Positions 1 through 64,000 of a stretch of DNA of 64,000 nucleotides are shown in pieces. The DNA is taken from positions 2,512-66,511 of the forward strand of contig CAZOKX010000003.1 in NCBI GenBank assembly GCA_964580785.1, written 5' to 3'. Position numbers and translations under genes: made by a program. The DNA comes from an uncultured bacterium. Lineage in GTDB: Bacteria; Chlamydiota; Chlamydiia; Chlamydiales; Rhabdochlamydiaceae. Numbering within the stretch: the stretch's first letter is position 1; every line of letters starts with the position of its first letter. A model generated the notes under the pieces. It saw only the letters and a list, made by a program, of their open reading frames with translations. It made no database searches and was not told the origin of the DNA.

Positions 1-320
1 GGTCAAGCTAATTTAGGTCCCGGCCACTTTGATGGCCGGATTGCTGGCCCATGTGCTGGCCTTTTTTCATCGTTTTTATCACTGAATTACCAATAGAAAA
101 CATGCTGGCCACTTTGGTGTACTTTTCAAGCACCATTAGGGTGTCGACAGCTCGATTTTTTGCATATTAATTCATATCATATTGGCCTTAAAACGGTTGG
201 TTATCCACTCATACAGCTTGCTGGATCCATGGATTTCTGGCTGTCCAATCTGCCATACTCTCAGGCATCCAGCTCCCCAATCGACTGGATTATTGGATGT
301 CCACCCGTCCATTCTATATT

Positions 321-1563
321 TGTGAGCCAAGGGGGTCGATCTTGTTTACGCTTGTTTACAACGAAAAACGCCAAAACTGATAGAAAAATTACCGCAAAAC
401 CTTGACCAGCTCAAATAGATGTAACCAATTGTTTTAGAGATGGTTTACTTGAAGGCCCTTCAAAACTTTAGGTGCTCGGAAAATCTCACAATGAAATCTG
501 TCCTGCTTTTTGAAACTGTGAGTCAAAGGGGTCGATTTTGTTTACACCTGTTTACAAGACCCATCTTTTATGGAAAGAGGGAGAATCTCAACCCCTTTTG
601 TTTACAAACCCAAGAGCGTTTGATCAAGCAGTCTCTTATCTGAGAAAATCTATAAGTTGCTTAAATTCAACAAACTGTCTTTTTCTTTATTATCCTATCT
701 GTGAAGGATAAGGGTCGAAAAATGTGAATCAAATAGGTCGATTCTGTTTACAAAATAAAGTCTTTTAAGAGAGGAGGTGTGAAAGATGGGGGTCGATCTT
801 GTTTACGCTTGTTTACAAGATTCAATAGCTTTCGAGGACTTGCCTCTCTAGAGGGTTCGTTTCATCTGCTATTTTCGATTCTTAACAAGTCCAACTTTGA
901 GTCTATACCTGATAAATCTTCGATTGTGTGAATGATAAAGGTCGAAGATTGTGATCCAAAAAGGTCGGTCCTGTTTACAAAATAAGAGACCTCCGAGAGG
1001 GCACTGTGAAAGATAGGGGTCGATTTTGTTTACAGTTGTTTACAAAACTCAACTACCTTCTAAATCGAGCAAAGTTCCCATGAGGTTTTAAGGAGAAAAT
1101 TTATCTAATCTAAAGGAAAAAAATTGAGACTGTGAAAGATGAGGGTCGATCTTGTTTACATCTGTTTACAAGCTCCATTATTACAATTTCTTAGAGGAAA
1201 ATTCATTCAAAAAGGCGATTTCTCGCTGTGAAAGATGGGGGTCGGTTTTGTTTACACTTGTTTACAAAAGGTGTCTTGATGCAGCTCAATTCATCAGAAT
1301 GGTTTCTTTTTTGGCTCTCGTAGCGAAGCGAGAGAGAGCCTTTGTTTGCTGCGCAGCTGTAAACACTTTATATTCTGATTGAATATAGTTAGAGCTGTTT
1401 ACTTAAGCATAAGTCGCATAAATACAATGGCTTGCAAAACAGGCAGTGAACCAAAGGGGTCGGTGTGGTGATTGATCCAGGTCGGTATTGTGACTGAAGA
1501 GGGACGATTTTGTTTACAAGACTGTGAAAGATAGGGGTCGATCTTGTTTACACTTGTTTACAA
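321..1563 (+). repeat. Iteron array (putative replication origin): 7 near-identical 41-bp direct repeats plus 3 degenerate or composite copies
   Basis: Full copies TGTGAAAGATGGGGGTCGATCTTGTTTACNCTTGTTTACAA at 321-361, 517-557, 778-818, 1005-1045, 1131-1171, 1227-1267 and 1523-1563, all in one orientation. Degenerate copies at ~723-755, ~927-986 and ~1447-1520. Each unit carries CTTGTTTAC twice, 10 bp apart. Confidence 0.8.
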
Positions 1564-1628
1564 AGCGCATTATACATGAGAAGAGCAAGGCTTCTATAAT
1601 TTTTGACATATCAAAAACCGATGTTTTT

Positions 1629-3278
1629 TTACAAATTTTTATCGGCAAAAGCCCTTACCTTATCTGAGACTTCTTTGCTGATTTGCCTTTTCTCATTGAG
1701 GATATAGCTAACCATTTGCCCAGTAATACCCACATGATTGCCAAACTGTCTGACGTTTAAATTGGACTTTTTGTAGATTTCCTTAAACTCTTCATAGTCG
1801 ACTAGCTTACGCTCATCTTTTTTCTCTAGAGCTGGAATCTCTTTATTAGACTGGATGCGACCAACTTCTTGCCCAAACCAATCAGGTGGGGTAAGCGTGA
1901 GAGAACAGGCAAAAGGATTTTCGCATTCTGAGAGGAGAGATTTTCCTCCGGTATGAGACCACTCTCCTAAGTACCCATGCTCTTTCATATAGTTGAGTTC
2001 GGATTCAAGAGATCTGAGGTCTCTCATCTTGTATCGGCTCTCGGATCCTAAGTGACACCAATCCATCAGATTAGTAACGGATATTTTTCGATCTGCACTC
2101 ATCCGCCAGAAAATTGCTAACAAGGGAGTTAAATAGATCGTTAGAGGATGCACACGGTGGTTTTCTTGAGCGATTTTTTTAAGCAGCTTCGTGTATTTGG
2201 CCGATTGTCCATCCTTGGGCTCAAAGGCGTTTTTGTACCAAAAGTCTGTAGCCCTAAGCTTGATCTTTTCGTCGATGATGACCTTATCGAATATCTCCTG
2301 CTGAAAGCCTTCTATGCTAAAAAGTCGTTCGCCTCGAAGCACTTCGTGTTTCCCATCTTTTCTTCGAGCTGTGATAAAAAGGCTTTGGAAAATTCTGAGA
2401 ATCTCACTAGCTGTCTTTTTTAGCTCATGATCATAAGAACCGTTCGCCTTTTTCTTATGGCCCAATCTAGATAGATGGTCGTTAACGCTCCAAATGAAAT
2501 GTCCTTTTCGGAAGTTTTCTTCCATACCGATTAACAAACCTAAAAGATGTCTTAGTCCCTCGGCACCGAAGGTGCGTTTGATATAGAGAGCCAGGCTAAC
2601 TTCTCTGAAGTGAATGTCATTTTTAAAAAGAGCGATATCGATCTGGGCAGATGCTTCTACCTTTGGGTTATCGCTGATTACAGCAATATGTTTTGTGTCG
2701 GTTTCCTCTCGCCCGCTCTCGTAGCTACTGGTTTTTTCTACTCTTATGATAGAGGAGAAAAATTCTTCAGCTTCTTTGTGTTCTTTTTCTGTCCATTCAG
2801 ACTGAGGCTTAGTTAATAGACGCCTTGGGATCATGTCAGGCTTTCCAGCAAACATAGCGAGTAGGGTGAACATCAAGGGATGGGATGGAAGGGCAAAAGT
2901 ATCTCTGTTGGAAGATTGCTCGACTATTTTTTCAATAGCTGCTTCAATTTGAGATTTTTGGGCAATAGGGCCCATCTCACTCAATATGTTTTTTAAAGAA
3001 GCAAGCTGATGAGGGGAGAAATTTTGTATGGTTGATGCGGTGGGTTCCCAGTCGCTACTTTCCGAACGATTGGCTTCTCCGAAAGAAATGCCAAGCAGCT
3101 GCAGGTCTTCGACTGTTTTAATGTTGATGGATTTTCCCGTTCTGTTGTCCACAACGTGTAGCTTTTTATTTACCACGGAAAGCTGATAATCTGGCTCTGA
3201 GGGTACCTCAGCAGGTAATAGTTTGGCTTCTTCCTTTACAACTTTCTTTTTTTCTTTTTTTGCTTTTGTTTTGCCCAT
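1629..3278 (-). CDS. Putative replication initiator / iteron-binding protein with C-terminal XRE-type HTH (function inferred from position)
   Basis: 549-aa ORF whose 3' end lies 66 bp from the last iteron, 4 bp downstream of the primase-helicase gene. Lys-rich N-terminus. C-terminal HTH-like NVRQFGNHVGITGQMVSYILNEKRQIS. No family recognised with certainty. Confidence 0.45.
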   Translation of the reverse strand: MGKTKAKKEKKKVVKEEAKLLPAEVPSEPDYQLSVVNKKLHVVDNRTGKSINIKTVEDLQLLGISFGEANRSESSDWEPTASTIQNFSPHQLASLKNILSEMGPIAQKSQIEAAIEKIVEQSSNRDTFALPSHPLMFTLLAMFAGKPDMIPRRLLTKPQSEWTEKEHKEAEEFFSSIIRVEKTSSYESGREETDTKHIAVISDNPKVEASAQIDIALFKNDIHFREVSLALYIKRTFGAEGLRHLLGLLIGMEENFRKGHFIWSVNDHLSRLGHKKKANGSYDHELKKTASEILRIFQSLFITARRKDGKHEVLRGERLFSIEGFQQEIFDKVIIDEKIKLRATDFWYKNAFEPKDGQSAKYTKLLKKIAQENHRVHPLTIYLTPLLAIFWRMSADRKISVTNLMDWCHLGSESRYKMRDLRSLESELNYMKEHGYLGEWSHTGGKSLLSECENPFACSLTLTPPDWFGQEVGRIQSNKEIPALEKKDERKLVDYEEFKEIYKKSNLNVRQFGNHVGITGQMVSYILNEKRQISKEVSDKVRAFADKNL

Positions 3279-3282
3279 GAAA

Positions 3283-5628
3283 TCAGCTCTTCTCTTTTAG
3301 TGTAGACAAAGGTCTATCAAATACCAGGGAGATGGTATGGTTGGAGCGACCATTGCGATTTTTGATAACGGCTAAGTCAATATCAACGAAGCGATTCATA
3401 GAGGATTCGCCCTTAGTCTCTGTGCTCTCCTTTTCCCCATTCCAAATACCCAAAATGACCTTTGCATCGTTCTCGATATCGCCAGCCTCACGTATGTTAT
3501 CCATACGCAATACCTCTGATTTAGTGGTTCCTCTCCCGAGTTGGGCTCCTAAAACAATAGGGACGGAATTGGACTTTGCTGTTTCCAGAATGGTTTCCGA
3601 AATTTTTTGAAGCTCTAATTGTCTACTGGAGGATTTGCCACGGAACTTGATTTTTTGCATGTAATCAATAAAAACAGCTCCTAGCTTCCCTCTTTCTTTA
3701 AGTCGTGCGATTTCCTTACTCAAATCATCTACGAAAAGAGGGTGATCACAAACGATCAACCGATGGCTCTCTGTCAATGTTTGGAGAAGATCGATAGCTT
3801 CATTAACTTTAGGGACTTTAGTGAGACCACCTCTTACGTAGCCCTCTAAATTGGCAAGGTTGGTAACCTCATTGAGACATTCTCCGCTAAGGATATTCAA
3901 AATCTTCAGAAGAATCTGGTTTTTCGGCTCCTCATAGGAGAAAAAATAAAACTCTCTGTCAGGATACAGCTTAACCATGTTTACAAGAAAATTGAGCAGG
4001 GTCGTTGTTTTCCCATGAGAAGGTCTACCTGCGATGATCGTAATAGCCCCTTGAGGAATTTGAACAGTTTTATCGAGAGATTTGTACCCAGTTTTCAAGC
4101 CTTCTGGGATATTTGATAGATCTGCCTTTAAATTTTCTACAGTATAGGGTTTAACGCGGAATTCCTCAGCTTTATCTTCTTTTCTCAATTTAGAAAGAAG
4201 CTGAGTGGCTTGATTGAGATCCCCCTGGGCAATTAACTTTTGAGCTTCATCAAGCGACTGCTTATATTTTTCAGCTTCATCTTGAGATTTTTGCTCTTTT
4301 AACGCTTTAGCTAGGACATTATCGATTTCAGCAGAGGGCAGATCGAAAATGTTTCCTATTTCCTGTCGGAAAATGCCTTTGCTGAAATCATCTTCAATTT
4401 GGGCATATGCCTTAGAAGCCCTTCCTAAGGCCGAGAATCGACCAATGTCGGTTGAAAGGTCATACTTGTAGGCAAAGTAAGAAGGAAGCCATCTAACGCG
4501 GGCCTGAGCCTTTTCTTCCACCAGCTTTTTGAAAGCTTCAGCTCCTTTTGCTTTCACATATTCATCTGGATCTTTGAATGGAGCTAGGTGATGTGGAGGT
4601 AAGATAAATGCCTTAATGTCATTTCTTTCCAGCAATTCGGCAGCTTTTTTTGCCTTTTCAATAGATCCTATTTCGCCTTTGTTATCCTTTGGGTCGTTGT
4701 CAAAGACGATTACCACGCTCTCGATCTCATAAATTTTCAAGCTTTCAATATGCTTGGTGGAAAGCTCCCCCTGACCTGTAGCGGCAATGTTTTTTATACC
4801 CAAGCTTGGTAGATAGGCGGCATCAGGAAGGCCCTCTACTAAGATTAGCTGCTTTTCGCGCCTACATCGGTAAACATTGAAAGGATCGTCTTTTTTAAGG
4901 CCCGAAGTATAACTCCAACGATGAGTTTTACCTTCAGCATCCTCAATCCCCTCTTTGATGGTGGCTCTTTTGGCAAATCCAAGAATTTTTCCGTATCTAT
5001 CTCTATAGGGAAGAGCAACTCTGAAAAGATCTCCACCGTTTCCGTTGAGTTTGATAGAGGTTGCTTCCAGGTGCTTTTCCTTTGGAAGTTTGGATTTTAA
5101 ATGCTTCCTTATTTCAGCATCCTCTGGCCAATATATCCATTCCGTAGCTTGAAGATTGGTTGTATCATATCCTCTAACATTGACTAGGTATTCAAGAGCT
5201 TCCTTTCCTTTTGAGGAAAACAGCAGCTCTTTTCCATATTGAAAGATCATCTCATAGAGGTGAGAAGCAGCATATACAGGTTTGGGTTCTTGGGTTAAGA
5301 AATTGCCTCTTTGTAACTCTTCGAGTAGATCGGTTCGAAATGTTTCGGCGAGATACTTGCAGGATTCGACGAAATTCAGCCCTTTTTCCCTTTGAACAAG
5401 CTCAATGGCGTCAAAAGACTCATTACAGCTAAAACAATGCAAATGACCCCATCCAGGCCCTAATTTACAGCATTGACCGCTTTTTGACTCGTGACCGGCG
5501 ATACATTTTCCTACTAGATAGCCTCCAACCGACTTAAATCCTAGCTTATGGCGTAAGTCAAGATGATCAATGACATCTTCTATCCGTATGGACGCTTTTA
5601 ATTTTTCCTTAGCCAAGTTGCCAATCAT
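3283..5628 (-). CDS. Primase (CHC2 zinc finger + TOPRIM) fused to DnaB-type replicative helicase
   Basis: 781 aa. Zinc-finger-like CIAGHESKSGQCC...HCFSCNESFD. TOPRIM-like LILVEGLPDA ... VVIVFDNDPKD. C-terminal Walker A IIAGRPSHGKTT, Walker B VFIDYMQKI, and NRNG near the end. Confidence 0.85.
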   Translation of the reverse strand: MIGNLAKEKLKASIRIEDVIDHLDLRHKLGFKSVGGYLVGKCIAGHESKSGQCCKLGPGWGHLHCFSCNESFDAIELVQREKGLNFVESCKYLAETFRTDLLEELQRGNFLTQEPKPVYAASHLYEMIFQYGKELLFSSKGKEALEYLVNVRGYDTTNLQATEWIYWPEDAEIRKHLKSKLPKEKHLEATSIKLNGNGGDLFRVALPYRDRYGKILGFAKRATIKEGIEDAEGKTHRWSYTSGLKKDDPFNVYRCRREKQLILVEGLPDAAYLPSLGIKNIAATGQGELSTKHIESLKIYEIESVVIVFDNDPKDNKGEIGSIEKAKKAAELLERNDIKAFILPPHHLAPFKDPDEYVKAKGAEAFKKLVEEKAQARVRWLPSYFAYKYDLSTDIGRFSALGRASKAYAQIEDDFSKGIFRQEIGNIFDLPSAEIDNVLAKALKEQKSQDEAEKYKQSLDEAQKLIAQGDLNQATQLLSKLRKEDKAEEFRVKPYTVENLKADLSNIPEGLKTGYKSLDKTVQIPQGAITIIAGRPSHGKTTTLLNFLVNMVKLYPDREFYFFSYEEPKNQILLKILNILSGECLNEVTNLANLEGYVRGGLTKVPKVNEAIDLLQTLTESHRLIVCDHPLFVDDLSKEIARLKERGKLGAVFIDYMQKIKFRGKSSSRQLELQKISETILETAKSNSVPIVLGAQLGRGTTKSEVLRMDNIREAGDIENDAKVILGIWNGEKESTETKGESSMNRFVDIDLAVIKNRNGRSNHTISLVFDRPLSTLKEKS

Positions 5629-5685
5629 ATCAAATCCCCTTGAAGACGCGTATTTGGTTTTCTCTCACAGTCAAGCCTTATAGCG

Positions 5686-6237
5686 CTATCTAATTTGCTC
5701 TTCTTCCATATTGATAAGCAATTGAATGGCTTCGCAAATCATTTCTGATTTTTCTGTAGCTCTCCCCTGCAATATTCGATTCGCATAAAGATCATGAAAT
5801 GCCTTATGAATGTCCTCCCTTATATTGAAAGTCATCTTGCAGGTAGGAATTTTCTGATTTTTCGACTGTTTAGTCGAGAATATCGTTGGTTGTCTGGTTT
5901 GTGGGGCCTCTGGTTTAACATCTAGCTGGACTTCCATCTTTCCAGCAGGGTGGATTGTCGTCTGCCCAGATAGTTGGTGATTTGGGAAAATGGTTTGTTG
6001 GGGAGTCGGTTGACCGGATGGCTGGACCTCCGGGTGAATGGCCGTCTGGGTGACAGGACTTATGGGTTTCTGGATGTCCAGATGGCTGGCCTGTTTATTT
6101 TCTGGTTTACCATCTTTCTGGCTGTCTGGTTTGCCAACCATTTGATCTCCAATCATTTCGGAGAGACCGATTTTGCGCTTCTCATTGACTTCGAGTTGCT
6201 TTTTAGATTTTTCTTTGAGTTCGTTAATTCCTGACAT
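5686..6237 (-). CDS. Putative ribbon-helix-helix centromere-binding partner of ParA (ParG-like), with long Pro/Gln-rich linker
   Basis: 183 aa, overlaps the parA stop by 14 nt. C-terminal RHH-like KMTFNIREDIHKAFHDLYANRILQGRATEKSEMICEAIQLL. Low-complexity middle region. Confidence 0.5.
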   Translation of the reverse strand: MSGINELKEKSKKQLEVNEKRKIGLSEMIGDQMVGKPDSQKDGKPENKQASHLDIQKPISPVTQTAIHPEVQPSGQPTPQQTIFPNHQLSGQTTIHPAGKMEVQLDVKPEAPQTRQPTIFSTKQSKNQKIPTCKMTFNIREDIHKAFHDLYANRILQGRATEKSEMICEAIQLLINMEEEQIR

Positions 6238-7003
6238 TAGTTAGTCTCCCCATAACTTCTTTGACTAAATTTCCATATGCTTCTGCTCCCGAACACTTGG
6301 GATCATGGTCGAATACTGATTTGCTAGTTTCTTGGGCTTCGCTCAGTTTGACGTTTTCTGGGATCCTAGTTTCAAAAACTTTGTCGCCAAATAGCTCATT
6401 AATCGTTCCAAGTACTCGTTTTGATAAATTGCTCCGTGTCTTGAAAAAGGTGAAGAGGACCCCCATGATCTGAGCGTGATGATCTACCAAGCTTCCTGCT
6501 CTTTCGTTAGTACAATTGACAGACTCTAAAAAGGATTGGATGCCAGCTAAGCTGAAATAGTCTAATTGAACTGGTAAGATGATGTGCTCAGCTGTTAAAA
6601 AAGCGTTGGCTAGAAGCGTATTGAATGTAGGGGAGGTGTCAATGATGAGAAAATCATAGTCTGCATTCTTGAGTTTTTTTCTTAGAACAAACTCTTTAGC
6701 TGTAGTTTGTGCTAACTTAAATTCGGCCGCAGAAAGAGAATTGTCGGAGGGAATTATATGCAGATTTTCAATGTATGACTCTTGAACCACGTCTTTTATA
6801 TGGCAGTTGTCTTGGCATAAGAGCTCTGCGATTGTTTGTCGGTTTTCTGTTTTAATGCCGAGACCCAAGCTCGAATGGCCTTGGGGATCTAAATCGACCA
6901 AGAGCACTCGTTTGCCTGCACGAGCAAGCCCTGCGCTCAAGTTGATGGCAGTAGTGGATTTTCCTACGCCTCCTTTTTGATTCGAAATAGCTATCTTGTG
7001 CAT
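6224..7003 (-). CDS. parA: ParA/Soj-family partition ATPase
   Basis: 259 aa. Deviant Walker A NQKGGVGKSTT, then VLLVDLDPQGH and FLIIDTSP. Confidence 0.9.
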   Translation of the reverse strand: MHKIAISNQKGGVGKSTTAINLSAGLARAGKRVLLVDLDPQGHSSLGLGIKTENRQTIAELLCQDNCHIKDVVQESYIENLHIIPSDNSLSAAEFKLAQTTAKEFVLRKKLKNADYDFLIIDTSPTFNTLLANAFLTAEHIILPVQLDYFSLAGIQSFLESVNCTNERAGSLVDHHAQIMGVLFTFFKTRSNLSKRVLGTINELFGDKVFETRIPENVKLSEAQETSKSVFDHDPKCSGAEAYGNLVKEVMGRLTNVRN

Positions 7004-7038
7004 TCAGTTGAGTCCTTGCATTCCGTTGGTCTGATTAT

Positions 7039-7101
7039 ATTCCCCAACTTTAAGTTAGGCGAATATTTATGTAAATAGGGAATTGGGGATTTACGGGAAT
7101 T
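7039..7101. promoter_or_regulatory. Candidate operator/centromere-like motifs in the divergent parA / RHH intergenic region
   Basis: GGGAATT at 7078-7084 and 7095-7101, GGGGAT at 7085-7090, and the inverted ATTCCCC at 7039-7045, between the parA start (7003) and the RHH gene start (7157). Confidence 0.3.
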
Positions 7102-7156
7102 ATGGGTGTTGTTAAGATGAAAACACTTTAGCAAAACTGATAGACGAGGATAGGTA

Positions 7157-7354
7157 ATGGCGAAAAAAACCGTTAAAGAAAATTCGGAAAAATCGAAAAG
7201 AGCGCGCATTTCATTAGAATGTTCTCAAGAAATCAGAAAATTCATACGGGTTAGCGCTGCGAAAAAAGACACAAGCATGAATGACTATGTTGTATCGCTT
7301 GTATTGGAGAAAATGCAACAAGATAAAGAAATCGCTCATTCACCAAAATCATGA
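7157..7354 (+). CDS. Small ribbon-helix-helix (CopG/Arc/ParG-like) DNA-binding protein
   Basis: 65 aa, divergent from parA. RISLECSQEIRKFIRVSAAKKDTSMNDYVVSLVLEKM fits a beta-strand plus two helices (RHH pattern). Confidence 0.5.
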   Translation: MAKKTVKENSEKSKRARISLECSQEIRKFIRVSAAKKDTSMNDYVVSLVLEKMQQDKEIAHSPKS

Positions 7355-7669
7355 AGATTTCGGATACATGTCTTTAATCTTTTTAATCAGTTCTACCCAT
7401 ACTTGTCCATCAGGACCGATATCAATCCCTTTCGATGCTAGATAGGCAAGCGATTTATACACTAAATCTAGTTGATCTCCGAGAGGTGGGTAAAGAGCAC
7501 GCCTAAAATCAGCATAGTAAGCCCAATGATAAAGGCGTCCATCAGGTCCTAAAATCGCATCACATGTAGTTTCTGTGACATTCTCTGGAATGGGCTGGTC
7601 TTTTGGCCAGTTTCCACACCAGATGGGCATCCCGTGCCTGTAATAGCATTTGACGTTTCTATAAAACAT
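7349..7669 (-). CDS. Hypothetical protein at the distal end of the fibre cluster (possible fibre accessory/assembly factor)
   Basis: 106-aa ORF, last gene of the minus-strand virion block. Contains PPLGDQLDLVYKSL. No confident family. Confidence 0.4.
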   Translation of the reverse strand: MFYRNVKCYYRHGMPIWCGNWPKDQPIPENVTETTCDAILGPDGRLYHWAYYADFRRALYPPLGDQLDLVYKSLAYLASKGIDIGPDGQVWVELIKKIKDMYPKSS

Positions 7670-7682
7670 AAAAAGAAGGCAC

Positions 7683-8066
7683 CTAAACGTTGGCTATTAA
7701 AAATCTTGTTCCATAAGGAGTTAGTCGGCAATTATAGACAAATCCTCCTGAAGTGGTTGAGTTCACAATAATCATTCCAGATGAATCCAGGGTAATAGAG
7801 TTGAAGGTATAAGCTCCCGCAGTATTGTTAAAATTGCGAATAGTGGCAAGTTGATTCGCAAAGCCAGGACCCCCAAATCCTTCATGGGAGACGGTATACA
7901 TAAACCGTATATCTAAGTTAGGACCACCAAGTTGGATAAACATGAGAAATGCTTGAGTATTGTTTGCTGTTACCCCTGGTAGTTGTGAAATGTTTGTATT
8001 CCCATTTAATAAATTCCCAGAAAAGGATTGAGAATTGTTATTTACTGTATTCTGTGATAATCCCAT
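7683..8066 (-). CDS. Hypothetical fibre-cluster protein (Asn/Thr/Gly-rich)
   Basis: 127-aa ORF packed 30 bp downstream of the 976-aa fibre gene. Composition resembles the neighbouring fibre proteins. Confidence 0.45.
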   Translation of the reverse strand: MGLSQNTVNNNSQSFSGNLLNGNTNISQLPGVTANNTQAFLMFIQLGGPNLDIRFMYTVSHEGFGGPGFANQLATIRNFNNTAGAYTFNSITLDSSGMIIVNSTTSGGFVYNCRLTPYGTRFLIANV

Positions 8067-8096
8067 CTAAATTGTTATCCTAAAAAATTGTACTCT

Positions 8097-11027
8097 TCAT
8101 GCGGGGACTCCTACAAGCTCTGCTGTAAAGTCGGTAATATTTGTCCCTCCACCTACGCCTTTTACGGCTACGGTTTTTGTGCTGCCTGAAACTTGAATGC
8201 TGACATAGGCTTTATTGGGGACTGCATCAGGGCCAATCCCATTCATCATCCCATAGGTTTCTACAGTCACCATATTTGAAGTGTCTTTCGAGGCTGCAGG
8301 ATTGAAATAGTGCCCCAGATTTCTATTGGGTGTATGGATCGTTAACAGGCCGCTCGTATGGCCAGCTCCCACATTTCCGATAGTAACTTTGGAATGGAAT
8401 TTCCAAAAGCATGGGCTTGGTGTTGTCGCTGGAATTTGGTATTGTGCAGTGCCTGTATTCCAGCCGCTTTGGTTGTCGATGATGACCGTATCGAAAGGGA
8501 TCGTATAGTCTGTTCCGTCTCCAGTGACATTTGCGATGTCATTCGAATTATAGGCATTGAAGATGGCGTTTTTAGGGAACCAAACCTGCTGATTTTTATC
8601 GGCATAGACGCTTTGCGAACTAGAGTTGTCCGATTGGTACTGGTTATTGTAATTCACAGAATTCAGGTAAGTAACCGTGGCACCTGACCCTAAAGTCGGT
8701 GTTCCGCTTCCTGCTGTATTGGAGCTAGAAAAAAGAACCGTGGCATTATTCCCAAGGGTTAAGCCATTGGGAAAATTGCAATAGGAGTTGTAGATAAGAA
8801 AGTTAGAAGATGTTCCCGAGTTTATTCCGAAGGAAGTCAGCAGGGTAGAATCGTAGATTTGATAGGAATTACTTCCACCCGCCGAATCATCGATGAAATA
8901 GGTCATCGATTGGTTTGTGGTGCATTGGGTGATCCGAGCAGAAAGGTTGTTTTTTGCTCGGATACCATACGTGCAAGAATTCCCAAAATTGCAATTATAG
9001 AGGACTAAGTCTGTCGATGTCGTTGCTGCAGAGCTATCTATAAGCGTGCTGCTTTGAATACTGCAATTATTAATCACTATCCCAATGCCAGAAGTTGCAG
9101 CGTTGATGATAGAGGAGCTGTTATCGAACTGGCAGTTATCAAATTGGTAAAAATCTCCGTTTCCGCTGTGAGCGGTAATAGTGGCTCCAAGTGCGCAATT
9201 CACCATTTGGAAGAGCAAATATTTGTTAGAAATGCTGTCTATAGACGAAGAGCTAAACCTGCAGTCGTTGAAGTTAATTCTTATGCTCGCAGAATTGGTG
9301 ATCGAATAACTATTGATATAGCACCCAACAAACTGGAAACCGTCAGCTAAAGTCGCGGTCCCGCTGGTTATCTGGCAATTTGAGATCGATCCTACACCAG
9401 TTCCGGTAATACTGCCTGATATAATCGTATCGGGATTGATGAAGGCTCCAAGCCCGCTAAATTCGTGTGTCTGGTTTCCTGCTGATAATCCCATCAAGAA
9501 AATGATTGTAGATGCGGGAAAAGTTAAATTTTCGAAATAGTTTCCTGGTTTGATGTAAATATTAGCACTTGATAATCCATCTGTGACAATCTGGTCTATA
9601 GCAGCCTGAATAGTGGTAAATCCTGCATGGATGTCGCCCACTGGTCCTACGATATAAGGGGTAATAGACGTATATCCACTTCCGCCTCCTCCATGCCAAC
9701 TTCCATTGTAGAACCAGGGGATATCATTGGTGGCATCATAGACCATAGGTATAGCAGAGCCATAACTTGTTGGGGTCCCAGTTGGAGAACCGTTGCAGCT
9801 TGGGATATGTAAAAATCCGTCTGTGGCTGAGGTGGAAAGCTGGTCTGAGTTAGTGATAGTATTCCCGTTTCCAGAGAAAGAATCTATGTAGTGGACCTTG
9901 GCTCCAGTCCCTAAAGTAGGGGTGCCAAATCCTTGGAGATTGCAGTTATAGAGATAGACGTTGGAGTTATTTCCCAAATTGACGGCTTGGCTATTTGAAA
10001 CGGTGGAGTTTCTGACAAAATAAGAGTTTGATCCTGTCCCAACAGAGTCATCGATAAAATAAGTATTTCCATTGATTGTGCAGTTATTGATAGAAGCGCT
10101 TGCTTTATTAACTTTTAATAAAGCGGTTGATGTTGAATAAGCTTTACAAAAATTTAGCTCACAAGAGATCCCTGCTGTTGTGCTTGCCGTAGTGTCTATG
10201 AGTATTGGAGAGAGAATGTCACACCATTGGAATATGAAAGAAACGTTGCTACTTGCAGAAAGAGTGAATCCGCTGCTGATCGTACTCTTCTCGATGATTA
10301 ACTGATTGCCTACCCCTCCTATTGTAAAGCTTCCAGCAAGATAGCTATTTTGGAAACGCATATCCACCCATTTGGTTGAAGAAAAGAAGGTGCCTGTGTT
10401 GAGAAAACAGGTTTCAAATTCTAAACTTTTTCCATCGGCGGTTGTGGAAATATAAGTGCCGGTTGCTCCGAAGAATTGACAATTTTTAAATTTTAGGTTT
10501 CCTCCACTGCTAATGGCTGTGCTGCTTCCACTATAAGCAATACGGATTGATTCAAAAACCATGGTCCCGCTTGCAAGAGTACAAATTCCATTCCAAATGA
10601 CTGAAAGAGGAGGGAAATCATTACTAGAGCTTGATGCTCCAGCTCCTAATCCGATGAGGCGGATCCCAGCTTGGGAAGTCAGGTTTTCGATGTAAGTCCC
10701 TGGTTTTATATAAATATTGATAGGGGAACTATCGGAGGCCCCTGCGGCAATCGCGGCTGTAATGGCATCTTGGATTGTTGTGAAATCGGAATTAGTAGGT
10801 CCAACAATGTATGGACTTAAAGAGGTTCCTCCTCCTCCTGCCGCAGCAATTGTAATGCTCCCTTGACCATTGGTGATGGTTACGTTCGAACCAGCTATTA
10901 GAGTGGAGATCTTGGGATTTCCTGTGCTATCGCCAATGATGAGCTGGCCATCGGTTAAGATCTGGGTGCTCCCGTTATCGAAAGAGATATTATCTGCCTT
11001 TATAAGGCCGTTATTAAAACCAACCAT
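8097..11027 (-). CDS. Large tail fibre/tailspike: two tandem pectin-lyase-type beta-helix modules plus a C1q/TNF-like C-terminal tip
   Basis: 976 aa. The module start occurs twice: SPYIVGPTNSDFTTIQDAITAA..NIYIKPGTYIENL and TPYIVGPVGDIHAGFTTIQAAIDQ..NIYIKPGNYFENL. The N-terminus MVGFNNG is shared with ORF 11094-11576. C-terminal NVTGDGTDYTIPFD...TDFTAELVG. Confidence 0.7.
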   Translation of the reverse strand: MVGFNNGLIKADNISFDNGSTQILTDGQLIIGDSTGNPKISTLIAGSNVTITNGQGSITIAAAGGGGTSLSPYIVGPTNSDFTTIQDAITAAIAAGASDSSPINIYIKPGTYIENLTSQAGIRLIGLGAGASSSSNDFPPLSVIWNGICTLASGTMVFESIRIAYSGSSTAISSGGNLKFKNCQFFGATGTYISTTADGKSLEFETCFLNTGTFFSSTKWVDMRFQNSYLAGSFTIGGVGNQLIIEKSTISSGFTLSASSNVSFIFQWCDILSPILIDTTASTTAGISCELNFCKAYSTSTALLKVNKASASINNCTINGNTYFIDDSVGTGSNSYFVRNSTVSNSQAVNLGNNSNVYLYNCNLQGFGTPTLGTGAKVHYIDSFSGNGNTITNSDQLSTSATDGFLHIPSCNGSPTGTPTSYGSAIPMVYDATNDIPWFYNGSWHGGGGSGYTSITPYIVGPVGDIHAGFTTIQAAIDQIVTDGLSSANIYIKPGNYFENLTFPASTIIFLMGLSAGNQTHEFSGLGAFINPDTIISGSITGTGVGSISNCQITSGTATLADGFQFVGCYINSYSITNSASIRINFNDCRFSSSSIDSISNKYLLFQMVNCALGATITAHSGNGDFYQFDNCQFDNSSSIINAATSGIGIVINNCSIQSSTLIDSSAATTSTDLVLYNCNFGNSCTYGIRAKNNLSARITQCTTNQSMTYFIDDSAGGSNSYQIYDSTLLTSFGINSGTSSNFLIYNSYCNFPNGLTLGNNATVLFSSSNTAGSGTPTLGSGATVTYLNSVNYNNQYQSDNSSSQSVYADKNQQVWFPKNAIFNAYNSNDIANVTGDGTDYTIPFDTVIIDNQSGWNTGTAQYQIPATTPSPCFWKFHSKVTIGNVGAGHTSGLLTIHTPNRNLGHYFNPAASKDTSNMVTVETYGMMNGIGPDAVPNKAYVSIQVSGSTKTVAVKGVGGGTNITDFTAELVGVPA

Positions 11028-11093
11028 GATGTTTCTGCCTTTTATGATTTATATTCTGTAATAGTCTTGGGTAATTGGGTTGAAGATCTGAGC

Positions 11094-11576
11094 TTAGCCA
11101 ATAAAGAATCCCCCAAAATCACACCATTGATCTCCGGTGGCTTTCGTTCCAACAACCTTCGTTCCCCCGAGGACTTGGACTTGCAGGGTGAATGTGCTAG
11201 ATGCTCCTATTCCGTTTATGTAACCGGAAACTTCCAGAGTAAGCTCGTTTCCTGCGGTTCTACTATTAGCAGCGTTGATGTCAAAGTAAAGGTTCCTGTT
11301 GGCATTGGTGATCGACAGGACCGCAGTTGTGTGGGAGGAAGTTATCCCTGTAAGAGTAACCTTTCCTTGGAGGAACCAAATGCCCGTTGGAATGTTAGAT
11401 GGAACTGTATAGATCCCTGTTGCTGGGTTGTATCCATTGGAGGGATCGAATATTTCAATGTCGCAGATCACGTTTGCTGTTGTTCCATCGCCAGTCAAGT
11501 TCGATTGCGAAGTGAGTTGATAGGCAAAGAAAGAGAAATTGTTTGATGACAAAAATCCATTATTGAAACCGACCAT
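11094..11576 (-). CDS. Short tail-fibre protein with C1q/TNF-like jelly-roll domain
   Basis: 160 aa. The N-terminus MVGFNNGF is paralogous to that of the 976-aa fibre. SNLTGDGTTANVICDIEIFDPSNGYNPATGIYTVP ... DFGGFFIG fits the C1q-type pattern. Confidence 0.55.
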   Translation of the reverse strand: MVGFNNGFLSSNNFSFFAYQLTSQSNLTGDGTTANVICDIEIFDPSNGYNPATGIYTVPSNIPTGIWFLQGKVTLTGITSSHTTAVLSITNANRNLYFDINAANSRTAGNELTLEVSGYINGIGASSTFTLQVQVLGGTKVVGTKATGDQWCDFGGFFIG

Positions 11577-11588
11577 ATTCTTTACCTT

Positions 11589-12086
11589 TTATGATTCATA
11601 TTCTGTAATCGTCAGGGTACAGACCCCTGCGCCTCCATATATGCGCGTATTGCTGCCGCCACCCATGAGATCGAAGGCATTGGCATCTGGACCTATTCTA
11701 ATTTTAAATGTTGTTGATGAGGTTGTTCCTGCTGACATGTAGTAGGTCAATGGAGTAACAACTTTTAAAAACTGAGAGCCAGGACTTGTTGCCATACAGG
11801 CAATAGCGTTCGGGTTAGAGTCCTGGAAAAGAGCACAACAGACTGTTTGTCCTTGCGTTCCTCCTCCCCACACATTTGCTTGAATAACCAGAATATTTGA
11901 TGCACTTGTTGGAGTGATAGAAGCAAACATGATCTGTGTCCCTTCTGTATTTTGAGGGACTGTGTCATCCTGAGGAATAAGGGCTGTCAGTCTCTGAAAG
12001 GTGGTTGTGCTCGTTCTTACTTGTTGGACTAGAGTGCCCTTTAACCCAAAAATTTGGACGTAGCCATTATTTGTTCCTGTGCTCAT
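11589..12086 (-). CDS. Hypothetical fibre-cluster protein
   Basis: 165-aa ORF overlapping the upstream gene's stop by 4 nt. Ser/Thr/Gly-rich. No family recognised. Confidence 0.45.
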   Translation of the reverse strand: MSTGTNNGYVQIFGLKGTLVQQVRTSTTTFQRLTALIPQDDTVPQNTEGTQIMFASITPTSASNILVIQANVWGGGTQGQTVCCALFQDSNPNAIACMATSPGSQFLKVVTPLTYYMSAGTTSSTTFKIRIGPDANAFDLMGGGSNTRIYGGAGVCTLTITEYES

Positions 12087-13624
12087 GAGTTTGTTAAAAC
12101 CTTTTGATAGCTATAGGTGCAGACCCAGTTATAAGTCGTTGAGGCAACTCCTGCTATTCTGATCCTTACCGTTTGAGTTGAGGTGTCTACATCACATGTA
12201 AAGCTGGCGGAGGAGCTGCTCTCTATGTTGACAATGGGACTTCCAATTAGGGCGACGTTTCCTCCAGAAGCACGCCTTGCACAGATCAAGAAATTACCTC
12301 CTATCATGTTTGTATGGTCACTCTGAGCAGCTGTAATGCTCCCTGAGAGGGTGATTGATTCAGTTTGATTGACGACGACAGATGCTAAAGTCTGCGTAGT
12401 ACTGTCTGTGGTCTGAAGGCCAGCTTGTCCCGTATATTGTTGTGATCCTGTGAATCCGGATCCGATTAGTTGCCTTCTTTCTAAAAATAAGCCGGAAGAT
12501 GGATTGCATTGACAGCCAGCGGTGATGACTTTCCCACCAGTAATTATATCGGAGTATCCGTTGATTAAGTTAGGCCCCCAGAAAGAGGTGTTGAAGGCAT
12601 TGAAAGAGACATTCGGATTGTTGATAATAGCGATTTTATTAGCACTTGATATGCCGATTGAAGAGTTTGTGTAATCAATATATGAACTATTTGTTGTAGA
12701 AGGCCCAATTGAATGGAAGGCTCCTATTGATACGGCCCCTGTTTGAATATGCAAAGTATTGTAGGCTACAAATTGGTAATAGACTGAGCTAGCAGAGGCG
12801 TCAAAGCAGGAGAGAAGAACAGCGCTCGAAACTTGCATATGAAATGTAGAACTTGCAGGGATTACAGCAGCTTGGATTTGTGATGCTTGGACAAAGCAAT
12901 TTGAGATTATAAGCTTGAGCAAACCCCCAGAGCCAGTATAGCTAAATAAGGTGGTGTTAGCTGTATTGTCGGACAAGACACATTCTTCAAAACAAACCCA
13001 CATGGTTGCAACTGCAGGCGTATAAGAAAAAATAGAATTTCCGGCTTGAGTGGTTTGAATGAAGCACCCTTTAAAAAGAATGCCTGTAAGAGAGGCACAA
13101 GCCAGATAAATGGCAGAGCCAGTTGTAGGCTGAATCCACATATTGAAAATTTTGCACGATTGACCGCCGCTTGGAGAAAAAGAAATACTCCCAGTTAATT
13201 GTACACTTGGAAGACTTGAGATGTTTGGTACTCCATATTGGTAATCTTGAGTAAAATTGATAGGATCGAATCCAATAAGAGAAATCCCATCATATACGGT
13301 AAGGTCTTCGACGTAAGTTCCAGATTTGATATAGATGTTTTTCGGAGCTGAATGAGAAGCTCCATCAGCAACAGCCTGATCGATGGCAGCTTGAATTGTT
13401 GTAAAATCACTTCCTGTTGCCCCTACAATATAGGGAGATAGGGTAGTGCCTCCTCCGGAAACAGTAGCCCATTTGGCACCAGTTGGCATCGTGTTATCCA
13501 GTGTTAAAACCAGACCATTTGCTCCTGCTGAAAGCACAGATGGATTAAGGCCACCGCCTTGTCCTAGAAGAAGATCTCCTTTGTTGAAAAGAGCAGGAGT
13601 GTTGATTGTATTTTGTGTTCCCAT
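12083..13624 (-). CDS. Tail fibre/tailspike with pectin-lyase-type beta-helix
   Basis: The track ORF runs to 13648; I prefer the start MGTQNT at 13624, just after the upstream stop. NKGDLLLGQGGGLNPSVLSAGANGLVLTLD fibre motif, then SPYIVGATGSDFTTIQAAIDQAVADG..NIYIKSGTYVEDL. Confidence 0.65.
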   Translation of the reverse strand: MGTQNTINTPALFNKGDLLLGQGGGLNPSVLSAGANGLVLTLDNTMPTGAKWATVSGGGTTLSPYIVGATGSDFTTIQAAIDQAVADGASHSAPKNIYIKSGTYVEDLTVYDGISLIGFDPINFTQDYQYGVPNISSLPSVQLTGSISFSPSGGQSCKIFNMWIQPTTGSAIYLACASLTGILFKGCFIQTTQAGNSIFSYTPAVATMWVCFEECVLSDNTANTTLFSYTGSGGLLKLIISNCFVQASQIQAAVIPASSTFHMQVSSAVLLSCFDASASSVYYQFVAYNTLHIQTGAVSIGAFHSIGPSTTNSSYIDYTNSSIGISSANKIAIINNPNVSFNAFNTSFWGPNLINGYSDIITGGKVITAGCQCNPSSGLFLERRQLIGSGFTGSQQYTGQAGLQTTDSTTQTLASVVVNQTESITLSGSITAAQSDHTNMIGGNFLICARRASGGNVALIGSPIVNIESSSSASFTCDVDTSTQTVRIRIAGVASTTYNWVCTYSYQKVLTNS

Positions 13625-13635
13625 TTTTTTACCTT

Positions 13636-14163
13636 TTATTGAGACCAAGTTCCGAGAATTACACAGCTCATCGTGATGGAAGTTCCTGTTGCGGCTGTAT
13701 TTACGTTTAAATAACCAGATGTATTAGCGGGAATTGCATTCAACACGCCGCTGAGTTGAACCACTTGGTAATTATTGGCCGCTGTTAACCCGCCGAAAGA
13801 GGTGTTAGCTAAGATGTTGTTGTAGCTAGAGCCATTCGTTCCAATAGAAATACTCGCGCCGGAGGAGATCGAAGTTGCAAAGAGAACGCTTATAATGATC
13901 TGTGTTGGGAAAAAACGAAATCCGCTGGATGGAGTAGTAAAAAAGATGGTATTTCCTGTGTTTTTTGCATTGAATGTATTCAGGTAATATCCTGTCATCC
14001 CATACATGTACTTGAATCCGCTTGCTGCGGTAGAGTCACAGGCAAGTACTTGTCCATTTAAAGATCCCCAATTAAGCATGACGGGCCTAGCCCCGTTTTG
14101 TCCTACGAGTATTTGTCCTTTGGCAGTGTAGTCTGGGTTATTGATAGAGTTTTTTATAGCCAT
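13636..14163 (-). CDS. Short tail-fibre protein
   Basis: The track ORF runs to 14247; I prefer the start MAIKNS at 14163. Carries the fibre motif AKGQILVGQNGARPVMLNWGSLNGQVLACD also seen in ORFs 12083 and 16191. Confidence 0.5.
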   Translation of the reverse strand: MAIKNSINNPDYTAKGQILVGQNGARPVMLNWGSLNGQVLACDSTAASGFKYMYGMTGYYLNTFNAKNTGNTIFFTTPSSGFRFFPTQIIISVLFATSISSGASISIGTNGSSYNNILANTSFGGLTAANNYQVVQLSGVLNAIPANTSGYLNVNTAATGTSITMSCVILGTWSQ

Positions 14164-14168
14164 AATTT

Positions 14169-14669
14169 TTAATCCACCAAGTATCCATAGATAAATGAAA
14201 TGCCAGCCGCTTGAAGTGAAATAACTTTTGCTCCTCCGCCGACCCAAATAGTGAAATAAGCAGTATCGTTGGCATTCATACGAGCAAGCGTGGATGTAGC
14301 GATTTGAAGGGTTTGGGAGCTTGAAGAAAGAGCAAAAGCCCCCAATTCTGCAAGACGGTATGTCTTAGCAGTTGTTTCGCATTTCAAGACGTATGCGTTC
14401 ATCCCTGACGTAAGACCTTGAGTATTTATAGAGGCACCAAAGACATAATTTCCTTGAACCGGAGCAGTAAAAATACCTGTTAGAGGGTTATAACTAGAGC
14501 TTTGGTCCATCACGACGTTGTCACAGACAATGGTGTATACAGTTCCGTCTCCCGTGACGTTGCCTGTGCTAGAATTTAAGAGAGCTTGAAAAGAGCACTG
14601 CAACGGGCGTGTCACTTGATGATTGGCGACTATTATCGGTGAATTCGTGCTATTATTATTTTGGACCAT
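14169..14669 (-). CDS. Short tail-fibre protein with C1q/TNF-like jelly-roll domain
   Basis: 166 aa. GNVTGDGTVYTIVCDNVVMDQSSSYNPLTGIFTAPVQGNYVF ... ISFIYGYLVD matches the classic C1q-domain pattern (F-x-AP-x-x-G-x-Y-x-F, with a hydrophobic C-terminal strand). Confidence 0.55.
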   Translation of the reverse strand: MVQNNNSTNSPIIVANHQVTRPLQCSFQALLNSSTGNVTGDGTVYTIVCDNVVMDQSSSYNPLTGIFTAPVQGNYVFGASINTQGLTSGMNAYVLKCETTAKTYRLAELGAFALSSSSQTLQIATSTLARMNANDTAYFTIWVGGGAKVISLQAAGISFIYGYLVD

Positions 14670-14693
14670 TCATTCCCTTTCAGTTCAAATTGG

Positions 14694-16079
14694 TTAATTG
14701 ACGGTTATATTTCCTATAGCTCCAAAAGCTACCCACTGACTTGAGTTCACTGAGACTAGAGTTACGCAATCGTATTGATCGACAAATTCTAGGAAGCCCG
14801 TCACCCCTGTTGTTGTGGCAGAGGAGCCAAGATGGATGATCTGCCCCGCATTTTGAGCAATTTTCCATCCTCCTGCACCAAAACCAACAATCTGAAGCAT
14901 GTCCCCAAGCTGTTGAGGGTCCGGAAGTGTCAGAGTCACGAGAGAAACGTTGTTTGCGACAATGTAAGCATTGCCTGCTACCATGGTTGTATCTGTAGTA
15001 GCAGCATTCCAAGTTAGACTTCCTGACGAGGCATTGATAGTGATAGAGCCATTCCCATTAACGATGCTGACATTGCTACCTGCCGTGAGAGTGGCTATTT
15101 TGGGCACCCCTGTGCTATCACCAATGATAAGTTGACCGTCCCCAATGATTTTTGTAGCGCCCCTGTCAAAGCTGAGGTTCTGTAAAAAGGCTGTGCCGCT
15201 TTCGATTTCTGTCGTATAGATCTTCGTAATTGTCCCTGCAACTGCAAATCCTTCAACGTAGGAGACGCTCGTAAATTCAACGCTGCCTGTTCCTGCTATG
15301 ACGGGATTAGCGGTAGAGTCAATGACAACATTATTGAGAACAACCGGATTAGAAGAGGTCGTGGTGATCGCTGCTGTAGCTCCACTACTAATTCGAGAAT
15401 TAGAAATGGTTTGGGTAGAACTATCAGAGAAAGTTAATCCCTGCGTAAAGGTAGAGCTATCAATAGAAAGATTTGCTGTTCCTTGAATTGTAAGAGGGCA
15501 AGCTATACCCGCTCCAAATAGGACTGTTGTACCGCTGAGCACCATACTATTCGCAGTTCCAGCTCCTAAGCCTGCATCAAAAACGAAAAGAGAAGCTCCT
15601 CCAGTATTGTTAACGCCCCCATCACTCCCAGCTCCTGGGTTAATGTCAAAAAGCTCAAAAATTCCTGTCCAATTAGGTAAATCGAATGTGTAACCGTTTG
15701 TTACGTTCAATAAGGCATCTATGATGACGAGATGTGATTGACCAGCAGCGCTACTATCAAAAATTGCGGTAGGGCTGGAGAGCTTTGTATTCCTAAAAAT
15801 GAAGGTCGTGTTGGCAGTTGGAGGGATATGAGTTCCGACGATCTCAACTTGTCCTTCATCTCCTAAGCCGGTTGCTCCAACTACTTCAACAAAATTTGTG
15901 ATTGCTGATAGATCAAGATCCTCAGTATACGTTCCTTGTTGAAGAAATACGCTTCCTCCACCAGCTGCTGTTGCGGCATTCACTGCAGATTGGATCGTTC
16001 TATACGATCCATTGCCAGGTGTCGTACTGACAATATATCGCGAAATTCCGAAGTTGTTTGTACTGTTATTAGTGCCCAT
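14694..16079 (-). CDS. Tail fibre/tailspike with beta-helix and a conserved C-terminal GxGAGGW module
   Basis: 461 aa. ISRYIVSTTPGNGSYRTIQSAVNAATAAGGGSVFLQQGTYTEDL. Internal GDGQLIIGDSTGVPKIATLTAGSNVSIVNGNGSITI is near-identical to the N-terminal part of the 976-aa fibre. The C-terminus LVTLTLP..IVGFGAGGWKIAQNAGQ is paralogous to ORFs 16191 and 16884. Confidence 0.65.
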   Translation of the reverse strand: MGTNNSTNNFGISRYIVSTTPGNGSYRTIQSAVNAATAAGGGSVFLQQGTYTEDLDLSAITNFVEVVGATGLGDEGQVEIVGTHIPPTANTTFIFRNTKLSSPTAIFDSSAAGQSHLVIIDALLNVTNGYTFDLPNWTGIFELFDINPGAGSDGGVNNTGGASLFVFDAGLGAGTANSMVLSGTTVLFGAGIACPLTIQGTANLSIDSSTFTQGLTFSDSSTQTISNSRISSGATAAITTTSSNPVVLNNVVIDSTANPVIAGTGSVEFTSVSYVEGFAVAGTITKIYTTEIESGTAFLQNLSFDRGATKIIGDGQLIIGDSTGVPKIATLTAGSNVSIVNGNGSITINASSGSLTWNAATTDTTMVAGNAYIVANNVSLVTLTLPDPQQLGDMLQIVGFGAGGWKIAQNAGQIIHLGSSATTTGVTGFLEFVDQYDCVTLVSVNSSQWVAFGAIGNITVN

Positions 16080-16190
16080 AGTTATTAATCCCTTGCCTCT
16101 GGAGGTAATTTGGCTCCAGGGATGTTGAATCTCCCTGGGCCAAAATCTTCAAAATTATTACTAATCCCTTGTGCTGTCCTTTGCATCTGA

Positions 16191-16859
16191 TTAAACAACG
16201 GTTAAGTTGCCGACTGCACTGAGTACTCTCCATGTGGTGTCTGCAACCACGCAGAGGCACTCTAAAGCATCGCCTGAGTCAGTTGAGGCTAAGCTTCCTC
16301 CGACGCCAGCAGTCGTAGCTGTATTGCCAAATTTGACCGTTTGGGAAGCGTTCTGAGCCAATAGCCATCCGCCTGCTCCGTTACCAGCGATTCTGAAGGT
16401 TGTGCCTTGAGCTGCTGTCGTTGGGAGGGTTAAGGTGACCAAGGCAGCGTTGTCGGCGATATAACCGGTGTTGACTGCGATTGTTTGGGAAGTTCCTGTA
16501 ACATCTACCCATGTTGTCACGCCGCCGCTACCCCCGCTTGCAGCCGCCCATTTAACGCCTGATGTTTGAGTGGAATCTGCAGTTAAGACAAAAGTGTCTG
16601 TTCCAATAGTTAGGGGGGTGAAAGTCCCTACGCCAGTACCGACTAAGATCACGCCTTTGGCGGTATAGTCCGCAAAGCCGATCAAAGTATCTGCTGCTCT
16701 ATTAGGGAATGTGTAAACCCCTGAGCCAGCAAATTGATTTGTAAGGGTATAATCCCCGCTGCCGTTATAGGTAACGGTTCTTTTGGTGGTACCTCCACCA
16801 ATGCTAAATCCAACCGACAGGTTAGAAATGTCTAAGTTTACTGATGAATTACGAGCCAT
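16191..16859 (-). CDS. Tail-fibre protein with conserved C-terminal GxGAGGW module
   Basis: 222 aa. [29 protein letters not shown] fibre motif. C-terminal [34 protein letters not shown]. Confidence 0.55.
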
Positions 16860-16883
16860 ATGTCCTTGCCTCTTTTTTTGTTG

Positions 16884-17351
16884 TTAAACGAAATTTACGC
16901 GCCCTTCTGGGCCATTTGATACCACCCAAATTGTGTTGTCTTGGATACAGAGCAATCCAATGCTGTCGGTACCAAAATTTGATTCCAGAAGACCTTTAAC
17001 GCCGCTTGTAGTGGCTTTAGTGCCATGCCTTATCTGCTGACCCGCTCCTTGGAGAATTCGCCATCCTGCATCTGAATAACCAACAACCCGTTGACGAGTT
17101 CCCGCTGGAGCAATAGGAGGAAGGGTTAAGTTGATTTTCTTGGAGCCTACGACGTAGTAATAGATGTTGCTTTTCATGATCAGGTCGGAGATGGCTGGAA
17201 ACCAAACTTCGAGTGAAGCGCGAGCTTTTAGCTGAATTGCACTAAGATTTCTTGAAAACTCGTCATATTGACGGAGGATAAAAGAGGCAAGAGCATCCAC
17301 TCTTTTTGTGGTGGGCAGTTGATTGATATTACGAAGAACTAGATGGCTCAT
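16884..17351 (-). CDS. Fibre-cluster protein with the third copy of the C-terminal module
   Basis: The track ORF runs to 17414; I prefer the start MSHLVL at 17351. C-terminal INLTLPPIAPAGTRQRVVGYSDAGWRILQGAGQ. Confidence 0.5.
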   Translation of the reverse strand: MSHLVLRNINQLPTTKRVDALASFILRQYDEFSRNLSAIQLKARASLEVWFPAISDLIMKSNIYYYVVGSKKINLTLPPIAPAGTRQRVVGYSDAGWRILQGAGQQIRHGTKATTSGVKGLLESNFGTDSIGLLCIQDNTIWVVSNGPEGRVNFV

Positions 17352-17691
17352 GGCGTATTTCTCCCTTTTTTTGTTTTTTGGGAATCTGCTTAGGGGCAGC
17401 TTGCTGGAGAACATACTCCTTGCTTTGCTGGATCAATTGCCCTAAGAGTCCTTCCAAAGTTTCAAGACGATTTCTCATTTGCTCAACGGCCTGTTGCAAT
17501 GCAAACATGCGGTTTACCTCAACCTGCTGCTGGATCAGCATCCTTTTCGGTGCGCAGTCGCTGATGACTTTTGGCTGTCCAGTCCCTCCTTCTTGCCACC
17601 ACGATTCCATGAAATTGGGGCATTCTCGCTCGCTTGCGCATAGCTTGCTCTTGACGAAAGGGCAGTTTTCTTTACATGAGGTACAATCCAT
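17329..17691 (-). CDS. Cys-rich, coiled-coil hypothetical protein inside the fibre cluster
   Basis: 120 aa. N-terminal MDCTSCKENCPFVKSKLCASERECPNF...DCAP (8 Cys in about 46 aa), followed by a Gln/Leu-rich helix and a Lys-rich tail. Confidence 0.45.
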   Translation of the reverse strand: MDCTSCKENCPFVKSKLCASERECPNFMESWWQEGGTGQPKVISDCAPKRMLIQQQVEVNRMFALQQAVEQMRNRLETLEGLLGQLIQQSKEYVLQQAAPKQIPKKQKKGEIRHEPSSSS

Positions 17692-17718
17692 TGGGTTCTC
17701 CTTTAGTTGGTTAATTTT

Positions 17719-18321
17719 TTAAGGTTGTTTCTGACATAAAACTCCTGTTGCTGCTAACGGTCTCCATGTGGAACCGTGATTGTGTGGAGCATTTCCTCCA
17801 GTAGATGATGTTGTTATCGTGCCACCGTTATCTGATCTCCAGGGTTTGGTATCAGCGGATCCTCTTTGGTTTTTACCCACGATAAAAGGGGAAAGTGTGT
17901 GTGCGTGGGAGGGCATTTGATCAATAGTCAAAGTATGATCTGCTGTTTGCCATGTACCTTGTGGCAAGGAACCTCCGACGGTATAGGTAGACCCTCCCTT
18001 AACACTTAAAAGGCAGTCTCCGACGGGCATGATTACCCACCCGCTTGGGGCAACATCTTGATAAAACCAAAGCTGGGTGCCTGCGACAAAACTGATTTGA
18101 TCGAAGCGAATTTGATAATTTGTCGATCCTCGGCCTATAACCATTAAGTCATTGTTGATCGCCGTGCTAGGGAGAGGATCAAAGAGGGAGATATCAAAGT
18201 TTCTTATCTGAGCAATTGTGGCTTTCTTATCCGTAAATCCTTGATGAACAATAGTAAGGTCGTTGGTTGGATCTATTGTTCCCACTGGATCGAGGTCTGT
18301 AATCAGAACAGGTGTACTCAT
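17719..18321 (-). CDS. Tail-fibre protein with phage tail-collar-like domain
   Basis: The track ORF runs to 18366; I prefer the start MSTPVL at 18321. HTLTIDQMPSHAHTL and GGNAPHNH resemble the tail-collar/MdpB pattern. Confidence 0.55.
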   Translation of the reverse strand: MSTPVLITDLDPVGTIDPTNDLTIVHQGFTDKKATIAQIRNFDISLFDPLPSTAINNDLMVIGRGSTNYQIRFDQISFVAGTQLWFYQDVAPSGWVIMPVGDCLLSVKGGSTYTVGGSLPQGTWQTADHTLTIDQMPSHAHTLSPFIVGKNQRGSADTKPWRSDNGGTITTSSTGGNAPHNHGSTWRPLAATGVLCQKQP

Positions 18322-18331
18322 GGTTTCTCCT

Positions 18332-18799
18332 TTAAGACGGAATAATTTTTGATTGTCCCCAGACAATGATGGTTGCTGGATCCGCCGCCCCTGTAATAGG
18401 GACAGACGTACCAGAAATCACTCCCAGTGCCAGAGTTGCGCTTGCTACCGTTGTCAAGGTCACCGTTCCTCCAACATTTGCTCCGATGGCATAGAGATAG
18501 TGAGTTGGGCTCGCTGTATCGACGGCGAACAAAACGCAAAGAGAGCCACTAATCGGGAAAATATTGACGCCAGATCCGTCCGTGACAATCGCTTGTTCTT
18601 CTTGCTGCTTGAACCAATTCAGCCAACGCCAGGTATAGCGCGCCAGCCAGTTGAACCAGTTTCGAGGGGGGTATTCAAGCCTGGCCCAACCCTCTAATTT
18701 TTTCTCGGGAGGCGGCTCAAGAACGTTGTTTTGCCCTGATATTGGGTCCACAACGTCATTTTCGGCCCATTCGGGTAAGATTGTGGGTTTTGATACCAT
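18332..18799 (-). CDS. Tail-fibre proximal (baseplate-attachment) protein
   Basis: 155 aa. The N-terminus PEWAENDVVDPISGQNNVLEPPPEKKLEGWARLEYPPRNWFNW is a pattern common at the N-termini of phage fibres. Confidence 0.5.
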   Translation of the reverse strand: MVSKPTILPEWAENDVVDPISGQNNVLEPPPEKKLEGWARLEYPPRNWFNWLARYTWRWLNWFKQQEEQAIVTDGSGVNIFPISGSLCVLFAVDTASPTHYLYAIGANVGGTVTLTTVASATLALGVISGTSVPITGAADPATIIVWGQSKIIPS

Positions 18800-18808
18800 G
18801 GTTTCTCC

Positions 18809-19564
18809 TTAAGGTGGTGGCGGCTCTGAGCCGTTAAACATGATTACTTCTGCCAGTTGCCCAGCTCCTGTCGTATCAATAGGTGTTCCAAACTCTGCAA
18901 AGCAGCCACCGAATGTGGGATTGACGACATTGCCCGCATTGACTGCTAAAAGATCGACAACCTGCACTTGAAGGTTTCTAAAATCGAAGGGGGTAGATTC
19001 AAAAGGAGCGACATCGAGAAGCTCAATGATTGGATCTCCGCTAAACACAAAAGGAAGGGGTACTCCGTAAGTTGCGGTGATAGGTGTGTATTGAACGGCT
19101 GCAGGGCTCACTGATTGGATCGCAGAGACTAATTGCTCGGGTGGAACAGAGAATGTGATCCCGTCCGTATCCATTTGGAAGGCTGCGGGGTAATATTCGT
19201 GGTAGCGGATCTTGGTTGCTTTGGTCAAAAACTTGAGAACGGCGATCACTTCCTCGGGAGTCCCATTGGATTTATTGATGAAGATCTGAAATTTCAGTTT
19301 TTCTCTATAATCATCGTCCGATTCGTCCGGAAGTCGACTAAGCCCTAAGATTTGCCCAAGGCCGTCAAGCTGAACGCCGACCGATGTTTCGATAGAGCGC
19401 TGAGATTTCAAGGTTTGATCGACATCGTCAATTTCTTGAAATTGAGTGACAAACGCCTGAATCAACCGTTGGAAACGACTGTATTCTCCATCTAAGAGGC
19501 TCTGCTGAAATTGACCAGCTAGTAGGGCGATCGCTCTTTGGACATGATTCGGTATTAAGGCCAT
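18809..19564 (-). CDS. Baseplate wedge / fibre-attachment protein (P2 gpI / DUF2612-like)
   Basis: 251 aa, immediately downstream of the baseplate J gene. GVQLDGLGQILGLSRLPDESDDDYREKLKFQIFINKSNGTPEEV fits the wedge-protein pattern. Confidence 0.55.
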   Translation of the reverse strand: MALIPNHVQRAIALLAGQFQQSLLDGEYSRFQRLIQAFVTQFQEIDDVDQTLKSQRSIETSVGVQLDGLGQILGLSRLPDESDDDYREKLKFQIFINKSNGTPEEVIAVLKFLTKATKIRYHEYYPAAFQMDTDGITFSVPPEQLVSAIQSVSPAAVQYTPITATYGVPLPFVFSGDPIIELLDVAPFESTPFDFRNLQVQVVDLLAVNAGNVVNPTFGGCFAEFGTPIDTTGAGQLAEVIMFNGSEPPPP

Positions 19565-19583
19565 TGTGCTACCTCTTTCTTTG

Positions 19584-21569
19584 TCATACCGTCACCGTGA
19601 TGCGCGATAGATCAAATACCGCTATTTCATTCTCTTGGATCGGAATGTCAGCCGTTCCATAAAGAGGGCTATCCCCAGGGCCATTAGTCGCAGCGATCTG
19701 CATAATTCCGCTTGCGATCCCAGGAACATTAAAGATTTGGGCTAAAACCCGTTGTAAGAGAACATCAACCCCGATCCCTAAGTTGTTCCCATATGTATTG
19801 ATTGCGGAAGCTACTAGGTCTTGTCCATTTGGTGGGAAGGTCTCCTCTGAGTAGAGGGTTAGCGCAACCGTAACCCAAATGTAGATGGGGGTGGGGCGGC
19901 TAAAGTTGATGACCTGTTGTTCACCCTGTGAGTCGGTGATGGTAAAGGACGTATTACCGAAGGTTTGGATCCCCGCCGGTTTGGTAAGCCAGATTTTATT
20001 TGCAACGTCAGCATCAGAACCTCCTTCTACGACTGCTTCGAAACTTTTGGCGAGACGACCGCCTTTAAATACTGCTTGAGCTTGACTCGCCCCACCAGTG
20101 ACTGAAAAAGTTGTGATAGTGACCTCAGCCGACTCTTTCATAGACATGGTAATTGTTCGATTAGCTGTCCCACCCACGACTGCCGAAGCAATTTGGGGCT
20201 GATTAGCGAGCACAATTGCTATTGCATTCATCGTATCGAGGTGTGAGGTAGCAAAGGTGACAATGGGAAGCATTTGAATGGTATTGAAAACAATCGTGAT
20301 CGTATTTCCGGTGACCAAATCTTGATTGAGTACGATATCGATAGGCTCTTGAGTCATCGTCCTGTTTTCGAAGATGAAAGCTGAGGTAACTCCTGGGACT
20401 TGCTGGAGAAGGCGCGCTCTAATGGACTCGACAGTTCCAGCTCCTAACAGGCGAATAGAATTATTTCTTCTGATGCGCAGCTCAGCATCCGTTTCGATAA
20501 AACGGCCAGTTACGCCAGCCTTTGGATTATTGATCGAATTCCAGCCTGAAATGGGGGTTAAAATTTCTACCAACGTGTTGATAGGAGCGGCGATAGGGGC
20601 AAAATCTTGGGATGAAAAGGCAATCGGAGAAGATTGAGCTGTGATACTTAGGTTAGTCCCTACACTGATAGAAAAAGGGACATCGGGATCATCGGCCACA
20701 ATGGACAAGCTCCCTGTCAAATCGGTCGCTACAATAGTTGAAATCGTCGCATTGATGATGCTGGTTAAATTTTGGGAGACGGCATTGACGGTGGGTGTAG
20801 CAAAAGTCACTGCATAAGTGGGTTGGGAAGCACCCCCTGTTATGACAATTGAATTGATCACGACATTCTTGCCTAACACTGGGATGATACTGATGATATT
20901 TGGGTTGGTAGGCGTGGCAGATAAGACGTCTGGATTGGCCGCGATCGCAGTGGATAGATCTGCAAGAGTTTGGTTATTGCTTGTATTGAAAGGGACGGCG
21001 GCCAATGTCGTCCCATTGAGGGTTACGACGATCGAGTTTCCAGCAACAAAGCTCCCTGTAAAGGTGATGATAGGGAGAGAATAGGTAAGGGCTTGGTTAT
21101 TGATGATAACGGTGTAAGCTTGAGGCGCTGCTAGCCCTACTTGGATGGTAGCGGAGGCTGCATTGGACCGAGTGATAAATGCATCTGCTTGACAAAAGAA
21201 AACAGCGCCCGTATCTGGAATTCTGGCTAATGCCCCTTGATTAATAAGAGTACCTTCCAGTCCTGCACATACAGCGGTAACCTTCGTTTGTTGCGCCGCT
21301 AGTCGAGTGATTGCATTCAATTGAACGACATTATCCAGGCTAATTCCTTCAGCGGAGTTTGGGTACTGGCTGAAGTAGACATCCTGCATATTTTCCCATA
21401 TGTCGGCCTCTACCTTTGAAATAACGCCGATAAGCTGACCAAAGATTGATTGAGGATCCAGGTTGATTTCGCCAAAGGCTGCGAGTAACAGGTTCTCATT
21501 TTCTGCAACGATGTCTGGTAATCGTTTGATCTTGAAACCTTGAGGAGTGAGCCCGAATGGAGAGGTCAT
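19584..21569 (-). CDS. Baseplate J-like wedge protein with two inserted ~90-aa domains
   Basis: 661 aa, positioned after the gp25-like gene. Insert copies at aa ~166-256 and ~411-501 (…VTLNGTTLAAVPFNTS…[10 protein letters not shown] / …VTFATSHLDTMNAIA…VTGGASQAQ). Confidence 0.65.
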   Translation of the reverse strand: MTSPFGLTPQGFKIKRLPDIVAENENLLLAAFGEINLDPQSIFGQLIGVISKVEADIWENMQDVYFSQYPNSAEGISLDNVVQLNAITRLAAQQTKVTAVCAGLEGTLINQGALARIPDTGAVFFCQADAFITRSNAASATIQVGLAAPQAYTVIINNQALTYSLPIITFTGSFVAGNSIVVTLNGTTLAAVPFNTSNNQTLADLSTAIAANPDVLSATPTNPNIISIIPVLGKNVVINSIVITGGASQPTYAVTFATPTVNAVSQNLTSIINATISTIVATDLTGSLSIVADDPDVPFSISVGTNLSITAQSSPIAFSSQDFAPIAAPINTLVEILTPISGWNSINNPKAGVTGRFIETDAELRIRRNNSIRLLGAGTVESIRARLLQQVPGVTSAFIFENRTMTQEPIDIVLNQDLVTGNTITIVFNTIQMLPIVTFATSHLDTMNAIAIVLANQPQIASAVVGGTANRTITMSMKESAEVTITTFSVTGGASQAQAVFKGGRLAKSFEAVVEGGSDADVANKIWLTKPAGIQTFGNTSFTITDSQGEQQVINFSRPTPIYIWVTVALTLYSEETFPPNGQDLVASAINTYGNNLGIGVDVLLQRVLAQIFNVPGIASGIMQIAATNGPGDSPLYGTADIPIQENEIAVFDLSRITVTV

Positions 21570-21928
21570 GCTACAAGCTCCTGCGTTAAGGTGATTTCGC
21601 CTTGGACAGTGCTTACAGAAAATGTGACCGAATAGATGCGCCGCTGAGCATTGAAGTTGCTTACGAAGCTAAGAATTTGGAAAATACCAGGGGTATCCAG
21701 GATTTCTTCTTTAAGAACGCTTTCTATGCGAATTTGATTAGGAGCTTTAATGAAGAAATCATCGTAATAGGGGACACCGGCTGTGGTGTCTAGAAACCAT
21801 TCTCCTAGAATAAAGCGGAGCCTAATCGCTAAGTTTTGAGCGATTTGATCACGGCCTTCTACTAGTTGAAGGTCAAAGTTTTCTAAAAGTAAGTCGCCGG
21901 TCGTTGGATCCAGCGCGATATCTTTCAT
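21566..21928 (-). CDS. Baseplate gp25/W-like (sheath-initiator, DUF2634-like) protein
   Basis: 120 aa. MKDIALDPTTGDLLLENFDLQLVEGRDQIAQNLAIRLRFILGEWFLDTTAGVPY. Overlaps the baseplate J start by 4 nt. Confidence 0.6.
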   Translation of the reverse strand: MKDIALDPTTGDLLLENFDLQLVEGRDQIAQNLAIRLRFILGEWFLDTTAGVPYYDDFFIKAPNQIRIESVLKEEILDTPGIFQILSFVSNFNAQRRIYSVTFSVSTVQGEITLTQELVA

Positions 21929-22015
21929 GAAGCCTCGTTAACTCAAAAACGTTTCCTAATCGTTTACGGTTGGGTCTTTGAGTTAATCGAGACTATTGGG
22001 TATGCTTGGTAGCTA

Positions 22016-22666
22016 TTAAGGGATTGATCCCTTGATAGAGTCCAAAGCTAATTTTAAACTTGCGTAAGTGGGTCCTACTCCTTGGAAAATTGGGCTTCCT
22101 GGTGCTGTTGTCACAGAAGTTATCAAAATTCCAAGTATACTGCTGACGATATCTAGCACTTCTGCTGAGGTATTTCCTATCGCCACCTTTGAAGCTGTTT
22201 CGATTTGAATATCTCCACTAGCTTTAATTCTTATACTAGAGTTTTTGTATGTTAAAAGCACGTCTTCATTGTTTTCGGATAAAGAATTTTCTGAAAATGG
22301 AAGAAGCCCCATAATTGCGACAGCATCGGAGAGATCGAATTTTCTTGGATCATTGGGAGCAACCACTCCGCCTACAGATTTCCAAAGATCGGTGCTTCTT
22401 TCAATAAACAAGAGAAGGCATGTGTCACCTGGTAAAACCGGAAAAGTCAAGCTTGCCTCACCTGATCGTGGGAAAATCACGGGGACATTATTGAGTATCG
22501 GCATTTCTTGAGTAGTTCCGTCTAGATAGCTCTTCTTTAAACAAGGTTGGATCGTCGCTTTTTGGATCGAGTAATCATAAGAGATGATTTGACCAGGCAG
22601 TGCGGTATGGACGTCGTATAGCTGAAATAAAACGGCCTGTCTCATAGCATCGGTCATTGTGGTCAT
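22016..22666 (-). CDS. Central baseplate spike (Mu gp45 / Gp138 N-terminal domain-like)
   Basis: 216 aa. LPGQIISYDYSIQKATIQPCLKK...PILNNVPVIFPRSGEASLTFPVLPGDTCLLLFIERS fits the spike OB-fold N-domain pattern. Confidence 0.55.
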   Translation of the reverse strand: MTTMTDAMRQAVLFQLYDVHTALPGQIISYDYSIQKATIQPCLKKSYLDGTTQEMPILNNVPVIFPRSGEASLTFPVLPGDTCLLLFIERSTDLWKSVGGVVAPNDPRKFDLSDAVAIMGLLPFSENSLSENNEDVLLTYKNSSIRIKASGDIQIETASKVAIGNTSAEVLDIVSSILGILITSVTTAPGSPIFQGVGPTYASLKLALDSIKGSIP

Positions 22667-23526
22667 ACTAAGATCATCTCCATAATTGAGCGCCAGTTGG
22701 GGCCGAAAGTATCCCCCTCGTGCTTGATTGAGAAAACCGAATAGGGGCCATCGAGTCCAATTCTTTGCGATTTAACATTGATCAAGTCTCCAGGAAGAAT
22801 GTCAGGGCGCAGGGTTGTTGTGACAATGTAACCCGTCTTCGGGCCATCTAGGTAAAGGCTAGCCCTTTTGTCTGTAAATCTTTGGGGGATGCCAATCATG
22901 CCTGTATCCGCATTGATTTCTACGGCTGGTTTTGAGGTAGTGCCAAATTGGGGAATGATTTGAAGCTGACCGTTTTGGACGCTCCATTTTAGCCCTAGTC
23001 TTGAGACGGCTTTATCGATTGCATTCTTGCCCATTCCTATGAACTCAAAGCCTTGCTCGTAAATAATATTATCAGTAGGAGCAAACTCAGAAATAGTAAG
23101 TCCCATTTGCTGGGCGATTGTCTCGACAACCTGACGCACGGCGACCTTCTCTTTGAAGCTGACGGTAATATTCTTTTGATTAAGAATCCTTTCGCCATCT
23201 CCACAGTCCAAGGTTGTGATGATTTCGGGTTGTTCGTAAGCATGGCTGACTTGTGTGGTGTTGCCGATGAAAAGCAATTGTTCCCCTGCGGCTTGACTGT
23301 ATCCGGCTGACACGATGACTTGGTCTCCATAGTCTTTAATCCTATTTCTATTTTCTTGGCTTAAATTCCATATTTTTACCGAGGCTGTGTTGGCTGACCA
23401 GGCTAGATTTTTTTGCATAGAGAAAGCGATGCGTAAGTTTGCCAGTTTTATGCTCCCAATATACCCACTAAAAGTGGCATTTCTTAAATCTATCTGGACA
23501 CTTGCTACACGATTAAATCGGGTCAT
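22663..23526 (-). CDS. Baseplate hub protein (Mu gp44 / XkdQ-like)
   Basis: 287 aa. LRIAFSMQKNLAWSANTASVKIWNLSQENRNRIKDYGDQVIVSAGY is a typical hub-protein N-terminal pattern. Confidence 0.55.
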   Translation of the reverse strand: MTRFNRVASVQIDLRNATFSGYIGSIKLANLRIAFSMQKNLAWSANTASVKIWNLSQENRNRIKDYGDQVIVSAGYSQAAGEQLLFIGNTTQVSHAYEQPEIITTLDCGDGERILNQKNITVSFKEKVAVRQVVETIAQQMGLTISEFAPTDNIIYEQGFEFIGMGKNAIDKAVSRLGLKWSVQNGQLQIIPQFGTTSKPAVEINADTGMIGIPQRFTDKRASLYLDGPKTGYIVTTTLRPDILPGDLINVKSQRIGLDGPYSVFSIKHEGDTFGPNWRSIMEMILV

Positions 23527-23527
23527 T

Positions 23528-23848
23528 TTAGACGAACTCCCCTAAGGCATAATAAATTAATTCAGAGACTTCTCCCATGTCATAACGCTGAATTTTTCCT
23601 TGGCCGCCGATGATATTTTCACAGACAATATCCCCACTTGGCTTCCCATTTGTGACATATTGAGCGGTTAAATCGTAGTTGACGACTACCTTAATCCCTA
23701 CAATCAGGGGGACTAAATCTCTTGTGAGAATGTCCATGACCCAATATTCATTCATCGCATTCCAGCTGAAAGAGAGGACAAATGTTTGATTGCTGAGCTC
23801 GATTTGCTCTTGCCATTGAGAAGGCTCTTTAAAAGGAATGATCTGCAT
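23528..23848 (-). CDS. Small baseplate/tail protein (plug-like)
   Basis: 106 aa between the distal-tail and hub genes. FVLSFSWNAMNEYWVMDILTRDLVPLIVGIKVV. Confidence 0.4.
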   Translation of the reverse strand: MQIIPFKEPSQWQEQIELSNQTFVLSFSWNAMNEYWVMDILTRDLVPLIVGIKVVVNYDLTAQYVTNGKPSGDIVCENIIGGQGKIQRYDMGEVSELIYYALGEFV

Positions 23849-24495
23849 TATGTCACCCCCAGAATTTGACTTTTCACAGATAAGACGGTCGGTAGAATAT
23901 TGCCAGGGATAGGAGCTAAAGATTGGACTCCCACATTAATCCCGCTGGCTGCTTGGTCTTTTAAACTGTCTGGTGGGTCATTTTGAATGATAGGGTAGTT
24001 GGCATTTGAAGCTACGATGTCTCTAGGAATCTTAGTCTGAATCCCTCCAAAAATATTGCCTTGGTCCAGCAATAGCCTGACAGAAGTATCAAAGACAATC
24101 CTTTGCAGCTCAATAGTAAAGGTAAGGGATTGGCCAGTTCTAACATCTCTTGGCACGTCCAGAGTTGTGATGGCCATATTTTTATAAACTTTTAAGCCGG
24201 TTACGACGGTGATCACATCTCTGTTCTGGTGTAGCTGAATCAAACGATTGAAGGCATCAATGGAGCGATTAAAAGGAGCAAAAAGGGAAAGAGGGGTGTC
24301 TGTAACTAATCCAACCAGAACTACAATGTCTGGTTCATTGATGATATGATCTGAAACAATGGTGCCATCTTCGACAGGGTAATTTGTTACCCGCGATGCA
24401 AAGCGATGTTCTTCCCGAATGGTCACATCTAAATCGATCGAGCCAATTTTTGGACTCGGATATTTTTTGCCAAATAGAAGAGATAAGACCATCAT
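23848..24495 (-). CDS. Distal-tail / baseplate protein following the tape measure
   Basis: 215 aa, overlaps the tape-measure stop by 4 nt. IGSIDLDVTIREEHRFASRVTNYPVEDGTIVSDHI. Confidence 0.45.
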   Translation of the reverse strand: MMVLSLLFGKKYPSPKIGSIDLDVTIREEHRFASRVTNYPVEDGTIVSDHIINEPDIVVLVGLVTDTPLSLFAPFNRSIDAFNRLIQLHQNRDVITVVTGLKVYKNMAITTLDVPRDVRTGQSLTFTIELQRIVFDTSVRLLLDQGNIFGGIQTKIPRDIVASNANYPIIQNDPPDSLKDQAASGINVGVQSLAPIPGNILPTVLSVKSQILGVT

Positions 24496-25562
24496 TCCAC
24501 CTGGGGGTTATTGTTGTAGATTTCTCTTACCTGATCGATCAAAGCGCTTTTAATCACCTCATCGACAGTTTCTCGCAAGATAACTTGCTGCTGTTCGGTG
24601 GTCCCTGGGGGGACTTGCATCTCTATTTTCGTATCGATATTGAAGTTCTGTTCAGTGACAGCAGGAGCGTTTTTGGCAGCCTGATTTTCCATGATTCGAT
24701 TGATCTTCTGGGTGGCTTCGATTTCAAAGTCGGGGATATCCGCTAAATCTGACATGATCTCACGTTGGACCCCTTCACCGATCAGCTTAAAGGCTCCTTT
24801 AATCCCGCGAGCTACATAGCCAATGCCTCTCATGACGACTTCTAAGACTTTTACACCGGCTGTGATAGCAGGCAAAATATCCTCGACAAAAGCCATCTTG
24901 AAAGCTTCAAAAGTATTCCAAAAAGAGCGGATGGATTTATTGACTTCTTCGAAGGCAGGAAGAGAATTTTCAAGAGACTTGGCATAGTCGGCGTATTTAG
25001 CTGTCAAAACATCGAGGTTATCTCCTGCTTCCTGCGCAAATTTGATGAATTTTTGAGCATCTTCCTCGCCGAAGAAGAATTTGGCAATGGAGAATTTTTC
25101 AGTTTCGGTGCGTGCTTCATTGATCCTCTTAAGAATATCAATGAAGAGGTCACGAGCATTCTTGACTTCTCCTGTGAATTTATCTCGAAATTCAATGCCT
25201 GTGTAATAGGCAATGTTTGCCAAATCTCCCATGCCGTATTTGGCTTCGCGAAGCATTCTGCTCAAGCTTTTTAGGGCAGACTCAAAGTTTTTAGGGTCGA
25301 TCCTGAAATCTTCAGCTGTTTTTCTTAGCTTGAGAAACTCTTCAAAGGAAATACCTATGCTTTTTGCTAGGTCATTGGCATCAAGGGTTGCATCGGAAAT
25401 GTCTTTGAAAAATTCTAAAGTCTTAGCTACGAAGGCAGTTGCTGCCGTTGCGGCGATAGCAAATTTAGTTTTAAAGCCAATAATGGTGCGGTTGAAATCT
25501 TCAACCCCTTTCTTATCGACTACAAAACCGAGGACGGTGGTAAGCTCTCTAACTACTGTCAT
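24492..25562 (-). CDS. Tail tape-measure protein (short)
   Basis: 356 aa, largely helical. The N-terminal part resembles the tape-measure core (…GFKTKFAIAATAATAFVAKTLEFFKD…), and the gene sits after the chaperone pair. Confidence 0.6.
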   Translation of the reverse strand: MTVVRELTTVLGFVVDKKGVEDFNRTIIGFKTKFAIAATAATAFVAKTLEFFKDISDATLDANDLAKSIGISFEEFLKLRKTAEDFRIDPKNFESALKSLSRMLREAKYGMGDLANIAYYTGIEFRDKFTGEVKNARDLFIDILKRINEARTETEKFSIAKFFFGEEDAQKFIKFAQEAGDNLDVLTAKYADYAKSLENSLPAFEEVNKSIRSFWNTFEAFKMAFVEDILPAITAGVKVLEVVMRGIGYVARGIKGAFKLIGEGVQREIMSDLADIPDFEIEATQKINRIMENQAAKNAPAVTEQNFNIDTKIEMQVPPGTTEQQQVILRETVDEVIKSALIDQVREIYNNNPQVE

Positions 25563-25716
25563 TTCGACCCTTTTCTCTTAGATTCTTCCATCAAATCAAG
25601 CCGCATATCCAGTAGAGCATTTGCCCTCAGTAGATCATCTAGACTCCATGTGCGCTCGATCTCCTCTAAAGAAGCGATTCCTTCCAATATTATACGCCAG
25701 AAAAGAAACTCATTCT

Positions 25717-26193
25717 TTATGTCCGGATGGAGGTTTTTCTCGTGTCTGGCTGACGATTCTGCGGCATCGGTACTACGTTCCCGAATAGGTTTCCAATACC
25801 GCTCTCCCCAAAAAAAGAACCAAAGTTACAGTCGATAACAAACCATAAGACCTGCATGAGGGTGCCAAGATCTCCAGCAAATTCTACGTCTATGACAGAC
25901 TCTGTCAATTCCATACCGTCTTTTCTTACCCCTTGGCAGAGCTCAAGTACCAGGCTCTCAAAGGTTTTATCATCGAGCTGGCTCATTAAAGATTCTACTG
26001 CACGTACAGCTTCTACTTTTGAAAAGGGGAGACCAGATATGCTTTCATTGTTTCCTCCTGGCAGCAGTAGCTGAGCAAGAGCTGGGCCGAATAAGCGTAA
26101 TAGTTTGGCTTTTAAGCGAAGAGCTCTTCTAGCTGGCAGCTGCGTGACAGAATAGACGGCTCCTTTAATTTGCTTTTCTTTTGTTTGAATCAT
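25717..26193 (-). CDS. Tail assembly chaperone (gpG-like; the gpGT-like extension would reach 25559)
   Basis: 158 aa between the tube and tape-measure genes. An otherwise non-coding 154-nt gap lies before the tape measure, and the -1 frame fills it. Confidence 0.55.
   Translation of the reverse strand: MIQTKEKQIKGAVYSVTQLPARRALRLKAKLLRLFGPALAQLLLPGGNNESISGLPFSKVEAVRAVESLMSQLDDKTFESLVLELCQGVRKDGMELTESVIDVEFAGDLGTLMQVLWFVIDCNFGSFFGESGIGNLFGNVVPMPQNRQPDTRKTSIRT
25732..25740 (-). other. Candidate -1 programmed frameshift site (AGAAAAACC on the coding strand) in the tail chaperone gene
   Basis: A run of five A sits 6 codons before the chaperone stop. The -1 frame stays open for about 55 further codons and ends at TGA 25559-25561, overlapping the tape-measure ATG (ATGA). 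Confidence 0.5.
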
Positions 26194-26624
26194 ACATTTA
26201 CTCCATTACTTCCGACGAAGACGTCGAGATCAACTAGGTCCAAGACCCACTCGCGGTTTGCAAGGTCTTTCCCAAATTCTGAGGAGGGGTATTTCTTAAC
26301 CCATCCCGTTGCGCTGAAAAAGATAGAGTTACCGCTTAGATCCTTAACTAAAATGGGGACAACCCCCGCATTTGTGAGCTCATCGACATTCGCAAAGCCA
26401 GAGAGCACGTCGTTGCTTGGGCTTGACTGCTTGAGGGTAATGATCATGTTTCCAGAGCGGTTATTGCTCTTGATTCGTGTACTTGTGCCATCTGCACCAG
26501 TGACTTTATTCCATTGATTGTCATCTCTATCAACGGTAAGGAAAGAGCCGTCAGCAAAACCGCTCATCGGAACTCCACCTACCGTGATAATGACCTGTTT
26601 AGGGTCGTACGTCCTTACGCTCAT
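26190..26624 (-). CDS. Tail tube protein (DUF3277-like)
   Basis: 144 aa. MSVRTYDPKQVIITVGGVPMSGFADGSFLTVDRDDNQWNKVTGADG. Position relative to the sheath gene. Confidence 0.6.
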   Translation of the reverse strand: MSVRTYDPKQVIITVGGVPMSGFADGSFLTVDRDDNQWNKVTGADGTSTRIKSNNRSGNMIITLKQSSPSNDVLSGFANVDELTNAGVVPILVKDLSGNSIFFSATGWVKKYPSSEFGKDLANREWVLDLVDLDVFVGSNGVNV

Positions 26625-27121
26625 AGTGCACCTCCAATTTTACCATGCAAGTTTTTATGACAAGACACACAGAGCCATATAACATCTAAAGGTTTGCCAT
26701 AATCCTCGTGATGCCCCTCGATTCTTTTAGACTGAACTCCACATTTCTGGCATGCGGAGGGTTTTTCAATTTTGCCCATTTGGACTGCCTTTCTTAATTT
26801 GTTTCTAGCCCTATGTTTTTCAGGGTTTTCAGCAATATAATTGTTGATCTGTTGCCTGATCTTTTCTTTGTTTTCTCTGGCATACTGTTTGTGCCTTGCA
26901 AGGACCTGCTCTCTATATTTTTCATTGTTCCTGTAATAATTTAATTGGTAGCCAGCCTCTTTCTTCTTTTGCCTTTGACCAAGCTCAACAAGCTTCCCCT
27001 TTCCCGTTCCCTTATATTTCTTTTCTGCTTCCCTACATTTGCATCGTTTGCACACTTCTTTTTGTTTCTTAGGAAATTCAGAATCTTCCTTTTCTACTCC
27101 ACAACTTGAACATTTAAGCAT
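26621..27121 (-). CDS. HNH-type (homing) endonuclease-like zinc-finger protein inserted between the sheath and tube genes
   Basis: 166 aa. N-terminal CSSCGV...CKRCKC. C-terminal CQKCGVQSKRIEGHHEDYGKPLDVIWLCVSCHKNLH. Lys/Arg-rich centre. Confidence 0.6.
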   Translation of the reverse strand: MLKCSSCGVEKEDSEFPKKQKEVCKRCKCREAEKKYKGTGKGKLVELGQRQKKKEAGYQLNYYRNNEKYREQVLARHKQYARENKEKIRQQINNYIAENPEKHRARNKLRKAVQMGKIEKPSACQKCGVQSKRIEGHHEDYGKPLDVIWLCVSCHKNLHGKIGGAL

Positions 27122-27176
27122 AGGTCCCTCACTTTAGGGAGGGTACTATACCTTACTGCCATTTAAACCCTGCCCA

Positions 27177-29057
27177 TCAAATTGTTACGGTACCCGTAAT
27201 ATTAATCGCGTGTATGGCTCCCGATAACGTCGCTTGAAATCGGACGTTTTTCAAAATCCTCTGAGCTTTGTCATTGGGAGGAACATTTGCAGCTTTGGGG
27301 ACTGTCACTGTTGGGGCGGGATCATTTGCTATGAAATTATTGCTGATTCCCAGCTGTAAGGCTCTTTTTACCTCGGATTCAATGGCTGTGATTCCTGCAT
27401 CGGTGTAAGGGACTTTATTGCTGTTCACAAGCACGGAATAAACGAACTCTTGAATTCGAGAGGTCAGCCAATCTACTCCACGCACGATATCAATAAATTC
27501 TCCTTGAGCCACAGTGCCTTCCCTGGTAATCCCTACACCGCCAATGAATTCATAGGTATTGGCTTTTTTATTCCTCGCGTTTTGGGATTGGGTGCTTGTG
27601 AGGTTAGAGTAGGAGATGGAGTTTAGCCTTTTGAATTTCCAAGTTTCTGATCCTGGATCAAGAGGAAGGACGCCACCAAACCAAGCACATTCAGGGAAGT
27701 CATTTGCCGCATCTTGGTGATAAAGGACGAATGTCCGGACGTAACCAGCTTGGTTGCATTTAGCTGCAATAGAAGAAAGATCGACTCCAGCAGCTAAATT
27801 GATGATATTTGGATCAGCGGAAGCTGTGCCAAAAAGTTTGATTTGGCCTTCTGTCCATCCTGCTGCTGAGAAAACTGTAGCCGCTGTTCTATCTGTAAGA
27901 GCGAGGGCATACCAGGAGTCATCGACTAATTGGACGGCATTTAAATCATTGATCACAGTGTCAGAAGGTACAAAGGGATTGATGATCAAGCCAAATTGCT
28001 TGCTGAGGATCCCATCAGACACGCTCAGAACAAAACCAGTCCCTGGAACGTTGGCTGTCAGCTCAAAGCTTCCATCGTGGTTGTCTTCAGCGCTCACAGG
28101 TACAGCTGTTTGAGCCACAAGGATTGCAACTAAGGCCGCTGCAATATCTTCATTTGTCTGGACTTCGTTCAAAGTTGTATAGGTAAAAGCGACTCCGTTG
28201 ATTGTCACCGTATAGTCGGTATTCGGTTCCACTTGGGTCACTGTAACCCGCGCGGCATCCGGATTCACGATCGTTGAACTCACGTCTAAGGTGTAAGGAG
28301 TGCCTGGGGTGCCTGCGGTTAAGTTAAAAGTCCCATCGTTGTTATCTGTTGCCGTTACTTCTAGAGCGGCGGTATTTATTGCAGCAACCAATGATCCGGC
28401 AATAGTCTCTGGTGAAACAGGTTGGACGGGGGTCGTAATCGTAGCTGTTGGTTGGCTTGCCCCTCCAGTCACGACAAAAGAGTTGATGATGGCTGAAACG
28501 TTAGGAGCACCAAAAACATTGATGACCAGGTTGGATCCTGTGATGCTAACAGAATCGACGGCGGGATTGGCTTCTAGCGCTGTCGCAATATCATTCATCG
28601 TAGTGATTTGGTCCGTATTGAAGGGGATAGCGGCTAAAGGAGTGCCATTTAGAGTGATTGCAATAGAGTTGCTGGCTACGAAGTTGCCACTCATTGTCAC
28701 TACAGAGTTTTGCGCTGTAGGAGTGGAGGCGACAGTGACATTGGTCGAGTTGATCGTGGTTGTATAATTGAATGGAGACATAGCCGTTTCGACCAAGATC
28801 GTGGCGTTATCTACTGTCCTACGTCCAATGGCTATCTGCTCGGGGCTTAGGTTTTGACTGAAAGCTTCTTGAGCAGCGATATATTCTAGATCAGTAGGAC
28901 TGAAATCATTGCTTACCGCCTGAATATTGCTATAAAACCTGATGCGATCATTAAACCGTTTATGGGTTCCCAAAATCATGAGAAGGCCAAAGCCAGCTTC
29001 TGAAACAGCTTGAGTGTCTCGAGTGATCTGCACGTTTACGATGTCGCTTAATGGCAT
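27177..29057 (-). CDS. Contractile tail sheath protein (DUF3383-like) with inserted surface domains
   Basis: 626 aa. The C-terminal half ([12 protein letters not shown]…[33 protein letters not shown]) fits the sheath family. A ~90-aa insert sits at aa ~118-208, followed by two further beta-alpha-beta-like repeats. Confidence 0.7.
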
Positions 29058-29065
29058 ATCCCCTC

Positions 29066-29614
29066 CTAGGGTATTGTGATTGTGTGATCGTAGACCACGC
29101 TTCCGCTAGCATCTTGATAAATTTCCTCTACCTCGACTGTCTCAATCAGACCTAAATTGTCTTGGTAGTTTTCCCCTATTCTGAAGAGGACATCCATGGC
29201 AGCTCTTTTTTCAAATCGCGAATCTAGGAGTTCGGTGGTATCGTTAATAGAGAAATGATTTACAAACACGATTCCGTTGGCTCTTAAAGTATCCAATACA
29301 GTTTGCATCTGCAGGCTGTTTCTTAAATCTTCAAGACGGGTGATGCAATCCCCGCCATAAGTTTGAATCTGCAGAGTGAATTCTCTATCGCCTACCATGT
29401 CTACTAATCCATTGACATCGGCCTCTGGGGTGTAGTCTTCGCCTATTTGATTCAGAGCACTGAGCAATAAAGTCACATATGGCTGAGCGGGACGCGGAGC
29501 ATTTTCATTCAAGAAAATGACCGAACATCCAGGGCAATTAGCTAAGGCCCAGGCATAGAGATTAGTCTTTATTGTCTCAAAGTTAAGCGGCATTCCTGTC
29601 TCCGTATAAGACAA
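29066..29614 (-). CDS. Neck / tail-terminator-like protein
   Basis: 182 aa, immediately upstream of the sheath gene. Assigned by position only. Confidence 0.35.
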
Positions 29615-29780
29615 GAACAGAGTGAAGCTTATGTCCTTCCATCTCCATATTGGGCACGTAAAACGTGTCGTATTTGATGTCCAACAGCCGCCATGCGTTG
29701 TCTATGATTTCTTGTAAAAACTCATTCAACCTTGATTCAAGAATTGAGTGATCGGTTTCTGATATCATTTTTGCTTTCAT
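29583..29780 (-). CDS. Small hypothetical neck-region protein
   Basis: 65-aa ORF packed between neck genes. Confidence 0.3.
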   Translation of the reverse strand: MKAKMISETDHSILESRLNEFLQEIIDNAWRLLDIKYDTFYVPNMEMEGHKLHSVLVLYGDRNAA

Positions 29781-30136
29781 TATTGTCCCTCTAATCGTAA
29801 GACTATGTATTTGTAGTGGTTTACCAACCCCATTGCTGAGGCATTTTGCCAGGGAAAAACTTGAACTACTTCGAAGGTTTTTCCAAAAAAAAGAACAAGG
29901 TCAGGGTTTACCGCTGTAACCGTGTTGATGAGAGTTGAGGTAAAAAGTTTATATCCCTCCGAATCTCTTCTTGCTTCTGGCAGCTCCTCCATCTCTTCAC
30001 CCTTCATGGGTTGGATGCTGGAGGTAATTTGAGTATCTGTGTAAGTACCATCGGTCCAGCGCCCATTTGTATATCCTCCGCTTTGAAAGCGGCGCAGTGT
30101 TACAGGGGAGCGAAAGATTTCAAATGGCGACGTCAT
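29780..30136 (-). CDS. Head-closure / neck protein (by position)
   Basis: 118 aa, translationally coupled on both sides. Confidence 0.4.
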   Translation of the reverse strand: MTSPFEIFRSPVTLRRFQSGGYTNGRWTDGTYTDTQITSSIQPMKGEEMEELPEARRDSEGYKLFTSTLINTVTAVNPDLVLFFGKTFEVVQVFPWQNASAMGLVNHYKYIVLRLEGQ

Positions 30137-30615
30137 TTAAGCACCACCTTATAGCGCACCGATTGCACCATCTGACCGAAGTCAATTAAAGGTTTGGAGC
30201 TCTTCTTAATTGCAATGGTTCTTGGAGAGTTGGGGGGAGAGACGATAGCACGGATCTTTTGCACGATTAACTTAGTCATCAGTTGACCGATCAATCCTAA
30301 AGATCTTTCTGTAGTGCTTCTGCCATCTAAAATTTTATTGTATTCGCCTTGGATCGCTTTGTTGATTAATGCCTTGTTTTCGTCGAAGCTTGTGGACATG
30401 AAAGGCCGAGCGGGAATGATTTTTGTTCCAAATTCATTCTCTGCTGCTATTTGAGGAATCGAAAGACCAGCTGTTTGCTTGCGTTGTCCCTTGACTTGAG
30501 TCTTAGTGACGGTTCCCTCTTGAAAACCTACCTTGACGTGAGAGCCATCTAGCAAAGCAATCTGCCTTTGGATTTCTGCAAACCCTAAATCTTTATCCCT
30601 GACAACAACACGCAT
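30133..30615 (-). CDS. HK97 gp10-family head-tail joining protein
   Basis: 160 aa. ENEFGTKIIPARPFMSTSFD matches the gp10-family EFGT…ARPF signature. Confidence 0.65.
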   Translation of the reverse strand: MRVVVRDKDLGFAEIQRQIALLDGSHVKVGFQEGTVTKTQVKGQRKQTAGLSIPQIAAENEFGTKIIPARPFMSTSFDENKALINKAIQGEYNKILDGRSTTERSLGLIGQLMTKLIVQKIRAIVSPPNSPRTIAIKKSSKPLIDFGQMVQSVRYKVVLK

Positions 30616-31006
30616 TGATCACCGCAAAGTTTGGGGGTAAATTTGTTACAGTCGAGCCGATTACGGTTCGCTTGATCAAGTCCTTGTAAAGCCTTCCATA
30701 TTGGGTAGCGTCCAAAATCGAAGAGTCATTACCGATAGCTAAGCCAATCGAAAGCTCTCCCTCACCAAGATTGGTCGCGACCCCTGTCTGAGGGCTGGTC
30801 TGTAATTGAAGCCAATGAGCCAAAAGATAGACGTAGGCCAATACACCGCAGCAAGATAGGACCCGTTCATTGACTTGGCATCTCAACAAACCAATCATGG
30901 TGTTGTAGTTAGCCAACTTCGTTGGGTCAGTCGTATAGAACTGAGGTGCAAGAACAAACAACGTATCAATGATCGTTTGACTTGGTATTGGATCCGAAAT
31001 GCTCAT
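30593..31006 (-). CDS. Head-tail adaptor (DUF4054-like)
   Basis: 137 aa, downstream of the capsid gene region. Assigned by position and a weak pattern. Confidence 0.4.
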   Translation of the reverse strand: MSISDPIPSQTIIDTLFVLAPQFYTTDPTKLANYNTMIGLLRCQVNERVLSCCGVLAYVYLLAHWLQLQTSPQTGVATNLGEGELSIGLAIGNDSSILDATQYGRLYKDLIKRTVIGSTVTNLPPNFAVINACCCQG

Positions 31007-31349
31007 TTTCTTCTGCCTCTGCTTGATGAGAAATTTTATGAAGCTGTTTTTTAGCTGCGTCTACGACCTTTTCTCGGCCATCTTCCTCGATAATTCGATT
31101 TAGATAAGCGTGATCATAAATTTGAGGGATGAGCTTCATCATCTCCTTAACCGACTTCTTACCATCCGCTTCTTTGTCTGGAGATTCGGGAATAATCACG
31201 ATGATTCCTTCTTCGACCCTATGTTGAAATAAAGGATGAAGGAGGAGGGCTTTGAGTTCGCCCTCCGGAATCTCATTGATCCCTGGCATCAGGCGGCTGG
31301 TAAAGTTACAATAGTAGACGTTCTTACCGTTGTACTTGACTAGAGCCAT
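30966..31349 (-). CDS. Hypothetical head-module protein
   Basis: 127-aa ORF starting at the capsid gene stop. Confidence 0.4.
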   Translation of the reverse strand: MALVKYNGKNVYYCNFTSRLMPGINEIPEGELKALLLHPLFQHRVEEGIIVIIPESPDKEADGKKSVKEMMKLIPQIYDHAYLNRIIEEDGREKVVDAAKKQLHKISHQAEAEENEHFGSNTKSNDH

Positions 31350-32278
31350 TAGATTCCCTCCCCGATGGACAACGAGAGTGGGTAATAGATGATGATCCCA
31401 CCGTAACGAGACTCGCAGTTGATGATGAACTCAAGACCACGCTCTTGAGGTGGGTATTGAGTAAATGGCATCGGAATCTCCATCGTGAGCTTATCAGGGT
31501 TCTTCTCATAAGCGATCATGATGTCAACCCCTGAAGGACCAGCACCCTTCAATTCAGGTACCCAATCAACGGTTGTGATGAAAGGGTTGTTCTGAATGAA
31601 ATACTCCAAGATCGTCGTATCGCTGTTAGCGGAACGAGGAGTTGAAGAGATCAAAGTGTATTGGTCGATAGGAAGAATCAGCGTGTTAGGCATTTCAACC
31701 CCGTTTGTGAGACCTACAATGCCATTTGATAATTGGTTCATATCGCGCAAGATTTGATCAGGCGTTTTATTTACCCAAAGAGTTGATCCCCCTGTACCAT
31801 CCGCTGGAACAGAAGCTGCTGGGATATTTGGGTTATTGGTCAGACCAAGAATATTGGAGGCAGTATCTCCAAACCAGGCAAGCCTGTTTACTTTTTGGTC
31901 ATTGGCTCTTCGAGTGGCATTTGCCTGACGTTGTGTAAGGCTTCGGCCTACAAACATCGCGGCTCTAATCTCCTGCATCGAATAACCATAGCTAGCTCCA
32001 ATGGATTTCACTGGAGTGATGAATTCCTTACCGCGAATATCGCAACGAGGAAAGTCATCGGCATAACTCGAAATGATTCGAGCAAGCCCTGTTTCTTCAA
32101 ATGATTGGTACGTGATCGATTCCGCACCTGCTCCGGCCTCTGTGCTAACAGGAATTAGCTTGATGGCTTTGAGAGGAGGGAACTCGATGTCGTACGACTT
32201 TGATTTTATGTACTCGAGCTCACGGGCAAAGAACGCTGTCTCTCCCGCGTCGAGGTTAACGCTAACAATTTTATCCAT
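31349..32278 (-). CDS. Major capsid protein (DUF2184 / encapsulin-like HK97 fold)
   Basis: 309 aa. AGETAFFARELEYIKSKSYDIEFPPLKAIKLIPVS… fits the DUF2184 capsid N-terminal pattern. Position after the scaffold-like and cement-like genes. Confidence 0.7.
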   Translation of the reverse strand: MDKIVSVNLDAGETAFFARELEYIKSKSYDIEFPPLKAIKLIPVSTEAGAGAESITYQSFEETGLARIISSYADDFPRCDIRGKEFITPVKSIGASYGYSMQEIRAAMFVGRSLTQRQANATRRANDQKVNRLAWFGDTASNILGLTNNPNIPAASVPADGTGGSTLWVNKTPDQILRDMNQLSNGIVGLTNGVEMPNTLILPIDQYTLISSTPRSANSDTTILEYFIQNNPFITTVDWVPELKGAGPSGVDIMIAYEKNPDKLTMEIPMPFTQYPPQERGLEFIINCESRYGGIIIYYPLSLSIGEGI

Positions 32279-32290
32279 TTTACCTTCTCC

Positions 32291-33073
32291 TTAGTTCGGC
32301 AAGTTGATTTCTAACGTTGCAACAGCACCAGCAGTAGCTCCAACCGTGTATCTTGCAGTTGGAAGCGCGATAGCTCGGCCCCCATCTGAATCAGCACGGA
32401 ATCCACCAGGGAGCAGAAGACCATTGGCAGCAAATCTCCAGTAAACTGGACTATCGCTGGTTAGGGTTTGCTCTGCCGCTACATAGACACGACCTCTGGT
32501 GAGCAGGGATACGCAATCGCCCTGGAAATAAATCGGATTCCCGAAAGAACCGAGCTGGTTCAAAGGGTTCGGTTTATTTTGAGTTCTTGCACCCACTCCA
32601 TAGAAAGTGTCTTGGGTAGTGTTTGTGATGGTTGCTGTGGCTTGCGATGCGCCTGCCGTTACTACGAATGAGTTAACGATGGCGACATTTCCCTCTGTGG
32701 CTCTCACAGTAAGGGTATGGTTGCTTGGATCACTTACTACTGCAGAAGCAATATGAGGTTGAGCCAAGATCGCAGCTGCGATAGCGTTCATTGTTGCAAC
32801 ACTAGAAGTTGCAAAGGTAATGGGCGCTAGGGCCACTCCGTTGACACTGACATTGATCACGTTTGATGTGACGAGGTCAGCGCTGATGACGGTGGTCGAT
32901 AGGTTAGACTGAGGAAGGCGAACGACGTAATCTTGACCGATTACCTTCGCAAGACCCAGACCTACGTTAAAATTCTCGAATGCAATCGGAGAAAGGACGT
33001 TTTTAAAGCCAGAATCGGCTAAAAGACCTACGCTTCCGACATCCATTAAAAAGGGATAGCTTAGTTGTGGCAT
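32291..33073 (-). CDS. Head decoration / cement-like protein carrying the shared ~90-aa insert
   Basis: 260 aa between the DUF2213-like and capsid genes. The insert at aa ~60-150 (VSVNGVALAPITFATSSVATMNAIAAAILAQPHIASAVV…VVTAGASQATATIT) is paralogous to the inserts in the sheath and baseplate J proteins. Confidence 0.5.
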   Translation of the reverse strand: MPQLSYPFLMDVGSVGLLADSGFKNVLSPIAFENFNVGLGLAKVIGQDYVVRLPQSNLSTTVISADLVTSNVINVSVNGVALAPITFATSSVATMNAIAAAILAQPHIASAVVSDPSNHTLTVRATEGNVAIVNSFVVTAGASQATATITNTTQDTFYGVGARTQNKPNPLNQLGSFGNPIYFQGDCVSLLTRGRVYVAAEQTLTSDSPVYWRFAANGLLLPGGFRADSDGGRAIALPTARYTVGATAGAVATLEINLPN

Positions 33074-34374
33074 GGTATTTTACCTCCTGGCTTGAAACCA
33101 TTTTTCATCTTGTCGATCATCGCCTGACGCGCCATTGCGGAATCGGCAGGTTGATGGTCGAATTTAGTTTTGTACTCAACTGGGGTTGCAATGACCTGAG
33201 ATGGGGCAGGAGTCATGTCCTCAAGCAGAGCGTCGAATCTCGCTTGAATATAGACCGCAGTCTTCCCATCTAGATTTGCGTGCTTTTGGCGGGCTTTGAT
33301 GACTTCTTTCTTGATTTCCAAGTCGGACATATCATCAACTCTGGCCAAGGTTTTAGAATCCAGGACAGTTTCTGCAATTTTTTGCAGTTTGACCCGTTCC
33401 TTAACGAGAGATCTGATAAACGCAGCGTCCATGTTATTGTATTTGTCATTCTCTCTTTTCTCTTTGTCTTGAGGTTTTGGAGGAACTCGCTCGCCGTTAG
33501 GAGCTTTGACAGGAGTTTCTTGGGTTGCATAAGGATTTTCCTTAGACATGTAGCCCACTTCTTTCTCTATCTTTTCTTCTTCCTTATCAGCCTCTTTTTC
33601 CTCTTCCTCATCGTCCCCATTTTTCATGGAGCTCAATTCAGCCGATAACCGATCTCTTTCTTCGGCTATCCTGCTTCTTTCTGCCTCGAGATTTGCGATG
33701 CGGGCAAGCAGCTGTTCAACTTGATTAGCTACATTGTCCTCCATCAAAATCTCGTCATCGTCAATCTTGACTTTCCTTTTAGCCATATTGGCCTCCTCTA
33801 TTAAGATTTCTTCTGCATCGAAACTGTCTAATGCTATTCTTGCCTCGCTGCCTGCTCTGGCGTTGTCAACAATGCTTAGGTGGTTGTATTTGATATTGGT
33901 TTGGCGGAAGTTATAGGGCTGACCCTCATAACTCCCTTCTTCTGGGATAAGATCGACGGTGTACCCTAAAGAGAGCTCTTTACGGTTTCTTTCGGTAACG
34001 TCCTTAACACTAGCCAGGTCTGTAATCAGTAAGTTGGAAAGGACAAACTCCCCGTCTTGAGTAATTGTTTCGCCTGTATAACCAATGGCAAGACGTTTGG
34101 CATTTTCAGCCGAGACAAGACGTTCTTGAGGATGCCCATTTGTCACAGGAATCATTTTCAGGCTGTCTAGACTATCGGTCTTAAAAACCTCATCAGGATG
34201 ACGCAGTTCTTTCCGAATCGTTCCGTCGGGGTTTTTATAGAGAAAAACACCGGTACGGGTGACGACAGCATTTGCTTTGATGTAGCCTTGTTCAGTGATG
34301 AAGGCGTCGCCTTTGACTTGTCCTCTATCAAAACGAGCAACATCATTCAATTTCATTATTTTCCCCAAACTCAA
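33061..34374 (-). CDS. DUF2213-like head scaffold / maturation protein
   Basis: 437 aa. N-terminus FITEQGYIKANAVVTRTGVFLYKNPDGTIRKELRHPDEVF…IPVTNGHP. Coiled-coil Glu/Lys-rich centre. Confidence 0.6.
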   Translation of the reverse strand: MSLGKIMKLNDVARFDRGQVKGDAFITEQGYIKANAVVTRTGVFLYKNPDGTIRKELRHPDEVFKTDSLDSLKMIPVTNGHPQERLVSAENAKRLAIGYTGETITQDGEFVLSNLLITDLASVKDVTERNRKELSLGYTVDLIPEEGSYEGQPYNFRQTNIKYNHLSIVDNARAGSEARIALDSFDAEEILIEEANMAKRKVKIDDDEILMEDNVANQVEQLLARIANLEAERSRIAEERDRLSAELSSMKNGDDEEEEKEADKEEEKIEKEVGYMSKENPYATQETPVKAPNGERVPPKPQDKEKRENDKYNNMDAAFIRSLVKERVKLQKIAETVLDSKTLARVDDMSDLEIKKEVIKARQKHANLDGKTAVYIQARFDALLEDMTPAPSQVIATPVEYKTKFDHQPADSAMARQAMIDKMKNGFKPGGKIPCHN

Positions 34375-34495
34375 AACTTTAAAATCACAACAATTTAGCT
34401 TTCAGTGCGTTGGCTAGATGGGTAGCTGGATGGTTGGTTAGCTGTATGTATGGATTTCTGGGAAGTTTGTTGTTTGGGTGAATGAGTGATTGGGT

Positions 34496-35347
34496 CTAGA
34501 CATCCAAGAGTCCTTCAAGAACCGGAACGGCTACACATCGGCAATTGATGTCCGTTGAGGGATGACCTGTATCTTTCGGAGGGTTATCCCAACGAAATTT
34601 CTTCCCATCATGGGCTCTATGTGTAGGACGAACTCTTTCATCGCCTGCCGTTTGCCAAATGTATTCTTCGACACCTAATTCCTGCTGCCTAAGCCGAGTT
34701 AAGCTCGCATTCAATTTTGATGTCTGGTCTCTCGCGATTAACTTCGCGCGCCGTCTAGTTATTCCGAATCTTTCTTGGATAGATTGAGTCATTGAGTGAA
34801 ATCTGCTTCCTTCCTGCAAGCCTCTTTCGATGATCTGTGCGACCTGATCGAGCTCTTGTTCTGGAAGAGAGCGGATTAGTTGAGCATTTTGGCTAGCAAA
34901 CAGTTTGAGCTGATCTTGCAGCCAGGGCTGGTCGATAAAAATATCAATTCCAAACACGGAATTGTTAATCTTGTCGAACTGCCTTTTATTGTACCTGGCG
35001 ACTTGTACGCCAATTTTTTTCGATTCCGCTATAGTTTCTTCAACTTTACCCTTTATAGCTTGTATTACAGAATTTATCAATCTTTTTAGTTCATCAGAAA
35101 AATCATCCCCCCTAGAAGAAGAAGTTGGATAGAATTGTTCTACCTCGGAAATGAGAGAGGGGAGAGCGGGGATAATGATCTCTTTAATCAGACGTTTTAA
35201 CTCGTTGGTCAGTGAAAATAAAGCTCTCTTATATTCCCGTTCTTGAGAAGAGGGCGGATGCCATTTGGGAGGCTTTTTTAATTTGGAAGGATTCACCTTT
35301 ACAAGACGACGCTGATGAATTTTAGTCAGCTGATCAATAGAGACCAT
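34496..35347 (-). CDS. Minor head protein, Mu F / SPP1 gp7 family
   Basis: 283 aa. WQTAGDERVRPTHRAHDGKKFRW…GHPSTDINCRCVAVPV is the family signature. Confidence 0.85.
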   Translation of the reverse strand: MVSIDQLTKIHQRRLVKVNPSKLKKPPKWHPPSSQEREYKRALFSLTNELKRLIKEIIIPALPSLISEVEQFYPTSSSRGDDFSDELKRLINSVIQAIKGKVEETIAESKKIGVQVARYNKRQFDKINNSVFGIDIFIDQPWLQDQLKLFASQNAQLIRSLPEQELDQVAQIIERGLQEGSRFHSMTQSIQERFGITRRRAKLIARDQTSKLNASLTRLRQQELGVEEYIWQTAGDERVRPTHRAHDGKKFRWDNPPKDTGHPSTDINCRCVAVPVLEGLLDV

Positions 35348-35349
35348 TA

Positions 35350-36807
35350 CTATATAGCTCCGCGATACCTTACCCCTGTTGGCATAAAGTCAGGTCCAAT
35401 ACCAGGTGAGGGAGTTTCCTGGGCTTTTTTCTCTTTCTCGAGTTCGGCGACTTCTTCAGGGTCAAAACCACCCTCTCTAGCCTCAAGATCCACTTCAGTA
35501 TTCATTGACCATCTGTTACCGCCAAAACGAGAGACGGCTACTTCTGCAGGATCCAGAACACCTCGATCCAGGTAAATGGCATCTGTTTCTGCCACAATCT
35601 TTCTGACAAGGGCCTCTTGCTCTTCCGTGTTTTGCCAAAGAGGCACAAACTGGATAGACCAGTTTTCTGGTTCGACTCCGGCGAAGGATCCATCTTTGGA
35701 GAGCATGATGTAGCGAGTCAGCTTTTCAAGCATGGGCTTGAGCTTAGACTCTTGCTCTTGTTTGACCATGTCGTAAAAATTTCTGACGTCGTTATCTCCT
35801 GTAGCATTCATGCCTGCCGCACTTCTTCCGAAGAGCAGGGATACGGGGACGCCAGAGACCGCAGATAGAGCCAACATAAAACGGTCGAGAAGCTCAGGGA
35901 TACCAGAGATGTTTGTGGATGCTTTTTCATATTTCTCCGCAGCATCCAATATCATCGTATTGGTTGCTCCTTTTGTGAGGTTAAGTAGATCCAAGCGTTT
36001 CATGACTTGATTATCAGCACATTGAGAAGCGATCAATTCAGCCAGATTAGGGATGGAGAGGGTATAATTGACAAAATCCTGCATGATCAGGCCCGCATTC
36101 GCAAAGGCCGTGGAATAATTACGCAGTTCATTATAGATCGATTGAATAAGAGGGTCTCCCCAACCATTGTTGAAATTTTGCTGTCTTGGCGGCAGTAATG
36201 ACCAATCCGCGCGCAGGATGCGCGAGTGGTGCACATAGAAAAGTGCGCCCGTGCGTGTATCATTAACTGTGTAAACGTTGGGGAACCCATAGTTGGGGCT
36301 GTTCAGGTCTTTTTCGAACGTTCCATCTCTACTGAAAGCTTGATAGCGGTCAAAAACATGAAGCCACTTCACATCACGGATGTTTTTCTCATCTACAGGC
36401 TCCTCAAGAGGAAGGCCGTCTGCAATACCCATAACGCATAAAGCCCCTCCATAGAGCCTTGCCCAACGGAGCACTGTGATTAAGTTGAAATTGGCCTTAA
36501 TGGATTCCATCTTGGCGTTGATCTCTTGATTCGCATCGCCTTCGATTTCCCAGCCTTGACGAACCATTTCAGCAGGAACGATATCCATAATCCGGCGCGT
36601 AATTCCATCAGATCTATAAAGCTGATCTAACTCTGTCTGTTCAAAAATTCTCTCTATCCAGAAATGTGCATGAACATTTTTGTCTCGACCCCGCATACCA
36701 AGTCCTGTTAAGACATTGATCCAACCATCAGATTTGACGGCTCCATCGTTATGGGGGATACGGCTTTGTTCTTCGGCTGATTTTTTCTCAAAATTATACG
36801 TGCCCAT
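35350..36807 (-). CDS. Portal protein (DUF1073-type)
   Basis: 485 aa. DGWINVLTGLGMRGRDKNVHAHF…LDQLYRSDGITRRIMDIVPAEMVRQGWEIEGD. Followed by the MuF-like gene. Confidence 0.8.
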   Translation of the reverse strand: MGTYNFEKKSAEEQSRIPHNDGAVKSDGWINVLTGLGMRGRDKNVHAHFWIERIFEQTELDQLYRSDGITRRIMDIVPAEMVRQGWEIEGDANQEINAKMESIKANFNLITVLRWARLYGGALCVMGIADGLPLEEPVDEKNIRDVKWLHVFDRYQAFSRDGTFEKDLNSPNYGFPNVYTVNDTRTGALFYVHHSRILRADWSLLPPRQQNFNNGWGDPLIQSIYNELRNYSTAFANAGLIMQDFVNYTLSIPNLAELIASQCADNQVMKRLDLLNLTKGATNTMILDAAEKYEKASTNISGIPELLDRFMLALSAVSGVPVSLLFGRSAAGMNATGDNDVRNFYDMVKQEQESKLKPMLEKLTRYIMLSKDGSFAGVEPENWSIQFVPLWQNTEEQEALVRKIVAETDAIYLDRGVLDPAEVAVSRFGGNRWSMNTEVDLEAREGGFDPEEVAELEKEKKAQETPSPGIGPDFMPTGVRYRGAI

Positions 36808-36983
36808 GTTCTTCCAAGAGTTAAAGACTTAAGGTGATCTGCTTTATTGGGAAAATGGGTAGTTTGGTCTAGAAGATGACCATTTTTGAGTAGATGGGTC
36901 TTTTAATTAGGCGACTTTACCTAGTTGAAATCTACCTTATCATAGGTATCTAAAAAATAACAGGGCAAGCTTAAGAAATACTG

Positions 36984-37154
36984 CTATCTTTTGCTTATAC
37001 GATTTATTTTCGCCAACATAACTGCAAGTAGAACCGTCTGAGTAACAAGTGCGATGATGACGATCCAACCAAATATCTCCATACCCATGCAACAATTTTT
37101 CATCATGCCCATCATCTCATTATTGCCTTGCATCATGTTCATCTGCCCATCCAT
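36984..37154 (-). CDS. ORF absent from the supplied track: 56-aa Met-rich single-pass membrane peptide (possible Cu/metal-associated)
   Basis: Hand translation gives MDGQMNMMQGNNEMMGMMKNCCMGMEIFGWIVIIALVTQTVLLAVMLAKINRISKR. An AAGAGG Shine-Dalgarno lies 5 nt upstream. Downstream of the ATPase on the same strand. Confidence 0.4.
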   Translation of the reverse strand: MDGQMNMMQGNNEMMGMMKNCCMGMEIFGWIVIIALVTQTVLLAVMLAKINRISKR

Positions 37155-37189
37155 CAAAACCTCTTATTGAAAGCTTTTGTCTCTTGTTT

Positions 37190-37327
37190 TTAGTGGCAGC
37201 CTTTATGGTTGTCGTCATCCTTGTCTTTGCTTTTGTCTTTGCGTAGTCTCTTGATAAATGAGCCACCGCAACAGCCAAGCATGCAAACTGCTAGAACAAG
37301 TACTAAAATGATAGTTGTCCAATCCAC
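37190..37327 (-). CDS. ORF absent from the supplied track: 45-aa membrane peptide with Cys cluster (GTG start)
   Basis: Hand translation gives (M)DWTTIILVLVLAVCMLGCCGGSFIKRLRKDKSKDKDDDNHKGCH. Only a GTG start is available, and the Shine-Dalgarno is weak. Confidence 0.25.
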   Translation of the reverse strand: MDWTTIILVLVLAVCMLGCCGGSFIKRLRKDKSKDKDDDNHKGCH

Positions 37328-37374
37328 ACAGCACCCTTATTCTGGTCCGCCATTAATCTTATCGGTACAGGCTA

Positions 37375-39561
37375 TCATAATTTTTGTCTATTTAATCTCA
37401 GTGAATTCATAATCACAGATACGGAGCTTAGGGTCATCGCCGCGCTCGCAATAATGGGGCTCAGTAAAAGCCCAAATACTGGATAGAGTATCCCTGCCGC
37501 GATAGGAACTCCCAGAGTGTTGTAAATAAAAGCAAACCAGAGATTTTGCTTGATATTGCGCATTGTGGCATGGCTGAGTTTTCTTGCTCTTGTAATTCCT
37601 CTGAGGTCTCCTTTAACAAGAGTAATCCCTGCACTTTCAATGGCAATATCAGTCCCAGTGCCCATAGCGATGCCGACATTGGCTTGAGCTAGCGCTGGAG
37701 CATCATTGATGCCATCGCCAGCCATAGCTACAACCCGTCTCTCAGTTTGAAGACGTTTGATAATCCTGTTCTTATCCTCAGGTAATACCTCTGCTTCAAT
37801 TTCATCGATATCCAGCGCTTTTCCGACGGCTCTTGCTGTTGTCTTATTGTCCCCCGTTAGCATGACAATCCGAATGCCCTCTTTATGCAGCATTTCAATC
37901 GCTTCTTTTGTGGAGGCTTTAATGACATCTGAGACAGCAAGAATTCCGGCTAATTTCTCATCCATCGCTAGATATAAGACAGTTTGACCCTCCTGGCGAA
38001 AAGAGTCAGTTTTTTCTAAGGCGACACCCAAATCAATTTTTAGATCCGAGAGGAGCCTTTGATTGCCAATTGCTACCGTTTTTCCGCTTATTTTCCCAAC
38101 AATCCCTTTCCCTGTCACACTCTTAAAATCTTCTACAGGCAGTAAGGATACGCCTTTCTCTTTGGCCCTGGATACAATGGGAGTCCCTAATGGATGTTCA
38201 CTGGCGATTTCCAAGCTAGCGGCTACTTGAAGAAGTTCGTCCTCGCTTTTTTCCCCAAGACTCAAAATCGTTGTCAGTTTTGGTTTCCCTTCGCTTAGAG
38301 TTCCCGTTTTATCTACGACAACGGTGTTCACTTTAGACATCATCTCAAGAGCTTCCGCATTTTTGATTAAAATACCGGCCCTAGCCCCTTGACCCACACC
38401 AACCATAATGGACATGGGAGTCGCAAGACCCAGCGCACAGGGGCAAGCAATGATAAGAACCGCGACGGCGTTAATGAGCGCATGGGCAAAAGCAGGAGAT
38501 GGACCCACCAAACCCCAGATGATAAAAGTGATGATAGCTATAGCCACAACAACGGGGACAAAATAAGAAGACACTAGATCAGCAAGCTTCTGAATAGGCG
38601 CACGGCTCCGCTGTGCCTCGCTGACCATTTGAATAATCCTAGAGAGCAGAGTTTCACTGCCAACTTTTTCTGCCCGCATGATAAAACTTCCGCTACCATT
38701 CAAGGTAGCTCCTGTTACCTTGTCGCCAACATGTTTAGTGGCAGGGAAAGGTTCTCCAGTGATCATAGATTCGTCTATGGAGCTACTCCCTTCAAGGACG
38801 ACTCCATCCGTCGGGATTTTTTCGCCAGGTCTTACACGCAATGTATCGCCTTTTTTAACCTCCTCAAGCGGAATGTCTTTCTCACTTTTATCCTCTAAAA
38901 TCAGACGAGCTGTCTTAGGTGCTAAGTTCAGAAGCTCTCGAATCGCATGGCTTGTTCTATCTCTGGCCCGCAGCTCTAAAACCTGGCCTAAGAGAACTAA
39001 GACAGTGATCACACTAGCCGCTTCAAAATAGACGGGAATTTCATTGTTCTTGCTTTGAAAAGAGGGAGGAAAGATCGAGGGCCAGAATGCAGCAATCATG
39101 CTATAGAGGTAAGCAGCCCCTACACCAATGCTAATCAAGGCAAACATATTTAGATTGCGATGGATAACCGAACTCCAGCCGCGTGTGAAAAACGGCCATC
39201 CACCCCAGAGGACTATTGGAGTTGTAAGAGCTGCTTGAATCCAGATGTTAACAGTAGGCGAGAAGCCAAGAGAGAAGAGAGGCCCTACCATCGTAAAAAA
39301 TAAGATAGGCAATGTTAAGAAGAGACCAATCCAAAAACGCAGAGTCATTTCTTTTAGCTCTATATTTTCTTCTTTCTCTGCTGTAAAAATTTTGGGTTCT
39401 AAAGCCATTCCGCAGATAGGACAGCTTCCTGGTCCAGACTGTACAACTTGAGGATGCATGGGACAGGTGTATTCGGCAGGCCCATTATGAGGATTAGTGC
39501 TGTTTATTTTTTCAGAAGGGGAGCGATGAGAAGAAGAGCAACAGTTGGATTTTGATTTCAT
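37375..39561 (-). CDS. copA: Cu(I)/Ag(I)-type P1B ATPase
   Basis: 728 aa. N-terminal [26 protein letters not shown] metal-binding motif. TGEP, CPC ([12 protein letters not shown]), [11 protein letters not shown] and [10 protein letters not shown]. Confidence 0.85.
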
Positions 39562-39641
39562 GTCTTTGTATCTTTAAGAGCTTTTTTGTTTCTTTTCAGC
39601 TTCATTTTAAGCATTAAAATTTATAAGCTCTCTAACATTTG

Positions 39642-41474
39642 CTAAGCAACCTTGGTTAATCGAAAACTATGAAGAATCACGATCAGAGTGACTCCCACAT
39701 CGGCAAAAATCGCTAAAGCTAAATTACTCATCCCTGTTAAGGCCAGCAGAATAAAAATGAGCTTTATAGCAACAGCCAAAACAATATTTATTCGAATCGT
39801 CTGAAGGTTTTTTCTTCCTAAACGTATCAGAAAAGGCAGGCGGTTCAAATGGTCATTGAGAATGACAATCGAAGCAGCTTCTATAGCAGTGTCGCTTCCT
39901 AATTCACTCATGGTAATCCCTGCATTGGAGAGTGCTAAGGCGGGCGCATCATTGATTCCGTCTCCAACCATCGCGACCGTCGTGTATTTTGCTAAAAGCT
40001 CTTTTATCGCTTGAGCCTTATCCTCAGGAAGTAGATTCGCTTTGACATTTTCAATTCCTATCTTTTGAGCAACAGCAAGAGCAGATGTTTGATGGTCTCC
40101 CGTCAGCATGACAGGAGCGATCCCCATTTTTCTAATCTCTGCTATGACCTGTTTGCTTTCTGGCCGAATATTATCTTGCAGTCCAATAATGCCCTCGACT
40201 TCCTTGTGAGTACAAATCACAATCGCTGTTTTTCCTTCATCCTGTAATAAATTAATTTTTCGTATCACTTCATCTGAAACTCGATGCTCTTCTAAAATGA
40301 ATTCTAATTTTCCTATACAATGATGTTTGTCATCGCAAACCAAACAATCAGCCTGCGCCCCTTTACCCACTCTAATTTGAAAATTCTCTATAGGATGCAG
40401 AGTCAGATTTTCTTCTTGGGCCGCTTGCACGATGCTCTGCGCTAAAGGGTGCTCTGAGCGGCTTTCAATACCGGCTGCGCAACTTAAGAGGTGCTCTTTT
40501 GTCTGAGTGCCAAAAGGGATAACATCCGTGACGACTGGATTCCCAAATGTCAAAGTACGAGTTTTATCAAATGCAATGGCTTTGATCTTTCCCATGGCTT
40601 CGAGATACTTTCCGCCTTTTATCAAGATGCCTTTTTTAGCGGCGTTCCCAATAGCAGAATAGATAGAAACAGGAGTTGAAATCACTAAAGCACAGGGGCA
40701 TGCAATCACAAGAAGAGAAAGCGATTCTTGCAAACTCTGTTGAAAAGGTACCGAGAAAAAGTAAGGAGGGACAACCAACCAAACAAAAGCCAAAGCGACA
40801 ACAGCTGGCGTGTAGTAAGAAGAAAATACTTCAATGAACCTGTGAGTTTGAGCTTTTTGCTGAAATGCCTGCAAGGTGATTTCTTGAATTTTTGCTAAAG
40901 TAGTATTTTTAGCCAACTTTGTCACTTTGACTTCGATATATCCTTGCTTGTTTAAGGTTCCTGCAAAGACCGAGTCTCCTGCCATCTTATCTTTTGGAAT
41001 GGGTTCTCCTGTGATTGCTGCCTCATCCACAGCAGTAAACCCTGTGGTTAAAACGCCGTCCATAGGAATCATTTCCCCAGGCTTGACGATGATCACATCA
41101 TCGATATTGACTTCTTCAACTGAGACAGCACGACCAAGTTTTTTAATAAATGCAGTTTTGGGCATCCTTTCGGCCAAAGAACTCAGAGCTGCTCTGCTTG
41201 TTTCGATGCCATATTCTTCTAATTTTTCAGCAAGATTAAATAAGACAATGACGATAGCGGCTTCGATATACTTCTCTAGATAAAAAGCACCCACTGAAGC
41301 GATAACTATTAATAAATTTATGCTTTTAAAATTTAGGTGGAATAAAGCCTTCAACCCATCAACAATAGTTCTATGGCCTATCAAAAGAATGATCAGGAAG
41401 AAAAAAGGAAAAGCAAAGACAGTCGGGAAGTGGAAGCCCGAAAGGGATAAAGCCTCAAATATTCCGACGACCAA
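39642..41474 (-). CDS. Second P1B-type heavy-metal ATPase lacking an N-terminal metal-binding domain; non-canonical DKTRT phosphorylation motif
   Basis: 610 aa. TGEP, CPC (IACPCALVISTP), SEHPL and [10 protein letters not shown]. Reads FDKTRTLT instead of DKTGT (the Arg codon cgt is the complement of 40558-40560). Confidence 0.75.
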   Translation of the reverse strand: MVVGIFEALSLSGFHFPTVFAFPFFFLIILLIGHRTIVDGLKALFHLNFKSINLLIVIASVGAFYLEKYIEAAIVIVLFNLAEKLEEYGIETSRAALSSLAERMPKTAFIKKLGRAVSVEEVNIDDVIIVKPGEMIPMDGVLTTGFTAVDEAAITGEPIPKDKMAGDSVFAGTLNKQGYIEVKVTKLAKNTTLAKIQEITLQAFQQKAQTHRFIEVFSSYYTPAVVALAFVWLVVPPYFFSVPFQQSLQESLSLLVIACPCALVISTPVSIYSAIGNAAKKGILIKGGKYLEAMGKIKAIAFDKTRTLTFGNPVVTDVIPFGTQTKEHLLSCAAGIESRSEHPLAQSIVQAAQEENLTLHPIENFQIRVGKGAQADCLVCDDKHHCIGKLEFILEEHRVSDEVIRKINLLQDEGKTAIVICTHKEVEGIIGLQDNIRPESKQVIAEIRKMGIAPVMLTGDHQTSALAVAQKIGIENVKANLLPEDKAQAIKELLAKYTTVAMVGDGINDAPALALSNAGITMSELGSDTAIEAASIVILNDHLNRLPFLIRLGRKNLQTIRINIVLAVAIKLIFILLALTGMSNLALAIFADVGVTLIVILHSFRLTKVA

Positions 41475-41551
41475 TAAAGAAAATATCAGCCAACGAAATT
41501 TACTATCTTTAGTAAGTTTTATAGGAGACTCCGAGATGGTTGTTAGTCTAT

Positions 41552-41881
41552 TTATTTCTTGTTTTTAGAGACCATTTCAACTGCTTGGTCAGGAGTCATA
41601 TTCATGCCCTTTTGACTGGCCATTTGCATCGCTTGCTCTCGCTGCGCGTCGTTAAATTCTTCGCAAAACGTCTTTAAATTTTTATCATTCAGCTTATCGG
41701 AAAATCTTTTTGTCTCTTCTGAAAAGTTTTGACACTCTTTTTTATAATGATGCCTTTCATAGGGAGCATCCTTTCCAGCCGCTACTATCCCGCCCAAGTC
41801 TTGAGTATTTTCCGCATGTACAGAGCCAAAGCAACCAAAACAGACCATCGCGAGGGAGCCTACGATCTTTTGCATTTTCAT
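41552..41881 (-). CDS. Small secreted hypothetical protein in the metal island
   Basis: The track ORF runs to 41977; I prefer the start MKMQKIVGSLAMVCFGCFGSVHA (signal peptide) at 41881. The upstream extension overlaps the Cys-rich peptide ORF. Confidence 0.5.
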   Translation of the reverse strand: MKMQKIVGSLAMVCFGCFGSVHAENTQDLGGIVAAGKDAPYERHHYKKECQNFSEETKRFSDKLNDKNLKTFCEEFNDAQREQAMQMASQKGMNMTPDQAVEMVSKNKK

Positions 41882-41900
41882 TTTAAATCCTATGAGCTTT

Positions 41901-42038
41901 TCATTTACATGAAGGGCAATGGCATTCAGCACAAGTGCATTTTTCGGCTGATCCTTTGCAACCGCAGTCTCCAGCAAAGGCAGAAGAAATGAGCCCCAGA
42001 GTACATACTGCCATAAAGGTTAAGAAAATCTTTTTCAT
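41901..42038 (-). CDS. ORF absent from the supplied track: 45-aa secreted Cys-rich, metallothionein-like peptide
   Basis: Hand translation gives MKKIFLTFMAVCTLGLISSAFAGDCGCKGSAEKCTCAECHCPSCK. An AAGGAG Shine-Dalgarno lies 6 nt upstream. 7 Cys and 1 His in the 23-aa predicted mature part. Confidence 0.5.
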   Translation of the reverse strand: MKKIFLTFMAVCTLGLISSAFAGDCGCKGSAEKCTCAECHCPSCK

Positions 42039-42209
42039 ACGACGCTCCTTGAATTGGTTATAAAGATAAGTTTTTCTTCAAAATATGAGTTTTCTATTTT
42101 TTGTACAAGGTGCAATTGTCGGAACCGCAGAATACTGAAAATGCAATTTTAAAGAAATTGTTTTACCTATTCTCTTGTTTTTCTCTCGGATTTTCGATAT
42201 GGGAAAAGT

Positions 42210-43577
42210 ATGAACAAGCTCATTTTAAGCCCTTTCATTTGCTGCGCTCTTTTTCTTGCCGGATGTTCCGTTCGGTCGAGCGATTCCTCCTTTGAGACAG
42301 TTCGCGGAGTGATTGAAGAGCGGATTCCAGAAAAGATCGTTTGGCGCGAAGGAGCTCATGAAATTAAGACACAACTTCTGCAAGAGATTCAACAAGAAGG
42401 GCTAACCCAAGAAAAAGCAGTTCAACTCGCGTTGATTAATAATCCTGATTTATTTGCTTATTATGAAAACCTCGAGCTTGGATATGCAGATCTTCTTGAA
42501 GCAGGGCTGATGCAAAATCCCTTCTTTAGCGCTAGCGTCCGATTTCCTAGTCAATCAGGCTATCGTTTAAATAACTTATTTGATGCAGCTATCAGCTTTT
42601 TGGATCTTTTTCTCATCCCACTTCGCAAAAGAGCTGCCGAAGCTGAAATTAAAGTCATTGAAGCTGAAATTGGGCAAAGAGTTCTCGATCTTGTCAAGGA
42701 AGTGCAGATTCATTGGCTTGAGCTAAAAACCCTAGAAGTTCAGTTAAAGGAAGAAGGAAAACGCATAGAGTTGAAGCAGATGGCAGCAGCGTTGGCAGAT
42801 CTTCAATACAAGGCTGGGAATATCAATGCACTCACGGCAAGAACCCGAGAAATTGACTATCAAAATGCTGTAGAAAACCTCAAAGGGTTGGATGCTGACC
42901 TAGAATCTGCACGAGAAAAAATGAATAGGGCCTTAGGTCTCTTTGGGAAAGAGGCCTTTTGGAAAATTACTGGGGAGCTCGATGGAAATAAAGAACCCAA
43001 TCTACCCGATTTATATCAAATGGAGCAGGCAGCCGTAGAAAACCGGCTCGATATCGAGGCTGTCCGGCGAGAGGTTCATGCCATTGCGCAAAGAGCAAAG
43101 CTAAAAGCTTGGTGGACCTATGCTAACCTTTTGGTGGGAGTTTCTTCAGAGATGCAGCCAGAAGGATTTACAACGACAGGGCCTTCGATCGATCTTCAAA
43201 TTCCTATTTTCAACCACGGTCAAGGCGAAAAAAAGAGATACAATGCACAGTTAGAACAAGCACAAAAAAGGCTTCTCTCTAAAGCCGTACAAGCTTGTTC
43301 TGAGGTGAGAGAATTTTTTAAGACCGCTAGTAAATATCGATCCCAACTAGAAGATTTAGAAGTGAGAATCCTTCCCAACCTTGAGAAACAGATCATCGCT
43401 GGGCAGACTCACTACAATGTCATGACACTCGGAAGCTATGCCTTGCTTGATCTTAAAGAAAATGAAATTCAAGCAACCATTGAGCATGTACAGGCGCTAA
43501 AGCACTATAAAAAGGCAAGGATTGAGCTCCTTCATGCAGTAGGTGGATCATTTGCTCTTGTGAGGAAACAGGAATGA
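42210..43577 (+). CDS. TolC/OEP-family outer-membrane efflux lipoprotein
   Basis: 455 aa. Lipobox LFLAGCS. LTQEKAVQLALINNPDL, a typical OEP N-terminal motif. Two coiled-coil-rich halves. Confidence 0.8.
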   Translation: MNKLILSPFICCALFLAGCSVRSSDSSFETVRGVIEERIPEKIVWREGAHEIKTQLLQEIQQEGLTQEKAVQLALINNPDLFAYYENLELGYADLLEAGLMQNPFFSASVRFPSQSGYRLNNLFDAAISFLDLFLIPLRKRAAEAEIKVIEAEIGQRVLDLVKEVQIHWLELKTLEVQLKEEGKRIELKQMAAALADLQYKAGNINALTARTREIDYQNAVENLKGLDADLESAREKMNRALGLFGKEAFWKITGELDGNKEPNLPDLYQMEQAAVENRLDIEAVRREVHAIAQRAKLKAWWTYANLLVGVSSEMQPEGFTTTGPSIDLQIPIFNHGQGEKKRYNAQLEQAQKRLLSKAVQACSEVREFFKTASKYRSQLEDLEVRILPNLEKQIIAGQTHYNVMTLGSYALLDLKENEIQATIEHVQALKHYKKARIELLHAVGGSFALVRKQE

Positions 43578-45361
43578 GGTATCTGCTGCTGCTCTTAGTA
43601 GTGCTTTTTGGATGTAGTAAACAAGAAAAGAACTCTGTCATCACCCCGAATACTACTAAACTTCCTTGGATCATTGAGGATGGAGTCAAAGTCTTTCACC
43701 TGATTGCAGAGCCAGTCAAGCAGGAGTTTGCACCTGGACTCATTGTTAACTGCTGGGGGTACAATGGAAGCACTCCAGGGCCAACTATTGAAGCAACGGA
43801 AGGAGAGAGGGTACGCATCTTAGTCACGAACCATCTACCAGAGCCTACCACCGTTCATTGGCATGGAATTCTTGTTCCAAACAGCATGGATGGAGTGACA
43901 GGTCTCAATCAAGCTCCGATTCCTCCTGGGGAAACTTTTACCTATGAGTTTACTTTAAAGCAGCATGGCACCTATATGTACCATCCCCACTTTGACGAAA
44001 TGACCCAGATAGGAATGGGCATGATGGGCTTCTTTATCATTCATCCCAAAGAACCTTCATCTCAGCCTGTCGATAGGGACTTTGCGATCTTTGTCCATGA
44101 ATGGTACATCCCCTCTGGAGCATCGACTCCCGATCCGATGGTGATGCTCGATTTCAATTATTTCACTTTTAATGGGCGCATTTATCCAGGTACAGACCCA
44201 CTTGTTGTGAAAAAAGGGGAACGGGTGAGGATTCGCTTTGCCAACTTAAGCATGGATAACCACCCCATCCATTTACATGGCTTTGCTTTTACTGTCACAG
44301 GATCTGGAGGATGGACGCTACCTAAAAGCGCTCAATATTTAGGAAATACGATCGACGTAGTTGTCGGCAACACCCATGACATTGAATTTGTAGCCGATGA
44401 ACCTGGCGATTGGGCTCTTCATTGCCATAAGACGCATCATACCATGAGCGGAATGGAGCATAACATTCCCAATATGATCGGTGTCGATCAGGGAGAATGG
44501 GCAGATAAGATCCAAAAAGTCCTTCCCGACTATATGCCGATGGGAGAGACGGGGATGGGCGAGATGTTTGAGATGAGCTGGCATGTGAAAAGGCCTCCTA
44601 ATTTTCTGCCCTATAGCTCTCCTGGTCCTTTTGGGCTTATTGACATGAGTGGCATGTTTACTGTCGTAAAAGTACGGGAAGGAATTACCAATTATAATGA
44701 TCCAGGCTGGTATGCAGAGCCATCTTCCCCTGTACAGCAAGAGACTCCATCTAAAATGCAGCACGGTCAGATGAAAATGGATGGCATGTTGCAACAGGAT
44801 GAATCTTCAAAGCAAGACATGCCAGCAGAAATGAAAATGGACTCTACCCAGATGAATCAGGAAATGACCCATCCAGATCATATGGCAGGTGGACATACGC
44901 ATAATACGGGGGCATTTGAGATAGGAGATCTCCATCCGGTTCTTCTTCATTTTCCGATTGTTCTTTTCTTTATGGTTTTTGCGTTTGATTGCCTATTTCT
45001 TATCGGAAAAATCAAAGAACCTTACCACAGTGTCTCCCACTGGACCGTTATCGTTGCTGCGGCGTTTGCAATCCTTACTGTCATTACAGGTCTATATGCA
45101 GCTAAATTAGGCCATCCAGGCAATGCTTATGTTATTTTGCATAGAAATTGGGCTCTAGGCACGTTGGCCTATAGCATAGGGCACGCAGTTTTTAGAGGCT
45201 ATGTCATCAAGAGCAAGAAGGTCTTTTCAGCATGGGTCTTCGTGTTGATTAGCTTAATCAATGTAAGCTTGATAGGTGTCACGGCAGAGTACGGGGGATT
45301 GGTCACTCGAGGAAAAAGCCTTTGGATGCACTATCTATATCAAGGAAATAAGAAATCATAG
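43574..45361 (+). CDS. Multicopper oxidase (CopA/PcoA-like) fused to a Met/His-rich linker and a C-terminal 4-TM domain
   Basis: 595 aa. Copper-site motifs HWHG, HPH, HLHG and HCHKTHHTMSGM. Linker MQHGQMKMDGM…EMKMDSTQMNQEMTHPDHMAGGHTH. Four hydrophobic helices at the C-terminus. Confidence 0.8.
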   Translation: MRYLLLLLVVLFGCSKQEKNSVITPNTTKLPWIIEDGVKVFHLIAEPVKQEFAPGLIVNCWGYNGSTPGPTIEATEGERVRILVTNHLPEPTTVHWHGILVPNSMDGVTGLNQAPIPPGETFTYEFTLKQHGTYMYHPHFDEMTQIGMGMMGFFIIHPKEPSSQPVDRDFAIFVHEWYIPSGASTPDPMVMLDFNYFTFNGRIYPGTDPLVVKKGERVRIRFANLSMDNHPIHLHGFAFTVTGSGGWTLPKSAQYLGNTIDVVVGNTHDIEFVADEPGDWALHCHKTHHTMSGMEHNIPNMIGVDQGEWADKIQKVLPDYMPMGETGMGEMFEMSWHVKRPPNFLPYSSPGPFGLIDMSGMFTVVKVREGITNYNDPGWYAEPSSPVQQETPSKMQHGQMKMDGMLQQDESSKQDMPAEMKMDSTQMNQEMTHPDHMAGGHTHNTGAFEIGDLHPVLLHFPIVLFFMVFAFDCLFLIGKIKEPYHSVSHWTVIVAAAFAILTVITGLYAAKLGHPGNAYVILHRNWALGTLAYSIGHAVFRGYVIKSKKVFSAWVFVLISLINVSLIGVTAEYGGLVTRGKSLWMHYLYQGNKKS

Positions 45362-45526
45362 AAGCTGCATGCGACACAGCACAATCCTTTTTAATGGGCT
45401 GAAATTTAATAGCTTATGATGTTTGACAAATATGGAGACAGCTGCTTCCCTAATTTAAAGATATGGGCTTGTGTTCATCCGCCAGCTTATTGAAGTTAAA
45501 CGCAGCGGATCAACACAACTTCTTAG

Positions 45527-45826
45527 CTAGGTGTTGTTTTTGAGTGCAGATTTCTTTTTCCAGTAAATGAATAGGCAAGAGCTTCCTACAAGAGCGAATG
45601 TAGCTGAGATAAGATACGGATTCATCGGAGGGGGAGCTTCTTCCATTTCCAGCAGAATTTCATCAAACTCTTCTTCCTCCTCAGGGAAAAAGTCCCAGAT
45701 CAGTGTAATTGCAGCAAAACTTATCAGAATATAGCCAATAAATTTTAGGCGCTTATTCAGTGTTCTTTCGGTCTCGGGTTGTTTTGCCGCTGGCTTCAAT
45801 TTGCTTCCTTCTTGGATGCAGATCAC
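45527..45826 (-). CDS. Hypothetical 2-TM membrane protein
   Basis: 99-aa ORF with two hydrophobic helices flanking an acidic EEEEEFDEILLEMEE segment. Confidence 0.35.
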   Translation of the reverse strand: MICIQEGSKLKPAAKQPETERTLNKRLKFIGYILISFAAITLIWDFFPEEEEEFDEILLEMEEAPPPMNPYLISATFALVGSSCLFIYWKKKSALKNNT

Positions 45827-46050
45827 CCATCAGCTTCCGCATAACCAATTTAAAGTTTCCTTGCAAGGAGGTAAGTCGTTGATATGCCTTGAGTTTCAGT
45901 TAAAAATTTACTTTATAACTAATTGAGCAGAAAATCGACTAATTTACGAATTGCTGCTCGATATTCCTTAACCCAGTCAAACATATCTAATTTAATATCA
46001 AAGGGTTTTGAAAATATGGGAGTATCCGCCGCGTTTGCGATGCTTAAACA

Positions 46051-46086
46051 CGGCGGATAAATTGCAACAATCCATTTTATCCGCCG
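46051..46086. repeat. Perfect 11-bp inverted repeat CGGCGGATAAA / TTTATCCGCCG with a 14-nt spacer
   Basis: Read directly. A third TATCCGCCG copy lies at 46023-46031. Confidence 0.6.
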
Positions 46087-46159
46087 GTTTGGCAAAAGCA
46101 TGCATTGAAATAATTAGTTCATCTTGCAAATCACCATTTTTTTAATCCCTTTTCAAGAG

Positions 46160-46320
46160 TTCGTCCCTCATAAAGCGGCCGTAAATCGACATTTTGCTTT
46201 TTGTTGATGCTTTTTTATGTCCAAAAATTGGGCCGCAAATCATCAAATGACTATTTGCAGCCGCTTTTTTCATGTCAAAGATTAGGCCGTAAATATGCAA
46301 ATGCATATTTACAGATTGAA
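46160..46320 (+). repeat. About 3 tandem copies of a ~54-bp repeat upstream of the ATPase gene
   Basis: The GGCCG(T/C)AAAT core starts at 46177, 46231 and 46285 (spacing 54 and 54). Units 2 and 3 align along most of their length (TTTTTTATGTCCAAAAATTGGGCCGCAAAT… / TTTTTTCATGTCAAAGATTAGGCCGTAAAT…). Confidence 0.6.
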
Positions 46321-46365
46321 ATCCTAGAGGATAACCTGTATGATAGGATTAAAAACGGAGCAACT

Positions 46366-47799
46366 ATGGATCAATCTCCATTTATTGGTAGAGAAGCCGA
46401 AATGGATCGGCTTAAAGGGCTTTTAAAAAAGAAAAGCGCGAGCTTGATTGTAGTGCGTGGCCGTCGAAGAATTGGGAAAAGCAGACTTCTTGCTGAGTTT
46501 GGCAAGGAGATGAAAAGTCTTTTCTTTACTGGCACACCGCCAAGGCGTAAAACGACAGCGCAGTTTCAACGAGAGGAGTTTGCTCGTCAGCTTGCGAGAG
46601 CGGGAATGCCAGGTATTCAACCAGATGATTGGGGAAATATGTTTTGGCATCTTTCCAAGCATACCGGACGGGGGCGTGTTTTAATTGTTTTGGATGAAGT
46701 GTCCTGGATGGGAAGTAAAGACCCTGAGTTTTTAGGAAAATTAAAAAATTCATGGGACATGTATTTTAGCAAGAATCCCCAGCTAATCCTGATTTTATGT
46801 GGCTCGATCTCTTCATGGATTGAGGAAAATATTCTAAGCAGCACGGGTTTTGTCGGTAGGATCACGATTGATTTGGTTCTCGAAGAACTCCCATTGAATG
46901 TGTGCAACGCCTTTTGGCGGCCCAAAGAAAAAATGGTCTCCGCCTACGAGAAATTTAAGCTTCTTTCTATCACAGGGGGAGTTCCTCTCTATCTAGAGCA
47001 AATTAGACCAGATCTCCCAGCAGAGCAAAATATTCGGGATCTTTGTTTCACGAAAGGCGGTCTACTCGTCAGAGAATTTGAGGAAATATTTTCAGATATC
47101 TTTTCTCGCAGCAATGCAACCCATAAAGAGATCATTGGATGTTTGGCAGATGGGCCCAAAGAACTTGTACAAATTTGCAAGGAACTGGGCAAAAATCAAG
47201 GAGGAAGATATAGCAAACATCTCGAAGATCTCGTTAAAGCAGGCTTTGTACAAAGGGATTTCTCCTGGCATTTGAAAAGCGGAAAGGAGAGTAAGTTAAG
47301 CCGCTTTCGTCTAAGTGATAATTACCTAAGATTTTATCTAAAATATATCGCTCCAAATCATTCCAAGATCAACAGAGGTGGTTTCTCAAATTTAATGCTC
47401 ACGAACCTCCCAGGGTGGGATGGTGTTATGGGATTACAATTCGAGAATCTGGTCTCCCATAACCGAAAAATTCTTTGGAAGATGATAGGAATCCCTCCTG
47501 AAGAAATCGTAATGGACGGGCCATTTTTCCAGAATGCGGCTGCGAGGCAGCCTGGGTGTCAAATCGATTACATGGTTCAAATGCGATTTAATACCCTGTA
47601 TATTTGCGAAGTAAAATTTTCTAAAAACCCTATAGGTCCGCGAGTGATTGAAGAGATGAAAGAGAAAACAACGCGTCTGAAAGTCCCTAAACGATTTTCA
47701 ATCAGACCCGTGCTGATCCATGTAAATGGAGTAGAAAATTCCGTTTTAGATGAAGGGTACTTTGATAAGGTCATCGATTTTGGTCAGCTTTTGATATAA
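46366..47799 (+). CDS. AAA/STAND-like ATPase (archaeal-ATPase type) with DUF234-like C-terminal domain
   Basis: The start is moved to MDQSPFIGRE at 46366 (GGAG 6 nt upstream); the track's first 55 codons translate the tandem repeats. FIGREAEMDRL…VVRGRRRIGKSRLL Walker A. VLIVLDEVSWM Walker B. Confidence 0.7.
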   Translation: MDQSPFIGREAEMDRLKGLLKKKSASLIVVRGRRRIGKSRLLAEFGKEMKSLFFTGTPPRRKTTAQFQREEFARQLARAGMPGIQPDDWGNMFWHLSKHTGRGRVLIVLDEVSWMGSKDPEFLGKLKNSWDMYFSKNPQLILILCGSISSWIEENILSSTGFVGRITIDLVLEELPLNVCNAFWRPKEKMVSAYEKFKLLSITGGVPLYLEQIRPDLPAEQNIRDLCFTKGGLLVREFEEIFSDIFSRSNATHKEIIGCLADGPKELVQICKELGKNQGGRYSKHLEDLVKAGFVQRDFSWHLKSGKESKLSRFRLSDNYLRFYLKYIAPNHSKINRGGFSNLMLTNLPGWDGVMGLQFENLVSHNRKILWKMIGIPPEEIVMDGPFFQNAAARQPGCQIDYMVQMRFNTLYICEVKFSKNPIGPRVIEEMKEKTTRLKVPKRFSIRPVLIHVNGVENSVLDEGYFDKVIDFGQLLI

Positions 47800-47800
47800 C

Positions 47801-48316
47801 TCACTCTTTTACAAGCTTATTGTCATTAAAGCTAAACGCAATCATCGCTATGGAAATAAGATTTATAACCAGGGCAATCGAGAACCCGTAAAAATTAGGG
47901 AGTTGTAGCAAGAAAGGAATGGCCAGCGCTCCGTATCGGCAAGCAAAAGCGTAGCGTATAACTGACTGAAAATCATTAATCCGCTCTGAATAAGCCGCTG
48001 CCGCAACAGGAAATACATTTCCAAAGACCCCATTGATTATAGAAGCAATACCCAGCAAAAGTGGGAACTGCTCTTTAGAACATAGAGGTTTTCCAATCAA
48101 CATCGTTAGCATGGATAAGAGTATGCAAGAAATCGTAAGGAGAAGAATTTTTTTCCTAGAACCTTTATCGGACATGTACCCTTGAAGAGGGGATCCTAGA
48201 GCAAATCCAATAAGAAATACAAACATAAGGAACTGCCATTTTTCTTGTTCGAGACAGCATTTAAGTAGGCACCCTCGGGAAAACCACTGACAGAAAATCG
48301 AATAGAGAAACAGCAT
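47801..48316 (-). pseudogene. Truncated MFS transporter (N-terminal half only)
   Basis: 171 aa. MFS motif A-like GYMSDKGSRKKILLL and a TetA-like AAAYSERIND. The ORF stops 2 nt from the end of the ATPase gene, and the C-terminal six helices are absent. Confidence 0.55.
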
Positions 48317-48426
48317 AATGACCTACTTAATTTATTTTTTTGAGCTTACCCATTTAACCACGAGAAATCAAGCAGAGACTCCCGTCAAAAAGTCTAAAGG
48401 TATGCTGCAAACAACTTCTCATGAGG

Positions 48427-48466
48427 ATTCATCCCGAAAATGACAATTGCTAATTTCGGGATGAAT
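48427..48466. terminator. Perfect 13-bp stem hairpin (ATTCATCCCGAAA / TTTCGGGATGAAT, 14-nt loop), T-run on the + strand
   Basis: Read directly. Lies between the stop of ORF 48517-48942 and the MFS remnant's start. Confidence 0.45.
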
Positions 48467-48516
48467 TTTTGCCTTCAATTTTGGATCCCCAAAATGGCAT
48501 TTGCTGATTTACGGAC

Positions 48517-48942
48517 TTAAAGCACCTTAAATTTATAGAAAAAGCATTCGGGATTTTGACAAACACCATTCCCGTCTGTCTTAACGTCACAATTAGGGCA
48601 AGGACCTTTTGTTTTTTCCTTCTTTGCTGCCGCTAACTCTATACCATGACTAAAACTTCCCTCTATAAAGTGGCCATTCCTATTAAATTGTAAGAGGGGA
48701 AGAGGAGAAAATTCGGATCCATTCAAATTAATAAAAAGGCCTTGATGCGTAGGAACAATATTTTCTGGACGAATGAAAATCTTATCTCCGTCAAAAGCAG
48801 ACACGCAGTATCCATGATTTTCAACGATTTTGTGGATTAAATGGTGCTCTGTTGTTTCAATTGGAACCATCTCCGCGTGCAAGGAACCAATCGCTCCTAA
48901 AAAGGCTGAGATCATCAAACTGAAAAGTTTTCTCTTGATCAT
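48517..48942 (-). CDS. Secreted hypothetical protein
   Basis: 141 aa. Signal peptide MIKRKLFSLMISAFLGAIGSLHA. C-terminal Cys cluster CPNCDVKTDGNGVCQNPEC. Confidence 0.55.
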   Translation of the reverse strand: MIKRKLFSLMISAFLGAIGSLHAEMVPIETTEHHLIHKIVENHGYCVSAFDGDKIFIRPENIVPTHQGLFINLNGSEFSPLPLLQFNRNGHFIEGSFSHGIELAAAKKEKTKGPCPNCDVKTDGNGVCQNPECFFYKFKVL

Positions 48943-49108
48943 ATTGAACTCCAGTTAGGGTAAGTGTAGGTGACTTTTGCAAGTCAAATAAATTTTCTAG
49001 CACCAGCTGATTTAAGGCAAGCGTTCATAGAAGAGTTCGAGTAAATTATCTTGTTTGAAACCATGGGCGCTTCTACACTTGATTTCCCATACGTTTAGGT
49101 AAGAGATT

Positions 49109-50134
49109 ATGCAGCGCAAGAGAACCAGTCTGATTTATGTCTTGATGATATTTTTGATGCTTTTTACTGCCTGTTCTTCGCCATATCCAGAGCAATCCAA
49201 AAAGTTCGAACTTACGGCTGAAGAACACATTTGGCTAGAGAAATTTTTCCGCTATTTCATGCTACATGAAACGACGATCTATACGCTTGCAGGTTCAAAG
49301 CCTTTAACTAGAATGATTCTTTGCTATGAAGATACGCCGGAAGAGCAGCTCAGAGAAGAGAAACGAGAAGAGTATCTTTATTTCTTATTGAATAGAAGTA
49401 ACGAAAAGGACATGCAGTTCTATGAAAAACTTTCACCTCTAGAAAAAGAAGAAAAAGCACTACTTATCGATGACAAAGACTTCATTTATAATATTGAAGA
49501 ACTATGGGAAAAATGGGAAAAGATACAACACCGCTTTCCCATTAAGAAGCGGTTTCTCCTGTTAAAAAAAGAGCGACCTAAAGAGGATTCAAAAGAGACG
49601 GCTATATACTACGATGTTCTATTTGTCGATGTGCTAAAAACAGCTCTCGTTATTCAGGAGAATTATGAGCTATTTAGGAAGACTGTAGGATATGATTTCG
49701 ACCCGCTTGAAGTTGTATTTGAACTAGAAAACAAGCACTCTAATTTTTGGGAGAAGCTTCGAGGAAAAGAGGGATGGAGATACGCTACCCTATGGGGAAT
49801 TCTATACGGTTTTGGTAGAGAAAATGCTTTTGTCTACACTTGGAAAGGCAGAAATACAAAAGAGCCCCACCGAACTCAACAAGAAAAGCTTTGGGCAGCA
49901 AGCCTTCCATCATGGAGTAGCTGTAAGAACAGACCTTCTTGTGATGATAAAGGCGCTTTTACTCTCTCAAATTTTACCATCCCAGTATTTAAGTCTTTCA
50001 TTGAGAACGACCCTGTCGTTGCTAAGTATGAAGCAGAAAGAGAAAATATCAAGCAGCTCTATAAGGGAAAGGATTTTGTTGCTTATACCTTAGAGCTGCT
50101 CACAGAGCTGCCAGATGCGGAGAAAGAAAAATAA
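49109..50134 (+). CDS. Hypothetical lipoprotein
   Basis: 341 aa. Lipobox LFTACSS. Glu/Lys-rich. No family recognised. Confidence 0.55.
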   Translation: MQRKRTSLIYVLMIFLMLFTACSSPYPEQSKKFELTAEEHIWLEKFFRYFMLHETTIYTLAGSKPLTRMILCYEDTPEEQLREEKREEYLYFLLNRSNEKDMQFYEKLSPLEKEEKALLIDDKDFIYNIEELWEKWEKIQHRFPIKKRFLLLKKERPKEDSKETAIYYDVLFVDVLKTALVIQENYELFRKTVGYDFDPLEVVFELENKHSNFWEKLRGKEGWRYATLWGILYGFGRENAFVYTWKGRNTKEPHRTQQEKLWAASLPSWSSCKNRPSCDDKGAFTLSNFTIPVFKSFIENDPVVAKYEAERENIKQLYKGKDFVAYTLELLTELPDAEKEK

Positions 50135-50706
50135 TGAAAAATGAACAAGTGCCTCCAGTAAAAGTTGAGAAATTCCATCTGGGAATCTATGTGATTATCA
50201 CTAAAGGAGACAGTGTTCTGCTCGTAAAAAAATCACGAGGCCCCTATCGAGGTAAATGGGATTTGCCTGGAGGCTCTCCTCTGCATGGAGAATCGATCTT
50301 ACAGACCCTTCATAGGGAAGTGTTTGAGGAGACTGGAGTGCGTCTTGATTGTGTAGATCATCACAAAAATATAGCTTTCACTGTTGAATACAAAGAGGGC
50401 GGCAAGAGAATTTCTCTTCATCATATATGTCTCGTCTATATGGCAAGAGACTCCTTCGATACCTCTGGGTTTATAGAAAAGGTGGAAAAGGAAGACGTTA
50501 GTGAATGCGCCTGGATCAAAAGATCTCAGCTATTGGGAAAGTTTCCGACTTCAAAAGTTTTTCGCTATAGCTATGGAGGGGAGACCCCTCTTAATGAAAA
50601 TAGGGAAAAATCTCATAAGAAAGTCAAAAACAGACAGAAAAACGGGCCAAATGGCTTTTACACCTTTGGGAGATTAGAGAAGACAAAAGGCACTAAAAAA
50701 GAGTGA
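50134..50706 (+). CDS. Nudix hydrolase with basic C-terminal tail
   Basis: 190 aa. Nudix box GGSPLHGESILQTLHREVFEETGV. The ATG overlaps the upstream stop. Confidence 0.8.
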   Translation: MKNEQVPPVKVEKFHLGIYVIITKGDSVLLVKKSRGPYRGKWDLPGGSPLHGESILQTLHREVFEETGVRLDCVDHHKNIAFTVEYKEGGKRISLHHICLVYMARDSFDTSGFIEKVEKEDVSECAWIKRSQLLGKFPTSKVFRYSYGGETPLNENREKSHKKVKNRQKNGPNGFYTFGRLEKTKGTKKE

Positions 50707-50770
50707 TCTTTCTCTTGGCATCTCAGTAAAAAAGTTGAGGATTTAAAAGAAATTCAGTAAATTGACCTCT

Positions 50771-51325
50771 ATGAACATTCGACAGAGCTATCAGTCTTTA
50801 GTGGATAAGTATAAGGGTGGTAACCAGATCATCAGAAAGATGGGGTTGTACGGCTTATTTATTCAGATTGGTGCCATTGGTGCTATCAATGCCTGGAAGC
50901 CTCTGCAGATAGGTTATTATCATATTGCAGTGCCAGCTCTCTTTACTGTCTCTGTTTATTATCTTGTTAAAGATTTTTTTGTTTTACGCCGCATTGAAGA
51001 GAATATGGGGCGGATGATTTTAGAAGGAATAGATCACGAGACCAAAAACCCTGCTCTTGGAAATTTTTTTCATAGAGTGCTCCAATCCTTCAACTTTTCA
51101 CGCACCCTTATACAAAGGTCTCTGGTTAATGTTTTGTCCCTAGGATGTTTAGGGTATTTGATGCTTCAGTTTGTTAGGGAAATGAATCCGGATGTTGCCA
51201 TTAGCCAGTGGTTTCTCGGTTTGTTCACTTGGATACCTGGTGTTATAGCCACAAAACTGTACTATGATTCTCTCAAAGATCTTGACGAGGCAAAAGAAAG
51301 AGTTTTTGCCAAACAATCTTCCTAA
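50771..51325 (+). CDS. Hypothetical membrane protein
   Basis: The track start at 50762 is TTG; the first ATG (MNIRQSY) is at 50771. About 4 hydrophobic helices. Confidence 0.5.
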   Translation: MNIRQSYQSLVDKYKGGNQIIRKMGLYGLFIQIGAIGAINAWKPLQIGYYHIAVPALFTVSVYYLVKDFFVLRRIEENMGRMILEGIDHETKNPALGNFFHRVLQSFNFSRTLIQRSLVNVLSLGCLGYLMLQFVREMNPDVAISQWFLGLFTWIPGVIATKLYYDSLKDLDEAKERVFAKQSS

Positions 51326-52311
51326 GAAACAAGCTGAACTTTTTCTGTTGCATTACTCTCTTGGGACGTCTTGTCATAGGCGCAAACCATGGCAGCGCTA
51401 GAATGCCCCGTCACTTTCATGATATCGGTGTCCTGGAAACCTTGTTGTTTCAAATAGGTCACTGTCGAAGCTCTGAGCACATGAGGCGTTACCTTGAAGG
51501 GAATGCCGGCAGCTTTTCCAGCCTTTTCAAACATTTGGGCAAGCCTTGTCATCATAACAGGTTTTCCTGACCGAGTGATAAAAACAAACCCAGTTCTTTC
51601 TCCGAGATAGCATTTGAGCTTATCCATGACGCTCTGTGGGTAAGTGATAACAGTAGCCTTTCTCGTCCCTTTAGTCTTGGATTGCTCAAAGATGATTTTT
51701 CTTCGTTCCCAGTCGATATTTTGAGTTTGAAGAATTAAAACTTCGTTAGCCCGCTTTCCACCTTGAAGGATCAACTTTGCAATCAAGCATTCTCTCGGAC
51801 TGATCTCTTCCAGAGCGTCTAAGAATAAAACCCATTGAGATTGGCTCATTGCCGCTGTTTTGACCTTATCGTAGACCTTAAAAAAGGTTTTCGCGTGTCC
51901 CTCTCTATTAGCAATGGCTCTACTAATGATTCCTTTCGATCGCCTATGGAGAAATTTTGTAAAAGAGATATAGCAGGCAGCGCGAGATTGCCGACTGCAT
52001 TCAGTCCAAGTTGAGACTAACTTGATTTGATCGATGATGGCTTCATGATTGACCAAGGAAAAACCTTGTAAATTGAGAAGGGGAGAGAGCAGCCCTATTT
52101 CAGCAAGCTTGCGTAGTCCAGATTGGTAATTAATGCGTGTTCGAGGAGTTAGGGTTGAAAGCCACAGCTCAGCGGCTTCTTGAACGGTGACCTTTTCTAA
52201 TTGCTGCCATATTGCATTTGATTGAGTGTTCCTTGCCTCTTCAAAGCTGTTAGCGCTTGGAAGTTCTAAGCCACTTGTATTTATTATCGTCAAAGACATG
52301 TTCTTCTCCAT
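51322..52311 (-). CDS. Tyrosine recombinase resembling the chlamydial plasmid integrases Pgp7/Pgp8
   Basis: 329 aa. …[11 protein letters not shown]…[12 protein letters not shown]…[56 protein letters not shown] closely parallels my recollection of pGP8-D (…[51 protein letters not shown]). Confidence 0.8.
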   Translation of the reverse strand: [329 protein letters not shown]

Positions 52312-52344
52312 TTAATGTTTATAAATAGCATTATAAACATTAAA
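52311..52344. promoter_or_regulatory. Perfect 14-bp-arm palindrome abutting the integrase start codon (candidate operator or recombination core)
   Basis: TTTAATGTTTATAA-ATAGCA-TTATAAACATTAAA, read directly. Confidence 0.5.
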
Positions 52345-52442
52345 AATGCATCAAAAAAAATCAAGCTATCTACTTGGAGACTAGGATCTGAAAGATCTTA
52401 GGAACATTTAGATTTATGTGGATAAGAGAATCTTAGAATTCA

Positions 52443-52763
52443 GTGGCTATTAAAACTATTGACGCCTTATATTCCTTGTTGCTACAGATACAAAAAACCC
52501 AAGGAAATCAAATGACTCAAGCGCCCATACAACAAATCCAAGCTAGCGATGAAGAGACAATCAACACAGTTGAACCAATCGCAAAGTCTAATAAAAAAGT
52601 TAAATTTTCAGCCTATTTGACTGAAGAAGCAGAAAAGGCGTTAGCAGAACTCTATACCACACGTTACATGAAGGACAGGAAGACGGATCGCTCAGCGATT
52701 GTCAGCGAAGCCATTCTGGATTTTTATCAGAGAGAAAGCCCTACAGAACAGCAAAATATGTAA
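52443..52763 (+). CDS. Ribbon-helix-helix DNA-binding protein divergent from the integrase
   Basis: 106 aa (GTG start; an alternative ATG lies at 52512). C-terminal KVKFSAYLTEEAEKALAELYTTRYMKDRKTDRSAIVSEAILDFY is RHH-like. A hairpin plus T-run follows the stop. Confidence 0.5.
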   Translation: MAIKTIDALYSLLLQIQKTQGNQMTQAPIQQIQASDEETINTVEPIAKSNKKVKFSAYLTEEAEKALAELYTTRYMKDRKTDRSAIVSEAILDFYQRESPTEQQNM

Positions 52764-52814
52764 CGGAAACACCCAGTCGGTCCATTTGGGTTTTTGTATT
52801 ACATACTGCCTTTC

Positions 52815-54164
52815 CTAAAGCGTCATCATCGCATTCAGATCATAAGTCGCATCAGTCAGCATCAAGAATGCACCACTTAGAGCATCGACGATATCATCAT
52901 GGCTGCCCTCAGGGAAATTCTCCAGCTCTCGTAGAAGGTCCTCATTCCATGGAGCTTGCAAAAGCTTAATATTCCCAGCTTCTGCCTGAGATGAGACGGG
53001 GAGAGATCTGGTAACCTTGTCCTGAGTTGCTTTGACAGTTTTTATGTTATAGCCTTGAAGCATTCGAACCAAATAGTCAGCTTCACTTACCCCAGCTTGC
53101 CCAGGATCTTGCTCAATTCCAATCCTTACAGAAACTCCATCTTGAGAGGCAGTATTTTTAATAGCACTTTGAACGCCCAGTGGGGTTTGCTGAATCCTCA
53201 CCATATCGGTGACATATAAGATGTTGTTTTTGTCTTTCTCCAGCCTAAGCCCAACGGTATAGTCGGGATCGTTATTCTCTGTTTTTTTGGTAGCTGCACG
53301 ATCCCAATAACGCACGGCCTTTGTTCCTCCCTTTGGGATGGCTTTAACAATTTCAAAAAAGCTACGCTGGAAAAACATCCCAGCCGTGGGTCTGACGTTC
53401 CAATTTCCCATGAGAAGTTGCTCTCTTTCAAACCGCGGCAAAGCTTTAAGATTGGCTAGGTAGCCAGGGTCTTTTTCGAGCAAGATTTTGTTATCGTGCA
53501 CAGTTGATGCTATAAATGAAACGCTCTTAGGCAGGCAATGCGGGTCCTTTTCGATTAGTTCTTGTCGACTTGACCCCCAAATGGTTTGATCATTTTGGAT
53601 GAAAAACCAGCGAATTTTTCCGCTTCGAGAAGGGATTGGATAGCCGGTGCTTTCATCAATCCACCAGGAGATAAAATGCCGAACCCACGAGTCAGGATCG
53701 GGATTTGTAGTAGCTCGAATATAAGGCTTTATGCCGCAAGTTGATCTATTTCTTGAGAGCATATAGACGAACTGGGTCCATGAAAAATGAGTTAATTCAT
53801 CGAATCCAATCAAAACCAGTTGTGAACCTTGCCAGTCAAAGCGTGTCTTGTCATGTTCTAGGTGAGCAAATTTCACTCGACCTTTCCCTTGAAAGTCCCA
53901 CTCAAGCGTTGACTCTTTTGGAACGCCTCCAGCATGGGGAAAAATCTCGCAACTCGTATCCCATAGTCCTCCTGGATTTCTTACCTGTGTGCTATTTTTG
54001 CGAAAGATAACCGCAGAGAACCCAGGGATATTGCGACGGCGTAGACACTCTATTAAAAGAGCCCAACTTTTCCCTCCGCCTGCGGCTCCTCCGTAGATCA
54101 CTATGTCAGCCCTGTTTAACAAAAAAGCTTCTTGAGGACCTTTTTGAGGGACAATTTCAGACAT
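52815..54164 (-). CDS. terL: Terminase large subunit
   Basis: 449 aa. Walker A VIYGGAAGGGKSWAL, Walker B-like LIGFDELTHF. C-terminal nuclease-like region with …GSHDDIVDALSGAF. Confidence 0.85.
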   Translation of the reverse strand: MSEIVPQKGPQEAFLLNRADIVIYGGAAGGGKSWALLIECLRRRNIPGFSAVIFRKNSTQVRNPGGLWDTSCEIFPHAGGVPKESTLEWDFQGKGRVKFAHLEHDKTRFDWQGSQLVLIGFDELTHFSWTQFVYMLSRNRSTCGIKPYIRATTNPDPDSWVRHFISWWIDESTGYPIPSRSGKIRWFFIQNDQTIWGSSRQELIEKDPHCLPKSVSFIASTVHDNKILLEKDPGYLANLKALPRFEREQLLMGNWNVRPTAGMFFQRSFFEIVKAIPKGGTKAVRYWDRAATKKTENNDPDYTVGLRLEKDKNNILYVTDMVRIQQTPLGVQSAIKNTASQDGVSVRIGIEQDPGQAGVSEADYLVRMLQGYNIKTVKATQDKVTRSLPVSSQAEAGNIKLLQAPWNEDLLRELENFPEGSHDDIVDALSGAFLMLTDATYDLNAMMTL

Positions 54165-54645
54165 TTGGATCCTCCACTTTTTCTTCTATGAGATCATCCC
54201 GTCCATTATCAGGAATGTAGATCTTAACAGGGTCTTCTTCTTGAACAATTGTTTTTGTAACGATAGTCTCTCTTTGACCGAGCCATATTTTGCCCAGCCA
54301 GATGGCCATCGTGGCACTTCGCTGAGCTTGCTGAAATTGATAGCGGCGAAGGGACAGTTTATGCAGTCCATTACACCTTTTTCTTAACTCCGCAAAACCC
54401 ATACCAAAAGCCTCCCTTAATCGGCGGTCTAAAGTGTCTGTGCTGACCCTAAAAGCGCCTGCTACTTCTTCAGCCGTTGCCTGAAGTTCTATCCAATACA
54501 GCACTTGGTCGAGATTGATTTCTTTCTCAGGGACCGTTCCTTTCCATTCTGAAGGGGGAGCATTTGGATCTATAGGAGCCTTTGTTTTAATCTTCGGCCT
54601 CCCGCTGGGCCGTCCTGTAGGTTTTCTAGGCATAAGCTTTCCCAT
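54157..54645 (-). CDS. terS: Terminase small subunit (HTH)
   Basis: 162 aa. Overlaps the terL start by 8 nt. …AEEVAGAFRVSTDTLDRRLRE… HTH and ATMAIWLGKIWLGQRE motif. Confidence 0.65.
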   Translation of the reverse strand: MGKLMPRKPTGRPSGRPKIKTKAPIDPNAPPSEWKGTVPEKEINLDQVLYWIELQATAEEVAGAFRVSTDTLDRRLREAFGMGFAELRKRCNGLHKLSLRRYQFQQAQRSATMAIWLGKIWLGQRETIVTKTIVQEEDPVKIYIPDNGRDDLIEEKVEDPNV

Positions 54646-55930
54646 TCAATTTAATTTCACAGGGCTCGTTTCGTTGAAGCTTGTATTTTCTATACCGATC
54701 GACAATCACATCGCAGTACTTCGGGTCTAGCTCACATCCATAGCAGCGGCGATTCAGTTGCTCCGCGGCGATCAAGGTCGTACCTGAACCAAGGAAAAAG
54801 TCGAAGACAAGCTCGCCTTTTTTAGAGTTGTTATTAATCAGATAGCCGATTAATGGGATCGGCTTCATCGTGGGATGCTCTTTATTTCTTTGAGGGCGAT
54901 CAAACTTAAGAAGGGTGGTTTGCTTGCGATTGTTATACCAACGGTGTTTTTCCCCCTCTTTCCAACCATAGAGCACAGGGTCGTGATCGCTGTATTCTTT
55001 ACCTCCGAAAAGTATGGGCTCGTGTTGCCATTGGTAGTCTTGCCGACCAAGGACAAAGGAGTTTTTCAACCAGATAAGGCATTGAGCCATTTTTAGGTTT
55101 GCTTCTCTAAAAAATCTTCGAAATTTCTCCCCTTCGGAATCAGCATGAAATACATAGATCGCTGCGCCTTCTTTCATGAATACAAAAGCATTCAAATAAA
55201 ATTCCTTTAAAAGGGTTTCAAACTCCTCATCTGAAAGGTCATCGTTTTTGATGGTCAACTGGTCTGGCGTACCGCCTTTATAAGCTACATTGTAAGGGGG
55301 ATCTGTGATGACAAGATCAATAAGCTCTGATTCCAGCACTTTTTCAACATCTTCGAAAACCGTTGCAGACCCACAGATAAGTCTGTGTTTTCCAAGCTCA
55401 TAAATATCTCCGCGTTTAGTTTTTGGTGCTTCAGGCAGGACCTCTTCATATCCATCGTCGATAGCCTCAATTCTTTCAATATCTTCGATTTGGAGCTCAT
55501 CTTCAGTGAATCCCCAATTGAATAGGTCGGCTGTCTCCCATTCATTGGCCAGCCGTTCCCAATCCCATTCTCCTGTATTCTTATTGCTGCGGATGAGATA
55601 TTCTTCTGCCTCTTTTGGGGTCAACTGCCGGTTGGGGACGCGGACCTCAATCTCTTCTTTTCCACGGCCAAGAGCTTTTAATGCTCGGATCCTCATATGG
55701 CCGGCGAGAATGGTATTGTCTAGATTGACGACAATGGTCTCTACATAGTTAAAATTCTCAAGCGATTGCTTAAGCTTTTCCAGCTGATCTTTGGTAATTT
55801 TGCGAGGATTTTTCTCGTGCTCTTTCAAATCTTTGATTTTTCTGATTTCGGTATGCCATACGAGTGCCTCTAAGGGAACATCACCATCTGCTTTCTTGAC
55901 CTCTACTTTTTTAGCTTTATCCTTTTCCAT
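54626..55930 (-). CDS. ParB-like nuclease domain fused to N6/N4 DNA methyltransferase
   Basis: 434 aa. ParB-N-like ILAGHMRIRALKALG. Methyltransferase motif IV VITDPPYNV. C-terminal AdoMet-binding-like FDFFLGSGTT. Confidence 0.8.
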   Translation of the reverse strand: MEKDKAKKVEVKKADGDVPLEALVWHTEIRKIKDLKEHEKNPRKITKDQLEKLKQSLENFNYVETIVVNLDNTILAGHMRIRALKALGRGKEEIEVRVPNRQLTPKEAEEYLIRSNKNTGEWDWERLANEWETADLFNWGFTEDELQIEDIERIEAIDDGYEEVLPEAPKTKRGDIYELGKHRLICGSATVFEDVEKVLESELIDLVITDPPYNVAYKGGTPDQLTIKNDDLSDEEFETLLKEFYLNAFVFMKEGAAIYVFHADSEGEKFRRFFREANLKMAQCLIWLKNSFVLGRQDYQWQHEPILFGGKEYSDHDPVLYGWKEGEKHRWYNNRKQTTLLKFDRPQRNKEHPTMKPIPLIGYLINNNSKKGELVFDFFLGSGTTLIAAEQLNRRCYGCELDPKYCDVIVDRYRKYKLQRNEPCEIKLNGKAYA

Positions 55931-56078
55931 TTCATCTTCCTGTTTAATTTGTCATACAAAAGCCTTTGCAGCCAATTTTTCCAATTCAATTTAGAAAACG
56001 GCCTGGCTTAGGATTTTAAAAGGGTTATTGAGGAAGGGGAGTAGTTAGGGTACTTGGGTAGAAGCCTGAGGGCTTAAT

Positions 56079-56423
56079 TTAGACTTTACTGACGATTTCG
56101 ATAGTTACGGGATACAATTCTTCAACCATTTTCCGCTTTGTTTGACTTAAGGCTGTATCTTTGCCTTTAGTATCCACAAAGCTTATCTCACCATTCGCAT
56201 AGAAGATCTGAAAATCACATACGTAACGAACTTTCCCCGGCAAATCGAATGGAATCTGCCTTAAGAAGAATAAAACTTCACCTGCTTTTTGGAGCATTTG
56301 CAGTTTATCATAGTAGTTTCTCTCTAACTTCGAGGGAAATTTCTTTCCATCTCGTTCACAGGGGATAGCGCCAAATTTGTGTCGGGGCCTCCTCCCAAAA
56401 GGTTGTTTAAACACGATAGGCAT
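56079..56423 (-). CDS. DUF1064-like small nuclease-fold phage protein
   Basis: 114 aa. KFPSKLERNYYDKLQMLQKAGEVLFFLRQIPFDL…YVCDFQIFYANGEISFVDTKG fits the DUF1064 pattern. Confidence 0.55.
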   Translation of the reverse strand: MPIVFKQPFGRRPRHKFGAIPCERDGKKFPSKLERNYYDKLQMLQKAGEVLFFLRQIPFDLPGKVRYVCDFQIFYANGEISFVDTKGKDTALSQTKRKMVEELYPVTIEIVSKV

Positions 56424-56583
56424 AACTCCTTCTATTTAAATTTGTTTATACAAAGCCCATTCTGTCAGATCTTTTCTTTAGGAGCAATTACCCTTCTATA
56501 ATGCTTTCTTGCTAAATTGCTATAGTTCTGTTATGGCAGGAATTAAAGAAACCGCTTTAGATCAGCACTTTGCTGGGAGGATT

Positions 56584-57561
56584 ATGAGAAGCAACCCTTT
56601 TTCGATATTGGTATTTTTTCTAATTTTATGCATTGGGACGGCATTGGGCTATCCAATCTATAAAACTAACCCAGATGATTTCTTATGGATCTTAGGGGGT
56701 ACATTCCTTATCGCACTTCTCCTTGCCTCTTCTATCAAAATTGCAAATCAATGGGACAGGGCGATAGTTCTACGCCTAGGTCACTTTCGGGCCTTGAAAG
56801 GGCCTGGATTATTTTTGATTGTCCCAATCATCGATAAGATTTCCTACTGGATCGATATCCGCGTCATCACAACTGCGTTCAAAGCGGAAAAGACCCTAAC
56901 CAAAGATACAGTGCCAGTAGATGTTGATGCAGTTCTCTTCTGGAAAGTGATAGATCCAAAAAAAGCGGCGTTAGAGATAGCCGACTACGAAAGCGCTATA
57001 GGTTGGGCATCTCAAACAGCTCTGCGTGATGTCATCGGAACGACAATGCTTTCAGATATGCTTGAAGGGAGAAACAAGATTAGCAACGAGCTACAAAAGA
57101 TCATAGATGAGCGTACAGAGCCTTGGGGCGTCAATGTCATTTCTGTCGAGATCAAGGATGTCTTAATTCCCCCTGCTTTGGAAAACGCTATGTCGATGCA
57201 AGCGCAAGCGGAAAGAGAGCGTCAGGCCCGTGTAATTCTGGGAGATTCTGAACGCCAGATAGCTGAAAAGTTTGGTGAGGCAGCCTTGACCTATGCCAAC
57301 AATCCTACGGCTTTACATCTACGAGCAATGAATATGCTTTACGAGGGGTTGAAAGAAAACTCTACCATTGTCCTTGTTCCTAGCTCTGCTATTGAATCGA
57401 TGCAGCTAGGTGGCCTTGCAGGGATGACAGCCATGACCATGGGATTAGAGCAGAAAAAGGCAGAATTGGAACAGAAACAAGCTCACAAAAGAAAAGACGC
57501 TGAAGTTGAGAAAAAAGATAAACGAAAAGCCTTAGAAAATGACGAGCCAGAAGATGCATAG
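56584..57561 (+). CDS. SPFH/band-7 (stomatin-like) membrane protein
   Basis: The start is moved to MRSNPF at 56584 (GGGAGG just upstream; the track starts at TTG 56509). …QWDRAIVLRLGHFRALKGPGLFLIVPIIDK…VISVEIKDVLIP…. Confidence 0.85.
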   Translation: MRSNPFSILVFFLILCIGTALGYPIYKTNPDDFLWILGGTFLIALLLASSIKIANQWDRAIVLRLGHFRALKGPGLFLIVPIIDKISYWIDIRVITTAFKAEKTLTKDTVPVDVDAVLFWKVIDPKKAALEIADYESAIGWASQTALRDVIGTTMLSDMLEGRNKISNELQKIIDERTEPWGVNVISVEIKDVLIPPALENAMSMQAQAERERQARVILGDSERQIAEKFGEAALTYANNPTALHLRAMNMLYEGLKENSTIVLVPSSAIESMQLGGLAGMTAMTMGLEQKKAELEQKQAHKRKDAEVEKKDKRKALENDEPEDA

Positions 57562-57715
57562 AATGAGATAGGGGATTCTGAAAGGAATGAGCAATGGTTT
57601 TAAAGAATTCAAAATCCATAGCCATCCATATTTACGAAGTCTTAGATTCCTTGATTTTTGCAAGCCCAAAAAATATTATTTCGTATAAAGTACACTAGAT
57701 AGATAGGAAACTGGT

Positions 57716-58519
57716 ATGGGAGAACGCTTCGAGCAATTTTTTAAGCAACGCAGGGGACTGGCGATTGCCATTATCCTTTTCTTGGTATTGACACTTGTTT
57801 TTGTTGTGCCGAAAATTTATTTCTCTTTCGACGAAGGTAATAAGAAAACGTACTGGGGTACCTTTTTGCTCAGCTTCGGGATCATCATGTATGTATTCTT
57901 TGGGAGAAAATCTGCAAAAGAGGCTCCCCCTAAAGAGAAAATTGTGGAATCATCCTCAGCTCCACGGTCTTATCAAAAGCTCTTAGATGAAGTAGCCCGT
58001 TGTTCAACGGAGTTGAAAAAACATCGAAGGTGGGCTTATGCTTGCCTCATGATGGGTTGGATCGCCTTATTGATAGGGAGATGGAGTGATTATCCTCCTT
58101 ACAACCATCCTATAATCGCAATTCCTGTTTTTGCATTAGCGCTGCTAGGGGCTACAAAATCTTTAGAAGAGGAGAATGAGCTAGATGCGAGCATTGCCAA
58201 ATGCATCGCTGAAGGAATAGAGATAGAGAAAAAACGGCCAGGGCTTAAATCAAGCTACTTTCAAGATGCTGCAACCGGTTATGAGGGGTGGGGAATGTGG
58301 GCATTCGCTTTCATACGAGTTTCCCCACCTATGATGATTATCTTTTCCCTTCTCAATAACGGTCCTCTTTCTCTTATTGTCAACCACTTATCTCTTCCTT
58401 GGTGGACTGCCAGCTGTTTTTCTGGTCTCATTCTTGGATTCTCTTTTCTCTTTTTGGCAAGGATTGCCTGCCGTCATTATTACTGGCTGCTCGAGAAAAT
58501 GAAGACTATCCCAGCGTGA
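57716..58519 (+). CDS. Hypothetical polytopic membrane protein
   Basis: 267-aa ORF with about 6 hydrophobic helices, downstream of the SPFH gene. Not recognisably NfeD-like. Confidence 0.5.
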   Translation: MGERFEQFFKQRRGLAIAIILFLVLTLVFVVPKIYFSFDEGNKKTYWGTFLLSFGIIMYVFFGRKSAKEAPPKEKIVESSSAPRSYQKLLDEVARCSTELKKHRRWAYACLMMGWIALLIGRWSDYPPYNHPIIAIPVFALALLGATKSLEEENELDASIAKCIAEGIEIEKKRPGLKSSYFQDAATGYEGWGMWAFAFIRVSPPMMIIFSLLNNGPLSLIVNHLSLPWWTASCFSGLILGFSFLFLARIACRHYYWLLEKMKTIPA

Positions 58520-58526
58520 AAACTCT

Positions 58527-58658
58527 TTATTTGGTAGCCTGCACGCTCTCTTGTCCGTATTCAGTTTCACCATGAGGATGAACATCAGGTTCTTCTGGCG
58601 AGCAAGATGTCAGGAGAGATGTAATTAGAAAAGATGTCATCAACAATAGAAGACGCAT
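58527..58658 (-). CDS. ORF absent from the supplied track: 43-aa candidate lipoprotein
   Basis: Hand translation gives MRLLLLMTSFLITSLLTSCSPEEPDVHPHGETEYGQESVQATK. Lipobox LTSC. GAGG 5 nt upstream. Confidence 0.3.
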   Translation of the reverse strand: MRLLLLMTSFLITSLLTSCSPEEPDVHPHGETEYGQESVQATK

Positions 58659-58951
58659 TAAAACCTCGCTTTTCCTTTCTATTAACGTCTTCTTCTTTTT
58701 TGTACTATATTAATTCTACAAGAACGACAAAACGGACTGATTCAGAAAGACTTGGATTAGCATTGTTCTATAGGAATCTACGAGTAGGAGTGGACATCAA
58801 GAAGAAGAAAAATAATTAGAAATAAAAACCTTGCTAATGTTAGGATGCCCGATAAATCAATCGTTTAGCCATTTTGGAAGTCTCTGAGAGGACTTTAGAC
58901 AAAAGCCGTCTTCTTGCTGCCTGGGATTGATTTATTAAATAGGAGGATCCC

Positions 58952-60985
58952 TTGCTGCGATATTCCAAGCTTTTTGTAAACTCTGTACTCCTTCTCACAA
59001 TGCCATCTGTTGCTCTTTATCCTCAAAGTCATACTCCCCAAACCACATTTCAAGTGAAAAAAGTCAACTTCGAAGAGAAACAGATAACACGGGATTATGT
59101 GTTGTCCTATGATGAAATCCTTCACCTGCTTGATCAGATCGAATCCGGTGAATTAGAAGCGAAATGCTCTGATGAACAGGTAGCGAACATCGCTAATTTT
59201 GTCGCCTTGTTAGCAAAAGAAGGAGTCCTGCCGGACAATTCTCCAGAAAGTTTATCCCTTGATGATGATATTGAGGACCTTCTCAATGGAGAAGATAACA
59301 TTTATGAAGATGCCGTTTCTTTTGTAACTCCTGGTGAATACCAATACATGATCGTCCCTGCCGTTTTATATGGAAACGGCGAAGTCGTTCTTTGCAAAAG
59401 CTGGGTGCAAAAACAATGGAAGCATGTCAAAAAATTCGCTAAAAAGCATAAGAAAGCGCTTATTATCGGAGCTGCAGTGGTCGTCGCAGCTGCCGTTGTA
59501 GTTGTTGCAGTAGCAGCTGCATCTTCTGCAGCAGCGGCAGGAGCCGCTGGAGCAGCTACGGGAGGAGCGTCAGGAGGTGGAGGTGCAGCAGCGGGAGCTG
59601 CAGGAGCCACAGCCGCAGGTGTAGCGGCAGCGGCAGCCGCTTCTGACAATGAGTCTGATAAAAAGAATCAAAAAGAGGGGTCTTCCTCCTCTCCTTCAGT
59701 TCCAACTGATATCCCACCTGGGATGGCAGCAACTCAAGAAGCTCCAACCTTAAGATCCGCTCTTAATGATCAAGCCTATTCCTTCAAAGAAAATATCGTG
59801 CAAAATCAGTTCTTTCAGCCTACAAACCCAGCAATCCATAATCAGGGACTATCATGGGAAGAAAACGCACGAGCTCTAGGCTCTCTTTTTGCCCACGATA
59901 GCTACAATAATCTTCAAAATCAGATTCCTTACTATCCAAGACTTGCCCAAGAGGTTGCAGATATTAACTCAAAATATACTTTCCCGATTCCAGGCGGATA
60001 TCAGGGAACTTCAACTGGCCATCCTGAAATTGATCGAAAATTTTCGACCGATTATACCTCTCTTTATTCAAATCCAGGCCAAGAAGTCGATTTTAACACT
60101 CTTTCCCATCAGGTTCGAGGAGAAAGGGCCTTAGCTTTTGGATATTATAATCAGGCAGTCCAGGATTTAGGAAAAGCAATTGAGACGAATCCAACGAACC
60201 CAGTCCCCTATCTTGAGAGAGGGGTCGCTCACTTTGGATTAGGTCAATATGATCGTTCTCTAGAAGATTATAAGCAGTTTACTGCACAGATCCAAAAAAA
60301 CAATTCCCTTTCTATCCCTGAGTTTAGTCTAGGCTTTGCCAAAGGGCTCCCCCAGGGAATGTATGCATCAGGCCGTGGCCTTCTTAGGTTTGTATCTGAT
60401 GCAACTATCCATCCTATTCGTACAGCGGAACAAATGTATGAGGCTTTCACACTTTTCAGCGGTTTAGCACGCGCTGGAGAATGGGAAACATTGCGTGAGG
60501 TTTTAGCCCCAGAAGTTCATCAGCTTATTAATGAGTGGGATACACTTCCTTCCGATCGACGTGGAGAATTAGTTGGATTTGCCTTTGGAAAATATGGAGC
60601 TGATATTCTTGCTCCAGCTGCTTTATTAAAAGCTTTTTCAAAAGGAGTAAGGGGAGCTCAAGAACTCAATGCAGCCTATAGAGGACTCAAAACGGCTGAA
60701 CAGACCTTTCTTCTTGAATCGGCTGCAGGTATAGGAAACGGTGCGAAAATTGCAGAAGTTGTCCAATTGGAAAAGCAAATTTCTGGCTGGCTAGGGGAGG
60801 GCACGCAGTTTATTCGCAATAAAGCAGGAGATCCTGTTTTTCTTTCTAAAGATGGGTTAAGGCGTGTTCGGTTTGACTTTAACAACCCACATGGGGATAA
60901 GTTACATCTTCACATTGAACATAAGATTGGAGGAAGATGGGAAGATGCTTCATCACAACATAGGATATATCCGAGAAATGAATAA
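58952..60985 (+). CDS. Large membrane-anchored protein with Ala/Gly-rich hydrophobic tract, TPR-like repeat and a distinct C-terminal ~70-aa domain (putative polymorphic toxin/effector)
   Basis: 677 aa. TTG start with AGGAGG 5 nt upstream. Hydrophobic tract at aa 169-230. TPR-like AFGYYNQAVQDLGKAIETNPTNPVPYLERGVAHFGLGQYDRSLEDYKQF. C-terminal …GLRRVRFDFNNPHGDKLHLHIEHKIGGRWED. Confidence 0.6.
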   Translation: MLRYSKLFVNSVLLLTMPSVALYPQSHTPQTTFQVKKVNFEEKQITRDYVLSYDEILHLLDQIESGELEAKCSDEQVANIANFVALLAKEGVLPDNSPESLSLDDDIEDLLNGEDNIYEDAVSFVTPGEYQYMIVPAVLYGNGEVVLCKSWVQKQWKHVKKFAKKHKKALIIGAAVVVAAAVVVVAVAAASSAAAAGAAGAATGGASGGGGAAAGAAGATAAGVAAAAAASDNESDKKNQKEGSSSSPSVPTDIPPGMAATQEAPTLRSALNDQAYSFKENIVQNQFFQPTNPAIHNQGLSWEENARALGSLFAHDSYNNLQNQIPYYPRLAQEVADINSKYTFPIPGGYQGTSTGHPEIDRKFSTDYTSLYSNPGQEVDFNTLSHQVRGERALAFGYYNQAVQDLGKAIETNPTNPVPYLERGVAHFGLGQYDRSLEDYKQFTAQIQKNNSLSIPEFSLGFAKGLPQGMYASGRGLLRFVSDATIHPIRTAEQMYEAFTLFSGLARAGEWETLREVLAPEVHQLINEWDTLPSDRRGELVGFAFGKYGADILAPAALLKAFSKGVRGAQELNAAYRGLKTAEQTFLLESAAGIGNGAKIAEVVQLEKQISGWLGEGTQFIRNKAGDPVFLSKDGLRRVRFDFNNPHGDKLHLHIEHKIGGRWEDASSQHRIYPRNE

Positions 60986-61214
60986 CGGAAACTTTAAAAA
61001 ATTTGAATGCAAGAAAAATAATATATATTATGTAATTGAAGAAGATTTAGTTGGTTGGTATTTGATCGTCTATAATGACGAAAATAAAAACGAATCTTCT
61101 AAAGATTATTTATTTGATACATTGGAAGATGCGATATTTGAAGCTGAAGATAAATTCAGTATACCTAAAAATAGTTGGAAAGAATTTCTGGGTAAAAGCA
61201 AAACAAACAGATAG
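60978..61214 (+). CDS. Small AT-rich ORF coupled to the putative toxin (immunity-like)
   Basis: The start MNNGNFKKF at 60978 overlaps the upstream stop (ATGAATAA). 78 aa. Visibly AT-richer than the flanks. Confidence 0.45.
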   Translation: MNNGNFKKFECKKNNIYYVIEEDLVGWYLIVYNDENKNESSKDYLFDTLEDAIFEAEDKFSIPKNSWKEFLGKSKTNR

Positions 61215-61228
61215 ATTCGAGTATTATT

Positions 61229-61468
61229 GTGCGAATTTTAGATGATAAATCTGATAAAAAGTTAGACACAGTTACCCTCTTCTTAACTCAGGAAGAGGCA
61301 CTACAGCTCAGAAGTGATTTAGATCAGTTGCTAGCTAAGCCCAAACTCCACCATACACATCTATCGAGCGAAAATTACCAGAAAGAGATCACTGTCTGTG
61401 TGTATGATGAAAAAAATTTGCAGGGATTCCACCCGAGAGCAATAAAACTCATCAAAGAAGATATTTAG
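61229..61468 (+). CDS. Small hypothetical protein (GTG start)
   Basis: 79-aa ORF between the two immunity-like genes. The start is uncertain. Confidence 0.35.
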   Translation: MRILDDKSDKKLDTVTLFLTQEEALQLRSDLDQLLAKPKLHHTHLSSENYQKEITVCVYDEKNLQGFHPRAIKLIKEDI

Positions 61469-61485
61469 CTCGGAAAATCGGCAAA

Positions 61486-62106
61486 ATGCTTGATAAATTC
61501 GAAATGGCTAAAAATAAAGAGTCAGGGTCTATAACTTCTCCTGAAAAAGAATTGAGAGATCCAGACTTTTGCATTGGAGGCTTTGAGTTATGGATTTATG
61601 GACGGCAATTTCCTGATTCGGATGATTATTGGGATGGTAATTGGCTAGATGTTATAGCACGCTGTACTGCAGCTTCTTCGGTAGTAGAAGCTGCTGGATG
61701 TATTCTTCATCTTGCCGAGCTGCATGGGCTAATGGCTGAATGTAAACAAATATATGATACTTTAGCTGGGGAAGCAAAGCTGGAGTGCCTAGAACCCAAT
61801 ATTGGCCTAAAAATAAAGATGAAAAATGGAGGCCATTGTGAATTAACCGTTTCTATTACTCCTGATCATCTTTATCAAGAGCACTCCTTTATTTTTGATC
61901 TAGATCAGTCCTATCTTCCACCGCTCATAAAAAGTCTTGAACTGATATTACATTCCTATCCCGTAAAAGGGTGGAACCACCACTCTCCCATACGTACTTC
62001 TCATGAAGCTAACAATAACAAAGAAATTTTAAGGAAGGTTTTTAACACCGTCCCAGCCTGGATAAAAAGGAGTATTTCCTGTTTTCTTGGGAAACGATTT
62101 CTATAA
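61486..62106 (+). CDS. Immunity-like protein (WapI-family-like pattern)
   Basis: 206 aa. GGFELWIYGRQFPDSDDYWDGNWLDVIARC resembles the E-F-P…Y-(W/Y)-D-x-N-W-L signature I recall for WapI-type immunity proteins. Confidence 0.45.
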   Translation: MLDKFEMAKNKESGSITSPEKELRDPDFCIGGFELWIYGRQFPDSDDYWDGNWLDVIARCTAASSVVEAAGCILHLAELHGLMAECKQIYDTLAGEAKLECLEPNIGLKIKMKNGGHCELTVSITPDHLYQEHSFIFDLDQSYLPPLIKSLELILHSYPVKGWNHHSPIRTSHEANNNKEILRKVFNTVPAWIKRSISCFLGKRFL

Positions 62107-62403
62107 ACTTGCTGCTGTAGCCTCTTTCAGCCTCTTAGCTTCCTCTCTTCTAGCTTTGTCTCTTTCCATTTTGAGTTTCAGCTTTTGCTGCTTTAGCTTA
62201 ATCTTTTCAATCAACTTTTCAGACAGACCTAGATCTTCCAGAGTAACGCGTCCTCCTGTTGCTTTCACAATTTTGACAGCCACATTAGAGCGGGGGACTC
62301 CTCCCTTGAGATAACTATAGAGCGACTCCTTACAAAGGTTATGATTTTTAGCGAATCTATTGACCGTCAGATAATTAGCCGTTAGCCAATCGTTTAATTT
62401 CAT
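62101..62403 (-). CDS. Cro/YdaS-like HTH regulator, copy 1
   Basis: 100 aa. MKLNDWL…LKGGVPRSNVAVKIVKATGGRVTLEDLGL, with a Lys/Arg-rich tail. Confidence 0.6.
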   Translation of the reverse strand: MKLNDWLTANYLTVNRFAKNHNLCKESLYSYLKGGVPRSNVAVKIVKATGGRVTLEDLGLSEKLIEKIKLKQQKLKLKMERDKARREEAKRLKEATAASL

Positions 62404-62421
62404 TGCTCTTGCCTTGAGAAT

Positions 62422-62742
62422 TTAGGAGGAACCATTAGAGGTCAGTTGAAGATTGTTAGCCGCGTCCACTTGGTCTTGCGCAGCCCTTTTGGCTTTATCT
62501 CGCTCTTTTCTTTCTCGCATCTTCTGCTGCTTGAGACGTATTTTATCGATAGTGGTTTGTTCTAAGCCCAAATCTTCTAAAGTGACTTCTCCGCCAGTTG
62601 CTTTCACGATTTTTATAGCGATATTTGAACGTGGGACGCCACCTTTAATGTATGTATAAACAGATTCCTCACAAAAGTCATTGTACTTGCAAAACTTGGG
62701 AACTGAAATACACTTAAAAATCAGCCAATCCTTTAACTTCAT
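62422..62742 (-). CDS. Cro/YdaS-like HTH regulator, copy 2 (tandem paralogue)
   Basis: 106 aa. MKLKDWL…IKGGVPRSNIAIKIVKATGGEVTLEDLGL. Confidence 0.6.
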   Translation of the reverse strand: MKLKDWLIFKCISVPKFCKYNDFCEESVYTYIKGGVPRSNIAIKIVKATGGEVTLEDLGLEQTTIDKIRLKQQKMRERKERDKAKRAAQDQVDAANNLQLTSNGSS

Positions 62743-62801
62743 GTCTATCCTAAAAAATTTAAACCGTATTGTAGAGTTCCTACTAATTTAGGAACAAGCT
62801 T

Positions 62802-63299
62802 TTACTGGGCAATAGAGCGCTCTTCTTCTACGAGTTTTTTGTAGGTTTCCCAAAGACCTACATCGACTTCTTTCGCACGGATCATATCGAGCATAAGCTT
62901 CTGGACTTGTCCAATAGTTTGGTGAGGAGACAACATTGCGATCAAATCTTCAGAGCCCTCGATTTTGGAAATTTTCAACGCATTGAGAAGCTGATTGATC
63001 ATTGACTTTTTGATCGTAAGATCTACAGTTCTTTTCATCTTTAGACCAGGCTTTGGAGCAGAAGAGAGAGGCTCGGGATTTTCCTTGTCCAAGATATACT
63101 CCCGAATCATCTGTTGTAATTCCTCTGGACTAGTTTTCTTAAGTTTTACAAAAGCAAAATGATGGAGATAGCCTTTTTTTCCAGGTATGTACCGACTGAG
63201 ATCTGTTTCCTTCTGAACGCCTACTTTTTTCATCGCATCGGCAATGCACTCGTTGAGCTCTTCGACGGGATTTCTCTCTAGCAGTGTACTTGTGACCAT
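62802..63299 (-). CDS. Hypothetical protein upstream of the Cro-like pair
   Basis: 165-aa ORF. No family recognised. Confidence 0.45.
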   Translation of the reverse strand: MVTSTLLERNPVEELNECIADAMKKVGVQKETDLSRYIPGKKGYLHHFAFVKLKKTSPEELQQMIREYILDKENPEPLSSAPKPGLKMKRTVDLTIKKSMINQLLNALKISKIEGSEDLIAMLSPHQTIGQVQKLMLDMIRAKEVDVGLWETYKKLVEEERSIAQ

Positions 63300-63437
63300 T
63301 CAACACCTTTCCTTTTGGTTGTTAACTTTTTACACGGTGCTCAAATCGCCTAAATTTGTCAATATACTTGAAGAAATTTTTTTGAGAAAGAGCGTTTAGT
63401 AGTAATTGTAGAAACCCCTTTGCGAGAGCAAAAGCTT

Positions 63438-63587
63438 CTGTTTTGTAGTTTTTTATGGAGTGTTTGCAAAACAGGAAAAACTGCCCTTATTCAGTAAGAA
63501 AAAACTACATCTGAAAATGCAGAACTAATACGCGCATTATCAAGAACTTGCAGTTTTGCAAACGCCTCATAAAAAACTACAAAACTG
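63438..63587. repeat. 37-bp imperfect inverted repeat (32/37) with a 76-bp spacer, plus a flanking ~21-bp direct repeat
   Basis: Left arm 63438-63474 CTGTTTTGTAGTTTTTTATGGAGTGTTTGCAAAACAG. Right arm 63551-63587 is its near reverse complement. Direct repeat GAAAAACTG-C-C--ATTCAG at 63474-63494 and 63602-63623. Confidence 0.6.
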
Positions 63588-63781
63588 GCATTCAAGTACA
63601 GAGAAAAACTGACACTCATTCAGGTCTTCTATTTCGGTTTTTTTCATAAGAAAAAATAGCCTTTAAAATTTCCTTGAGGTTGCTATTGCGATCCTCAATA
63701 GATTCTGCTATGGTCAGATTAAAGCTAAAATTTTTACCTAAAAGTCTAGCATGCCGCTAGACCTTTAAAGATGAGGGTGGC

Positions 63782-64000
63782 ATGACGATCAATTTCCCGA
63801 GAGAAGAAGAGAATTTGTCTCCAAAGGATGGATTTATCGCATATAAGAATCTTGCAGACTATCATCTACATTTCCTCAAGCAACAATCGAAGTGTGAGTT
63901 TTTCTACTGGAAGGGGCTGGGGGTTTTCTTTTTACTGAGCATGGGACTTTTCGTTTTACACGACCACGATTTTGCGTTCTCTCCTTTCCTTGGCATCTCC
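63782..64000 (+). CDS. Partial ORF running off the window (hypothetical membrane protein)
   Basis: ATG at 63782 with GAGGGTGG upstream. 73 codons stay open to the window end. Hydrophobic GLGVFFLLSMGLFVL. Confidence 0.35.
   Translation, partial: MTINFPREEENLSPKDGFIAYKNLADYHLHFLKQQSKCEFFYWKGLGVFFLLSMGLFVLHDHDFAFSPFLGIS

Follow-up and report, generated by a model that had tools for sequence, protein, structure and literature searches.

The terL–portal gap of a chlamydial phage-plasmid as a probable family-wide accessory bay around a Pgp7/8-type recombinase

The window analyzed here, that is, the whole stretch of 64,000 nucleotides, is likely to represent most of a ~99-kb phage-plasmid of environmental chlamydiae, in which the gap between the terL and portal genes is a family-wide accessory bay built around a Pgp7/8 recombinase and a conserved site. 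The 16 kb concerned are not a newly inserted island but an accessory compartment common to a virus-plasmid family of these bacteria. In the window and its relatives, we observed a defined anatomy with a conserved module, variable cargo, an empty junction in the sister phages, and neither att repeats nor a compositional edge.

Results

As the initial annotation had stated, the terL stop (52815) and the portal start (36807) lie on the same strand 16 kb apart; coordinates and Pfam assignments agree, and exactly 16,007 bp (36808-52814) separate the two genes. The backbone features of this region, from the terminase side, are as follows:

54157..54645, minus strand, putative small terminase, assigned by position only, overlapping the terL start by 8 nt
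52815..54164, minus strand, terL, upstream edge of the gap (Terminase_6N E 3e-27, Terminase_6C E 3e-16; PHROG 979 E 4e-162)
52443..52763, plus strand, 106-aa ORF divergent from the recombinase, part of the type-A module
52311..52344, no strand, candidate core-type recombination site, 14-nt inverted arms TTTAATGTTTATAA / TTATAAACATTAAA with the 6-nt spacer ATAGCA
51322..52311, minus strand, Pgp7/8-family tyrosine recombinase, type A (Phage_integrase E 2e-22)
46157..47799 (ORF 46201-47799), plus strand, semi-conserved AAA ATPase with wHTH (ATPase_2, AAA_22, AAA_16, HTH_5)
35350..36807, minus strand, portal, downstream edge of the gap and first gene of the virion block (Phage_portal_3 E 3e-89)

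The putative small terminase, for which Pfam, PHROG and NCBIfam gave no match, is 80-92% identical across the family and 27-40% in the sister phages, and always lies directly upstream of terL. The 106-aa ORF, without an informative match in family or PDB searches, is kept (56-61%) only in the type-A elements L004, L005, L050 and L051. At the other edge, backbone homology to the relatives stops 18-82 nt upstream of the portal ATG.

The ~99-kb element is composed of two contigs, C3 and C22, sharing a 55-bp overlap at one end, with the other two ends running into multicopy repeats. The window is colinear with the circular 89.5-kb plasmid of Criblamydia sequanensis CRIB-18 (pCrib, NZ_LK031773.1); the replication proteins of the two are 65-78% identical (helicase 72%), the virion proteins mostly 75-97% and in some cases 44-68% (major capsid protein, MCP, 96.8%, portal 89.7%, terL 87.5%), and the recombinases 59%. 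Four contigs from the relatives circularise, at 70.1, 91.3, 93.2 and 96.4 kb, and the helicase is found on the same contigs as the relatives' terL loci. This chimeric architecture, a ~42-kb myophage combined with the backbone of a chlamydial plasmid (Pgp1-like primase-helicase, ParA, iterons and Pgp7/8), recurs in about 20 elements, which come from several lineages of chlamydiae. The plasmid genes occupy two separate positions in the phage map, so that one simple cointegration does not explain the arrangement. Every virion gene is intact, and conservation among them is high.

The separation of terL from portal is not an assembly artefact, because it recurs in the Criblamydia plasmid, which is complete and circular, and in numerous independent contigs. 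The order in the relatives is terL, palindrome, Pgp7/8-type recombinase, variable cargo and, where the contig extends that far, portal; the recombinase follows terL in 17/17 genome-contig loci that contain both genes. The gap ranges within the family from 3.5 to 25.7 kb, the latter in pCrib, and measures 3.5 (L010), 4.6, 5.2, 6.0, 7.1, 14.4, 15.8 and 19.0 kb in the genome contigs of relatives. In sister-clade viral contigs from IMG/VR, by comparison, terL and portal are less than 100 nt apart (14 contigs) and the virion genes are colinear, with identities of 67-75% for terL, 54-64% for portal and 69-78% for MCP. One sister genome (G010) maps in its entirety to the phage parts of C3 and C22. 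Neither a PF00589 recombinase nor a Pgp1-like helicase was found in the five near-complete sister genomes (37.7-44.5 kb; CheckV 90-100%; two with terminal repeats). A Firmicutes outgroup possessing the same ParB-methylase, terS and terL module has portal 19 nt after terL.

The recombinase is indeed Pgp7/8-like, with 45-49% identity over 93-96% of its length to the two Chlamydia plasmid integrases, and is 70% identical to the Simkania pSn integrase; among the non-chlamydial matches listed, identity is at most 30% where coverage is at least 37%, with one more match of 35.6% over 22%. Residues R187, H277xxR280, H303 and Y312 are invariant, and the catalytic residues are intact. The nearest solved structures in the PDB are Xer-like 4a8e and XerA 5hxy, and the best NCBIfam match is XerA (E 6e-22, below cut-off); since its scores are well under the Xer family cut-offs, the protein is not an orthologue. 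It occupies one position in all family members, whatever the cargo, and its type follows the terL phylogeny, the type-A elements forming one terL clade (support 93/87). The recombinase trees are partly incongruent with that of terL, pCrib and L053 swapping partners, which indicates that the module has sometimes been exchanged. Because it is fixed after terL throughout the family and has no counterpart in the five near-complete sister phages, the recombinase belongs to the plasmid backbone and is no island integrase. In the literature, the presumed role of Pgp7/8 is the resolution of plasmid multimers, and plasmid maintenance requires Pgp8 (PMC11577247).

The perfect palindrome reported previously was confirmed (arms 52311-52324 and 52331-52344), abutting the recombinase ATG, and is single-copy in the 1.73-Mb assembly. 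In the family, it takes the form TGTTTATAA-N6-TTATAAACA and occurs exactly once per locus, between terL and the recombinase, in 19/19 of the relatives' terL loci holding both genes and likewise in the window and in pCrib. All copies have identical 9-nt arms except that of L005 (1 mismatch), whereas the spacer exists in nine variants. A search of the window for further half-sites yielded none. The motif was found neither near the Pgp7/8 homologue of Simkania pSn nor elsewhere in PLSDB, and the link between palindrome and Pgp7/8 is therefore drawn from this phage-plasmid family only. Judging from sequence, recombinase and site most likely serve multimer resolution or circularisation, in an Xer/dif- or Cre/loxP-like manner.

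Relative to the near-empty locus L051, the 16 kb consist of 3.4 kb of backbone and cargo blocks of 9.3 kb and 3.3 kb, containing the following:

36875..46156, no strand, cargo block 1, 9.3 kb, copper/metal resistance, within the divergent AAA-portal intergenic region
37375-39561, minus strand, CopA-like P1B ATPase (HMBD domain; motifs CPC, DKTGT, SEHPL)
39642-41474, minus strand, second P-type ATPase (CPC, SEHPL; DKTRT instead of DKTGT)
41552-41977, minus strand, 141-aa ORF
42210-43577, plus strand, TolC-like OEP (Pfam)
43574-45361, plus strand, multicopper oxidase-DUF2231 fusion (Pfam)
45527-45826, minus strand, 99-aa membrane ORF
47784..51039, no strand, cargo block 2, 3.3 kb, missing in L051, which has 146 bp instead
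47801-48316, minus strand, MFS fragment (MFS_1)
48517-48942, minus strand, secreted 141-aa ORF
49109-50134, plus strand, 341-aa lipoprotein-like ORF
50134-50706, plus strand, Nudix (NUDIX, Pfam)
50762-51325, plus strand, membrane ORF, only its 5' part within block 2

ORFs and Pfam matches bear out the non-phage inventory given initially for the gap (P-type ATPases, an OMP, a multicopper oxidase, an ATPase, an MFS remnant, a Nudix hydrolase, and secreted and membrane proteins). Several of the secreted or membrane ORFs have no family match. At the position of block 1, L051 has 387 bp and L010 has 486 bp; homologues of the block lie elsewhere in relatives, at 33-41.6 kb in pCrib and upstream of DUF1064 in L009, L017 and L018, and the OEP-multicopper oxidase pair of L005 is in the same place and 88-92% identical. 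The AAA ATPase, which probably starts at the ATG at 46367, downstream of a region (46209-46314) with a 54-bp tandem repeat and a hairpin, matches the PADLOC defence candidate PDC-S27 over the full model (E 8.5e-80). It is 70-75% identical and adjoins portal in L006, L008, L010, L016, L017 and L051; an allele only 28% identical takes the same place in L004, L005, L015, L021 and L050.

Self-alignment of the gap edges for att-like direct repeats gave nothing above chance; no such repeats flank the gap or its sub-blocks, the longest shared 9-mer being within chance. RSCU correlates with that of the chromosome at r 0.91 for block 1 and r 0.80 for block 2 (GC 0.39), and comparison of the codon profiles of the supposed island and its surroundings revealed no boundary at the gap. 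The lack of a repeat or compositional boundary at either edge had been named in advance as deciding against an inserted island, and that reading fails accordingly.

Discussion

We propose that, in a common ancestor of a widespread family, the genome of a contractile-tailed phage (~42 kb) and the backbone of a chlamydial plasmid were joined; that about 20 elements have the architecture in common implies that the fusion is old. One backbone piece, the Pgp7/8 recombinase with its site (9-14-nt inverted arms, 6-nt spacer), would have come to lie exactly at the former terL|portal junction. The main accessory bay would then comprise the intergenic slots from terL to the site, from the recombinase to the AAA gene (convergent stops) and from the AAA gene to portal (divergent starts), with block 1, for copper/metal efflux and oxidation, assigned to the AAA|portal slot and block 2 to the recombinase|AAA slot. 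Cargo may be tolerated at the junction since the late genes are already organised in two units. It is assumed that the recombinase acts on the palindrome, resolving plasmid multimers and possibly re-circularising packaged DNA, and its autoregulation is probable because the site abuts its ATG. Recombination with other chlamydial plasmids, general or illegitimate, may be the route by which cargo enters, rather than the action of the Pgp7/8 recombinase.

The concern raised earlier, that the 16 kb burden the packaging machinery, is valid and in fact exceeds this length: circular relatives measure 70-96 kb and the element ~99 kb, against about 42-44 kb in the sister phages. A domesticated phage head with a capacity of ~42-45 kb might thus package sub-genomic headfuls, like a GTA or transducing particle, the whole element being no longer packaged; the cargo bay, situated just downstream of terS/terL, would then be the first DNA packaged. 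In agreement with this idea, near-complete sisters with MCPs 72-78% identical have genomes of 38-44 kb, the length of MCP is unchanged (309 versus 310 aa), the genome records of the nearest cultured relatives by MCP (36-42% identity) are 28-62 kb long, mostly 48-62 kb, and pCrib (89.5 kb) and L010, the two members compared, share ~96-97% MCP identity although the circular members span 26 kb in size. However, a small number of substitutions, or the scaffold, can alter the T number and thereby capsid size; the protease/scaffold protein shares just 43-51% identity with its sister-clade counterpart; and the virion genes are all intact and highly conserved, as expected of an infectious phage. We regard sub-genomic packaging as unlikely.

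The suggestion that phage and metal-resistance plasmid had cointegrated through the recombinase stands insofar as the uninterrupted sister junction speaks for an old phage/plasmid chimera; this chimera is, however, family-wide and not specific to the element or to a metal-resistance plasmid, and nothing ties the fusion to the recombinase. A recent event, in which a free phage and such a plasmid fused in this host at the palindrome, would fit a recombinase that is a plasmid-family gene missing from the five near-complete sister phages searched, and the frequency of metal genes as cargo on chlamydial plasmids. It is nevertheless quite improbable, given that the architecture is shared across several chlamydial lineages, that one copy of the site is present where a fresh cointegrate would have two, that the recombinase, block 2 and the AAA gene stand between the metal genes and the site, and that the same metal genes are located elsewhere in relatives. 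A discrete mobile element (IME or genomic island) inserted site-specifically at the terL-portal junction with its own integrase at one edge can draw on the tyrosine recombinase with its adjacent palindrome and on non-phage cargo varying among relatives, but is very improbable, as every family member has the recombinase and the site whatever its cargo, even with the 3.5-kb gap of L010, the recombinase type tracks the terL clade, flanking direct repeats, second copies of the site or its half-sites, and a codon or other compositional edge are all lacking, and the 16 kb represent two insertions with a semi-conserved AAA gene between them.

The family-wide accessory bay is worth comparing with known systems, first of all with pCrib, which has the same backbone order, with terL, site, Pgp7/8 recombinase, cargo and portal, and also carries metal-resistance cargo. 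Its gap cargo is entirely different (two AbiE toxin-antitoxin pairs, glycogen/nucleotide metabolism and RND efflux), the homologues of the window's metal genes being at another locus (33-41.6 kb), and its recombinase is of another type, with the site 190 nt upstream and a spacer of AGCCGC. 'Phage group' genes have been reported for the plasmids of C. sequanensis and P. massiliensis and viewed as a set of genes with a putative origin in a prophage, and the passages of that study matching our search terms describe neither the split junction nor the site (Koestlbacher et al. 2021, PMC7846284). The single-recombinase Xer/dif systems (archaeal XerA/dif, XerS/difSL and XerH/difH) resemble the chlamydial module in having inverted arms and a 6-nt spacer beside the recombinase gene, whereas the chlamydial recombinase is plasmid-borne, chlamydia-specific (Pgp7/8 clade) and not known to be under FtsK-type control. 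In P1, the archetypal phage-plasmid, Cre/loxP lies beside the pac/terminase region, where it resolves dimers and can also circularise DNA that is terminally redundant. Both P1 and the chlamydial element have their own replication and partition genes and a simple tyrosine recombinase with an inverted-arm site close to the terminase genes; however, there is no sequence relationship except the tyrosine-recombinase fold, the chlamydial spacer is 6 nt instead of 8, and the P1 module neither splits terL from portal nor forms a cargo bay of 3-26 kb, the chlamydial function being predicted from sequence. Finally, the moron and defence hot-spots of P2/P4 and the variable regions of phage-plasmids likewise contain interchangeable accessory genes at a fixed backbone position, and the chlamydial bay includes defence candidates (the PDC-S27-like ATPase in the window, AbiE in pCrib). 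In clear distinction from those, it lies within a normally contiguous string of packaging-to-head genes, reaches up to 26 kb, and has a plasmid-maintenance recombinase, not phage genes, as its anchor.

Results

The interrupted terL–portal junction

ORF mapping and Pfam searches bear out two points of the initial annotation, namely that terL and the portal gene, both on the (−) strand, are split by 16,007 bp, and that the intervening stretch (36808–52814) is filled with metal-resistance and other non-phage genes. From the portal side, the features are as follows.

Features of the terL–portal region
35350–36807, (−), portal (Phage_portal_3, E 3e-89)
37375–39561, first gap gene, CopA-like P1B ATPase (HMBD, CPC, DKTGT and SEHPL)
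39642–41474, (−), second gap gene, P-type ATPase (CPC and SEHPL, but DKTRT)
third gap gene, TolC-type outer-membrane protein
fourth gap gene, multicopper oxidase–DUF2231 fusion
fifth gap gene, AAA ATPase with winged helix
sixth gap gene, MFS fragment
seventh gap gene, Nudix hydrolase
several secreted or membrane ORFs in the gap, without a family match
51322–52311, (−), tyrosine recombinase, terL-proximal end of the gap
52815–54164, (−), terL (Terminase_6N/6C; PHROG 979, E 4e-162)

The ATPase at 37375–39561 carries the full set of marks of a P1B-type heavy-metal ATPase (CPx, SEHPL and DKTGT), with the HMBD at the N-terminus. In the second P-type ATPase (39642–41474), DKTRT replaces the otherwise universal DKTGT phosphorylation motif; since the variant is kept in three orthologues, at 33098–34975 of pCrib (the circular plasmid of Criblamydia sequanensis CRIB-18, NZ_LK031773.1) and in the related loci L006 and L008, it is a trait of the subfamily and not a lesion. 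The AAA ATPase is a full-length match to the PADLOC candidate defence family PDC-S27 (E 8.5e-80) and occurs among relatives in two allelic forms at one position (70–75% or 28% identity); these alleles, together with AbiE in the pCrib gap, resemble a defence and accessory hot spot. Because homology and the PADLOC model both begin at the ATG at 46367, the listed start of this gene at 46201 is probably wrong. Upstream of it (46157–46366) lie a 54-bp tandem repeat (two copies, 81% matches) and a hairpin with a 12-bp stem.

A phage-plasmid by gene content

By annotation and protein-level comparison, the window is colinear with the circular 89.5-kb pCrib. The primase-helicase, ParA and neighbouring genes are 50–78% identical to those of pCrib, DUF1064, the methylase, terS and terL are 84–88% identical, and the virion genes are mostly 75–97% identical, with a few at 44–68% (major capsid protein 96.8%, portal 89.7%). 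A full head and contractile-tail gene set is present (PHROG, Pfam), comprising terL, portal, a MuF-like head morphogenesis protein, protease and major head protein, and, on the tail side, sheath, a tube-like structural protein, chaperone, tape measure and baseplate wedge; the virion genes are colinear with those of near-complete phage genomes. A DnaG–DnaB fusion (781 aa) and ParA were also identified (NCBIfam), and replication and partition genes share a contig with virion genes in the window and in five relatives. The element thus unites a virion and packaging set with replication and partition functions, and its genes predict a phage-plasmid of the P1/N15/SSU5-type class. An iteron-like array of 10-nt repeats at 341–1562 probably marks the origin; it consists of five pairs of CTTGTTTAC(A/G), located 3' of the replication genes. 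Other family members have a type-B recombinase site (CTTGTTTATAA), whose arm matches the first 8 nt of these repeats exactly; this could reflect either coincidence or shared recognition.

The window's contig, C3, is 69.5 kb long and belongs to a 1.73-Mb assembly that is 95% complete. Its start overlaps by 55 bp the start of a second contig of the same assembly, C22 (29.1 kb), whose first 10 kb hold early genes placed at 42.7–50 kb of pCrib (phage early genes at 1.3–10.4 kb of C22). At their remaining ends, the two contigs both break off in multicopy repeats, and no self-overlap of C3 was found. Joined through the 55-bp overlap, and therefore at one end only, the two contigs give an element of about 99 kb. 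The stretch from 10 to 29 kb of C22 encodes a 1722-aa RHS/YD-repeat protein and secreted proteins.

A family of related elements

Scanning one genome per species recovered 33 terL loci, about 20 of them 86–90% identical, nearly all in Chlamydiota MAGs. In every locus holding both genes (17 of 17), a homologue of the recombinase (57–80% identical) comes after terL in the same orientation; where the contig reaches far enough, the AAA ATPase on the opposite strand and then the portal gene come next. With pCrib and the window included, the terL-to-portal gaps measure 3.5, 4.6, 5.2, 6.0, 7.1, 14.4, 15.8, 16.0, 19.0 and 25.7 kb. A Pgp1-like helicase lies on the same contigs as the relatives' terL loci. 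Four of the relatives' contigs have ends that overlap by exactly 55 or 77 nt and thus close into circles of 70.1, 91.3, 93.2 and 96.4 kb, and pCrib is itself a circular plasmid record.

Copies of the family also occur in very large contigs (0.35–2.3 Mb), among L015, L016, L020 and L033. Those in chromosome-size contigs (at least 1.9 Mb) are degraded in appearance, the portal gene being truncated in L016 and missing in L015, and the 11.8-kb contig of L031 holds gene fragments only; the copies in L015, L016 and L031 look like integrated, decaying remnants. Four family contigs (L012, L017, L018 and L025) were assigned to MAGs under the labels Verrucomicrobia, Bacteriovoracaceae or Puia. Misbinning of a high-copy mobile element is the probable reason, a wider host range being the alternative. 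In L022, on a 143-kb contig of a Chlamydiae MAG, a more distant terL (71% identical) likewise precedes non-phage genes, here DUF6624, an M61 peptidase and an aldo-keto reductase, with no recognisable portal gene within 10 kb of terL.

The uninterrupted junction in sister phages

A sister clade of viral contigs in IMG/VR shares the virion gene order, with terL 67–75%, portal 54–64% and capsid protein 69–78% identical. In 14 of these contigs, terL and the portal gene are less than 100 nt apart; five of the 14 are 37.7–44.5 kb long and 90–100% complete by CheckV, two having terminal repeats, and both a PF00589 recombinase and a Pgp1-like helicase are absent from all five. The complete 41.9-kb genome among the sister phages (G010) corresponds gene for gene to the phage portions of C3 and C22. 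In a Firmicutes outgroup with the same string of ParB-methylase, terS and terL, the portal gene follows terL after 19 nt. Since the junction is uninterrupted in both the sister clade and this outgroup, the comparison indicates that the contiguous arrangement is ancestral.

The recombinase and its palindrome

The label of a Pgp7/8-like recombinase holds: the protein is 45–49% identical over 93–96% of its length to both Chlamydia plasmid integrases and 70% identical to that of the Simkania plasmid pSn, whereas the listed non-chlamydial matches covering at least 37% of it reach at most 30% identity, one further match covering 22% at 35.6%. It belongs to PF00589 (E 2e-22), the curated family and the solved structures closest to it are of the Xer type, and R187, H277-x-x-R280, H303 and Y312 are invariant in seven aligned members. 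Like Pgp7/8, it shares its plasmid with a Pgp1-type helicase (3283–5628) and a Pgp5-type ParA (6224–7003), both on the same contig. The window's recombinase type has 14-nt arms, the spacer TGCTAT, a site at the ATG and a divergent 106-aa ORF. In the terL tree, a single clade (support 93/87) unites the five elements with this type, and the type groups with the pSn recombinase (100/100); the recombinase module has thus descended mainly with the backbone, yet with at least one exchange in place. Searches of Pfam, PHROG, PADLOC and PDB gave no informative match for the 106-aa ORF beside the site, and its assignment as a ribbon-helix-helix protein was set aside as a guess lacking support from any family or PDB match.

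The perfect palindrome noted earlier is likewise real, being a 14-6-14 structure at 52311–52344 that abuts the recombinase ATG. Exactly one TGTTTATAA-N6-TTATAAACA lies between terL and the recombinase gene in each of the 19 relatives' loci with both genes (17 genome contigs and two IMG/VR contigs), and pCrib and the window likewise have one each. The 9-nt arms are identical except for one mismatch in L005, while the 6-nt spacer takes nine different sequences across the loci and the distance from site to terL ranges from 0.4 to 4.4 kb. Fixed arms with a free spacer are the pattern expected of a simple tyrosine recombinase core site, for which the palindrome is thus a candidate, and the sequence has each of the features of an Xer/dif- or Cre/loxP-type core site, namely inverted arms, a 6–8-nt spacer, adjacency to the gene and conservation. 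The site is unique in the 1.73-Mb assembly. No such palindrome was found near the Simkania pSn integrase, and in the rest of PLSDB the search gave pCrib and chance Xanthomonas matches only. A pattern scan of IMG/VR returned 24 matches, of which four are family members and the rest unrelated, mostly AT-rich contigs (GC 0.23–0.33); as the motif arises by chance in such contigs, it is not diagnostic by itself, and its context carries the weight.

Two insertions in a conserved backbone

The gap had been read as a mobile island with the integrase at one edge. The recombinase does lie at the terL-proximal end of the gap, but no family member lacks it, even where the gap is minimal (L010, 3.5 kb; L051, 3.9 kb). 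A search for att-like direct repeats at the gap edges yielded at best a 19-nt repeat at 79% and a 9-mer, which are within chance, 13% of random window pairs sharing a 9-mer or longer, and profiling of GC and RSCU found no compositional or codon-usage boundary. Of the marks of an island, neither att repeats or a second copy of the site, nor an integrase travelling with cargo, nor a compositional break was found. A tRNA as a possible att target was not found, a promoter and terminator scan gave no enrichment over shuffles, and megablast of the gap returned zero matches in the phage collection and only the pCrib terL in the plasmid collection. Site-specific capture of cargo by the recombinase was rejected as unsupported, because no secondary half-sites were found at the cargo boundaries or elsewhere in the window.

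The near-empty locus L051 shows what the gap consists of. Its 3.9 kb hold, after terL, the 106-aa ORF, the site, the recombinase (80%) and the AAA ATPase (74%), followed by the portal gene; relative to it, the window retains two backbone stretches and adds two insertions.

Segments of the window gap relative to L051
52814–51040, 1.8 kb, backbone: 106-aa ORF, site, recombinase and start of a 187-aa ORF; present in L051
47784–51039, 3.3 kb, insertion: Nudix/MFS-fragment block; 146 bp in L051
47783–46157, 1.6 kb, backbone: AAA ATPase module; present in L051
36875–46156, 9.3 kb, insertion: metal block; 387 bp in L051

Self-alignment of both insertion joints found no flanking repeats above chance. 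The metal block (GC 0.439; RSCU r 0.91 against the chromosome, with r 0.94 for the virion block) is similar in codon usage to the chromosome and the virion genes, and the small Nudix/MFS-fragment block is somewhat AT-richer (GC 0.394, RSCU r 0.80). In L005, the same OEP–MCO pair occupies the same slot at 88–92% identity, and in pCrib, L009, L017 and L018 homologues of the metal genes are located elsewhere, upstream of DUF1064. A second cargo region lies upstream of DUF1064 in the window itself (56509–64000); it encodes a Band_7/SPFH protein, a 677-aa protein and small ORFs, and neither pCrib nor the sister phage has an equivalent.

Discussion

We consider it quite probable that the window derives from an old fusion of a phage with a plasmid, in which a cargo bay surrounds the recombinase and its site; our confidence in any specific biochemical role for the recombinase is much lower. 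On this reading, the chlamydial family arose from a phage of about 42 kb that took up plasmid DNA in at least two places, one at the terL|portal junction and another at the tail-fibre|early-gene junction. The recombinase and its site may constitute an Xer/dif- or Cre/loxP-like resolution or cyclisation module, and the site, because it overlaps the 5' end of the recombinase gene, probably autoregulates that gene. General or illegitimate recombination within the chlamydial plasmid pool would bring cargo into the three intergenic slots around this module, the slots being permissive because insertion of the plasmid module had already split the late genes into two units. Together with the split loci, the uninterrupted sister junction forms a before-and-after pair, showing how phage and plasmid may fuse and where cargo is then tolerated.

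The concern that the extra DNA would burden packaging is justified, and to a larger extent than was stated, since the family circles measure 70–96 kb and the window's element about 99 kb. The capsid protein is 96–97% identical in the two family members compared (pCrib and L010), and that of near-complete sister phages of 38–44 kb is 72–78% identical and of the same length. With elements about twice the size of the 42–44-kb sister phages, either the capsid would be enlarged or only part of the element packaged, as a sub-genomic headful starting at the terminase genes; the contrast between elements of 70–99 kb and phages of 42–44 kb thus poses a sharp question about capsid capacity and the DNA packaged. 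The lox/pac geometry of P1 offers an analogy. It is conceivable, although we regard it as unlikely, that the recombinase and palindrome lie directly downstream of terS/terL for a P1-like reason, so that, with an enlarged capsid or sub-genomic headfuls, they would fall in the first-packaged, terminally redundant DNA and serve in re-circularising injected DNA and resolving dimers. If headfuls were sub-genomic, the particle would carry the cargo bay and the virion genes; the bay would in that case serve as a built-in cassette whose preferential transduction spreads metal-resistance and defence genes among intracellular chlamydiae.

To our knowledge, the phages known from chlamydiae are small microviruses only, no tailed phage having been described for Chlamydiae. 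A literature term search found no paper on such a phage, nor any on the split junction, on the site or on the sister phages. Judged from its genes, the family looks like tailed phage-plasmids that move copper- and other metal-resistance, defence and metabolic genes between environmental chlamydiae, which would give these obligate intracellular bacteria a way to exchange genes. A 'phage group' of genes has already been reported on the plasmids of C. sequanensis and P. massiliensis (PMC7846284). The same account presents Pgp7/8 as chlamydia-specific and of viral origin (PMC7846284); these proteins are 'believed to' resolve multimers, and Pgp8 is needed for maintenance of the Chlamydia plasmid (PMC11577247). 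The target and role of Pgp7/8 recombinases have so far been presumptive, and the palindrome beside the gene provides a concrete candidate for a Pgp7/8 site, making the question testable.
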